NCBI RefSeq assembly: GCF_003918875.1
Contig: NW_025767561.1
Span: 186,001 to 250,000, forward strand
Direction: 5' to 3'
Source of the DNA: Haliotis rubra
Taxonomy: Eukaryota
DNA: 64,000 nt
Below, in pieces: positions 1 through 64,000 of the stretch. A model generated the notes under the pieces. The model was given only the letters and a program-made list of their open reading frames with translations, searched no databases and was not told where the DNA came from. Position 1 is the stretch's first letter. Each line of letters begins with the position of its first letter. The translations under genes were made by a program, and so were the position numbers.

Positions 1-2441
1 AAGAGAAAGCTTCAAAATGTCTTTGAGGGAATTACTTGGCCATATTCTTCCAATTTTAGGCCATGTCTCCTGGCCAGGAGCATTAAGGTATGAGAAATGT
101 GGGAGGCATGTGAAGTTTATGGTATAGGGGATGATAACAGTTTGTAACTCACTTGTATGATCATGTAACTTTCCTGTAACAAATCAAAGGAACTGTTGCA
201 CCTTCTTACCATTCTATCACTAAAAGTTATATATTCACACCAGAAAAACTTTTTAATTACAAAACATGAATAAAACAAATTTTCTGAAAACACATCCCAT
301 GTCCCACATCAATTTGTATCCCAATCCATCCATTTAACCATAAAAAACCTGAAAGGAAAATCATGAAAGTGATGTTTTGTTCAAGACATTATTCCTCCAT
401 AAGTCAATCCAGCACCTCCTTGTTTATCATATTTGCAGTAAACAGGAATAACTTGTAGCAATGTAAGCAGTACATACAACTCTTCCTCTGCAAAGCTCCA
501 CAAATATCTTAATAACTCTTAACCAAACCAATATTGTTGCTAATGAAACCATTATGAATGCACCTACACAAGTAAATGATGTTTGCCACTGAAATATGCT
601 CCAAGTGACCCACCGATCGCAAGCACCTGCGTAATAGACTTGTAGAGGACTTTACAGAGGTGATAACATGATTAACAGCATAGCATACAAATGCTTATAT
701 TGCACACCTTAATAGAGGGATTAAGTTGTATTTAAACACAGGAAGCTGTCATAAATTATAAGTGATGATAGATTTCTCATGTCTGCATCATTAGTATGAC
801 ATGATCACACACACGAAAGTAATGAAACTTGCGAATGATCTCAAACCTATTCTACACGTTTAAGCCATTCTTCAGTTGCACATGCAACATCAAAGTGTTA
901 TAATCATGATCAGGATTACTTACATGACAAATGTACATTTATTCATATTGTATCTAGCAGATAATGGACATAAAATGTTATGTTATATGACAAAGAATTA
1001 TAGTTCTCAAAAGGGATATATAAGGTATTTTGCATAAATGACAATCATGCCATGCATGTCCCTTGGAGATATGCATAAATCTGGCACATCTTCCTGTTTG
1101 GATAATCACTTTTGGTGTTGTCTCTCAGGCAGGCATTGATGGTACCTGACATTTGACAAACTTGCCTCACACACACCATTTCCTGGTCCCTACCCCACTA
1201 CTCCCTTCCCTCTCCCCTAATGCCAAACTTGGTCTCAGCTGACTATGTTTTTAAAGTGTGAATTAGAAACCACATTTGATGGGAGAACATTTTGCAGAAA
1301 CAACTTTGGCACACAGGGAAAGCTAACCTTGAGAAACAATGTCATAAGATAAGGGTAATGCAAGCCTCTTTGAACTTAACCATTCTAAAATTTGATTGAT
1401 ATGCTATTTAAACTATTTAACTTTAAGTGTTGTCATATTTGAGGGGTATATCATATTTCCTGCTATGATTAACGACAGTTAGTTTTAAGTGATATATAAT
1501 GTGTAAAAAGCCACTGGCTTCAAAGACAATGTTATGTAATATTTTTTTAAACAAACAGGAACAACATAAATTCTTTCTTGGGATTTCATATCATAGATTA
1601 AATTTGTCTGTATTCTATTATTGGTAAATGATGTAAAAATATCAAAATCTGAAAATGGATAAAAATAAGCTGATGGGAAGTAGTGCTATTTCTAATTGCT
1701 TTACATCAATCAATCAATCATCATTTGCTCTATATATTCTGTGTTTCATTGTTTACTTGTTTATTTTAAAACTAAGAAATACTAGTTAATTATGAGGAAG
1801 TATACACAAATAAAGAAAGGCATAGAATTCAAGTAACACAGTATGGTGTTTGTCTCAGATGCATGTGCCTCTCTGTCACACCATCTCTGCTGACACAGAA
1901 ATCTTAGTCACCTATTCCATGTGAAATTATGGACAGTTGAAATCTTTTCCAAAATACACTACATGATCTACATATTTCAAATGTACAACAAGTTCTTGTC
2001 AATGAGAACTTTTCAAGGGTTTTTCCACATGAAAGAAAGTTACCGCTGGGCTGTACCTACACAGATTAGAAAAGAGCAAAACCATTATTTGTTTTTAACT
2101 ACCTCTCAAAACATAAATGTTTTAAAGTGTCAACATCCTTCAGCAGTGGGATTTTGATATATTCAGTACCGTGAACCAATGTACAATGGTACTACAGAAG
2201 TGAGCAGCTACAGGCAATCCCCAGTGTACATGTATGTGAAACAGTCATCAACATCTACCTATTGCCACATGCAGAACTACTCAAGCAATACCTGTTAACA
2301 CATACAGAAAAGTCAAGTTTCACTTCTGCCATACTGTCACACAAGTACATGTAAACGATAAAGACAAACACATGTATCTAGTATAGGCAAGTGAACTAGA
2401 TGAATTATCTATGCAGTCATATACAGGTGTGAGACACTTAC

Positions 2442-2545
2442 CGTGAGAGACCCAACCATGCTTGCATGTTTCACATTGACGGAGACAGGACTTTCCAGGG
2501 GGAGAAGCATTCACACAAACAGTTGGGGTGCGTACAACGGATGGC
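2442..2545 (-). CDS. BNC2: Basonuclin (BNC1/BNC2/disco family) coding exon, conserved Cys-rich N-terminal block; contains one extra base in a G5 run
   Basis: Acceptor ttctttttccag|GCC and donor CACG|GTAAGT. Removing one base from the run at 2498-2502 gives [34 protein letters not shown], which I recognise as the basonuclin motif (vertebrate AIRCTLVNCTCECFQPGK...CDQCKHGWVAH). The two halves appear in ORF-track frames 2471..2695 and 2320..2514. Confidence 0.92.
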
Positions 2546-3642
2546 CTGGAAAAAGAATGCTGTTTTCATAGAAAACTCCGATTTCATAGCAGCAAAATGT
2601 CGTATAACATTGTGAAGGTTTGGTAGTCGAGGAGGTCTGTCAAACATCCGTATGTCCATGCTGCGATGGAAACTGCCACGACCATGAATATTCATTGCTT
2701 TGTTCTCCCTGGGGGTAACTCAAAGCACTAGTAGTAAAGCAGGTTGGTATGCAATTGTCTAATTCCCAAAACATGCATGTTTGCTATTTTGAAAAGTTAT
2801 TTCATTTTGAGGAATACAGCTAGGGTGTGGAAATACACACACTGTCCTTATTTGAGAGGATGGCACTTTAAGCCAGAGGAAAAACTTTGGTCTGACAACT
2901 CTTCATTGCCTCTCAGAGTGTTCCAGCCTCTCTCTTAAACAGAAACAATTCCAAAAATCCCTGTTACTAAATGACAGATGCCCTGCGTAATAAGCGGGAG
3001 GCATGGAGTATAGGTAATGGACCAATGTGCGAGCCATAAATGAGGAGCGAACTTGTCGAGCATGTTAGACACATAATTTCATTTCATCTCATTATTGATG
3101 TGGACGGTTTTTTCTTACTCTCTCGATCGCCCTCCCTCTCTCGGCACGGATTCTTCATTCGAGACTGTTATTCTAGCTCAGGCCTAACGAGGCAGATTTT
3201 TATTGTCATGGTCTTAATAACAGTGATCTGGAGCTTCCTGGTAGTGAAGGAGGCGGGCGGCCACTGGTAAGGTCCGAGGAGGGAAGGGGCAGGGCTCGGA
3301 GGAAATTAACAAAAACTGCACATAGATTATGTTCCCTCACAAAGATAACATTACTCAACACTCCACTGCTGGTCAATGATTATGAAAATTTGATGAGAGA
3401 TGATGGACAGGCGAGAAAAGTTGAAGGAACTAGTTATTATCGTGTGAGGCTAACAGATATTTAGTGGGTGCTGATATGTCGGTATCAGCAGAGTCCCACA
3501 CAGTACAGCCCATCTTGTACTTGAGAGGACTCCGAGGAGGAGGAACTGCTACAGTTTGGTGTATTACAATCTCTCCAACTAGACATTGAAATATTTTAAA
3601 AACATCTAGGGTTCTGGAACATTAATGTTTCCATCCTCAGGT

Positions 3643-3745
3643 ACATTTAAACAGGTAACAGAAAACATTTAAACAGGTAACAGAAAACATTTAAAACAGT
3701 TAACAGAAAACATTTAAAACAGTTAACAGTGAACGTTTTAAACAG
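3643..3745. repeat. Short tandem repeat, 22-23-bp unit, about 4-5 copies
   Basis: ACATTTAAA(A)CAG(G/T)TAACAGAAA repeated. Confidence 0.85.
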
Positions 3746-4849
3746 CTTGTGTTCAGAATGATTCTTTTGTTCATTTCATTATCTAAACTGGCCACTTTGT
3801 ACATGTATTAAAAGCATATTTGTAATCCTGCATATTGCTTAAATTCAATGAATTTCCCAAAGATCAAAATTAAATATCTGATATTTCTTTTGAAACAGAG
3901 GAATCATAAATCCAAAAATAAAAACAGCTCAACTAGACATGGACTGTCATTTCTGAATATAGAATTCTAAACAGCACTGGATTTAAATCAGCTCATAAAA
4001 ATTGTCATGGGATTTGAAGTAAAGGAGGTGGGATTTGAATTCCTGACTCCTTCTAATTTCTCAATAAATTATTTCATCAAATATGGAAATGATTAAGATT
4101 CTTGTTCACAAACCTGTTGATCAAATACACGGAAATTTAGTCAAAAGTAGCTATTACGTGCAACATATAAGATAATATCTCACTTTTTCCAGGCTGTTAT
4201 GTTGTATGTTTACCATGATCTTTATTAAAAAATTGTACTATCATGTGAAACTAAAACATCATAAGATTGCTTAAGTAGATTCATTTCATGTAAAATAGAC
4301 TTGTCACCAAGAAACATAACAACCACAGAAACCATAAAAAGAATGATTATAATAATTAAGTTTCGAAAATCAACATACAGAAATAATACTCTTGTCTAAA
4401 TAAACTTTCTATATAAGGCTCCTCTTTAGCCTTCACAAGCTATTAAATTTCCTATATTTCCAATCCTAACTCCCTCTCTATCGTCTCTTGTTGATGTTGT
4501 TAACATGATGAAAAAAATATTCCACTGATGATATTTCAATATTATTTTGTCAGGTTATTATTAGCTTTTCCTAGGGGAAGAGAAACGTCAAACTACAACA
4601 TCAAATATTGCCATGTATTCATTACACCATACAATCCACATCCAGTTATGTTTGCACACAGATTATCTATAATTTCCCTGTTAAAAGCCCCCGAGCTGTG
4701 GAGTGAATTGCTACTGATATATTGAACAGATTTCTATAGAGCCCACTTGATTGGTTATGATGCAGGGAGGGTTGCGTCTACCTGTAAATCAGATGCTATG
4801 TGTATTTTGATTTATCCCCTTTCCTCTGCTGCTGTGAATGTATTGGGTG

Positions 4850-6900
4850 AGGAAGCTTCAATAAGTGGACACCCAAGCACTGTTCACTCCCAGGTATAAA
4901 TCTCCACCATGGGACAACTGAACCATCCAATAACTTGAACTTTGCAGATTTCATGACCCTGTGGCTCCAAGAAACATACAGACATGGCTGGGCATGCTAC
5001 TCCCGATGCTCTCTCGTTTGGTGCAGTAATTGAACAATTCTTTATTCTTTGTCAATACTTGTGTCGTGTGGTCATGAGAGACAGTGGGAGAAGGACAGAT
5101 GCTGAGTTATAGGACATAAATACAATTGCTTTGACACAGAATGGAGACACCTGGAATTTTTCATGTCACGACTGACAAATCAAAGTCTGGGGAGTTGGGA
5201 AGACAGATGACTCTGCCACCGAAAATGTTGTTGCTGGAATCAGAGTTTGGTTTTATCAGATTAAAGCAGGAATTTGTCACTGACGTGACCATTGACTGAA
5301 GCTAAACGAGGATACTCTCTGATTCTGGGTGTCATTTGCACACTGCAGACTCGCTCGATTCCATCTTCTTAATTGGGACTGGTGGGGCTGGGTTTGGAGG
5401 AATGCCACACCACAGGGAGGAAAGAAGAACAGAGTGATTATTTGGCCAAACAGCTCTCTGTCAAGTTGTTGATGCAACAACAAAAGACCCTGCACTGCCA
5501 TTTCTTGCAGATGATCATAAACGTCTTTTTGTGGTCCAGCAGATTATAGTTTTGGCATAATAAGAAGTATTCTGTTAAGAAGATATACAGACCAACTTGA
5601 AGTGTTGGTTGACGGCTGGTGGGTTCCCACAGGCACAGAGACCTCAATCGGGGTAATGAGTCCCCTTGATCAATATTGATCAATACCACAAAAATGTCTA
5701 CCCTACGAGGACAGACAATACATCTCTATGACAAATCCAGCCAAGTTGTGGTGGACAATAAGCAGTAGTGGCATCACTCAGTTAGTGATTAGGGTGATTG
5801 AATGTCATTAACTGACTCTTTGACATGGGGCCTGGATTGCTGGGGACCAAGGGCAGCTATTGGGGACAAACGTGCCTGATGAATGCATGGGACGCACTAG
5901 GACCATCTCAATCATTTTAGCTTGTGAAACTCATTTTCCTGCCATAGCAAGATATATTGACATTGGGCTCAAATAACTTGAGAGCTGGTTGGGAGAGTGT
6001 CATGAAACTTCATCTCCAAACCCCATTTCTCCAGCTCCCATCTCTAGCATCTGTGGACTATAAATAGCCCCTTCCTCTCTCATCCTATCTCTGCACTGTC
6101 TACACTGTCATCTGACAAACTTCCCTTCCCCATCTCGCCAAGTTTTCTCAACAAATATTAGAGTCGCAGAAGATCTGGCAAAACTGACTAGACAATTCCA
6201 CTGTCCATTTGATGAAGTATGGATGCTGTCTGTACCATCCCTTGTTTACCTCACTGTAGAATGACACAAGACTGATGATGACCTCTGAAGACGAGCCAAG
6301 GATGCGTAGTGCTGTATATATCCCATCTACAGATGCCTGCGATTCCTACCACTGAACCGTGAGCCAAACATGGGACTCATTCACACAAATAATCATTGAT
6401 TTATCACTTCACCTTATAACTCCTCACCTCCACTCTTTCTCTCTGTCCACACACACCTTTACAACAAAGTTTAAACAGTCAAAAAGTTGAATAAAACTGA
6501 AAAAAACCTACCTCAAGCGGTTTCATGACTGGCCTGACATGGGCATGCTGACTGGCAAGTAGTAGGCTTCCCTTCCCCGTCACAGAGCTGGAGGTGACGC
6601 CTGGCGAAACACACACCAAACACAAGCCAAATTTAGACAGTGAGCACTGGGGTCCACACAGCCAGGAGGGAGGGGGTGATTGGTAAATGAACAAGTTTTA
6701 TCATGTGTGGCAGCAGAAGTGTGGTCTGAGTGCTGTGTCCTGGGTTGTCTTGCCACTACCAGATGCCAGGATGGACAGACCAGGCAAGGCAGTAGGGAGG
6801 AGGAACTAAGGAACAAGAGATGACAGCCATATTGCTTTGATCTTGTCTCAGGGAACCGGGATGGGCAACTTTGGAGGGGGTGTTCCAAAACTTTGTTCAA
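4850..6900 (-). mobile_element. Highly decayed DIRS-like remnant in basonuclin intron
   Basis: Scattered motifs in DIRS order on the minus strand: DP..HC..C, LPLVPSNP, QLGWI, LINIDQG..LW, FFFPP, TTRHKY. Boundaries approximate. Confidence 0.4.
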
Positions 6901-9231
6901 CTTGTTCAGTAGTTGTTACAGAATATGTGGACATATTATTTCTTTGAGATTATTTTGAGCAGATGCGTAGGATTGGAACTGTGACACCTCCAGCATGAGA
7001 ATAAAGTGGATAATAAGAAATGACTTTGGAAATCATGAGATCCCAACTATATATATAACTTGGTTGGAGTGAATATATTGTTATTATCAGCTTTATGAGA
7101 GACAATTTTCTCAATTAAAACAAAATAACTGAACACGCAAATGCCACAGGCTGATTATCTACAAGAGAGAAGACAACTGACAGGTCACATGGATGGAGGC
7201 TAAGTGCATTGTCACACATAAAGTGTCAAACATTATAAATAAAATATTTTACACCATCAGACAAATCTATAATTTCTATCACTAATGAAACTATATCAAA
7301 TGACAATCTTGAATATATAATTTAATATTCGGAAGCGATCAATACTTAACATTTCTAACAAATTAACTTTTAATGTGAAGCGTATTTTAAACCTGCTGTG
7401 TGACTAAACCAACAGCAGGGAGATTCAGTAGCTGGACTTGAGTATTACAACTGACTACTGGTACATGCCTTGCTTCCTACTGGTTATATGACCCTGGTAT
7501 CAAGCACAGAAAAATAACCATCATGAAATTCTTACTTACAAGCCAACAGAGCTAGTACCAAAAGCCGACTTTGTCATACACATCAGTCATGTCATAAAAC
7601 AGACAGATGGCCACAGTAACCAAACCGTTCCTTTGTAGCCTGACATGATGACTTCAACAGATCCGTTGCTGCCAAACTACCCTTTAACATCTAGCCCATC
7701 CTTACATTACATACAAAGTCTTTATGGGCGTTACCATGTACTCCTTCTTAACATGAAGTTATCACCAGTTCTAAACTAAAGAATATTTCTTGACAAACTG
7801 TGTCTGGACATGTAATTACAGGCCATAAATAATTCTTTACAAATCCCACCCTACATCGTCTATACTTTTCAAAAAGGAAATGCAGTGAATAACATGCATG
7901 TTTTTCAAGTTGAAACATTTTAGGGAATCAGTCATAAGTAGTTGAAGTTTCTAAGATACATTCGGGTATTTCTAAAACATTGATTGTCCATTCTGTCCTA
8001 AAGACATAACAAGCAAGTTAGTACACACTTTGTTGCTCACTTCACAGCTGAGTCATACAGGGAAATCATTCAACTTGCTAACAGTTTCTCATAAAAGTAT
8101 AATTAATTGTTCAATGTAGCTATTATATTCATATGTTGCTATAACATTTTTCTATCTATACGAAAACATAATATAGATTTGTCAGTGTGGTATTTTATTG
8201 GTGAATTGAAAAAAAGATGACAACCGGCGAGCAGGGTGATAAGCCAGTGTCATCAGCACATTTTCAGAATGGTGCAGCATTTCATAAAGAGAAAACATAA
8301 CAATAAAGAACGTATAGTTGACCATAACTACTTTATGTTATAGTAGACAATGAGAATTTAGTGTATGAAATGAAGGTTTACCAGTGTTTTAGTTGTATCA
8401 GATTGTGTCAGCTAGATGTGGGAGGAAAACCCATAGGGATAACTGACATAGTCAAACTCAGAAACAATATCATGCAAACCACCAGGAAAACAGCCAACCA
8501 GCAGCTGGGACACAACTAAGTGCAGTATGAGAGGAACACTGACAGATTCCTACCCCAACATCTTAATAAATTCATTTATATGTCAGAGAAATATAACACA
8601 AGACCAAAAGATTAGAAGTACACAGAAATATCTGTCCATCTCTGACTTGACAGTCTTCCCAATACTGTTTTGATGAACAGGTTATATGAACTGAAACTGA
8701 ATTTTCATGTTTTCTGTTCAATAACATGTTTTCAGAATTTGTGTGTTTAGAGCGATATGACAACTTTGACAAATGTAGGAAAGCTACAATCAATAGAATA
8801 TCATCAACTTGTATACCAGTTAGGCTGAGATGGGTGCCCCACTGCAACAAGTGGGATTCTGCCAGCATAGGAAACCAAATGTTCCTCATATCAAACTTTC
8901 ATGTTACACTTAGTGCCATCTTGAAGTAGTTACTTGGAAAACCATGTGTATACATTGTTTATTTTCCTACTGCAATGAATTAACAATAGTCATAAAAACA
9001 CAACAAATGATGAACACTATTTGACAAACTGTATGGTGGATATCTTAGTGAATAAGAACTCTAAACAGTGTCTTGTATGTGTGTCAACTAGCACAATTAT
9101 GAAAGCAGGTATGGCTCAGAATGTATGCGACTCCTGCAATAGCATCTGTGTACCAACAATCCTCTACTTCTGAAGGATTTAAAGAACTGTTTAAATATAC
9201 ACTCTATACATTATGTACATGTCATCACGAC

Positions 9232-10851
9232 AGTCCAGTCTCTGCAACATGTACATCCAGACAATACATCCCAGTCTCTGTAACCTGTCTGTACAGACTA
9301 CACATCCCAGTCTCTGTAACCTGTCTGTACAGACTATACAGTCCAGTCTCTGTAACTTGTATGTACAGACTACACAGTCCAGTTTCTGTAACCTGTATGT
9401 ACAGACTATACATCCCAGTTTCTGTAACCTGTATGTACAGACAATACATCCCAGTCTCTGTAACCTGTCTGTACAGACTACACAGTCCAGTCTCTGTGAC
9501 CTGTATGTACAGACTACACAGTCCAGTCTCTGTAACCTGTATGTACAGACTACACAGTCCAGTTTCTGTGACCTGTTTGTACAGACTACACAGTCCAGTC
9601 TCTGTAACCTGTATGTACAGACTACACATCCCAGTCTCTGTGACCTGTATGTACAGACTACACAGTCCAGTCTCTGTAACCTGTATGTACAGACTACACA
9701 GTCCAGTTTCTGTGACCTGTATGTACAGACTACACAGTCCAGTTTCTGTAACCTGTATGTACAGACTAAACAGTCCAGTCTCTGTGACCTGTATGTACAG
9801 ACTACACAGTCCAGTCTCTGTGACCTGTATGTACAGACTACACAGTCAGGTTTCTGTAACCTGTATGTACAGACTAAACAGTCCAGTCTCTGTGACCTGT
9901 TTGTACAGACTAAACAGTCCAGTCTCTGTTACCTGTATGTACAGACTACACATCCCAGTTTCTGTAACCTGTATGTACAGACTAAACAGTCCAGTCTCTG
10001 TAACCTGTATGTACAGACTACACATCCCAGTTTCTGTAACCTGTATGTACAGACTACACATCCCAGTCTCTGTAACCTGTGTGTACAGACTACACATCCC
10101 AGTCCCTGTATCTTGTATGTGCAGACTACACAGTCCAGTCTCTGTAAGCTGTCTGTACAGACTAAACAGTCCAGTCTCTGTAACCTGTTTGTACAGACTA
10201 CACAGTCCAGTCTCTGTAACCTGTTTGTACAGACTACACATTCCAGTCTCTGTAACCTGTATGTACAGAGTACACATTCCAGTCTCTGTAACCTGTCTGT
10301 ACAGACTACACAGTCCAGTCTCTGTAAGCTGTTTGTACAGACTACACATCGCAGTTTCTGTAACCTGTATGTACAGACTACACATCCCAGTTTCTGTAAC
10401 CTGTGTGTACAGACTACACATCCCAGTCTCTGTATCTTGTATGTACAGGTTACACATCCCAGTCCCTGTATCTTGTATGTGCAGACTACACAGTCCAGTC
10501 TCTGTAAGCTGTCTGTACAGACTATACATCCCAGTTTCTGTATCTTGTATGTACAGGTTACACATCCCAGTCCCTGTATCTTGTATGTACAGACTACACA
10601 GTCCAGTCTCTGTAAGCTGTCTGTACAGACTAAACAGTCCAGTCTCTGTAACCTGTTTGTACAGACTACACAGTCCAGTCTCTGTAACCTGTTTGTACAG
10701 ACTACACATTCCAGTCTCTGTAACCTGTATGTACAGAGTACACATTCCAGTCTCTGTAACCTGTCTGTACAGACTACACAGTCCAGTCTCTGTAAGCTGT
10801 CTGTACAGACTAAACAGTCCAGTCTCTGGAACATGTATGTACAGACTACAT
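9232..10851. repeat. Minisatellite, 36-bp unit, about 45 copies
   Basis: AGACTACACA(TC/GT)CCAGTCTCTGTAACCTGTATGTAC; gives the 12-aa-periodic ORFs in five ORF-track entries. Confidence 0.97.
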
Positions 10852-11989
10852 TCAATATTATTATATTTGACTTGTTGGCTGTGACTGGATGAAGTGTCTT
10901 AGCCTGGCCATCTTCTTAGACTCACAACATGCAACTACTTACACTGACAAATAGGAATTACCACCACATTGGGTAATATTATTAACAATCAGTCTTTGTT
11001 TCAATAAATAATGCAAGTGTATTGGACAAAATCAATAAACAATTATCACTTATTGTTACCATATTAAGCTTATAAACGTCTGTATAGTTGTTGATCACAA
11101 TCAGTGGGCCTGTATGCTGATGACTAGCTACAGATTATTGGATTATGGACAAATTGTCATAAACTGTCATTTGTTGCCATAATCAAAAATATATTTGAAT
11201 TGCATAAGAATGTCTTTTGAAAAGCAAATCCTTTTTAACATTAAGACACAATGCATTATTTATATGGTTTAATGAGCTCTGTCATAGGTGTCACAAGTAT
11301 TGGTGAGGGACAGCTGGACTGATTACCCTTCAAACAAGAGGATGTCTATGCATTAACATTGATGACAATAACATGATAATGTTGTCAAGTTAAAAGCCTA
11401 CAAAAATTGAACAAATTCTTTTGACATTGATTCACTTGTAAATAAAACATTTCTTTGACAACTAAGCCGTTTTTGTTCCACCTATCTGTGTTACACTGGG
11501 TGGTCTAGCTATTGGATGAAAGAAAAGAATACTCTATCAAATTTTGCCCCAAACTCCTTTCTGTTTCAGCCTTGTCTTTAAGGCATATGACTTCTTTTCA
11601 TTTGACTCTTCAATACAATGACTCTCAAAAGGAGAAATTCATACAAAGCAACATTTAACTACAATTTGGATTTGGGCAAATTGATATAAACAGAAATGGT
11701 TCAGATTGTATATAAAAGTATATATTTTATTTGGGGATTAGCAGTGTCAGATATAAATGTCAAATAATTGTTTAAAAACTGAAGGAGGGTCACGGCAATA
11801 TGTCAGATTTGTAAAACATATCAGTTACAAAAGGGTTAATTCCATTTTCAGCTAAGAAACTTTTTCAAAAAAGGCTATGCCTCTCAACCAAAATAATCAA
11901 TACAAGTGAACTGGTACATCTGATACTGGAGATAGTTAACAAATATGATTAATGCCTGTAATTACATTAGGTAGGACGCCTTTACAAAG

Positions 11990-12620
11990 CATGTCCTCTA
12001 TGTGGGGAGGCACCAGCAGAGCTGGGTGATCCTCCTGTCCCGGGAGCTCAGTAGCCCATCATGTCCCCCATACCGTCCTATCAGTTATACCACTGGCCTG
12101 CATAAAGTTTTCTAACTCATCACGCAAGCCCAACATTGATCTTACTTGTGACAGCAGTATGTCTGTGCTATTACTGTATCCAGTAGTCCATAAAGTTGGC
12201 AAGTTCTAGGTGTCGCCTAGCTCCCTTCTATAGTAAGCAAGCAGTGTGAGAGATGTCCTATCGGAATGGTACCAGTAAGAGGGCAGCATAGACCTATCCC
12301 ACGACTAGCAGAGCATGGGCCCACTTGGTTGTCACATGAGATCCCAGCCAATGACATTCCGATAGCAGGCAATCTCACTCCTTGCCAATCAATACCAAGC
12401 CACTTCACTCAAAGACAGATGGCACTTTAATTCCATATGGTTATGCTAATGCCAGTGTCTTTCATTAAAATTTCCTTTGTGAAGCAATCTCGGCCTAATT
12501 AATTCCTGAGACACACAGCATGACAAATCATCCCCTACCCCAGGGATGTGCCCTCAGCTGATCAAATGAGCATAGGCATGTGGGGGTTGGGCAGGACGAG
12601 AAGGGACTGGGGAGACTAGC
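11990..12620 (-). mobile_element. Decayed DIRS RNase H remnant
   Basis: Minus-strand fragments AEGTSLG*G (compare DASLQGWG), HNHMELK (compare HINMLEMK) and ISCDNQV (compare IHTDNSTV). Confidence 0.4.
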
Positions 12621-13192
12621 ACATGATCAGAGAGAATGTGACACAAGTAAGGGAGACCCTACCAACACGGCGCAACACGGGCCCATATTGATTTCAACAT
12701 CTGCAAATGTCATGATGTTTGGATCATCGCGATTATTTTGACAGTGCCACCACATGCACGTCGTTTTCGAAAATGTAACAAGTTACAATGAGGACGAATA
12801 TTGACCGTCGACTCCACGAGTCCCCGCCACGGAACCCTGGGCTCCTATTTCAGGGCAAAATTTATTATAAGTGCAGATTCATTCTGAATTATTAACATTT
12901 AAAAGGAGGAGACCAAAAGTTGACGAATCTGAGACTCGTCTGCTAGGAATTGTCATCACGCCGATCGATAGGCCGGTGGAGGCAATCAAAGATACGTCGT
13001 CTGCTAGATATAATCGAATAAATAATGCAATTTGTAACGCTATTAGTATATAACGTGTTGATTAATGATTTGGAATACATAGTTTACGTGTTACTGCATC
13101 AAAATATGAGGTGTTGGACAACAGTCAACATACAGTTTCAAATCGTAAGGCCAAATGAAATCCAATACCATGCTTAAAATTAGTTAACTCAC

Positions 13193-13201
13193 CGCCGCCA
13201 T
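13193..13201 (-). CDS. BNC2: Probable first coding exon of the basonuclin gene (Met-Ala-Ala)
   Basis: Minus strand reads gacaagATGGCGGCG|GTGAGT: good Kozak context, consensus donor, phase 0, matching the phase-0 AIRC exon. MAA|AIRC parallels vertebrate BNC1 MAE-AISC. Lies in a CpG-retaining region. Confidence 0.75.
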
Positions 13202-13430
13202 CTTGTCGGTGCCAGCCTTACGAGAAATGACATTTACGACATTACAATATTAATAAGTAATTATTGCACCATATTTTTCATGATATATATACGAAAACAT
13301 AATTCTTCGCATAATACGTATAAATGGAACGTTTATTTATTGGTTGTAGTTGTTACGACAATGGGTCACATGGTGTAAACAAACCGGAAACCGTCTCAGC
13401 GGCGGATTTACAGTTGATCACCAAGCATGA
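13202..13430. promoter_or_regulatory. Putative bidirectional promoter shared by basonuclin (-) and centlein (+)
   Basis: CpG-retaining zone about 12660-13750. YY1-type CCGCCATCTT over the BNC ATG; ATTGG (CCAAT box) 13339-13343; X-box-like GTTGTTACGACAAT 13349-13362; E-box GTCACATGG 13365-13373; forkhead TGTAAACAAA 13374-13383; ETS-like ACCGGAAA 13383-13390. Confidence 0.6.
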
Positions 13431-13716
13431 CAAGTGCAGTGATATGAAAGTATCACCCAAATGCAAGATTGGATTACATTTCTACTCGGTGACGACATTT
13501 ATTATGAACTCTTCAATTTGGTCTGTGTTATAACGAGAAGATGATGAGGTAGCTGCAAGTGATAACCCGATATTTTCAAATATTGTTTGTCAATATGACA
13601 ACAAACATGTCCTGTCAAGTTTTTCAGCTATAAACGTGTTGCCTGAATTCACTTTACTGAAGATTATGTTGTCTTTTGGAATGCACAAACTTGAAGTGAT
13701 CAAACACGGCTAGAAT

Positions 13717-13973
13717 GCACTTTACCGGGCGCAGCCCTCGCTGCTTCCTTTACGATCCTTAGGGTTAGGGTTAGGGTTTAGGGTTAGGCACCCTTTACGA
13801 TCCTTAGGGTTAGGGTTTAGGGTTAGGCACCCTTTACTATCCTTGGGGTTAGGCACCCTTTACGATCCTTAGGGTTAGGTACCCTTTACGATCCTTAGGG
13901 TTAGGGGTAAGGGTTAGGGTTAGGGAACCCCAGCAGCGCTAATTAATCTGAAAAAGTGCGCCCGGTAAAGTGC
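13717..13973. mobile_element. MITE-like element with 17-bp inverted repeats enclosing TTAGGG arrays
   Basis: GCACTTTACCGGGCGCA (13717-13733) and TGCGCCCGGTAAAGTGC (13957-13973). Interior is (TTAGGG)n interspersed with five C(C)CTTTAC(G/T)ATCC blocks. Confidence 0.7.
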
Positions 13974-13984
13974 CCGGTATTTTG

Positions 13985-14138
13985 TAGATATTCAGGCTGA
14001 TACATCAATACACTAATATTTAAAATGGAGCTGTACAGTCCATTTTAAAATTAGTGCAGAATGGACCGTACAATCAAAATATCTGCTTACAATCTGCTTA
14101 CATTTGTATTGTTGATGTGTATCAGTCCTGAATATCTA
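13985..14138. mobile_element. Short MITE with TA termini
   Basis: TAGATATTCAGGCTGATACATCAA ... TTGATGTGTATCAGTCCTGAATATCTA imperfect TIRs. Confidence 0.65.
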
Positions 14139-15075
14139 AAAAATTAATTAACATCTAAAACTAGGCAAAAACAGAAATGTTTCTCCAAATTAGCAAAGTT
14201 CCACAATAATGTACAGCAACCTCACAAGTGACATCCACTGGGACACATTTCTTCAAACATGTAGTACATGTATTTTTAAGTACTTTGGAAACCGAAAATA
14301 GCATTTACTTAAGATAGCATTTTTGCAAATTGGTGTGTGGGACAAGGGACATCCCTTAATTTCATCAAGGTAGTTACGAGATAATTAGCTCTTGCTGGCT
14401 AAAAGACTAAGAAACTATTACAGAGGATGGAGCTCATACCCATTCATTGTGAAAATGGGCCAAGATATCAAGTATTTTGTATTTGAATACAAATAATAAA
14501 ACTTTATGACACCTGCTATATCTAACTCCTAACTTATATAACTCATATTTTACCTTCTTTAGTATTATACAAAACATGGAACAATGTTAATATTGGCTAA
14601 AACTACATAATATAAATTAATGTTGCATAAAAATGATAAATATATAGGTAATCTACAATAGGGAGTAAGCTCAAGCTCTTCACCAATGTCTCAGTATTTG
14701 CTATTTCGGATATTTCCAGATGCTGTAAATCTGTTAATTTTTTTATGCAAATGATCACAGTCCAAGTTGTATCATCAGCTGGGTTTTTTCACATTTGATG
14801 AAATCTTGCAAGTATCGGATGGTGAATAATGCAGATGATGACTTATGATTAAATATGCATAATTTACCTCCTACTTTGTGTAAAAAAAAAATAACAAACA
14901 AAAAAGAAAACAATCAGATTTGAGCATACTCCAGTTTGTATTGGACAAATGATATTCAACAGAAACACAACCCTTTCAAAAGATTCATGGTTCTGAATCA
15001 TTTTGAAAATGGTATAGTGATTTGCTGGTGCTTTGTTAGTGAATGGCACATGATAAAATAATTACTATGCTTTGC

Positions 15076-15305
15076 ACCCATGAAGATCCGGTTTAGTAAC
15101 CCATGCTTGTTGTAAGAGGTGACTTACGGGATCGGAGGGTCAGATTCACTGACTTGGTTGACACATGTCATAGTATCCCAATTGTGTAGATTGATGCTCA
15201 TGCTGTTGATCACTGGATCATCTGATCTGGACTCAATTATTTACTGACTGCCACCATATAGCTGGACTATTGCTGAGTGTGATGTTAAACAACAAAGAAA
15301 CCAAC
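15076..15305 (+). mobile_element. SINE with Nin-type central domain
   Basis: ACCCATGCTTGTTGTAAGAGGTGACT core and (AAC)-rich tail; homologous to the minus-strand copy at 33001-33232. Confidence 0.75.
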
Positions 15306-15409
15306 TATGCTTTGCAGTAAGATATTTCTAGCATTTGGCTTATACTACACATGGCCCTCAGCAAGTAGACAATTCAAATTCGATTAACTAGAGCAGATTT
15401 ATCAATTGT

Positions 15410-15904
15410 CAGAGCTCCAGATAAGATTTAGCTCATGTGGGTACTGTACCCACTGTATTTTTTTGGAGTGGGTATTATGAATGTTGAGTGGGTATTTCAT
15501 TTTCCGTTACCCACTGCTTTCAAATATGTGCGTATTTCAGTCATTTTACTCACCTAAGTATTATACGTGACTGAGTAAGTTTACTAAGCAGGTATGTTCT
15601 GCCTTATGTCATACCTAATCCAAACCAACTTAAATATAATGGAAATGATTTCATAAAAAATCTCTCATCCTATACTGACAGTACAACACTTGTCCTATAC
15701 TAACAGTACGACTTGATAGCAATCGATGTCTTTTTCATTACACAAGCGGTTTTTATAAAATATATTCCATACGCATTTGTTTTAAACATTTTGCGTATCT
15801 CACATTTTAAATGCATAATTGGTACGCAACAATTATGTTTCAATGCGTAATTGGAAATTTTATATACAGATTTTACCCGGATACACAGCTTATCTGGGCC
15901 TCTG
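15410..15904. mobile_element. hAT-like MITE with 6-bp target-site duplication
   Basis: TIRs CAGAGCTCCAGATAAG and CTTATCTGGGCCTCTG; AATTGT at 15404-15409 and 15905-15910. Confidence 0.75.
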
Positions 15905-16376
15905 AATTGTAAAAATCTTATTTGCCCATGTTGATGGGCCTTTTATAAGTAGAGAGCTTATAAATAATGAACAAATAGATATCCTTGTTTATTTGTTTTT
16001 TTTGCAAATTTTGATAGGACGGAACACTAGTTACTTTGATGACAGTAAGCATTTGTTTGGATGAAAATGGCGTTATTCCATTGTGGATACAGGCTGCTGA
16101 TGTGCGAATGTACATTTTGGTATGTTGCCGCGACTCATCATTAATATGTACATTGTTTTACAAACGAAAATGGTAGTGTATGACTGTGAATGTATGATTG
16201 TTCATTTTGTGGTTGTCACAAAAGTATTGACATGTAATGTATTATAATGCTTTAAAAAAAGACATGTCTTTGGTTTTTGGTGTTCTGTAAACAATGTTTT
16301 ATTTGTGCTTCTTGCAGATGAAAATAATTTCTTACAACTACCTGCCAACTGATGGGATTGGATGTTGATGTCCAAC

Positions 16377-16413
16377 ATGTCCACTATATCGCTAGAATTT
16401 GACTGCAAGAAAG
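16377..16413 (+). CDS. CNTLN: Centlein probable first coding exon (exon 16318-16413; MSTISLEFDCKK, phase 1)
   Basis: Acceptor ttcttgcag|16318, CCAACATG Kozak context (in-frame upstream ATGs at 16362 and 16368), donor AAAG|GTAGGT. Phase 1 joins the next exon to make GAT (Asp). No homology support for this short peptide. Confidence 0.55.
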
Positions 16414-16855
16414 GTAGGTCACACAAAATACTAACAGTATTCATCTAGCCTCTGTTATAATATGTGAGTTACCTTTTGTACATTGTCAACTCTGTTAATA
16501 GGTTGTGATAAAGCTGAAATTTAGGGTGGTCCAATTCTGTTTGTGGACTGCGACTGTATGTTCTTTATGTTCAGTGAGATAAATATCCTCCAGCATTCCA
16601 TTGGTTCAGTGTTTCGCTAATTGTACATAGTCTATATATATGTCCATTATCAGTCTGTATCCTTCACCCGACGAAGGACTAAGACTTGACACCGAAACGT
16701 GTTTAACAAGTAAAGAAGTTGATATCTTTGACTCATGTACATAGCTGTTAAACCTGAAGCATCAATGGCATTCATGAGCAAAAAATACACACAGTAAGAT
16801 CATGTTGATGTAAAAGTGGTCATCAGAGGGTCTCGGTGTTCGATGTGTATGGGTT

Positions 16856-18659
16856 ACAGGTGTCATGGATAGTGGTGTATTGTGTGTGTTGGATGGGTGA
16901 CCTCCAGACCTCTCTCAGGTGTCCTGGACAGTGGTGTATTGTGTGTGTTGAATGGGTGACCTCCAGACCTCTCTCAGGTGTCCTGGACAGTGGTGTATTG
17001 TGTGTGTTGGATGGGTGACCTCCAGACCTTTCTCAGGTGTCCTGGACTGTGGTGTATTGTGTGTGTTGGATGGGTGACCTCCAGACCTCTCTCAGGTGTC
17101 CTGGACAGTGATGTATTATGTGTGTTGGATGGGTGACCTCCAGACCTCTCTCAGGTGTTCTGGACAGTGGTGAATGGTGTGTGTTGGATGGGGGGCCTCC
17201 AGACCTCTCAGGTGTCCTGGACCGTGGTGTATTGTGTTTGTTTGGATGGGTGACCTCCAGACCACTCAGGTTTCCTGGATAGAGTTGAATGGTGTGTGTT
17301 TGGATGGGTGGCCCCTAGAACTCTCTCAGGTGTCCTGGATTGTGGTGAATGGTGTGTGTTTGGATGGGTGACCTCCAGACGTCTCTCAGGTGTCCTGGAC
17401 AGTGGTGAATGGTGTGTGTTAGATGGCTGACCTCACCTCTCAGGTGTCCTGGATAGTGGTGAATGGTGTGTGTTTGGATGGGTGGCCTCCAAACCTCTTC
17501 TGGATAGTGGTGAATGGTGTGTGTTGGATGGGTGACCTCCAGACCTCTCTCAGGTGTCCTGGATAGTGGTGTATGGTGTGTGTTTGGATGGGTGACCTCC
17601 AGTCCACTCAGTTGTCCTGGATAGTGTTGAATGGTATGTGTTTGGATGGGTGGCCTCCAGACCTCTTCTGGATACTGGTGTATTGTGTGTGTTTGGATGG
17701 GTGACCTCCAGTCCGCTCAGGTATCCTGGATTGTGGTGAATGGTGTGTTGGATGGGTGACCTCCAGACCTCTCTCAGGTGTCCTGGATAGTGGTGTATGG
17801 TGTGTGTTTGGATGGGTGGCCTCCAGACCACTCAGGTGTCCTGGACAGTGGTGAATGGTGTGTGTTTGGATGGGTGACCTCCAGACCTCTCCTGGATAGT
17901 GGTGTATTGTGTGTGTTTGGATGGGTGGCCTCCAAACCTCTCCTGGATAGTGGTGTATGGTGTGTGTTGGATGGGTGACCTCCAGACCTCAGGTGTCCTG
18001 GATAGTGGTGAATGGTGTGTTTGGATGGGTGGCCTCCAGACCTCTCCGGTATAGTGGTGAATGGTGTGTGTTTGGATATGTGGCCTCCAGACCTCTCAGG
18101 TGTCCTGGATAGTGGTGTATGGTGTGTGTTTGGATGGGTGAGCTCCAGACCACTCAGGTGTCCTGGACAGTGGTGAATGGTGTGTGTTTGGATGGGTGAC
18201 CTCCAGACCTCTCCTGGATAGTGGTGTATTGTGTGTGTTTGGATGGGTGGCCTCCAAACCTCTCCTGGATAGTGGTGTATGGTGTGTGTTGGATGGGTGA
18301 CCTCCAGACCTCTCAGGTGTCCTGGATTGTGGTGAATGGTGTGTGTTCGATGGGTGACCTCCAGGCCACTCAGGTGTCCTGGATTGTGGTGAATGGTGTG
18401 TGTAGGATAAGTGACCACCAGACCTCTCAGGTGTCCTGGATACTGGTGTATGGTGTGTGTTTGGATGGGTGACCTCCAGACCAGTAAGGTGTCCTGGATT
18501 GTGGTGAATGGTGTGTGTTGGATGGGTGACCACCAGACCTCTCAGGTGTCCTGGATAGTGGTGTATGTGTGTGTGTTGGATGGGTGGCCTCCAGACCTCT
18601 CAGGTGTCCTGGATAGTGGTGTATGTTTGGATGGGTGGCCTTTGTGTGTTCTCTCAGGC
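16856..18659. repeat. G/T-rich minisatellite, about 59-bp unit with shorter variants
   Basis: CAGGTGTCCTGGATAGTGGTG(T/A)ATGGTGTGTGTTGGATGGGTGACCTCCAGACCTCTCT. Confidence 0.95.
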
Positions 18660-18857
18660 TGATGTTTATGTACAATTTGCTTAAAAATGGTGGCACATCA
18701 CATGAACACAAGTTGCCTAAAATACATTGACTTTGGATATTTAAACCCATGACCAATTACAACCAACAAGCCAATAGCCAATATACAAGTACAGCAATAA
18801 CCCCAGTATTGCTTGTAGTAGTGGTGATGTCTTGTACAAATGTAAGTCTACTTTCAG

Positions 18858-18922
18858 ATGTTGATGTGAGTCAGTTGCTGGCCCAAAACAAGAGTCTTAC
18901 CTCTGAGCTGAAGCAGTGTCAG
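18858..18922 (+). CDS. CNTLN: Centlein coding exon ((D)VDVSQLLAQNKSLTSELKQCQ)
   Basis: ctttcag|AT...CAG|GTAAAC. Ends ...ELKQCQ in phase 0, joining ADKEF as in centlein ...CQADKEFVWSLWKRLQ. Confidence 0.85.
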
Positions 18923-19070
18923 GTAAACATTCTGCTTACATTTGGCTGACCTTTAAACAAGATGCTTACATTTGGCTAAAAGGTAACCATTCTGCTTACA
19001 TTTGGTTGAAAAGTAAACACGATGCTTACATTTGTCTGAAACGTGAAGAAGATGCTTAAATTTGGCTGAG
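18921..19070. repeat. Imperfect 30-bp tandem repeat, 5 copies, starting at a CNTLN splice donor
   Basis: AGGTAAACATTCTGCTTACATTTGGCTGA and variants. Confidence 0.8.
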
Positions 19071-19289
19071 AATCAAATTTGATTGCTATTCAGTGTGGGA
19101 AATTAATTGTGATGCCATCATTTATCCGACTAGATCATCATAAATTGTAACTATGTAATGTGAATGACGGATTGCTTGTTTATGAATTTGGTGCTATGAC
19201 ATATTTTATTTGTAAATAATGATGTAATGGATATATATGTTTTCAAGGAACTCATTTGGACTTTTTCTTAAAATGAGTATGAATGCAGA

Positions 19290-19340
19290 CTTGGTGCCGT
19301 CGCTATATGGCTGGAATAATGCCGATGTGACGTAAAACTC
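19290..19340 (+). mobile_element. SINE/LINE 3' tail fragment ending in (AACTC)n
   Basis: GCTATATGGCTGGAATAATGCCGATGTGACGTAAAACTC(AACTC)4 resembles the 3' ends of the other SINEs in the window. Confidence 0.55.
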
Positions 19341-19659
19341 AACTCAACTCAACTCAACTCTGACTAGATTTCCAGATCAGATTTTCATGAACTTGTTATC
19401 AACTTTGAGCTGTTCAATAAAAACCTCCCAAAACAAACAAAAAAGCTTTGAGCTGTTCATGAGCATTTAGGTCATGTGACCAGGTCTGTGCCAATGCTCA
19501 TGACACAAAAAGTAAAACATCAAGATTCCTTCTTTAGTTAAGAATGGCTAGTGAAATGAATCTTTTTGTTAAAAGTTACCCCTCAGTTAATTTGTTAATT
19601 CAGTAAACATTACAGTGTTACACCATACTGTAAACATTAGCCCATGTTGATATTCATGT

Positions 19660-20115
19660 GGGAGGTGGGGTAGCCTAGTGGTTAAAGCATTTGCTCATCA
19701 TGCCGAAGACCCGGTGTAACAGGCCAAACTTTCCCCTGGCCAAACCTTCCCCGGGGAAACTTTAGCCTAGGCCAAACTTTCCTCCCTCCTAGGCTTAATC
19801 GTCCCGGGGAAAGTTTGTCCTAGGCCAAACTTTCCCCACCCCACCAACTTTAAGGCTACTTGTTCCCCATCCTTGTTCTTATATCAAAAGGGTGAGATTC
19901 CGGCCTAGCTGGGCTATTCCCCAACCTTGTTTTCATGTTTATGTTCGTCTTGAAAAAGTCAGAAATGAAAATAAGACATAGCTATTCACGTGAACACATT
20001 GATAAGATATTATGTTGATGTCAAGTTCCATTAACAATTTACAGGTCATCTTCATCTTCAATTCCCCACACAGGTACAATGTGTGAAGCCCATTTCTGGT
20101 GTCCCCTGCCATCAT
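19660..20115 (+). mobile_element. tRNA-derived SINE split at its B box by an insertion of about 340 bp
   Basis: Head GGGGTAGCCTAGTGGTTAAAGC...GAAGACCCGG ends at 19714 and resumes TTCAATTCCCCAC...GTGTGAAGCCCATTTCTGGTGTCCC at 20057. Confidence 0.75.
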
Positions 20116-20364
20116 TACACTTGTAACAGTTTTAGTTTCCATGTGATTTTCATGGCAATTATGAAACAAATATTTGGCATTAATTGCATGATGTTTTGGA
20201 GATAAAAAAATATGTGTTCATAAGACTACTGTTTTCGCTGAATTAGCAACCAATATGAGTTTGAACTTCACTGAGAAAAGATCCTAGGAATTCGTATTAC
20301 ACTCTGTCATTTGCATTCTGTTGTACTGTGCAAACTGAATTGCCACATCTCCATTTGTTATCTA

Positions 20365-21865
20365 TACTCAGCAGCAAAACAAACATCAGTACGAATTCAA
20401 AATTAGATGGGCACTGTAATCAAGTCATTACAGAAATGGACAAAATAAGCTGATCAAAAACATTTTTTTGTGTACAATATCTTGACACATCAATGAATAA
20501 CTCAGCACAATTTCAAGACATTGCGTGAACGTTTGCAGTCCATTCAGACCCTTAACTTCAGTATCTAGTGTGACAACCACGAGCTGCAATAACTGCAGCA
20601 CAGGATCTATGCATGGAGTGCACCAATCGATTGATGAAGGCCATTGGCACCTTGAACCACACTCTGAGAAAGGCCTGGTGCAATAATTAGGCCTTGGTAT
20701 GACATTATTCAGTCTCCACTGAATTTCATCCCAAAGATGTTCAATTGGGTTTAAATCAGGACTAAGGACTGGCCACTGCATAATGTTGACATCGTTCTGC
20801 TGTAGCTTTGGCAGTATGGGCCCGGACGTTATCATGCTGGAAAATGTTCCGGTGACGTGCGAAATGTGGTATGACGTGGGGTCTGAGAGCTTGGTCGATG
20901 TAGCGCAGCGCTGTGATCCTGCCTCCTCTCCCTGGACCAAGGTTCTGGAACACCACAATACCAACTCTCTGGTTCAGGCCTATTCCACCCCATACCATGA
21001 TGCTTGCTCCTCCCCATGAGTCTCTTTCCATAACACATTGGTCTGAGTAACGCTGGCCACGTCGTCTCCATATTCTTGTTCTGCCATCTGCAGTTGATAC
21101 GCAGTACCGACTCTCATCTGTTAACAGAACAGTTCTCCATTGCCTGTATCGCCAGTTTTGCTGATGTAGGGCAAACTGTAGACATTCACGCCGATGACGA
21201 GGGGTGAGGATAGGTCCACGGTAAGGTCTACGGCAATGGAGGTTCCCGCTGTAAAGATGTCGGCATACTGTATCAGTACTGATTGGTCTTCCGTGTGTTC
21301 CCAGTGTCTGGCATGTTGTTTCGGATGCCTGCATGAAGGGATTCTGTACATGCTGTCGCACAACATGGCGGTCTTGTTGTCTTGTGGTCACCCTTGGTCT
21401 GCCAGTACGGGGGCGATCATTTGTGGTGTTGGTGGCCCGGAAACGTTGCTGCAGCCTGTAGATGGTCCAAACGTTGACCTGGAAGTGATTGGCAACGGCT
21501 TGTGGAGTGTGGCCAGCTTCAAGTCTTCCTAGCGCCTGGTTCCTCTGAGCTGTCGTGAGTCACGGCATCCTGCTGATGTTATAATGTGAATGTTTCAGAC
21601 AGGTTTGGGGGTGCATTTTATAGGGCTGGTCCTTGTGAACATGAGTTGCATGAAAAACATAGAGAACACCGTACCATCTCCCGAGATCGGGTTGCGTTTT
21701 TGAGACCATTTCCTGGGTTCCATTCTGAGTTTGGGAAGGAATGTCTTTGCTCAGGTAAAGTTGGAGATATTGTCAAAAATATACAATCAAAACAGTAAAT
21801 GAGTTTACAGTTATCCATTTCTGCGAAGGAAAATTCCAAACTGACGTTTCTTTTGCTGCTTAGTA
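20365..21865 (-). mobile_element. Tc1-like DNA transposon (IS630-Tc1-mariner superfamily)
   Basis: Imperfect TIRs of about 26 bp (TACTCAGCAGCAAAACAAACATCAGT and reverse complement of ACTGACGTTTCTTTTGCTGCTTAGTA) flanked by TA on both sides; transposase inside. Confidence 0.92.
20558..21568 (-). pseudogene. Tc1 transposase pseudogene
   Basis: ATG CCG TGA (probable CGA>TGA), HTH region with GRPR, TDES, QHDN..H, WP..SPDLNPIEHLW; frameshift near 20810 and further lesions toward the 3' end. Confidence 0.9.
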
Positions 21866-22774
21866 TATATTGCTAATATCAGCATTTCAAACTACATGCA
21901 CATGAATATTATCGTCTCCACTGAAATGGCTGTCAGATTGTCAGCTTTATAGTTTTGCACAAACTTTATCAACAATTTGCCTGGTAGTGGAGAAAGAGTA
22001 TTTAACATAGCTTGTAGATGGACCATCAGTTTGCACTTTTTTTAATGTAATCTGATCATACTTAAAGGGTACTAAAAGCATCCTATAAAAGAATTCTGCC
22101 TGTCTTGTGGTAAAACCAAGATGGACATTAGCTTGTTATGAAATGGAAACAAGCTTCATGTTCTTTTTTTTCCAACAACAGTTTTAATTCAGTTATCAAC
22201 AAACATATGCCATTCTGTTTACATGTTATGAGAGCAAAGTGCATATCCATACAACATGTAGTAATACAAAGTATCAAGGCTCCATCAATCACACCAAAAC
22301 ACACATATTAACACTAATATTAAACTGCTGAATTATTTGGGAAATTACATGCTATGGCAAACTTATGACACAGTATAGTTACCTTTTATTTTATGTTCAT
22401 GTTCTAATATTGGATGGAGTAGCATGTTAACATGTAAATATTCTAGAAAAAGGTATTGTCTTTTGGACATGTATTAGTTTTCACCTAGGACTGATTTCAT
22501 AGCCATAGATAGGTAGTCAAACATGACTGGTATGGTATGTAACGTAATTGGTATCACAGCTGTGTCACTTTTCAAATATTCATTCTTTGAAGGGAAAATT
22601 AGTGCTAATTGTTCGTTAGCGAGATGAAGGAAACTGTACCCAAGAATGAGGGATGCACATAATTCTCAAGTGCACATTATACTTTGAAAAATACAGTATG
22701 TCCACAGCCTCTCTTAGATTGTGTTATATTCCTCTCATCTATACACACAAGTCTTTGTCCAAATAACTGAATGT

Positions 22775-23720
22775 AAACATTAGGATCTTTACATGTTGTT
22801 CATCATATGGAGAAAGTCTGTTGAAGAAGCAACATCCATGAAACATAAGGATCTTTACATGTTGTTTATCATATGAAGGAAGTCTGTTGAAGAAGCAACA
22901 TCCATGAAACATTAGGATCTTTACATGTTGTTTATGATATGGAGGAAGTCTGTTGAAGAAGCAACATCCACGAAACATTAGGATCTTTACATGTTGTTTA
23001 TGATATGGAGAAAGTCTGTTGAAGAAGCAACATCCATGAAACATTAGGATCTTTACATGTTGTTTATCATATGAAGGAAGTCTGTTGAAGAAGCAACATC
23101 CACGAAACATTAGGATCTTTACATGTTGTTTATGATATGGAGAAAGTCTGTTGAAGAAGCAACATCCATGAAACATAAGGATCTTTACATGTTGTTTATC
23201 ATATGAAGGAAGTCTGTTGAAGAAGCAACATCCATGAAACATAAGGATCTTTACATGTTGTTTATCATATGAAGGAAGTCTGTTGAAGAAGCAACATCCA
23301 TGAAACATTAGGATCTTTACATGTTGTTCATCATATGAAGGAAGTCTGTTGAAGAAGCAACATCCACGAAACATTAGGATCTTTACATGTTGTTTATGAT
23401 ATGGAGAAAGTCTGTTGAAGAAGCAACATCCATGAAACATTAGGATCTTTACATGTTGTTTATCATATGAAGGAAGTCTGTTGAAGAAGCAACATCCATG
23501 AAACATTAGGATCTTTACATGTTGTTCATCATATGAAGGAAGTCTGTTGAAGAAGCAACATCCATGAAACATTAGGATCTTTACATGTTGTTTATCATAT
23601 GAAGGAAGTCTGTTGAAGAAGCAACATCCATGAAACATAAGGATCTTTACATGTTGATCATCATATGAAGGAAGTCTGTTGAAGAAGCAACATCCATGAA
23701 ACATTAGGATCTTTACATGT
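22775..23720. repeat. Minisatellite, 66-bp unit, about 14 copies
   Basis: AAACATTAGGATCTTTACATGTTGTTTATCATATGAAGGAAGTCTGTTGAAGAAGCAACATCCATG. Confidence 0.97.
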
Positions 23721-23949
23721 CGTCAAGGGTTTCAAACACTAAAACAGTAGCTACAAAATCGGTTATGTACGATTATGAGAAAATGTGATTGATTGCTTGG
23801 TCGTTTGGTCACTGCAACCAATCTTCGATTATTTCAATTAATTGGACCACCACTATTGTGATTGTGTTGGGAAACAATTCTCCCCTACCAACCTGGCAGC
23901 CAACAAATTCTCCTGGATCCTGATGTGTATTGTTATAAATGCTGAGAAA

Positions 23950-25000
23950 GTTGTGTACTGTGGATTCCTCATGTGATCTGTGTAACTAACTATCTGATGG
24001 TGGACAGTTTCTGTTGGCATGAAGTTCTATGTCATCACAGTATAATTACTAACAAACACAAAGTCAAGGAGATGATGGCATCTTACACAAATAAGCCATC
24101 AGAGATGTTTCTTGGTATTGTCCTCAGGAGCCATCGCTTTCCAGACTCCCACCAGGGCAAAAATGAAAAGAACCATTGTGATTTCAACATGGTCGTACAT
24201 CCCCCTCTGCCCATGGAGCAGGAGATGGAAAGGTGTATGATGTTGCCATGGGAGTAGGTGGATAAAGGGATGAAAGTGAGAATTGCCGGTACTTGCTGGA
24301 CAAACCTGACACCACTTGTTCCCTAAGATTTGGAGAATTCATGATGGCTCTGGTGAAACTTTTGCAATCAGCAATTACAGAATTAGTCAATCAAATCTAT
24401 ACTCTTAGAAGAAGGATATTTCTGCTTTACAACTTACCATCTCCAAGGATAAGTTAGACAAGAGATCAACATACACCTACCTGCCAGCCTCTTACCAACA
24501 TCACTGCTTGGTCCCACCTGTCCCTCTGTTATAAACTAGCTGTGTTGAAGAAGCATTAGTGTGTCATACAGACCCTGAAACAAATCTGTCCAAGATTGAC
24601 CATGCAAGTCTAGAATATGTAGCAAGTCTAGATTTCCACAATTTCAGGCATGAAGAAAGTCTCAGGGCTCCTTTTCATTATGTTTTTTGTACAATGAACT
24701 GTTTTTTCTGTAAAATATGTTCATTTCAGAGACTAGTTGGTAGTCTAAAGAAGGATGTACATTGTTGGGAAATGAAGTGACAATCGCGGGGTGTGTTTTA
24801 GCAGGTTTATGCCTTTGGATTGGTTGACAGTTAAAAGTAAGGTTTGTTGAATATCTGAAGATTTGATACTATAAGGACAGCCATTACACAGAAAGAATGG
24901 CGGCTTTTGGCTATAATGTAATGGAAGTAGTATTCCTTGAATTAAACGCAATTATACCTGTAACTTTTGTTTGATTTTTGTTGTAATTTTAGGGAAACCA
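23950..25000 (-). mobile_element. Decayed DIRS pol remnant
   Basis: Minus-strand LIQGILLPL..QKPP, NILLLRV..NSVIAD, SYTFPSP and ILPWW fragments in DIRS pol order. Boundaries approximate. Confidence 0.4.
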
Positions 25001-26899
25001 TTGAAAGAATATTATCAAACATTAATCTAGTAACTTTTGATCCCTAGAGAGTATTAATCTGCATCTGTTTTCATCTTATGTTATTTCTCTCTGTTATCAT
25101 AACTATTAGGATTTTGGGACTTGGATAACTTGGATTTGTAAAGCATGAGTTACAGAATGAAAGGAAGAATGTCACTACAAAGGCTGAACTTGATAGAGAA
25201 TCACAGTGTGCTGTAAGGTTGGCTAGAGTATTGATGCCCAGCTTTTCCTTGGTAAAAAAGACTCCCAGTTGCCATAACTTCTTTCCTGTCACCACTTTAA
25301 TTGATACAGCTAATAAAGTTAATTAATTACAACAAGATGATGGCTCTTAGAGTGAGTTACACAATACAACTTGGGCACTATCTGTTCACCAACCTTCCTT
25401 ACATGTGGCAAAGTGGGAGTGCATGAAGTGTGATAGCAAGGACCTAATCCCCTGTCAAGAACGCAATCTGTAATGAAAACCTCCCTGGTATATCACAGAC
25501 TGGGATGTCTCAGGGATGTGTAATTGTTACCAACTGAAGAACACAGTTGTTACTGTCACCAGACATGGTGGGCTCCTGATGGCGTGGCTCACTGCCAACT
25601 GGGCCAGGTACATGTGCTGTATACATGGCCACAGGATGCAGGTACCTCTGTTTCACTGTGACAGCCAGTCAACTGACTTAGTGTTTTCACCAGTTTCGGA
25701 TCACTTTAAGCTTCAACATCATGACAGTACATTTTAACTTCATGAAGGCTCCATATAAGTCACCTTTGTAATGGCAAGCACAGTAGCAATAAATATTTCC
25801 AAGAACATCGCAAATAAGGGTAACAAAAAAGGGTAAAATGATTGGATGCCAAATTGTTAAAATATTAGGACTATCAAGGATGATATGTCAGTAACCCCTT
25901 ATGATAAATCATATGTATCTTCAGTACTTCTAAGTTCTTTTGGGGTTGGACTATTAGCAGAATGTACTATATCACAGAAAGTTTTTTTTGGTACGCTGCA
26001 TGATGCATGACCTGTTCTTGAGTGAGATGTGATGAGAATGGGATATGCCTTGTTGATGTAACTCTAGCTGGCCTGGATTGTCATTAGTGTCACCATATTG
26101 GGGCTGAGGTAGTCCCTGGAAGGCTGCCAACCAGGCAGGGCTTGGTACATGTGCAGAGTCTGGCCACTGTCAATTACTCCCAGGCTGTGGGAAACTGTCA
26201 CAACCTTCACACTCATCTCTGCAGCATCAGAATTACTCATAGAGGTATACTTAAATATTCTTCTTGAGAATTAAACTTTCAGTGTAAAGTTTTTAGTTGT
26301 GAGTTTTGGTATGTATGATTGATGTAAATTTCATAGATTAGAACAATGCAGAGAGTGACACACGTCCAGGAGATTTCAGTCAGAAGTTATTTTGTTATGC
26401 TGGAAATATACATACCTTTATGAATTGAAAACAGATTTTATCACATAATACTCGCTTTGTTCATAATTTTGGTCACTGGTGACTTGGTCATCAAAGACAC
26501 TGCAATCCTCTGTGTAGAAACAACTTTCAAATCCTCTTCCTTTATTACATCATTTCTATAAACCCTGTAGTTTTTTTGCAATCCCACAAAACTAATCTTC
26601 AGAATTTTCAACAGAAGTCCTTTTCACTGTCAACTAGTAACAACTAGTGGGTGAGGTGATATTACTGCCAATCAGCATCTTGCTCTTCAGTTTCTTTCAA
26701 GGTGGGAAAACCACTCTTTTTCATTTGTGTGTTTTCACCCGTGTCAATGCCTCCCGCTTTATGGAGATTTTTGAACAGCCCTTCTGAATCAGTAGACTGC
26801 CATGAAATCTAATGGGTTTTACATTATTTCCATCAAAGCAGACAGCTTAAACAGCAACAATGTTAACAAACAAAGAATAATTTCCCGCTAAAGAGGTTA

Positions 26900-27322
26900 A
26901 CCACACTGGGTACAACAATGGCACCCTTCCACCAATACGTCTGTATGACCACCCCACACAGCCTCCAGCATGTGTCCGTCTTGTTGTCAAAGTAGAGGCT
27001 GGCCACCCTGGGTACAACAATGGCACCCTTCCACCAATACGTCTGTATGACCACCCCACACAGCCTCCAGCATGTGTCCGTCTTGTTGTCAAAGTAGAGG
27101 CCGGCCACACTGGGTACAACAATGGCACGTTTCCACCAATACGTCTGTATGACCACCCCACACAGCCTCCAGCATGTGTCCGTCTTGTTGTCAAAGTAGA
27201 GGCTGGCCACCCTGGGTACAACAATGGCACCCTTCCACCAATACGTCTGTATGACCATCCCACACAGCCTCCAGCTTGTGTCTTGTCTTGTTGTCAAAGT
27301 AGAGGCTGGCCACCCTGGGTAC
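26900..27322. repeat. Tandem repeat, 102-bp unit, about 4 copies
   Basis: GGGTACAACAATGGCAC recurs every 102 bp. Confidence 0.95.
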
Positions 27323-27695
27323 ATGGGTCAACTAAGTCAGTGAGCCTGACCACCTGATCCCATTAGTCCAGAAGTGATGTCATAACTGTAGGTATATAGA
27401 TAGACAAGAAATAGAAATATCATAGATGGTTTTAATACATTGTACAAGGAACTAGTTCATAGTGTGAAATGAATGTCAGATCTTTTACAAACTGTTGAAT
27501 TAGCGTTTTGTCAGTTATGATTAGATGTTAGTTACATTATTGTTAAAACACGAATATGGCTTCAATTTGCCTGTGTCAAATCCTTTTGTTGTTTACCTTT
27601 ATTGGACTAAAAGTGAATGAGAGATATCTTTTACAGCGCTATTACATCACAGACTTTTACCATGGTTTAACCTTGACCCATCTCTCAATTGCTGT

Positions 27696-27879
27696 ATGGT
27701 CAAACACCGTTGTGTCAGTGTCTGATGGTCAAACACCGTTGTGTCAATGTCTGATGGTCAAACACCGTTGTGTCAATGTCTGATGGTCAAACACTGTTGT
27801 GTCAATGTCTGATGGTCAAACACCGGTGTGTCAATGTCTGATGGTCAAACACTGTTGTGTCAATGTCTGATGGTCAAAC
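27696..27879. repeat. Minisatellite, 29-bp unit, about 6 copies
   Basis: TCTGATGGTCAAACACCGTTGTGTCAATG. Confidence 0.95.
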
Positions 27880-29496
27880 TTATGGCTGCCTCAAAGTATT
27901 AGTTTGGTCCTTTGTGGTCCTCCTTCAGTCATCATTTTTCCTTGTTCAAACCTCAGTTAACTTGAAGTATTGAGGTTGGTTCCTTCAACTTTAACGCATT
28001 TGACTGTATATAGACACTGCTGAGACTCCTTTTTCATGGATTGTTCTCTCAATTTACATCTGTGATAATATAGAGAATATGTTTTTGATAAACCTCATGA
28101 TCACATACCCTTCCTTTTTTAACATAATAATATGTTCATTTTATTTTTTTAACCATAAATTATATCCTAACATTAATACACTTGGATTCACTTATCCTTG
28201 ACTGGCAACCAATTTTGGCATTTTCATTTAAGGAAAAATCAAGGCATGAATATATAGGCTAACTGATTATACTGAGTGATTGATCAAAGAATCCACTACA
28301 CTACAATTTGTCAGTCATCATATTGATAAGTGTCTTGTGGAAGATTCCTTGAAAAATGTAGATATTTTGGAGTTTGTGAACTACTTTACTATGTGTTGGT
28401 GTAAAAGTTGTACTTTTGGTGTGCTTTGTGAATATGTGTACTACTGTCTACCCCCCCCTCCCCCCCCCCCCTCCACGTCCTCTCCTAGTCACCTCCTCTA
28501 AAGTCTCCCAGGGAGGAACATACATCTTGCAATCTCCCAATTAGTGACATCCTATCTGGGCAAAGTGATATAGTCACGAAAATATACATGAGACAGGCAT
28601 GCATGTGTCATGCATTAACAAGACGCTGATGACTGTCATCCAAGATACAGAGGCGTCACACTCCAATGCATTAACATCCTCAGGTGAACTTTTTATGTCA
28701 GTTTTTGTCTTGTGTCATGTACTTGTGAGGAACTTATCTACCATGCAGATTGTGTTTCCTGTGCCGCCGACTCTGCCCCTTCATCCCCACCAGCGTATAT
28801 TTCCATGGTATTCTGACATCTGCTGGGGTTTGTGAACATGCTGCTTCAGTTTTACATCTTCTCATGTCAGGACCAGCATATAGGTGGTGATTATGTAATT
28901 TTGGTGATGATGATACCATCAACACTGATCAAGTTTTCTTGTGAGGTAGATGCATCTACTGATGGTGTCCACATATTTTAAAAGGCAATGTTCCCCTATG
29001 TACCAAGAGGAGCAGCCGGTAACAGTAAACACATTCTGGGAATACATGGGCAGTTGTGAAACCTAAAACATGCATGGCTTGTTGGACACAATAGTCAAGA
29101 ATACATCTGAAATATCAGATCTCTGATCCTGTATTCCACTTTAAAGAAAATTCATTTTAAATAATATATTTTAAGAATAAATCTCAGTTCTGAAAGCGTA
29201 TTTGTTCAAAATGAGGGACATACCCTGGGATTTGTATGTATCCTGTGTGTGGACTGCAAAACACAACATGAAGGACATTTTGAAAATGCACTTGTGATTA
29301 GACAGAGCTTCCAAAGTATACCGCAAAGCCCATTGCCCTGAACTGCAAACATAAAAAGTATTATACAGAATGAAAGGGTTCAGTTGGTCCTGTCTTGTGA
29401 AATTTTGTTTTGTAAAAAGCATGTTCCTGTTTACATGATGAGGAGAAATGGCTGTTGGATACATCATAGCACATGCAATTATCAACATAGCATGGA

Positions 29497-29664
29497 CTGA
29501 CTGACTGACTGAGTTTGGTTTTACGCCGCTTTTAGCAATATTCCAGCAACATCACGGCGGGGGACACCAGAAATGGGCTTCAAACATTGTGCCCATGTGG
29601 GGATTCGAACCCGGGTCTTCGGCGTGACGAGCCAACGCTTTAACCATTAGGCTACCCCACCGCC
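29497..29664 (-). mobile_element. Young full-length tRNA-derived SINE
   Basis: A box TAGCCTAATGG, B box GGTTCGAATCC, body GAAGCCCATTTCTGGTGTCCC, (AGTC)n tail, and perfect 14-bp TSD CAACATAGCATGGA at 29483-29496 and 29665-29678. Confidence 0.92.
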
Positions 29665-29852
29665 CAACATAGCATGGAACTTCTCAACTATATATCTATA
29701 AATTTTTGTGTACAAGAAAAGTGTAAATTGACACAAGAAATAAAAACAGATAATTTTTTAGTTAAGAGCTCGAACTTACAGTTGTAGAACAATGTGCTAC
29801 TGAGACATAGTACATGAATCAAGTTTCAACTTGAAACTTTACATAACTTTAC

Positions 29853-30621
29853 ATACTTACAGGACTTTACCACAGAAACATTGACATATGTACAGAACTT
29901 TACCACAGAAATTCTGACATATCTACAGAACTTTACCACGGAAACATTGACATATGTACAGAACTTTACCACAGAAACATTGACATATGTACAGAACTTT
30001 ACCACAGAAACATTGACATATGTACAGAACTTTACCACAGAAACATTGACATATGTACAGAACTTGATCACAGAAACATTGACATATGTACAGAACTTTA
30101 CCATGGAAATTTTGACATATGTACAGAACTTTATCACGGAAACATTGACATATGTACAGAACTTTACCACAGAAACATTGACATATGTACAGAACTTTAC
30201 CACAGAAACATTGACATATGTACAGAACTTTACCACAGAAACATTGAAATATGTACAGAACTTTACCACAGAAACATTGACATATGTACAGAACTTTACC
30301 ATGGAAACATTGACATATGTACAGAATTTTACCACAGAAACATTGACATATGTACAGAACTTTACCACAGAAACATTGACATATGTACAGAACTTTACCA
30401 CAGAAACATTGACATATGTACAGAACTTTATCACGGAAACATTGACATATGTACAGAACTTTACCATGGAAATTTTGACATATGTACAGAACTTTACCAC
30501 GGAAACATTGACATATGTACAGAACTTTACCACAGAAACATTGACATATGTACACAACTTTACCATGAACATTGACATATGTACACAACTTTACCATGGA
30601 AACATTTACACATACAGAACT
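29853..30621. repeat. Minisatellite, 33-bp unit, about 23 copies
   Basis: ACAGAAACATTGACATATGTACAGAACTTTACC. Confidence 0.97.
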
Positions 30622-31177
30622 TCATGAAAACACTACACACAAAATTAATGTGCAGAATTACCACAGAATCTAACATGCACAGAACTTCACTGCTGCACTG
30701 TAAAAGGGTTGTCATTTTGTTTGTGATGCTGCTTATTAGATGACCAGAGGAACATCATACTTCAGTTACATTTAAATAATGTATGTTATTCATGATGTTC
30801 TTGAAGCTTTACGATGGGGTCTGGTCGCTATGTATTTACGATGTCTATGACCTATACCCCACACATCCAGTTCATAGAAGAGTCAAGTTGGAGGAAATGT
30901 AATCCAAGTGCTGGACCGTCAGCATGCAGTCATGGTATAATGACAAGCAAGAAGAGACAGACCAAAGTGTATTGTGCCTTGTTTCAAGCACTGAGAACCC
31001 TGCTGAACCAGCACCCCTTTCATGTTAGTCGTCTTGGGACAGAGAAGATGCCACCTCCACAAGGCTTTGGCAGTTCCTCTGTAATTCAGTTGATGTAACC
31101 TCTTTGTTAGATTGTGCTAATGTGTATACAAGCTGTTTGTTACATATTGTATCAACATAAATGTCATAATCTTTCAG

Positions 31178-31266
31178 GCTGACAAGGAATTTGTGTGGTC
31201 ATTATGGAAACGGCTGCAGGTATCCAATCCAGATGTGACGGAGGCAATATCACTTGTCATTCAGAG
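31178..31266 (+). CDS. CNTLN: Centlein coding exon (ADKEFVWSLWKRLQVSNPDVTEAISLVIQ(R))
   Basis: ctttcag|GCT...AG|GTACTC. ADKEFVWSLWKRLQV.NPD is the hallmark centlein N-terminal motif. Confidence 0.95.
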
Positions 31267-31547
31267 GTACTCACTTGCAGCCTTACTTCACACTTTATGG
31301 TTCACTTTCACACACTCAAATATATATATGTTATTAAATATAATTCAGTTGAAACCTTTTTGTTTGATGATGTTCAAAAATGAACAGTATATCAACTTCC
31401 CATATTTGATATTTAATTTTCAACTATGTTTGTTGCTGAAAACTAGCAGCAGTATCAAAGACAGCTCTGAAAGACCATTTCAGAGTATATGTTTAAACTT
31501 TTTAGTAAGTCATTAAGATTAATTGATGCGTATCCTGAACTGTGCAG

Positions 31548-31676
31548 GGAGAAGGAGAAGTCAGAGGCCAAAGACCTCAAGGTTCTGGAGATCCTGCAGA
31601 TCAAGGATGACCGTATTGAAGAGCTCCAGAACATTGTAGCCAAACAGTCGCAGGAAATCAGTGACCTGCTCACTAA
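31548..31676 (+). CDS. CNTLN: Centlein coding exon (EKEKSEAKDLKVLEILQIKDDRIEELQNIVAKQSQEISDLLT(K))
   Basis: tgtgcag|G...AA|GTGAGT, phase 2 in and out. Matches centlein EKQKSEAKDRKVLEILQVKD. Confidence 0.95.
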
Positions 31677-31787
31677 GTGAGTTCAGCACCCAGTCCCTAA
31701 ACAGTAGAGTAAACCTTTGTGCACATCTCAGACAATATTCAGTCTGATGTTCCTGCTGATCAAATGTTTCCATTTCACAAATAAACA

Positions 31788-32409
31788 TAAGGTCTTACTA
31801 TTACTATGGAAGAGACTGAATAAGGTCTTACTATACTGTGGAAGTGATTCAATAAGGTCTTACTATTACTATGGAAGAGACTGAATAAGGTCTTACTATA
31901 CTGTGGAAGTGATTCAATAAGGTCTTACTATTACTATGGAAGAGACTGAATAAGGTCTTACTATACTGTGGAAGTGATTCAATAAGGTCTTACTATTACC
32001 ATGGAAGTGATTGAATAAGGTCTTACTATTACTATGGAAGTGATTGAATAAGGTCTTACTATTACTATGGAAGTGAATGAATAAGGTCTTACTATTACTG
32101 TGGAAGTGATTGAATAAGGTCTTACTATTACTATGGAAGTTACTGAATAAGGTCTTACTATTACTATGGAAGTGATTGAATAAGGTCTTACTATTACTAT
32201 GGAAGTGATTGAATAAGGTCTTACTATTACTATGGAAGTGATTTGATAAGGTTCTACTATTACTATGGAAGTGATTGAATAAGGTCTTACTATTACTATG
32301 GAAGTGATTGAATAAGGTCTTACTATTACTATGGAAGTGACTGAATAAGGTCTTACTATTACCACGGAAGTGACTGAATAAGGTCTTACTATTGCTGTTA
32401 AAGTGACTG
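31788..32409. repeat. Minisatellite, 33-bp unit (first copies alternate 33/32 bp), about 19 copies
   Basis: TAAGGTCTTACTATTACTATGGAAGTGATTGAA. Confidence 0.97.
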
Positions 32410-32678
32410 GAGCTTTTGGAAGAAAACTGGAGCACCTTTCATTAGTGACAAATATAATGACAGACATTGTTGATCAGCTATGCAGGGTAAATGATTTTAT
32501 CAGAATTTTTGCTAACATGAGCCTCCATAGTGTAGGTAAAGTAAGACTGTAGTCATGTTGTAGTAGTGAAGCACTTCTGAAGCAGTGACACTATTGATGA
32601 TGATACAATCTTGAAGTGTCCCTGTTGTCCAGCCATGCAGCATATGTGGTATCAGTACTGCTGTCGTTCTGTTTTCAG

Positions 32679-32763
32679 GAAGGTCGACCTCCAGGAACAG
32701 AGCGGCAGGTTCCAGGCAGAATGTGACCAGCTCCAAGATAGACTGTCCACATCACAGGCCCAG
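32679..32763 (+). CDS. CNTLN: Centlein coding exon (KVDLQEQSGRFQAECDQLQDRLSTSQAQ)
   Basis: gttttcag|G...CAG|GTAAAG, phase 2 in and phase 0 out, coiled-coil composition. Confidence 0.88.
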
Positions 32764-33000
32764 GTAAAGATCACTGAGCCCAGTATCGTGCACATGTCTG
32801 TCTGATGGTTGTAGTTAGTTGAGGAATAATCCATTTATTATATTTCAAGTTGGTCAGTTATGGTAGTCAGTTATCATGTTGTAGAGTTCTCTAAAACCTT
32901 CTTCGACAGTATTTTTTCAGCTGCCATTGACTCGTTTATGACAATTTGATGGGCAATCTTGCCTCCCAGGTTTTGTATCATATCGATGATAAATAGGATT

Positions 33001-33232
33001 GTTTGTTGTTGTTTGCTGCACTCAGCAATGTTCACGCTATATAGAAGTGGTCATAAATACCTGAGCCTGAACCAGACAATCCAGTGATCAGCAGCATGAG
33101 CATCGATCTATCCAAATGGGTTACAATACATGTCAACCAAGTCAGCGTGCCTGACCATCTGACCCCGTTAATCAACTCTTATGACAAGCATGGGTTGCTG
33201 AAGACCAATTCTAACCCAGATCTTCACGGGTC
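33001..33232 (-). mobile_element. SINE with Nin-type central domain
   Basis: Reverse complement has GACCCGTGAAGATC...ACCCATGCTTGTCATAAGAG...; same family as 15076-15305. Confidence 0.75.
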
Positions 33233-36200
33233 ATGTATGTGAAGTACCATATTTAACTGTAGATAGGCTGTATTTTGAGGACAAGAAAAACCTTTCTGTA
33301 GAAAGTGGTCGGCCTATGTTAAGGTTGTACTTTCATGAAGCTATTTTTCTGTGGTGAAAAATCTACATCATATAGCTTCAGGTGAGCTAACCAGAGATAA
33401 CAACTGTGCCAAGTGGTGATTTACCATTTCTGTTGTACCAGGTATTGTTTTATATACAAGACAGTATGGTTTGATGTACCTCAGTAATGTTGATACTGGA
33501 AACAAACCAATTTCAGTCAAAGTAGAACTTGTTGCCATGAAAATGCAAATATTATTTTATGCAGAAATAACTATCAATAAACTAGTTCACCACCAGACCA
33601 ATCTACGTCCCAAATTTGGTGAAGGAACATTGAATGGTTTTAAAGTTCAGCACCGGAAAAGGCGAATGGAGTCCATTGTAATATCCCCCTGCAAAACATG
33701 TGCCGGTGGATGCAGTGAATTGGGGGGTGGGTAGGGTGGGGTAAAAGATTTATTTATTTGCTGATTTTACTAAATGCTTTAAAACAATTATGATTATAAC
33801 CAGAGTTATGCATTACCACTTATTGTGTAGTGTCAGATATGATGTTCATGTGGTCTAGCTGTTTCAATTAGAAATCAGTATGTTGTCATGTAATCATGCA
33901 GATTACAACAAATAGGACTTTTAACGAGTCAAAGTATGTCTTTCATGATATATGTTTCCATTTTCTGTCAACTAAATTGTTCAGTTTCAAGGTGTCAGTA
34001 GATGTAAAAATGATGATGGTTGCTATGAATAATGCTACAGTGTGTAGTAAAGCAGACCCTATAGAACTGGGTGAATGGAAGATGTAGGTATGGGGCAGAC
34101 ACATGATTTCACCACACTTGATATTGACACTATTGAAGAAAATTTTGAGGATGACAAATACAAGCCCAGATATACAATGAACACTTTTTTCCAGACAATG
34201 TAATGGCAGGATTGCACAAGTCAATACAAATATGTTAATATTCTTTTTCTGATGACTGATCACGATGAGGTTATGTAGGTAGGTTTGTGGTATGGCTTAT
34301 GTACCAGACATGCAGTTCTGATACAGACTTCAAGGGCATGCAAAATGTAGGTGAATAGTAAAGTGCATGCAGTTACATACACTCCTGCAAAGGGCACAGT
34401 AAGATTCAGTCAGGATGGGTATGCTATGTTATTACTAAAGGATGTTTTGGTAATATGTTTGTATGAAGATTACTTGACTATCCAAAGTCAAAATATGTAT
34501 TTGTGCTGGGAAAATGGTGTTTATTTGTTTAACTGGAGCATCAGATAAAGCTTACAATCAGCTCCCCTGATTGGACTGATGAGGTCACATACTCTGTCAG
34601 CTGTATGGTTTCAGTGGTCACTGTGAACATTGATATCGGCTTTATTGTATATGAAACTCCTTGACTTTGTAATAATAATTCAATGAGTGTAGCCTGCCTG
34701 TGTTAGGCCTGGAATAATCTCTACTGTATTTGGAGACCTCAAGGACTCAATACCCAATAACACTGACTTGATGAAGAATTAGTCTGAAATGAACTGATTT
34801 CAAATCACATCACCAGGTTTTATTTTTCTACTGAATGAAATAAATCTGTTTAAATTTCATATTCTTCTATCATGAGTGTTGTGCACTTGACATCAAAAGT
34901 TAGATGCTTTCACGCATAGCTGCTCCACCTTTGATTTTTCCATATCAATTTTTGTGAAGAACTTTATGTTCCTTTCACATGAATGTGACCCTCTCTAACA
35001 TGTAAATCTGATCCCACGATCCAATCAGTGGCTCACTTGATTGTATACACATTGATTCCACTCCCATTTGGGGATAAGTTCTAGTTGTGGAAGCCAAGTA
35101 CAGCTTTTGAATGTTTGACCTACACTGGTCACATGGGGTGCTGTGTGTTTGTCTTGTGTGAAGCAACAGCGAACAACCATGTCATGTTTCATGTGGAACC
35201 AAGATAATGTCTGCAGATACTCAGATTGAGAACCAAATCAGATTTTTGTGATTGTTTTATCAAATGTTGTAAATTAGATGCGGACAGAAAAAACTTAAGT
35301 GGACCTAGTATCACAATAGATCAATATCTGATTGGTCATTAACTTGGCAGGATTAGGCGATTAATTAGTTCTGGATGTCCCGATGTGGTGCTATGGGGCA
35401 GACGGCTGTAATAATAACACTCTGCCATTGATCCAGCTTGCTGCTGCTGCTGCTGTCCCATGACGGGTAGTCATAATGCTGAGGAGGAGGTGTTCCCAAA
35501 TTCAATTATTAAATAATGAAGTCACATTCCCGTTCCCCTGTCATATGTAGCATGCAAAACCCAGGACATGTTCTGTCATTTGTCACGATATTCCACCAGC
35601 GACTAACCTGAGTGGCTGCGTCCTGGCCAGATTAATTCATTCATAAGTGATGTAGTCCTATCTGGGATGCTTGTTGCTCCAACTTTATGGGTCTGTCCCT
35701 GTGGATCCATAATGGCTACTGAACCCGTCTGCCGCCATCTAAAATTGGTGACCTCACTCAACATCGCTCAAAGGTCACTACATCAAGGGGTCTTGCAGAT
35801 TTTTGTACTCTCTCATTTCTCTGACTTTGAATATGATTTGTAGAGAAAATATATGACAGATTTATAGATTTAGTTGCATGTGTCTTTGGGTGACAGATTT
35901 AAATTTGATTAAAAGAAATGAGTATTTGTGTCTGATTTCAACTTGCTATGGGATATTCAGAGATGAAAAATAGCTGCCTAATAGTTTTTATGTTAGATTT
36001 TTCAACTTGCATCATTTTGAACATTAGAAAGCAGTTGAAGCTAATATCACTCATGAGTCAGAAACAGGATTACAGAGTGATTGAGAGTTGGAATATTATC
36101 AGACATGAAAGATAATATATTCATGTGCCAGATGAATATTCTCCAAGCAAGCAAAACCAGGGCTAGCAGGCCTGGGCCATATGGTTTATTGTGAGAGAGT

Positions 36201-36339
36201 CCCAACTTTATTCTCAAGATTCTTAGACTTACATAATGCAGTAAACCTGTTACATACAAAGTGGATGAGAGAGCAGTTGCTGGTGACCATGTCATCAAGG
36301 CACTACGGTCTACAGTGCAGAGTTGCATCTAATAGGTGT

Positions 36340-36512
36340 TCCAAAATCTTGTGATTGACGGTTCAAATCCCAGCTTTGCCTTGTTTTTGTTTTTGTCAGT
36401 ACCACAGTGGTAAGATGTAAGACTGGCATCACTTCTGGTTTTCCCCTCTCTTCAAATTGTCATGATATTACTGAAACACTGCTCAAAGTGGTGTTTAACC
36501 AACTCTCACTGC
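36340..36512 (+). mobile_element. Degenerate tRNA-SINE remnant
   Basis: GGTTCAAATCCC B box, CACTTCTGGTTTTCCC and ATGATATTACTGAAACACTGCTCAAAGTGG tail-like blocks. Confidence 0.45.
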
Positions 36513-36643
36513 ACTGTAAGAAAGAGAACATGCAGTTTCCTGTCACAATATTTTGATCTGGGTATAGCAGAATACAACTGCCGCTCTGAGCCAGCTGACC
36601 ACTGATAGTGAAGTAGCTAGCTTGTATTCACTGTTGTGCCCAC

Positions 36644-38207
36644 GGTAACAACATGTGGAACATCCATGTATGCCAGCAGACCAGCCCTGTGTCCAGACTC
36701 TCCATGTCCTGATTCACTGTCTGGTCAATTGCCCCCGCTGTGTGTAAGGGTAACAACATGTGGATCATTCATGTATGCCAGCAGACCAGCCCTGTGTCCA
36801 GACTCTCCATGTCCTGATTCACTGTCTGGTCAATTGCCCCCGCTGTGTGTAAGGGTAACAACATGTGGATCATTCATGTATGCCAGCAGACCAGCCCTGT
36901 GTCCAGACTCTCCATGTCCTGATTCACTGTCTGGTGAATTGCCCCCGCTGTGTGTAAGGGTAACAACATGTGGATCATCCATGTATGCCAGCAGACCAGC
37001 CCTGTGTCCAGACTCTCCATGTCCTGATTCACTGTCTGGTCAATTGCCCCCGCTGTGTGTAAGGGTAACAACATGTGGATCATTCATGTATGCCAGCAGA
37101 CCAGCCCTGTGTCCAGACTCTCCATGTCCTGATTCACTGTCTGGTCAATTGCCCCCGCTGTGTGTAAGGGTAACAACATGTGGATCATCCATGTATGCCA
37201 GCAGACCAGCCCTGTGTCCAGACACTCCATGTCCTGATTCACTGTCTGGTCAATTGCCCCCGCTGTGTGTAAGGGTAACAACATGTGGATCATCCATGTA
37301 TGCCAGCAGACCAGCCCTGTGTCCAGACACTCCATGTCCTGATTCACTGTCTGGTCAATTGCCCCCGCTGTGTGTAAGGGTAACAACATGTGGATCATCC
37401 ATGTATGCCAGCAGACCAGCCCTGTGTCCAGACACTCCATGTCCTGATTCACTGTCTGGTCAATTGCCCCCGCTGTGTGTAAGGGTAACAACATGTGGAT
37501 CATCCATGTATGCCAGCAGACCAGCCCTGTGTCCAGACTCTCCATGTCCTGATTCACTGTCTGGTCAATTGCCCCCGCTGTGTGTAAGGGTAACAACATG
37601 TGGATCATCCATGTATGCCAGCAGACCAGCCCTGTGTCCAGACTCTCCATGTCCTGATTCACTGTCTGGTCAATTGCCCCCGCTGTGTGTAAGGGTAACA
37701 ACATGTGGATCATCCATGTATGCCAGCAGACCAGCCCTGTGTCCAGACTCTCCATGTCCTGATTCACTGTCTGGTCAATTGCCCCCAGCAGACCAGCCCT
37801 GTGTGTAAGGGTAACAACATGTGGATCATCCATGTATGCCAGCAGACCAGCCCTGTGTCCAGACTCTCCATGTCCTGATTCACTGTCTGGTCAATTGCCC
37901 CGCTGTGTGTAAGGGTAACAACATGTGGATCATTCATGTATGCCAGCAGACCAGCCCTGTGTCCAGACTCTCCATGTCCTGATTCACTGTCTGGTCAATT
38001 GCCCCCGCTGTGTGTAAGGGTAACAACATGTGGATCATTCATGTATGCCAGCAGACCAGCCCTGTGTCCAGACTCTCCATGTCCTGATTCACTGTCTGGT
38101 CAATTGCCCCCTCTGTGTGTAAGGGTAACAACATGTGGATCATTCATGTATGCCACCAGACCAGCCCTGTGTCCAGACTCTCCATGTCCTGATTCACTGT
38201 CTGGTCA
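36644..38207. repeat. Tandem repeat, 105-bp unit, about 15 highly similar copies
   Basis: GGTAACAACATGTGGATCATCCATGTATGCCAGCAGACCAGCCCTGTGTCCAGAC...CTGTGTGTAAG. Confidence 0.97.
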
Positions 38208-38691
38208 GCTTTCCCTCTTGTAGCCTCTCCTCTTCCACTTGAGAATGACATTCAAGTGGTCAGTCGGTCAGCTAAGTGGACATGATACCTTGGGGAGTCT
38301 CTTTACATGGTTATCAGATATCAGTTGTCACTCGACTAAGCATATGCTATCTTAATGAATTTGTTGAAATACATCTATATGTATTCATTTTCTTTGAACA
38401 GCTTATGATTGTTAGTGTTGACAGAATTGTGGTATATACTGTAACTGTTTGTTCATCTTTTCTAAGATCAAGGTGGAACGTGAGGTGAGAGGATTTGTTA
38501 GCTGTACCTAACTAACATTGGTGCAGTTGTCAATGTTTTCAAATCTGTGCATGATCCTTTGTTGCGACACAGACTGATGTCTTCCTTCCTCTGTCACTGC
38601 AGGAAGTAGTTGTCAGCTAACCTATTGTGTTACTGATCATGGAAAGTTGAAGGCATTTGATATCTTTACCTTTTGTGGGTAATTGAGTTAA

Positions 38692-40071
38692 CTCTTTCAA
38701 CACCAGTCAACCAGAGGCATTTACTGCCATGACACCGAGTTCCCAGAGACTCTGAGGTCATAGATGAAGCCTATGTTTATCAATGAAAATATCAGCTCAT
38801 AAATCATTATTACTACTACATATCATACACCATTTGAAAGGTCTAATCCTACTGTTTATAAATATGAAAGTTATTTTTTATCATATTATTCAAGTAATAT
38901 GACTACAACTTAAACAAGTTAATTTTTACTGAAAATGCAAGCTGACACATTTATATGTCCAGATAAACCACGAAGGAAGCAAAAATTGAGGTGATATTTT
39001 TCCATTTGTAACATGTCATAATATCCCCTTTTATATTTTCATTTTTACGTAATCGGAAAATTATTATAAAAAGATTTAATATTTATGGTCGTCTATTTCC
39101 CAATATCTGTGGCTTTCTGCTCGGTAACGTGATACAACAGCGTGAAATACCTCCGTTTTCGAAGCTTCGTATGAATAACATGTGAGGCGATTCGTTTGAT
39201 GGCGGGTATCGTTCGACAGCTCTGAACATCAACAATATCACTGTACCTTTGCCAAGAGTATTTTCACAGTTGTAAGAAGCGATTTTATTGGATAAAGATT
39301 GGTTTCTAATGACGCTTATTTGCCCCAGTCTGCTATAAGGATCGTGATTGGTCAAAATCAGACATGACCTAAGGCAGCCAATCAAATAACAGCAATGGTC
39401 GTCGTAAATGAAAACCTGCAGATTCAGACGAAAGTTTTGGGTAAAATCATGCTATTCTGAACATGTTACGCAAAAAATCACCACCTATGCGTATATTATG
39501 GAACTTAGTGGACGTATCATGCTAGGTTATGACCTGTGACAAGAAAGTTTAATGCATATATTTTACCATTTAACATCGTGTCCGAGCGTAAAGTTCGAAG
39601 CGACGAAAGCCGAGATGTCACTTGAATTACATTACACGATCGCACAATAAAGATGGAAATAGTAAGTTGTAACGTACATTTGACAACTTGTATGAGTACT
39701 GTTGTTGATTTTATTCTTCCGTTTATTCAATTTGTGTAATTATTATCTCGAAACATCGTTACTTTGCTCTTTGACAACTCTGATGTGGACCCGTTGCCGA
39801 AGCATGTGTCCAAGAATCGTTTTTTTCAATAACATTGCGAAAAATAGTTTATAATTCTAATTCTGTAGATTATATATGGCCATTTGAAATTTAATAAGTG
39901 TTTTCAGGCATTATGAAAAGTGATAGATTTGATAAATGAATCATATGTTAGTTAGGTTCCTAAAATTATATATAATTTTGATGCGACTACTGCCTGACTG
40001 GTTTTCCGGCCTACGGTGTCTGGGGACTGGTGACGTCTTGGCCGGTTTTCGGGCCTACGGTGTTGAATGGG
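38692..40071. mobile_element. Non-autonomous piggyBac-like element
   Basis: TTAA at 38688-38691 and 40072-40075; termini CTCTTTCAACACC and GGTGTTGAATGGG; subterminal direct repeat GGTTTTC(C/G)GGCCTACGGTGT twice; CpG-rich interior without a transposase ORF. Confidence 0.6.
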
Positions 40072-40283
40072 TTAATGTCAAAGGGTGCAAAGCTAGTTTC
40101 CTCTGTCCTCACAACTGCTGTAAGGAATTTGTTTACTTTATTTTTGCAGCCATCTTGATACTTCATCATGACAACATATACATGATGAGTTCAGGTTGTT
40201 CCCATGTGATATAATTTGTGCATATTTATGGGCAATAGAAAAAAGCAGAGAATAGCCTAAAAGTTACAACAAATTTTAGATTA

Positions 40284-40562
40284 GGCCAGACCAATTTTAT
40301 TTCTTGTTTTACGGATCCACCGGTCATATTTTTTCAAGAATAAAAAAAAAAAATTAAAAAAAATTTCCCTGTTCAAAAAATAAAATCCTCATGTTTTTAT
40401 TGCCCCATATACACTTCATAAATTGCCTCAAATAAAATACTTTTAGTATTTAAAAGGAATAATATTTTCACTGGTGATTTTTATTTTTTATTTTGTTCCC
40501 GCCTGCCTTTAGGTTTTCTGAGGACAAAAATCCGTAAAACAAGAAGTAAAATTGGTCTGGCC
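40284..40562. mobile_element. PIF/Harbinger-type MITE
   Basis: TIRs of about 32 bp, GGCCAGACCAATTTTA(T/C)TTCTTGTTTTACGGA, with TTA duplicated at 40281-40283 and 40563-40565. Confidence 0.85.
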
Positions 40563-40899
40563 TTATCTGTCAGTTAAAAAATACATAATCCCAAGCATTG
40601 GGGATAGACTGGAGATGGATAAACTGTACTCATAGATTTTAACAGAAAATAATGGAATAATCACAAGTAGGGTCTTCTCCTTTGAAGTAATAAACAACTG
40701 ACTATGTCATTTTCATTCATGACATTAATGTCCCTTTGTTAAGGCCAATGAAACACACAATGAAGACAACATGAAAAACAACAGCCATGAAAAATCATTG
40801 AGCAATCAGTAAGGTATCATATCTTGGTGCTGAGTGTCGAACTTTTTATGATAATCAAAGTGTAGAAGATAAGTGAGTTGCTTTGAATGTGATCGAAGA

Positions 40900-41173
40900 T
40901 CCTCAAACAGGAATACCTGAGACAACCTCCCAAGTTTCAGATGGAGCCCATATGGAACCTCTGACAGACCATCTCTATGCGTGACTCTATGATCTCCATT
41001 GACCGGCAGGATGCATATCTACATGTATCATTCCATGACCATAGATGACAACGCTTTTCTGTCTCCAGAAGGCTGTTAAGAAGACTCTGCCAGCTTTCTT
41101 CGGGAATTTGTGGTTTCTTGTACATTCAGATAATTCAGAACGTCTACCCAAGAAATTGCAGAAATATATATAT
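40900..41173 (+). mobile_element. Older DIRS remnant, 5' part (RT), interrupted by the young DIRS
   Basis: From 40911: EYLRQPPKFQMEPIWNL*QTISMRDSMISIDRQDAYLHVSFH, which aligns with DYLLKPAKFKMIHL...SIDLQDAYLHIPIH of the young element. Confidence 0.75.
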
Positions 41174-41566
41174 ATATTTTTCCTTATCCTGACTCATGCT
41201 TATTTCTTGTCTCCCTTTTCTTCCGAATGCTAGTGGAACACTTGAATCCCCCTTTTGAAGCTCCCTTCAAAAAAGCAGACGTAAAATCACTCACCAGGTG
41301 TTATCTCCCTTCCTAGGGTTTTGGTGGGAAATGGCGCCACCTGTCACCCATGCTCCTCACTCTCTCCTTCTTCGCCCGAGTGGACGGTTGTGAGAGCGCC
41401 TGGGTCCCCTATACGGCACTATGTCCTTTTCTAATTTAGGCTGTGTTACTAAATTAGCTGTATAAGGTTTTAGGAAACTTTTACCAACAATATGGTTTGA
41501 AATTATTTGTCAATTTTGTCTGTTTTTTCACGTTTTTACGTGATTGTTCAGATTGTTTACAAATTG

Positions 41567-43308
41567 ATGAAATCTTGTATTCTTTGTAGGTACAGATTGT
41601 CTGCTGCTGATCCACACGAACTATGTCCTAATTGCAAGCCTGCGTGTTCTTCCAGCCTTCGCTGTCAGTTGTGTTTTCACCTGTCCGAATTTGAATTCAA
41701 CAAATATTCATATTATCAGCGCAGATCAGAACTTCAACCCGGGCTCCTTTATACAGCAATTCACCCAGCAGATGTTGGACCTGATGGAACAACGGTTCGC
41801 ACAGGAGAGAGCTGCGACGAAGACTCCATCAACGACGAACCTGCGTGAAGGACAACCGATCTGCACATCATGTCCCGTAGAAGTTAACAACCTGCGAAGC
41901 CTGCACGATGATTCCAGCATGTCTACGACGTCCGCACGAAGGTCTGACGAACCTACCAATGCGGAACCTGCACCAGTTACGTTCGGCGAACCCTCAAGGA
42001 AAAGACGTTCGCCAAACCTACGCAGATCTTCATCCATCTCAGATGCTGACAGTCATCACGAACCTACGCGCAAGAGTTCGTCATCAAGGAGAAGAGAATC
42101 TACACCTGCGCGAAGGCACAGAGATTCATCGCAAGACTCCAACCCTCGTCAGAGCTGCTCACCTACGCGCAGGTATTCGCGAAGGCATTCACAAACGTCT
42201 TCATCTCCACGAAAGCATTCACGAACGCATTTGCGAACGTATGGATCACCACGAAGGTCACCACGCAGGTCCCCATACAGATCTCCACGCAGGTCGCCAC
42301 ATAGGTCTTCACACAGATCGCCTTACAGATCGCCACGCACGGACGACTCTATACGTCAATCCTCAGAGCGTGAGACTGCTAAATCAGAAGACGACGGCAG
42401 AATTATCTTCTCCGACTCAGAGATCAAGTCCTGGATGGCCAACGGCTTGGAACTCGCATCACCCTCCAAGGAGACCAATGAAGCACTCTCATATCTGATG
42501 TTGAATGATGATGTGGACACTCTCACTCTTCCACCCATTGATCCGGTCTCAGACGTACCAGACAATCTCAGAACAGCCTTCAAGAAGGCAACAAAATTCC
42601 AGACTCAGAGTATTCCGCCTTTCAACGCAAAGAAGTTCTCTCTACACCATATGGAACCCTTCATGAAGGCCCCAGAGATAGACGAGAACTATAAAATCAT
42701 CAACGACTCTCGGATGAAATCCTACAAAATAGAGGACAAAAAGCTGTCACAATTCGACACAATGACCAGACGAACCTTCTTAGGCTTAGCCAGATCAAGA
42801 GCTGTCAACGAGACCCTCATCGCGAAGTTTAGAAACTCAACTTCAGAGGAAGATCGGATGATCTATTCAGCGCTACCCACACAGAAAAAGGACCATCAGT
42901 TCATGTCTGAACACTTAGCATCCATTTCGGCGGGATTGACGCTGTCAAGAAGGCAAGGACTATTATCTTCCTGCACTTGGAGCGAGAAATTTACCAAGAC
43001 ACTCTACAGAGCCCCATGGTCAGCGCCATCCATCTTCGCCGGGGAAATTGATGAGGTTGCCAAAGAAGTCTCTACAGATTCCAGAGAAGAGATGATGATC
43101 AAGTCTATTGATACACTGGCTAGTGTTATCCGCCAGACGTCCCAACGCTATTCCGGCAAGTCAAAGTTTGCAGGTATACAGAGAGCAAGGGAAAAGAAAT
43201 TTGGCAACACTAAGGGAAGCAAGGATTCTTTTCGTCGCCCATTAGAGCTCCAAGAGGTAACCCTGGAAGAGGCTGGCCCTTTAGAGGTACCAGATATAGT
43301 AGACGATG
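41567..43308 (+). pseudogene. DIRS ORF1 (gag-like): Cys/His N-terminus, SR/SP-rich region, helical domain, RG-rich tail
   Basis: MKSCILCRYRLSAADPHELCPNC...CQLC in one frame, frame change near 41720, SPRRSPYRSP repeats, and tail RAPRGNPGRGWPFRGTRYSRR* in an alternative frame. Confidence 0.75.
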
Positions 43309-43309
43309 A

Positions 43310-44732
43310 AGAACAGGTTCGGAACGACTGGAGTCTTCCACCCCCAGCCGTTCCAATACAACTTTCACAAGTGGGTGGACGTCTACAACACTACTGGAAG
43401 AATTGGGGAATTCTTCAAGACGACTTCGTATTTCAGATCCTACGCAAAGGTTACAGGATACAACTACAAGCAGTTCCACCAGTACCAATCAATCCGCAGG
43501 CCCACAACTACGCTGCAGACCAGAAGGGAAATCTGTTAGAAGCCATCACATCTCTACTAGAGAAGGAGGCAATCGAAGAGATAAACCAGAAGTGCGTCAC
43601 ACCCGGTTTCTACTCCCCAATTTTTCTTGTTCCAAAGAAAAACTCCAAAGAAAAGTTCCGACTCATCTACAACATGAGGAAATTCAACAAAGATTATCTA
43701 CTAAAACCCGCAAAGTTCAAGATGATACATCTACCTCAACTGCGACATCTCATACGTCCGCTAGATTACCTTGCCAGCATAGACTTACAGGATGCATACT
43801 TACACATCCCGATCCATCCGGAATCAAGGAGATATCTACGATTCCTCTTCAACGGACGTCATTTCCAATGGAAGGTCCTGCCATTTGGAATATCGTCGGC
43901 CCCCTGGTTGTTTACTCGAGTGACAAAGCCCATCAGTATATATCTACATCATCGGGGTCTACGCAGTGCGTTTTACCTAGACGACGGGATTCAAGCTCAG
44001 CAAGATCCCAGTCAACTCAGACTACAACTAAACTTCACCATCAGACTGCTCACTCAACTAGGATGGCTAGTGAATCTCCTCAAGTCGGAACTAGAGCCTA
44101 CTCAGGATCTACAATTCCTAGGAATACGGCTCATCACAGCGGAGAACCGCATACTCGTCCCAGAGGACCGTTGGGTCAAGATACAACAAATGATATCTCA
44201 AGTACTACTCTCTCCGTTACCACTACGAGAATGGCAGAGCTTATTAGGTCTCCTCACGTCAGCTCAAGACATGACTCGCAGAGGAAGGCTACAATTGCGC
44301 CCACTACAGGTTTTGGTGAACGCTCATCTAGACAGTCTGGACCCCTTCGGACTACCAGACAAACTAAAACCATATCGCCTATGGTGGACTCTGAAGTCGA
44401 ATGTTTGTGGAGGAACCTACTTAGTAGAGCCGGAGTGCAACATGCACCTCTACGTAGATGCATCACTTCAAGGATGGGGAGCACACCTTGAGAACGAAGT
44501 GGCAGCCGGGAAATGGTCGAAACAAGAAATGACTCTGCATATCAACATGCTCGATGAAAGCAGTAATAAATGCCTTACTACACTGGTCCAGCATACTACG
44601 GAACGCGAAATTGATGATCCACACGGACAACTCAACAGTGGCGTTCTACATAAACAGACAAGGATAAACAAGATCTTACAATCTTCTAGACCTCAGCTTT
44701 CATCTCTTCAGCATAATAGACGAGTTGGACGT
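43310..44732 (+). pseudogene. DIRS pol copy 1: reverse transcriptase and RNase H, cut at the duplication junction
   Basis: VGGRL, FYSPIFLVPKK, SIDLQDAYLHIPI, LPFGISSAP, YLDD, YVDASLQGWGA, HINML; frameshift near 44553, then IHTDNSTVAFYINRQG. Confidence 0.9.
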
Positions 44733-46377
44733 TCAGTTGTGTTTTCACCTGTCCGAATTTGAATTCAACAAATATTCATATTATCAGCGCAGATCAGAAC
44801 TTCAACCCGGGCTCCTTTATACAGCAATTCACCCAGCAGATGTTGGACCTGATGGAACAACGGTTCGCACAGGAGAGAGCTGCGACGAAGACTCCATCAA
44901 CGACGAACCTGCGTGAAGGACAACCGATCTGCACATCATGTCCCGTAGAAGTTAACAACCTGCGAAGCCTGCACGATGATTCCAGCATGTCTACGACGTC
45001 CGCACGAAGGTCTGACGAACCTACCAATGCGGAACCTGCACCAGTTACGTTCGGCGAACCCTCAAGGAAAAGACGTTCGCCAAACCTACGCAGATCTTCA
45101 TCCATCTCAGATGCTGACAGTCATCACGAACCTACGCGCAAGAGTTCGTCATCAAGGAGAAGAGAATCTACACCTGCGCGAAGGCACAGAGATTCATCGC
45201 AAGACTCCAACCCTCGTCAGAGCTGCTCACCTACGCGCAGGTATTCGCGAAGGCATTCACAAACGTCTTCATCTCCACGAAAGCATTCACGAACGCATTT
45301 GCGAACGTATGGATCACCACGAAGGTCACCACGCAGGTCCCCATACAGATCTCCACGCAGGTCGCCACATAGGTCTTCACACAGATCGCCTTACAGATCG
45401 CCACGCACGGACGACTCTATACGTCAATCCTCAGAGCGTGAGACTGCTAAATCAGAAGACGACGGCAGAATTATCTTCTCCGACTCAGAGATCAAGTCCT
45501 GGATGGCCAACGGCTTGGAACTCGCATCACCCTCCAAGGAGACCAATGAAGCACTCTCATATCTGATGTTGAATGATGATGTGGACACTCTCACTCTTCC
45601 ACCCATTGATCCGGTCTCAGACGTACCAGACAATCTCAGAACAGCCTTCAAGAAGGCAACAAAATTCCAGACTCAGAGTATTCCGCCTTTCAACGCAAAG
45701 AAGTTCTCTCTACACCATATGGAACCCTTCATGAAGGCCCCAGAGATAGACGAGAACTATAAAATCATCAACGACTCTCGGATGAAATCCTACAAAATAG
45801 AGGACAAAAAGCTGTCACAATTCGACACAATGACCAGACGAACCTTCTTAGGCTTAGCCAGATCAAGAGCTGTCAACGAGACCCTCATCGCGAAGTTTAG
45901 AAACTCAACTTCAGAGGAAGATCGGATGATCTATTCAGCGCTACCCACACAGAAAAAGGACCATCAGTTCATGTCTGAACACTTAGCATCCATTTCGGCG
46001 GGATTGACGCTGTCAAGAAGGCAAGGACTATTATCTTCCTGCACTTGGAGCGAGAAATTTACCAAGACACTCTACAGAGCCCCATGGTCAGCGCCATCCA
46101 TCTTCGCCGGGGAAATTGATGAGGTTGCCAAAGAAGTCTCTACAGATTCCAGAGAAGAGATGATGATCAAGTCTATTGATACACTGGCTAGTGTTATCCG
46201 CCAGACGTCCCAACGCTATTCCGGCAAGTCAAAGTTTGCAGGTATACAGAGAGCAAGGGAAAAGAAATTTGGCAACACTAAGGGAAGCAAGGATTCTTTT
46301 CGTCGCCCATTAGAGCTCCAAGAGGTAACCCTGGAAGAGGCTGGCCCTTTAGAGGTACCAGATATAGTAGACGATGA

Positions 46378-48315
46378 AGAACAGGTTCGGAACGACTGGA
46401 GTCTTCCACCCCCAGCCGTTCCAATACAACTTTCACAAGTGGGTGGGCGTCTACAACACTACTGGAAGAATTGGGGAATTCTTCAAGACGACTTCGTATT
46501 TCAGATCCTACGCAAAGGTTACAGGATACAACTACAAGCAGTTCCACCAGTACCAATCAATCCGCAGGCCCACAACTACGCTGCAGACCAGAAGGGAAAT
46601 CTGTTAGAAGCCATCACATCTCTACTAGAGAAGGAGGCAATCGAAGAGATAAACCAGAAGTGCGTCACACCCGGTTTCTACTCCCCAATTTTTCTTGTTC
46701 CAAAGAAAAACTCCAAAGAAAAGTTCCGACTCATCTACAACATGAGGAAATTCAACAAAGATTATCTACTAAAACCCGCAAAGTTCAAGATGATACATCT
46801 ACCTCAACTGCGACATCTCATACGTCCGCTAGATTACCTTGCCAGCATAGACTTACAGGATGCATACTTACACATCCCGATCCATCCGGAATCAAGGAGA
46901 TATCTACGATTCCTCTTCAACGGACGTCATTTCCAATGGAAGGTCCTGCCATTTGGAATATCGTCGCCCCTGGTTGTTTACTCGGTGACAAAGCCCATCA
47001 GTATATATCTACATCATCGGGGTCACGTGAGTGCGCTTTTACCTAGACGACGGGATTCAAGCTCAGCAAGATCCCAGTCAACTCAGACTACAACTAAACT
47101 TCACCATCAGACTGCTCACTCAACTAGGATGGCTAGTGAATCTCCTCAAGTCGGAACTAGAGCCTACTCAGGATCTACAATTCCTAGGAATACGGCTCAT
47201 CACAGCGGAGAACCGCGATACTTCGTCCCCAGAGGACCGCTGGGTCAAGATACAACAAATGATATCTCAGTACTACTCTCTCCGTTACCACTCACGAGAA
47301 TGGCAGAGCTTATTAGGTCTCCTCTCCGCCAGCTCAAGACATGACTCGCAGAGGAAGGCTACAATTGCTTCACTACAGGTTTTGGTGAACGCTCATCTAG
47401 ACAGTCTGGACCCCTTCGGACTACCAGACAAACTAAAACCATATCGCCTATGGTGGACTCTGAAGTCGAATGTTTGTGGAGGAACCTACTTAGTAGAGCC
47501 GGAGTGCAACATGCACCTCTACGTAGATGCATCACTTCAAGGATGGGGAGCACACCTTGAGAACGAAGTGGCAGCCGGGAAATGGTCGAAACAAGAAATG
47601 ACTCTGCATATCAACATGCTCGATGAAAGCAGTAATAAATGCCTTACTACACTGGTCCAGCATACTACGGAACGCGAAATTGATGATCCACACGGACAAC
47701 TCAACAGTGGCGTTCTACATAAACAGACAAGGATAAACAAGATCTTACAATCTTCTAGACCTCAGCTTTCATCTCTTCAGCATAATAGACGAGTTGGACG
47801 TTTATGTAAAGGCATGCCACATTCCAGGAGCCAAGAATGTGATAGCAGATGCTCTATCTCGACCGGAACAACCATCTCCAACAGAATGGATGTAACACCC
47901 GGAAGCATTCAGATGCATCATACAGACGATAGGATCTCCACTCATAGATCTGTTCGCCACAAGGTTCAACAATCAACTGACAACATTCGCCTCTCCAATT
48001 CCCGATCCACAAGCATGGGCGACAGATGCTTTAAGCATCCCTTGGGAAGGACTAAACGCTTACGCATTTCCGCCTCCAACACTAATACCACAAGTATTAC
48101 GGAAAATCAAGCAGACGAGGAACCTGCAACTGATTTTGGTCGCGCCCTACTGGTCGGCTAGAACGTGGATTCCTGTTCTCATACAAGAACTCGGAAAACC
48201 AAAACTAAAACTCCCAGAGTGGCCGAACGTAGTAATACATCCTCACACCAAGCAAGCTCAAAAGAACCCCAGGTTGTTCCACCTACACGCATGGAGCGTA
48301 TCAAAGCTTGCTTGA
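46378..48315 (+). pseudogene. DIRS pol copy 2: RT-RNase H-methyltransferase-like domain with frameshifts and stops
   Basis: Same RT motifs with several indels at 46965-47372. Downstream frame reads HIPGAKNVIADALSR, IDLFATRFNNQL, WEGLNAYAFPP, LILVAPYW. Confidence 0.88.
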
Positions 48316-49365
48316 CTAAAAGAGGATACTCCGCCAGAGCAGCGAAAGCAGTTACACTAGCTTTACGCAAATCTACCCGTAACTTGTATGACGACAAGTG
48401 GCAGAGTTTTGAGAAATATGCCTTGAGGAAAGGCTTCACAGCGATGAAAGCAACACATCCTCAAGTGGCGGAATATCTTTGTCATCTCAGACAAATAAAG
48501 CGGTTAAAAGGTTCAACACTGTCTACATACCTAGCGGCCCTCAGCTCAGTTATCACCATGAAGACAGGTGTTAAGCTGACTAAAGTACCAGAAATACTGG
48601 CCTTACTACGATCCTTTAAGTTGGAAGATCAACAAAAGAAGTTTAAAGCGCCGGCTTTGGATCTTAATGTAGTTTTACAGCATCTCACCAGTGATGCTTA
48701 CGAACCACTGGAAAGGACATCCTATGAGTTTCTTACACAGAATACTCTCTTCCTGATCGCATTGGCAACAGCAGCAAGCGGATGTCGGAAATACATGCTC
48801 TGGACTTTGAACGAATACGTTTTGATGCACATCACAACATCGTTCATCTGGGATTGAGATGGGACTTCATAGCTAAGAATCACCTGCCAGGTCAACCCGA
48901 CAGACAATTCCACATCCCAGCATTATCAACAATCCTCGGGCCACAGGATATCCAGGACCTATCCTTATGCCCAGTCAGAGCACTGAAAATCTAGTTACAA
49001 AGGTCTAAAAACAGAAGACGAAAATTCAATCGCCTTTTCATCCCCATATCGTCGGAGACACCCACAGAGATCTCACGCACTACGATATCAGTCTGGATGG
49101 GGCAATCATCCTAAGAGCTTGCAAGGCAGCAGGACTTGAGCCTCCACGAGCCTCCAATCCTCATGAAGTTAGAGCATTGGCATCTACACTCGCTCTACAT
49201 GTAAAATGCTTAATATCTACGATAATGGAAGGATGTTTTTGGAAATCGGAGTCGGTGTTTGCTAACCACTACCTCAGAGACATCGCTACCGAGGACGTCT
49301 CCGGCATCCACCAGTTTGGGCCTCTTGTTGTAGCACAACAACTGACAGTTCCGCTAAGGCGCTGA
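48291..49365 (+). pseudogene. DIRS tyrosine recombinase, disrupted
   Basis: RKSTRNLYDDKW, LALATAA..R.SEIHAL (frameshift near 48778), CPVRAL (stop at 48992), HEVR, W..ESVFANHYLRD: the R-HxxR-W-Y catalytic set. Confidence 0.9.
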
Positions 49366-50125
49366 GAATGATCTCGCCCTTTTAGCACATGTCTTGCAAG
49401 CTCATACTCTGGAGAGATAGAGCTTAGAGTCCATGTACACATCTAGAACAGACTAGTATGAGTATAGACCCTGTACTTGTAAAGGATTTACTCGTACATA
49501 TAAAGGGTCACTTCTCCACTTGATACGAGCATCAAGAGTTGGAGTTGCATAAATCCACACATATGTCAACAGAAGACAGATCTGATAAGTTGTGGTTCCC
49601 CCAAATTCATCAGAGAAAGCTGGAAATATGGATCAGCAGCAGCAGCAGTGCCATCAGAAGTTCCCATGGGGGGTATATAGGACGTAAATTCATCAGTTAG
49701 GAATCCAGAAGTGGCTTGACCCACCACCATTTCCGACGGATTCTACAAGAAATAAGCATGAGTCAGGATAAGGAAAAATATGTAATTTTCTGAATAAAAT
49801 TGATATTTTATACTTATCCTGACTCATGAGGTGAGTCCTCCCAACCTCCCCTCAAGGCACTCTGGATTTCCCTGTAAATCCGTGTGTCGGGCTATATATA
49901 TTACGGAGAAAGTGAGGAGCATGGGTGACAGGTGGTGCCGTTTCCCGCCAAAACCCTAGGAAGGGAGATAACACCTGGTGAGTGATTTTACGTCCGCTTT
50001 TTTGAAGGGATCTCCAAAAGGGGGATTCAAGTGTTCCACTAGCATTCGGAAGAAAAGGGAGACAAGCAATAAGCATGAGTCAGGATAAGTATAAAATATC
50101 AATTTTATTCAGAAAATTACATATT

Positions 50126-51095
50126 CAACACCTTTCCGGGGCCTAGATTATCCTCCAGAGAATCATTATCATGATGTCAGGACCAAGATAACTGAGCTTC
50201 AGTCATCTCCTCACACTTTATGTCAATGGATGTTGCTATTAGGAGCTCTCGCTTCTCACTGGGCACTATACCTAAGGAACTCTTCTGTACTTACCATCAT
50301 GAACAGTTCCACGGAAGAAGAACCCACTTTATATTCCTCATGGAGTTTTCGAGGGAACCTTACGATCTAATGGACTATCTGGAGCAGCATCATGGACAGG
50401 CACATCCCAGGGAAGATCATCATCCTCACAGACATTCTATCTCGGCCAGCTTTCATATGGATGCCTTGAGAATGGTGACGATCAAGTGGGAGCAGCCTTA
50501 TATGCATTTGTTTGTGACGTCGCTTAACAACCAGCTACCAACTTTTAACAGCCCAGTTCTAGATCCTTTTGCTTATGCAGAGGATGCCATGACGACTATT
50601 TGGGAAGGCATGATCACATATGCAATTCCACCGACAGTGCTTATACCACAATCCTAGCCAAGATCATAAATCAGATGACACTGTATCTAGTGGCATCACC
50701 ATGGCCAACATGCTCTTGGTTTCCAGCTGGTGGATTTCAACCATTACGTCTGCCCCTTTGGCCAACTCTTTTCTGACAACCAATGTCAGCCAGATTCCAT
50801 TGCAACCTCAGACAGCTTTAAAATGATACTTGCATAGGACCGATGCATTCATTGTGGACTCTGCTGTCTGAACATATCTTGTCAAGAATAATCAGATAAT
50901 GACATTTCCAAGAACACAGTGGTGGCCTGGATTAAGAAAACTATTAAACAGGCTTAGACTATGGCAGAAGATCAGCCACTTGTATATGGATCCCTATGTC
51001 CACATAAAATTAGAACCATTGCTTAGCAGATCATGTCTGCTTGCCAGTGGTTATCTTGGAACACTTTTACAACATGCTGTCTGAGGATGTCATCA
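50126..51095 (+). mobile_element. Older DIRS remnant, 3' part (MT domain and YR C-terminus)
   Basis: WEQPYMHLFVTSLNNQLPTFNSPVLDPFAYAEDAMTTIWEGMITYAIPP (MT-like) and MSACQWLSWNTFTTCCLR (end of YR). Confidence 0.75.
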
Positions 51096-51726
51096 AGACC
51101 CTTCCAGGCCTTTATGATTGAGGGTCTATGGCTGTTCCCTAGGACCTTCAAGGCCTTTGTGATTGAGGGTCTATGGCTGTTCTCCAGACCCTTCAAGGCT
51201 TTCATGATTGAGGGTCTATGGCTGTTCCCCAAGACCTTCAAGACCTTCGTGATTGAGGGTCTATGGCTGTTCCCCAGGACCTTTTAGGCCTTCGTAATTG
51301 AGGGTCTATGGCTGTTCCCCAGGACCTTCAAGGCCCTCGTGATTGAGGGTCTATGGCTGTTCTCCAGGACCTTCAAGACCTTTGTGATTGAGGGTCTATG
51401 GCTGTTCTCCAGGACCTTCAAGACCTTCGTGATTGAGGGTCTATGGCTGTTCTCCAGGACCTTCTAGGCCTTCATGATTGAGGGTCTATGGCTGTTCCCC
51501 AGGACCTTCAAGACCTTCATGATTGAGGGTCTATGGCTGTTTCCCAGGACCTTCAAGGCCTTCATGATTGAGGGTCTTTGGCTGTTCCCCAGGACCTTCA
51601 AGGCCTTCGTGATTGAGGGTCTATGGCTGTTCCCCAGGACCTTCAAGACCTTCATGATTGAGGGTCTATGGCTGTTCCCTAGGACCTTCAAGGCCTTCGT
51701 GATTGAGGGTCTATGGCTGTTCCCCA
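51095..51726. repeat. Minisatellite, 45-bp unit, about 14 copies, probably derived from a DIRS recombinase 3' end
   Basis: AGGACCTTCAAGGCCTTCGTGATTGAGGGTCTATGGCTGTTCCCC. Confidence 0.95.
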
Positions 51727-54352
51727 GTCTATCCTTGCCACATTGCCTTCTACTCAGGGGAAATGAGGGAGTGGGATTAGTTGCACAATAGAGATACCAT
51801 GATTTAGACTGGTTTTGATTTTAAACATTGACTGACATCCTGAAATCACACAACTACTGGAACAACAGTCACTTCCGAGGGTGAGTTATTGAGGATATTT
51901 CATGTGTCTTGTGACATATGATGGATTTGTCATCAAGTGATGAGAAAATATGACATTTACATTTCATAAAATGACAGATACACCATATTTCACTATTCTA
52001 TTTATTATATATATACTTCTATTTTTTGTTTATTAGAAGTTATACAGCATTAATGCAAGAAAATTTGATCATAATCATAAATGAAATATGTAATGACTGT
52101 TGCCAATCAAGTGAAATAAAGTCTCTTGTACATAAATTGTCAGTTTTGAATGCTGCCACCATGTAAATCAAGTGTTTGGAACAGTGTTAAACTCACACCT
52201 AAATTGTGTTGGTTGTTGTGAACCTGGAAACATTTCTTGCCATCATATTAAATACAGCAGCAAGAAATGTTCTAAAGTGTTGTCACAACAACCAGGTGTG
52301 GACTCAAGTTGACAAAACACATAATCAGAGGTATATAACGTGACATGTAGTAATGAAAGAAGACAGTTGCAAATCAGCCATTCATGTCCTCTTGATGGTG
52401 ACAATGAAAGCGTTATTGATTTAAACAGTTAACAGAATTATTGTGTTTGATTTGATGTACATTTCTAGGATATTTGAAGATATGAATTTTGTCCTAACCA
52501 GCCACAATGTTGCATGGACAAATTAATCGACATAGCATGCATTTGTTCTTTTTTAAGTCCTTTCAAGTAGACAACAGTGGATGCAACAAGAGTTGGCGTC
52601 TATCAGGGGCAGTCCCACGTAATATTTTAGCGTCCATGCATGTACAGCTGCGAGGTCCCAGTGCCTTCCCTAATACAACTGGTGTGTAAAACAGATATGA
52701 CCTTGTGTCACTGGAGCAAACAATTCTTTTCAATTAACTCTCCTCTTAAATGTTATTTCAATAATTCTTTGTTATTCTCCCGAGTCACGTCATATCGGCT
52801 GATTCTCGGGAGAAAATTCATGTTCCCCAGCTGTCACGAATGTCAGATGAAAGTTTCATTTTGCAAGTACCGTCAGCGAATTCTGCCCTGCTCAGCACAC
52901 AAAGGCAGGTATCATAAATTTCCCTTGCTCGTAGAGACACATGACATTATTCCGCTTATTACAACTCCCCGAGTTTACAATAGCAGAGTGAGAGCGGTAG
53001 GATTAACACATACTGCGTATCCAACTCGGTGACTGATATCCGTTTGTTGCGGCTGAATCTCCAGAGATGCAGCTCAATTGAGGGTCATTGACAAATTAGC
53101 AAATTAACCCTAGAGAAGGGGGAATATTAATGACAACCAAGCAAGTGCGCTTCTGTGGAAATACGCAGATATGATGGTTGGTGTTGGACACAAGATTAAG
53201 GTTGTAATGTGTGCTATTTGGTTAGCTGACTGTGGGACAGTATCATTTGGATTTCATATTGTGATAGATTGAGGTAGTTATTAATCTTGGTGTATGATCA
53301 AATACCAGGAGCTGCTGGTGGCTAGTCAGGCATTCTTAGCTGATAAAGTGGATTCATATCTTTCAACACAGAGTCAAATATATCTGACACATTGTATGGT
53401 AGTATCAGTAAGACCTTATATTTATTTATTTCTCATATGGGCAACATTCAGGCATTATTTGATGTGATAACTGCAAAAGTTGATTCACTGATAGACACTT
53501 GTGCATTTTATCATCCTAACTTTGCTTCCACAGGAGATATAGGAGGATGAGCTGAAGCAATATGTCCTAGTAGATCTTACTGAAATAAAATTGAATGTCA
53601 ATGCTTTACAGATCATTGTGATATCATCAGTCACAAATCACTACTCTTTCAGCACAAGGTACTAGTTGTTATGGTTTTTAAACAGAAAAAGTTAGATGCT
53701 CATTGTTGTAACTTCAAAGGTAAAATATATCAAGGCTGAAATATTTGTAAGCTGTATGTAAGAATCTTGATGGATTTTCTCCAAGACAAGAGAATTCTCA
53801 AGATGAGAATCACTGTTGGTTTTTCTAAGGACATTGTCTTTGAAGGAACTGTCTTTCTGAATCAGAACATTAGTGATATAATATATGGCATTACATTAAT
53901 TGTAGTACTACTAATAATAGTCCCTGGCTTGCTCCAGTTGCCAAAGGTCACCAATAGCTTGCATGTTGTGTCAACCCTGGATTATTTACAGTTGGAATAT
54001 TGTTGAGTAGCATAATGTTGTCAGTCCTAATACAATTCCTAATAGTGTTGTGAGTTGTTTAATACAAGTAGAGTAGTTTTGTAAGTCAGTATGTCCCTCA
54101 ACCCTCGTGTAATACAAACAGAATAGTCTTCTCATCAGATAAATGCAGTAGTTCTGTTCTAATGGTCATCCTAAATGCACAATAAGAATGGTCTTGTCAA
54201 CCATTGTAATACAACAAAAGTGTTGTCTTGTCAACCATGTAATGCTATAAGTAAAGCTGCTGTCAACCAGCATAATCCAAACAGAAAAAATTGTCTCAGT
54301 AATACCATACAGAAGTGAATTTCTAACCTACGTCTTCTGTAACAAATTTCAG

Positions 54353-55550
54353 TGCTACATCTCACTGTATCAAGTCCCTCCTTTGCTTTCCCACCCCATC
54401 AGTACCCAATGTTACTCAGATCTAGGGTCCCTCCTGCCTTCCCCACCTATCCTGTACTGCAATGCTACATCTCTGTATCAAGTGTGCCTTCCTAATTCCA
54501 TCCTGTACTCCAATGCTATGATCTCACTGTATCAAGTGTCTCCTGCCTTCCCATCCCATCTCTGTACTCCAGTGCTAAGATCTCACTGGTCAAGTTCACT
54601 GTATCAAGGGTCCCCTCCTTGCCTTCCCTATCCCATCCTGTACTCCAATGCTACATCTCACTGTATCAAGTGTCCCCCCCTCCTTGCCTTCCCTGTCCCA
54701 TCCTGTCCTGTACTCAATGCTACATCTCACTGTATCAAGTGTCCCTCCTTGCCTTCCCCATCCCATCCTGTACTCCAATGCTACATCTCACTGTATCAAG
54801 TGTCCCCTCCTTGCCTTCCCCACCCCATCCTGTACTCCAATGCTACATCTCACTGTATCAAGTGTCCCCTCCTTGCCTTCCCTATCCCATCCTGTACTCC
54901 AATGCTACATCTCACTGTATCAAGTGTCCCCTCCTTGCCTTCCCTATCCCATCCTGTACTCCAATGCTACATCTCACTGTATCAAGTGTCCCCTCCTTGC
55001 CTTCCCCACCCCATCCTGTACTCCAATGCTACATCTCACTGTATCAAGTGTCCCCCTCCTTGCCTTCCCCACCCCATCCTGTACTCCAATGCTACATCTC
55101 ACTGTATCAAGTGTCCCCTCCTTGCCTTCCCTATCCCATCCTGTACTCCAATGCTACATCTCACTGGGTCCCCAAGTGCCTTCCCCACCCCATCCTGTGC
55201 CAGTGCTTCATCTCACTGTATCAAGTGTCCCTCCTTGCCTTCCCCACCCCATCCTGTACTCAATGCATCTCACTGTATCAAGTGTCCCTCCTTGCCTTCC
55301 CCACCCCATCCTGTACTCCAATGCTACATCTCACTGTATCAAGTGTCCCCTCCTTGCCTTCCCCATCCCATCCTGTACTCCAATGCTACATCTCACTGTA
55401 TCAAGTGTCCCCCCATGCCTTCCCTATCCCATCCTGTACTCCAATGCTACATCTCACTGTATCAAGTGTCCCCCTCCTTGCCTTCCCTATCCCATCCTGT
55501 ACTCCAATGCTACATCTCACTGTATCAAGTGTCCCCCTCCTTGCCTCCCC
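54353..55550. repeat. C-rich minisatellite, about 62-bp unit, degenerate 5' copies
   Basis: CCAATGCTACATCTCACTGTATCAAGTGTCCCCTCCTTGCCTTCCC(C/T)A(C/T)CCCATCCTGTACT. Confidence 0.95.
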
Positions 55551-58500
55551 AAGAAATTCACTTTAAACAGTGCCCAGCTGGCTGCGTCACAGCTGTCTTG
55601 TGTTTGGGGATATTAGCCACAGGAAATTACTTATTTCCTCTCTGATTTGTGTTCTTGTAAAATTGCAAGAGTCTGTGTTGTAAGGCAGAAGAGAGCAGAG
55701 CGGAACGCATGTCTCATAGAAGACAGATCCTGGGTGCTTCCTCACTTGGACTGTTTCATCTACAGCTGGGGCTCGGGATAGGCAACTCCATTCGTCTTTG
55801 CTCTGTCAAGGTTGATGAACAGCAAAATTTGTTTAATAAGAAGAGAATGTTATCATTCAGGCATTAACTTTCATTGTAACTATGGAATACTTGTTTGTGT
55901 GTGATGTTAATATTGGGGGATATTATTTAAAATCCAATGCCTTCAATTAACAAAAGAATACTTTATATGATAACTTGGTCATCATAGGTTGTCTCAAGTA
56001 AGTGAAAGGATATGTTCTGAAATTTGAACTGACTGTCTTCTTGGCACCACCTATACTGTAATGAATGACTGTTTCTAACTGGGTAGAAACCAACAAGGAG
56101 AATCTATTTGATGGATGCTATATGTGAACAATTTGCAGAGTTAGAGAGTACTTGTCTGGCTGTGTAAAGGAATGCAGATGGTCCCTAATGGCCCCCTCTT
56201 GTGACCCCCAAACCAGAGTGGCCATGTGATACTGCACCTCCAGACTGAGGAGGCTCCCCACCAGTGCCAACATAGCCCCGTGGTGGAATCAGCATTCTCA
56301 CAATGGTCTTCAGGACCTCTTTGGAAATTCTTGTTTATTTAAAAGGAGTTGAGTGTTAATTTCTTGTAGTGACATAACTCTGACTTTTCTTAATGTTTTT
56401 AAGGAATATTTGATGAATGCGACGGGTTTATATTGTATCATGAGTTGATCTTGAAAATTAGTAAATGACTTTAAGTACTGTTTTCTCTTTGAGAGTTTCA
56501 TTCCAGGTTTTGAATCATTATAAAAAACCCGGAAAAAAACCAACAACCCAGAACATATAAACAAATTCTTACTGTGAATTGAAGGAACAACAGCATGTAT
56601 TAATGTGTATCAGATTTGAGAAATGCTTGAAATTACAAATAGAAACAAGTTTCCATTTATTAACGTTTGTTAAAATCCTATTGGGATGTATCATGAATTT
56701 AGTGGGCGTTGACAATGAAACAGTCCTGACAGGAATGGTTCCTGCTGTGCTTGGGTCCAGTGAGGTCATCTGAATGTCTTGCAAAGCAGTGATGTGACCT
56801 CTATGTCCCAGCAAGTGGACAACTTCTCCAGGAGGTAGTAGGCCCTTGGTAACCCTGTTAGCGTGTATAGCCAGCGGAGTTGACAGTCGCCTCCTCAACT
56901 TGCCAGTAATACCATTGAGCAAAATCAATAACACATCTTCACATAAACTGGCATGGGACATGGATGGAACGCTTCTCGATAAAATTTTAGAAATTTTCAA
57001 TAATTGTCAAATTTCATGTTTTAAAAAATTAAATTACATTAGATGTCAGATATTTGATATCTGTCAAATTTCAGGGTAAGAAAAAAGTAAAGTAAGTTTT
57101 TACAATAAGTGGCTGGGTAGTGCTACATAGCGTGTTTGGCCCCCTTCATTAAGCACCTCGTGGAGAAAGCGTCCCATCTGTCCCCTCGTCATGGGATCAA
57201 TAACAGCCAGGACATCACGACTAATTACACTTTCCGCTGTTGACATAGGACAGCCCGCCTTTGGAACAGCCCATGCAGCCTGCCAGTTCTCCAGAGAAAT
57301 CGGCCACTTTCCATGGGCGTATCAAATCCGTAACTGAAAAGACGGACAATAACAATTTTATAGGATTTTGTGGCACCTCGACACTGAGGACAGAGTCATG
57401 GATATGCCTGTCAATACCGAGTGTGTCCCGGTGTCGTATTGATTCGGACGTCGTGTAATCACGCGGGAATCCGGGTGGCGTGATAAGACGCGCTTCTGCG
57501 CCTGTGCCCACAAGTTTCGATTGCATCGCAATTTAATCAAACTGCCTGCCGATTTTCTTTCGCAGATGATTTATTTCTTTTGATGTGAGTCAACAATGGT
57601 TTTTGTGTGGAATAATGAAAAATAACAGCGAGACGTTAACTTAATTCATAAGCAGTTCTTGTCCCACTGGTTGGTCCTGTTTGAGAATTCCAGCACTCTC
57701 TCAACAGATAGCTGTAACTCTCTTACAAGTGGCAGTGCCACCTTGTGGACACTCAGCAGTGTTGGACAGACAGTTGTAGTCCATGTCTTACTAAAAGAAG
57801 CAGAATTAACTACATGTGCCTTCACTGACAGCTGGCTCCACTTGGGCAAGCAGGGGAGATCATCCATGACAGCTGCTTCAGTAACAAACATATACACTTA
57901 GCTGTACTTTGGTCAGTTAATGGTATCTGTCACATGGTTCATAGTGACTGTCATGTCCTTATAAGTCGTACAAAAACACAAACTGAATAATTGTTCTAGT
58001 GGAGTTACTATTTATAGTTCATGTTATCTCATGTTCTTCACATGTACGACATGGTACATATGTATAATAGAAACAATCCATTATTTTGCTCAAAATACAC
58101 CATGCACACAATTCTAAGATGATTTATACGTAAGCATTAGATCTTGAATTAGGGTACTGAATGATAAAATAATCAAAATTGATTAAGTTACATTTCTTTT
58201 GAATCAGATTTATCAAATTTCACTCATGAAGTTCCTGAAGTGAGAATACTTTATTTTGGTTAATGTACAAATTTGTTACTTGTTAGCATATATTAGCAAG
58301 TGATGATGTCTTTGTTGATTATATAAGTTATTTGTTGTCACAGTAGGCCCTCCTCACATACACATATCTTGATATTCACATTTTCAATGCAACATATCCT
58401 GATGATTATTTCAACATTTTTAGTACGACTTTATCTGGCAAACACAAGTTGATTAGTTTAGACTTGTTCTGATGTCTTTTTTTAAACAAAAATAGATCAT

Positions 58501-61500
58501 GAGTCAGTCATTGAGTTGGCTTCTCACATACTGCATGGTAAGGTGATGTCACTTCCAATAGACTATAGGATTGAGCTATGTAATTATGCTGAGTTGAAAG
58601 AACTTATTGAAGGTATATTGTCCTGCACATGTATCAAAAGCAATGGAACAACAGAAATTCTATCAGATGGATGGAAAATATAACAGAAAAAATATAGATA
58701 AAGACAGTCCCTTTCCCTGTCATTCTATCATCACAACTTATCCCACTGTTCCAAAACATATTTTTTTATTACAGAATGTAATATAACTTTCATTAATGTT
58801 CATTAAAAAGGGAGGGCTTTTGGTTCAAGTGACAGAAATCACGTACTTAACGATGGTCCTTGGAAGTTGTCAAGATGTCGTTGAGGGGAATTTAATTTAC
58901 TTTGAAAGAGAGAAATATCAAAGAGGGGTGTCATTTAGGACAGTCACAGGACTAATACCAGAAACAGCTCATGGTTTTTTTATTGTGTGTCTTAGCAGAT
59001 TAAATCAACAGTCATGAATCTGGTCAGAGCATAACAGCATGTTTCATGTATTTTAAACAGTAACAATCATGTGAAATTGCTGGGCAACAAAATGGCCAAC
59101 AATCATGTGGAATTGTTGGTCGTATGGTTTGAGGACATGAGACAAGCTTGTCCTGGCATCGTTGGGATCAAAGAACCAGCAGTGTGCACCACTTAAGTGT
59201 TTATCATCTTCAGTCCCGGCCAGAGTCCTGATTGTGTTTTGTGATTATTTAATTACGGGAATCCGGCGAAGGATTTGACTAATTTAGCGGAGCACATGGC
59301 CGTGCAGGACAATTATTACAAGCGGTAGTGTTCAACCATCCATGGGTAGGATATTGATTACTGCCGACTGGTGTCGCACAAAATCATTGCAAATCTTGTT
59401 GCTGAAGCCTCAAAATGTCTCGTTGTGCAATGCATTAGCTTGACCAATCAGCTGTGGGCAAAGGGTCACATGTCGTCATTTGTCATTTATGTCTTGATTA
59501 GACAGCGCTATGTTGGTTACAGAAAGTGATTTTAGGCTTTTTACCAGCACAACGTAATTATATTGAACCCAAAGAAACACAGTTGAAAAGATTTTGAAAT
59601 TGATAGATTTTTTCATCTCTGCTTGTCATACAGGCAGTAACACACTTTGCCAGTAGCAGTAAGGATTTTATTGAATTATGATAGTTTGTAATCATATTCA
59701 GGGGCTTCTGTCAGTTTATTCCTTGCCCACAGCTATGTGAAATTTGAAAAAAGTGTTTTATTGTCTATTAATTTTAATTATGTTCATGAAAGTGATGCTG
59801 ATCATTTTCCAATTTAGGTATGTGGCTGGACGCTGTCGCAGAGCCTATTAGGTTGCAATTCTGATTATGACAGTGTTATGAGGAGGATAATTAATGACGC
59901 GATGCTATCAGCGCTGTAGTGATTAATGGGAGCCAGAGTGGAGAGGACATGTTTTATCACATCCACTTGACTCTCAGTCCTCTACTGAGGGAATAAATCA
60001 CACACAGCCATTTTGTCCCATATCTTTTTCACTCCAGACCTTTCCTGGAATGAATGACTTCAACTTGTGAATCCTGTTGCACATGTCATATGTTGATTGC
60101 AAAATGAATAGTCATTTCTTGTGAGAAATTGTCACTTGTCATATTTTCGTTAGCTGGCTTACAGTGCTTCAGTTCAAAAAAATGTTGACAACACTGATAA
60201 TCCTCAACACTTGAACATGGTCACTATATGTGATGTCATTTTTACCAGGATTGTTTGCATTTATTTTAAGGGATTCATTTCCATATGACACATAAGACTT
60301 TGAAACGTCATGACTTGATGAAGACTCTTAATATCCAACATTCCTGACCTGATGATATATGTTTCGAAAAATGTAAACCTTATTTTCACCTTTACCTTAT
60401 TTCAGATGTTTATCATTTTGAATACTATGTGTAATAGTCAGTCCAAGCAAATATTTAAAAAGTATACTACCTAATGATTTCTAACATTCAGTACATTTAT
60501 CGTACAGTTTCCTGGTATAAAGGTTTCAGACAAGTCCTTGGCAGACATTTATAGCAAAGACGTAGATTTGATTTTGTAATTGAATGTTACACATCCGACA
60601 CTGATTGCATGTCTGGAGTCAGAGAAAAGTCATAACCTGGGTACATTCATTTATTTTTTCATTCTAAATTGCAACGAGTCTTGATAGTTGGGGAGGGTGA
60701 TCCATGAGACTTGTCACAATCATTGTCAGTTCTCTGGCTGCTATTGTTGCAGCATCACCTTCACAACGCAAGACAGACTCCAAACACGACTTCATCTTGC
60801 CAAAGTTACGCTTGGAGGTGAAGGTGCTGCCATCTTGAAATCGCTCATGATTTGGAAAACATGATGATGCCATATGAACCCTAATCCAATCACTGTACAA
60901 ATCCTGGTGCTGCTGTTTAGTGGGATTAGTACCTGTTAGGTGATCAATGATTGGGTCAGTGGTTCGAGAATTCTTCCACATTTCAGTGGACTTCCTCAAG
61001 TGTCAGTTATCTGTCATGGAGCACAAGTGTTTTTAAAACTGTGATTTTAGAAAGGTTACAAAAGATATGAATAGAATTTTATTAGGTGTCTTTTAAATAT
61101 CAATATTAGTAGAATTTTGAAGTACTGTTGTTAGAACTTGAGTTTTATCTGTATTAGAGTCCAAATCAGCTTATGTCTCCAAACCACCAACATTGTTTGA
61201 TGTGCATATACAATATTTATACAGAAATTGAAGATTGCAGGTGTTGGATAAAATATATGGATGCAGAATGTTCAGTGTTGAAACTGACCTATTTTGAGAG
61301 GTTTTCATACGTGGACACTGTTTAATCTTCCAATATTCCAACTATGATCAGGTAGTAATCTGATTGTTTCGTGGACCAAATATTTTCTTTCTAATTTATG
61401 TTACCCAATGAAATTGCAAACAGTTGGCAGATTATTTATGAGTAAAACTACAAAGAAGACTTGTGTGGCTTTAATTTTTGTTAAATTTGATCATGTCTAG

Positions 61501-62641
61501 ATTAAAGATACCATGAGTGATCCCAGACATACAGTTCTCCATGGTACCAATTGCCTATGCATTGTAAAGCAGTGTTACCATGTCTGTGTTGCCCAATCAC
61601 AGTGTTTTTGTGTTGATGTCAATCAATGGACTGACACAATGAAGGTGACACAATACAAGCACTGTTGTTGAAAAAAACAATGCCTATAAATTGTCACAAT
61701 TTGTAGTCTACACATTAGGTAGATAAACAGGTATAAAATAGTGCTGACATTTATTTGTGTGCTGTGCAATTTGTTCCCTTACTTTGTGGGACATGTGAGA
61801 ATGTCCTGAAGCTAATCTGCTTATTTAATCTACATCTTTTCCAATTTTACACTAAGAAAAATGCATTATGGTCCCTTTAGAAATGTCCAAGTTTGAAATA
61901 TAAAATGTACATTTCTATGGAGTACGTTATCAACAATATATATAATGTATCTTTATAATCTTTGTAAGTTTGTAAATGTAAGTTAAAAAAATGTTAAATG
62001 AAAGAGAACAAATTGCTCTCTGATTACATTGTATTGATTTGTTTCGGAATATCAATACATTCTTGATAAATGGTTCGCTTTCTCAAGGTATTGGAAAAGA
62101 TCTGTCAGTTAAAGTTGTTTATGGTTTGTTTCCACCTTTAACATTTCTGTACAATTCTCATGTAGGAATAAAATCTGAAATTTAGCTACTGAATGAGGAA
62201 AATATCTAAATTTATGAAGTAGAACTGTTTCCAACAGATTTATCAAATTACCATAAAAAAGTTCCTGATCTGGTGACTTAGTTCTTAGGTCTTTCAGTAA
62301 ATCTTCAAATGAAATCATTATGCATCTTACTATGTGTTATGCATGATTTGATTTAACATCATTAAAGTCCATATTGATCAGTATTTATGATATACATTAC
62401 TAGTTATCACAGTAAGCTTTGCGCATGTCAGTACAGGTCATAACTGCACCATCATGTAGTGTATCACAGTACTTAGTTGGCATGCTTTACATGGTCCAAA
62501 ACTAATGTGACCACTCTTGAGCTTGGTTCCAATTATTTGATGTGACTGGCACTGAAGGAGATTCTGTCTGTGGGTAGAACAGTACCACTAATACAGTTGG
62601 TTCCCTCTTTATCCATGACTGACATTAGCTGTTTTGTTCAG

Positions 62642-62723
62642 GTGAAGAGTTTGGAGACTAAGGAGCAGAGCAGCGAAGAAATCCATCGCCAGACCATCAC
62701 CGACACACAGAGAGAAAAGCATG
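62642..62723 (+). CDS. CNTLN: Centlein coding exon (VKSLETKEQSSEEIHRQTITDTQREKH) after a 29.9-kb intron
   Basis: gttttgttcag|GTG...CATG|GTGGGT. Phase 0 is compatible with the exon ending at 32763; charged coiled-coil sequence. The gene continues beyond the window. Confidence 0.8.
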
Positions 62724-63150
62724 GTGGGTATTCGCAAACGATACAGTTACAGATTTTTTACTACAGTCCCTTCAGACCAGGGCCAGCTTGCGTAATGTGA
62801 TCCTATGACTGGTAGCCCCACTACTCTTACAGACTTACAGCTGCGGTCCCCCAAAAGCCACCCTTTCGCTGCAGTGTACATTATGACTCAGAATGGACAT
62901 TGTGATAACAATATTTTAAAGTTTTGGGGTACATACTTTTGTAGATAAATATACCAGTATGTTCCTGCTGACACTGGACACAGCCATCTTATTGGAAATG
63001 TCATGTGAAGCATACAACCAAGGCCTAGCCACTACCTTGTTTACTTTTCAACATTCTTAGATCTTGTTTTAGGAAGGGCCAGGGAAAGATTTTTTCTGAA
63101 ATAACCTTTTTCAAATGGTTTGATCAGCATTCTAGAAGTTGGTGAGTCAA

Positions 63151-63321
63151 TAATATAGCATACAACTTTATGGATAACAACTTCTTGTCTATTGCACAGA
63201 GCAATGTGTCGGTTGTAATGCAAAACACTTTTAACTTGAAAACGGTGTAAGAATCTACACTGAAACATTGCTCTGTGCAATAAACAAGAAGTTGTTATCC
63301 ATAAAGTTGTATACTTTATTA
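63151..63321. mobile_element. Palindromic MITE / long inverted repeat
   Basis: Arms of about 58 bp (ATACAACTTTATGGATAACAACTTCTTGTCTATTGCACAGAGCAATGT and its near-perfect reverse complement) around a spacer of about 55 bp. Confidence 0.8.
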
Positions 63322-63502
63322 TAGCCTCTTTCAGCCCACTTTCTATTTTAGAAAGGGATTTAACTTGAGTTTTAATGATTTGATTTTGAGGAAACTATGA
63401 TCATGCTCATGAGTCTTCTGGGTGACCTCTTCATAAGGTCACAGTGATTAACAATCACATGAAACAATGCCCAAATTTCAGGAAGCATTAAAGCAGTTCC
63501 AG

Positions 63503-63669
63503 GGGCGGTAGAGTAGCCTAGTGGTCAAAGCGTTAGCTTGTCACGCCAAAGATCCGGGTTCGATTTCCCACATGGGTACAATGTGTGAAGCCCATTTCTG
63601 GTGTCACTCACCGTGATATTGCTGAAATATTGCTAAAAGTAGCATAAAACTAAACTCACTCACTCACTC
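63503..63669 (+). mobile_element. tRNA-derived SINE, same family as 29497-29664
   Basis: A and B boxes, GTGTGAAGCCCATTTCTGGTGTC, (ACTC)n tail, degenerate TSD AAAGCAGTTCCAG / AAAGCATTTTCCAG. Confidence 0.9.
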
Positions 63670-63948
63670 AAAGCATTTTCCAGTGATAAACCGTGAATGA
63701 CTAGACTGTGAGTGTGGTGTCAAATGCCTAGATCACTTTGAAGGTCTTTCACCCATGAAATGACTTGTGTAAAGTTTAATTCAGAAGGTATTGTCAGCTT
63801 GGTAGGGAGCTTCATATTTGTAACTAATACTTCACATATGATTGGCAGAGATTGAAGGTCAGTGTAAAATAGTAGTGCCAAAAAAGCTTGTGTACGTAAT
63901 ATCTTCATGCATATTTAGGATTCAGTCCATGTGTCCATGGTGAAGTCT

Positions 63949-64000
63949 ACATTGTGTGAAGCCCATTTCTGGTGTCCCCAGCAGTGATATTGCTGGAATA
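63949..64000 (+). mobile_element. 5'-truncated SINE of the same family, runs off the window
   Basis: ACATTGTGTGAAGCCCATTTCTGGTGTCCCC...GATATTGCTGGAATA. Confidence 0.8.

Follow-up and report, generated by a model that had tools for sequence, protein, structure and literature searches.

Basonuclin is a C2H2 zinc-finger transcription factor, and centlein is a centrosomal coiled-coil protein. In vertebrates, the two genes are divergent 5'-5' neighbours, as reported for human BNC2 and CNTLN at 9p22.2, where ~244 kb (44 + 200 kb) separates the transcription starts. Bidirectional promoters occur in conserved ancestral microsyntenic pairs such as HSPD1-HSPE1, for which six signatures have been listed (Irimia et al. 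2012, PMC3514665). We analysed a 64,000-nucleotide stretch of the Haliotis rubra genome (hereafter the window), in which a sequence-only reading had proposed exons of basonuclin on the minus strand and of centlein on the plus strand, with starts only a few hundred bases apart. Reciprocal hits identify both genes, and the pair is a conserved 5'-5' gene pair, ancient but of an ordinary kind. The reading that we prefer, with a probability of about 70%, is that the window holds the 5' halves of divergent basonuclin and centlein genes linked by a CpG-island bidirectional promoter region since the bilaterian ancestor. The features on which it is built are collected in Table 1.

Table 1. Features of the basonuclin-centlein locus, in window positions.
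Feature	Positions	Strand	Basis
Basonuclin N-terminal Cys/His (AIRC) exon	2442-2545	-	sequence, tblastn, motif
Run of five C (four C in H. cracherodii)	2498-2502	-	alignment and two-frame translation
Noncoding block conserved around the AIRC exon and upstream of it, 94-100% to H. cracherodii	2451-3450		
Conserved block around the MKPLE exon	4551-6900		identity profile
Alternative basonuclin start exon MKPLE, ATGAAACCGCTTGAG then GTAGGT	6512-6526	-	H. cracherodii annotation
Ultra-conserved block, 94-100% to H. cracherodii, 100% over 12251-12600	12146-13215	-	
MAA start exon ATGGCGGCG, then GTGAGT (13192-13187)	13193-13201	-	sequence, cross-species conservation
Shared upstream region, 183 bp, from the MAA ATG to the first RNA-supported base of centlein exon 1	13202-13384		
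Centlein exon 1, noncoding	at least 13385-13462	+	RNA contigs X1 record 2, X3 record 19
Centlein exon 2, start codon at 16368 (MSNMSTISLEFDCKK)	16318-16413	+	tblastn, RNA contigs
Centlein exon 3	18858-18922	+	tblastn, RNA contigs
Centlein exon 4 (ADKEFVWSLWKRLQ...)	31178-31266	+	tblastn
Centlein exon 5	31548-31676	+	phmmer, tblastn
Centlein exon 6	32679-32763	+	tblastn
Centlein exon 7, last within the window	62642-62723	+	tblastn

A phmmer search with the exon at 31546-31677 returned 43 matches. Those that were looked up carry the name centlein, and the matches include H. asinina XP_067666453 (100% identity) as well as the centleins of Biomphalaria, Patiria, Ptychodera, and coelacanth. By tblastn, centlein residues 1-165 map to six coding exons of the window at 82-100% identity; AG/GT borders are present throughout, and the spliced coding sequence gives a clean 165-amino-acid reading that matches the conserved N-terminal block ADKEFVWSLWKRLQ... 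REKEKSEAKD.KVLEILQ. The window therefore contains the first seven exons of centlein, or 165 of ~1260 residues. Full-length centlein is a coiled-coil protein of ~1200-1300 residues, the remainder of which lies beyond the right edge of the window, and the H. asinina gene is 108 kb long. Transcripts were examined as Logan contigs from four runs of related species, which carry no strand or end information and whose depth gives no ranking of genes. Exon 2 is covered in all four runs, with a loose end past 16413 that reads into exon 3; its coding part (16368-16413) is 100% identical to H. asinina centlein by tblastn, and its acceptor is present. X3 record 19 joins exon 1 to exon 2, which bears out the proposal of a centlein start near 13.4 kb and places the 5' end of exon 1 at 13385 or further upstream. 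Exon 1 is followed by a GC donor (13463-13464), which H. cracherodii also has, as GCAAGT. In the corrected centlein model, the first exon is thus noncoding and the first intron is of the GC-AG type. An ATG at 13444 within exon 1 was ruled out as the annotated start, which is the ATG in exon 2.

The basonuclin exon (BNC1/BNC2/Disconnected) was defined by the motif (A/S)IRCT..NC.CECF.PGK.....C..C(K/R)HGWV.H with an intron directly before it, and 115 of the 120 listed basonuclins contain this N-terminal Cys/His motif. The exon at 2545-2442, bordered by an AG acceptor (2547-2546) and a GT donor (2441-2440; ag/GCC...CACG/gt), carries the motif in two frames. In tblastn searches with the basonuclins of Patiria, Asterias, amphioxus, Xenopus, and H. 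cracherodii, it shows 79% identity to amphioxus (summed E 2e-11), and 33 of 34 residues are identical to H. cracherodii basonuclin-2-like. It is readable only in two frames, because of a one-base insertion in the C run at 2498-2502 relative to H. cracherodii, and no single open frame passes through the exon in this assembly. One explanation is that basonuclin is a pseudogene in this species, in which case the frameshift would be real and the conserved 5' architecture a relic; the extra C breaks the frame and leads to a stop seven codons on, as this would require. However, a single-base change in a homopolymer is the commonest assembly error, and of the other four differences from H. cracherodii in the exon, three are synonymous and one is a conservative Q/H change. 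Both splice sites are also preserved, and the noncoding blocks around the exon show 94-100% conservation. A pseudogene is thus highly improbable, and the frameshift most likely reflects an assembly error in the homopolymer. Such a frameshift in a conserved exon would break automatic annotation.

No further basonuclin exon was found in positions 1-2441. The family is defined by three pairs of C2H2 zinc fingers, and zf-C2H2 is present in the collinear H. cracherodii gene, in the part beyond the left edge of the window. Pfam searches with single exon peptides gave no family for basonuclin or centlein, with coiled-coil matches under the cut-off. A word search with the 81-amino-acid ORF around the basonuclin exon gave no candidates, and a literature search for CKHGWV and similar motif strings gave no match.

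The age of the pair is borne out by its recurrence across phyla. Basonuclin and centlein are head-to-head in Mollusca (two abalones and Batillaria), Echinodermata (Asterias and Patiria), Hemichordata (Ptychodera), and Cephalochordata (amphioxus, where the neighbour was verified as centlein). The start codons are separated by 329 bp in Asterias, 581 bp in Ptychodera, and 641 bp in amphioxus, and the pair overlaps in Patiria. Neither partner was seen in 10-kb flanks of Biomphalaria, Tegillarca, and Saccostrea, which is uninformative because the abalone coding starts of basonuclin (MKPLE) and centlein are already 9.8 kb apart. The first two exons of the deuterostome basonuclin locus are also spliced to a downstream WD40 protein. 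This partner was not found in the abalone sequence examined, and PDB, Pfam, and the ESM Atlas gave generic WD40 matches only.

The 9-base exon that had been proposed as the basonuclin start, ATGGCGGCG followed by a GTGAGT donor, is present and is a conserved element. It lies on the strand opposite to centlein exon 1, about 180-260 bp away, and it is 100% conserved with its donor in H. cracherodii. The annotations of amphioxus, hemichordates, and starfish have the element as the first coding exon at the basonuclin locus, beside centlein, and the encoded proteins begin with MAAAIRC in Saccoglossus and MATAIRC in Asterias. The 15-mer CAAGATGGCGGCGGT is identical in amphioxus and H. cracherodii and has two mismatches in Ptychodera. 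It occurs once in each of these and once in the window, always adjoining centlein and divergent from it. A looser exon pattern was found five times, all in place, as compared to ~0.27 expected by chance in 1.1 Mb. The MAA/YY1 element was not found in the 10-kb flanks examined in Biomphalaria, Tegillarca, Batillaria, and Saccostrea. The MAA exon is embedded in a predicted YY1 site on the minus strand (13205-13194), in which 12 of 12 bases match the consensus CAAGATGGCGGC (PMC13017510). The adjoining upstream region contains GTCGTAAATG (13240-13231), which is also found in amphioxus, and TATATAT (13284-13290); an ETS-like CCGGAA is located at 13384-13389.

The abalone basonuclin gene has at least two alternative 5' ends in the corrected model. 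The H. cracherodii RefSeq basonuclin starts at MKPLE, a start that is common to chiton, scallop, and oysters, and neither H. cracherodii nor H. asinina has annotated coding sequence at the MAA exon. The MKPLE exon was overlooked in the sequence-only reading, as were the frameshift and the centlein ATG in exon 2. Spacing between start codons is compact in the deuterostomes, and the abalone MAA ATG is 184 bp from centlein exon 1, but the annotated abalone coding start at MKPLE (6526) sits 6.9 kb away from it. The MKPLE exon of Batillaria also lies upstream of centlein, at a distance of 5.6 kb. Conservation with Batillaria covers ~200 nt upstream of MKPLE and includes a CCAAT box (6677-6683), in keeping with a separate promoter at a distance of 6.9 kb. 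The two genes could then be head-to-head and share no promoter at all, with abalone basonuclin transcribed only from its own promoter at ~6.6-6.9 kb and the ATGGCGGCG/YY1 element and 12146-13215 belonging to the centlein promoter, a divergent noncoding RNA, or an enhancer cluster. YY1 sites are ordinary core-promoter elements (PMC13017510), in keeping with this alternative. However, the MKPLE region is CpG-depleted (o/e 0.21), and the only CpG island around the 5' ends of both genes that is not part of a transposon lies at 12.5-13.75 kb. This island (12501-13750) spans the MAA exon and centlein exon 1, with an o/e of 0.8-1.36 as compared to a window median of 0.27. Also against this alternative, four deuterostome lineages have the ATGGCGGCG/YY1 element as a coding first exon at the basonuclin locus.

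The RNA contigs bear on both this alternative and the use of the MAA exon. An X3 contig breaks at 12145, which is a canonical minus-strand GT donor (GTAAGA, 12145-12140) at the edge of the conserved 1.07-kb block. The break leaves 221 loose bases, in which the splice partner of the 12146 exon is not visible. The use of this donor in RNA indicates that a basonuclin-sense spliced transcript starts upstream of 12335, which argues against transcription from the MKPLE promoter only. Low-depth contigs over 12908-13240, present in all four runs, read through the 13192 donor without splicing, as would be expected if basonuclin had only its own promoter. Taken with the evidence from the island and the deuterostome exons, we consider that alternative unlikely. 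The contigs over 12908-13462 could represent nascent transcripts, divergent noncoding RNA, or a centlein 5' exon that begins further upstream and is longer. No read or contig shows a basonuclin transcript start. A donor at 12959, with the 106 loose bases of X2 record 9 taken as the 104-base exon, was considered and dropped.

The splice from 13193 to 2545 that had been proposed was not seen in any of the four runs. An MAA isoform that starts at 13201 and uses this splice to encode MAAAIRC..., while going unsampled in the contigs, would have an ideal Kozak context, a strong GTGAGT donor, and a correct phase-0 fit to the 2545 exon. The conservation of the element in H. cracherodii and the deuterostome N-termini agree with such an isoform, and the alternative N-termini among the listed basonuclins all change right before AIRC, which points to alternative first exons in vertebrate BNC2. 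However, no contig ends at 13193, all four runs being continuous across it, and neither abalone annotation uses the exon. In addition, conservation continues for 1 kb beyond the donor, unlike an intron. An isoform of exactly this structure is therefore rather doubtful.

Conservation was profiled as 50-nt identity to H. cracherodii, against a background identity of 70-85%. The conserved blocks found lie on the basonuclin side in a comparison that extends to ~15.2 kb of the window, where the H. cracherodii sequence ends. Within the block around MKPLE, 5607-5970 and 6606-6636 are conserved also in the caenogastropod Batillaria, and pieces of the 12146-13215 block are conserved there as well. The latter block is probably a long basonuclin-sense 5' exon that ends at the GTAAGA donor. 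Rfam and tRNA scans of 1-20000 gave no match, which indicates that neither the conserved blocks nor a repeat at 15.1-15.3 kb belong to known RNA families. The repeat shows high expression.

These data look more like bidirectional-promoter constraint than like the bystander mechanism that had been suggested, in which basonuclin enhancers lie inside centlein. In the shared-promoter reading, the CpG island at 12.5-13.75 kb would be the bidirectional promoter region, and its overlap with the 5' ends of both genes would have kept them linked from the bilaterian ancestor onwards. The vertebrate interval would then have grown to ~244 kb and been filled with ultraconserved elements. Abalone basonuclin-sense transcripts from the island would carry the long conserved 5' exon (~13.2 kb to 12146), with the 13192 donor skipped, and translation of protein-coding basonuclin transcripts would begin at the lophotrochozoan MKPLE exon, which may have its own promoter. 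A more tentative possibility is that basonuclin belongs to a compound transcription unit of ancient origin, anchored on the centlein promoter, whose 9-base start exon is fused to a putative YY1 site and has hardly changed in sequence between amphioxus and abalone. This exon would feed two different deuterostome proteins that share the N-terminal Cys/His module, basonuclin and the uncharacterised WD40 protein, which has three such modules. In molluscs, it would have been reduced to the first part of an ultra-conserved leader exon of 1 kb before the newer MKPLE start. If the shared promoter is ancestral, the vertebrate BNC2-CNTLN gene desert (~244 kb, with ultraconserved elements) would be traceable to a bidirectional promoter of less than a kilobase that molluscs, echinoderms, hemichordates, and amphioxus still have, and the cause of the linkage, namely 5'-end overlap, would be directly testable in small genomes.

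The abalone locus resembles the human BNC2-CNTLN locus in its two genes and in their divergent 5'-5' orientation. Conserved noncoding elements are dense in both, as 43 ultraconserved elements assigned to 'BNC2; CNTLN' in human and as three kilobase-scale blocks in abalone, and vertebrate BNC2 isoforms, like those of abalone, change at the N-terminus directly in front of the AIRC exon. The spacing differs markedly: the human starts are ~244 kb apart, whereas the abalone MAA exon and centlein exon 1 are separated by <0.2 kb, and the genes of starfish, acorn worm, and amphioxus by 0.3-0.65 kb or overlap. The RefSeq loci of Asterias rubens, Patiria miniata, Ptychodera flava, and Branchiostoma floridae share the start exon ATGGC(G/A)(G/A)CG/GT beside the centlein 5' end, with the AIRC exon following 5-25 kb away. 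The abalone locus differs from these four in having the extra lophotrochozoan MKPLE start exon between the MAA and AIRC exons, and they differ from it in that their first two exons are also spliced to the downstream WD40 protein. Three of the six signatures of ancestral pairs (PMC3514665) are matched here, namely 5'-5' orientation across phyla, a putative intergenic distance of <1 kb, and conserved intergenic sequence. Unlike the housekeeping pairs described there, this one includes a tissue-restricted developmental regulator, which is accompanied by large conserved noncoding blocks.

Protein matches identify both members of the divergent pair that the sequence-only reading had claimed, basonuclin on the minus strand and centlein on the plus strand. 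The basonuclin exon at 2545-2442, which encodes the N-terminal Cys/His motif (AIRC exon), has a clean acceptor and donor; a family scan and a word search put no name on it. The basonuclin reference was reached through synteny with the starfish Patiria, in which a 1012-aa zinc-finger gene, named basonuclin-1-like in the database, lies head-to-head with centlein. The DNA of this gene encodes a 34-residue counterpart of the window exon and three zinc-finger pairs. In tblastn, Patiria and other basonuclins match the window exon in two frames, and 115 of the 120 retrieved basonuclins carry the N-terminal motif. The Haliotis cracherodii basonuclin-2-like protein equals the window exon apart from one Q/H exchange and the frame break, which the two-abalone alignment explains by a C run at 2498-2502 that has five C in the window versus four in H. 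cracherodii. Three of the remaining four differences from H. cracherodii are synonymous, the fourth is conservative, and both splice sites are preserved. From this alignment, we take the extra C to be either a homopolymer error or a private allele rather than decay.

A search of 1.8 billion representatives with the exon at 31546-31677 returned 43 proteins; the named matches among those looked up are centlein, from H. asinina (100% identity), Biomphalaria, Batillaria, Elysia, Tegillarca, Patiria, Ptychodera, Saccoglossus, coelacanth, and camel. Residues 1-165 of H. asinina centlein map onto six window exons with canonical borders (tblastn), and these coding exons, when spliced, give a stop-free reading. 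Because the start codon at 16368 lies 50 bases past an acceptor at 16317, an upstream noncoding exon is expected. RNA contigs of related species, taken from four RNA-like runs and 90-97% alike to the window, were compared over 10900-16850; they carry no strand or transcript-end information. Record 19 of contig set X3 connects 13400-13462 with centlein exon 2, a 78-base contig of set X1 covers 13385-13462, and a loose contig end past 16413 continues as exon 3. The centlein transcript thus begins near 13.4 kb, as had been proposed, with a noncoding exon 1 joined to exon 2 and the coding start 2.9 kb downstream. Intron 1 (13463-16317) is of the GC-AG type, with AAT/GCAAGA in the window and GCAAGT in H. 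cracherodii. A contig of set X5 links ~13622, not 13462, to exon 2; this joint may mark an alternative first exon, and no canonical donor is visible near 13622 in the window sequence.

The start of basonuclin was assigned by the sequence-only reading to a 9-base exon (MAA exon), spliced from 13193 to 2545. Counterparts of this exon occur in amphioxus (gacaagATGGCGGCGgtaggt), Ptychodera (aaacATGGCGGCGgtaagt), and Asterias and Patiria (cacaATGGCAACGgtgagt). At a tolerance of up to two mismatches, the 15-mer CAAGATGGCGGCGGT is single-copy in the amphioxus, Ptychodera, and H. cracherodii loci and in the window, with no other copy in the ~0.57 Mb of loci compared. In deuterostomes, the element is annotated coding sequence, and the proteins start MAAAIRC or MATAIRC; neither the H. 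cracherodii nor the H. asinina RefSeq model has coding sequence at the element. Because CAAGATGGCGGC matches the YY1 consensus (PMC13017510), the MAA element may be conserved both as promoter element and as start codon.

In abalone, the splice from 13193 to 2545 finds no support in the RNA contigs: low-depth contigs cross 13192 unbroken in 4/4 runs (12908-13166, 12982-13240, 12972-13122, and 12962-13462). Conservation between the two abalones also runs past the 13192 donor, at 94-100% for 1.07 kb to ~12100, including 350 identical bases (12251-12600). Record 17 of X3 (depth 21) breaks at 12145, the far edge of the conserved block, where the minus strand reads CACAA/GTAAGA, a canonical donor, and the plus strand lacks an AG. 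This break points to a spliced basonuclin-sense transcript, one of whose exons ends at 12146. Most simply, a long basonuclin-sense leader exon would run from ~13.2 kb down to 12146, and within it the MAA ATG would open a five-codon reading only (MAAVS, then stop). A second candidate 5' end of basonuclin, and the start annotated in H. cracherodii, is the MKPLE exon, which also opens the basonuclins of chiton, scallop, and oysters. In the caenogastropod Batillaria, it lies 5.6 kb upstream of centlein. Abalone and Batillaria share a conserved stretch of ~200 bases upstream of it that includes a CCAAT box. Pieces of the conserved blocks (5607-5970, 6606-6636, 12338-12364, and 12408-12479) are conserved in Batillaria too. 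The MKPLE exon, the leader exon, and the frameshift had all been missed from sequence alone.

The MAA ATG and the first base of centlein exon 1 that has RNA support lie 184 bases apart. CpG is strongly depleted in the window (median o/e 0.27). The o/e is 0.21 in the MKPLE region and 0.8-1.36 at 12501-13750, which spans both first exons and is the sole non-transposon CpG island at the 5' ends of the two genes. A GTCGTAAATG motif ~30-40 bases upstream of the MAA ATG is common to amphioxus and, as GTCGCAAATG, to Ptychodera, and a YY1 consensus match also falls between the MAA ATG and centlein exon 1. An ETS-like CCGGAA at the start of the centlein contig is conserved in H. cracherodii. Spacing, CpG island, YY1 match, shared motif, and ETS-like site are signatures of a putative bidirectional promoter.

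Amphioxus, Saccoglossus, Patiria, Asterias, and Ptychodera have a WD40 protein, 750-840 aa long and uncharacterised, that has the basonuclin start exon and the AIRC exon in common with basonuclin. Past the AIRC exon, it continues with DSLT..., two more Cys/His modules, and a beta-propeller encoded downstream of basonuclin. The searches gave no named family for this protein, and the 83.6-kb H. cracherodii locus, which ends 10 kb past the basonuclin stop, contains no WD40-specific exon.

The window is eukaryotic and AT-rich, with many minisatellites and 0 N runs, and its closest protein matches are from abalones. About 15 kb is collinear with H. cracherodii, at 70-85% identity in neutral stretches, and the 36-bp minisatellite array recurs there at the equivalent position. 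The sequence thus comes from Haliotis or a near relative, and from a species distinct from both H. cracherodii and H. asinina. The seven long arrays produce long false ORFs in the ORF track. Two partly duplicated retroelement copies occupy 41500-50700 in the 30-kb centlein intron, followed by a 45-bp minisatellite at 51100-51727. They have long ORFs (1063 and 874 aa) and a reverse transcriptase (Pfam RVT_1); their CpG is undepleted, which argues that the copies are young, and our guess is a DIRS-like element. Two further undepleted stretches within centlein introns (38751-40000 and 57001-57750; o/e 0.9-1.4) are candidates for a young repeat or an internal promoter. In centlein intron 1, a short element at 15080-15310 reaches RNA contig depths in the thousands in 4/4 runs, and its flanks are many and varied. 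The pattern resembles that of a dispersed, highly transcribed, SINE-like repeat, and the element has no match in Rfam or tRNA scans.

Features of the basonuclin-centlein locus and start codon-to-start codon distances (divergent orientation throughout)
Feature	Location	Strand	Remarks
Minisatellite arrays (n = 7)	9230-10850, 16857-18625, 22775-23720, 29851-30622, 31787-32393, 36644-38207, 54596-55551		Periods 33-118 bp; introns of basonuclin and centlein
Conserved kb-scale blocks	12146-13215, 4551-6900, 2451-3450		94-100% identical between two abalones; neutral DNA 70-85%
MAA exon with its donor	13201-13187	-	ATGGCGGCG-GTGAGT; 100% conserved in H. cracherodii
MKPLE exon	6526-6512	-	Followed by GTAGGT; from abalone protein
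WD40 protein (loci)	L004 1-10135, L006 10001-29965, L007 10001-66798, L002 1-14218		Proteins P0188, P0202, P0203
Asterias pair			329 bp
Patiria pair			Overlap; starts cross by 86-135 bp
Ptychodera pair			581 bp; second basonuclin start exon 4.2 kb inside centlein
Amphioxus pair			641 bp; neighbour verified as centlein

The human BNC2 and CNTLN transcription starts are ~244 kb apart, and 43 ultraconserved elements carry the assignment 'BNC2; CNTLN'. Compact spacing in starfish, Ptychodera, and amphioxus versus this human distance indicates that the compact arrangement is ancestral and the vertebrate state derived. The observation behind the sequence-only reading is confirmed and most of its interpretation stands; the 13193 to 2545 splice and the 'bystander' mechanism stay hypothetical. 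In Ptychodera (L002, 69094-73363), the gene adjoining the centlein 3' end matches Pfam CCDC171, and the gene following centlein in H. asinina carries TSP1/ADAMTS repeats. The human 9p22 order is CCDC171-BNC2-CNTLN-SH3GL2-ADAMTSL1, and CCDC171 and ADAMTS-type neighbours may belong to a wider conserved neighbourhood. No description of the pair outside vertebrates was found in the literature covered; the pair may already be listed among the conserved pairs of Irimia et al. (2012). The basonuclin-centlein pair is in keeping with the class of conserved 5'-5' gene pairs described there (PMC3514665).
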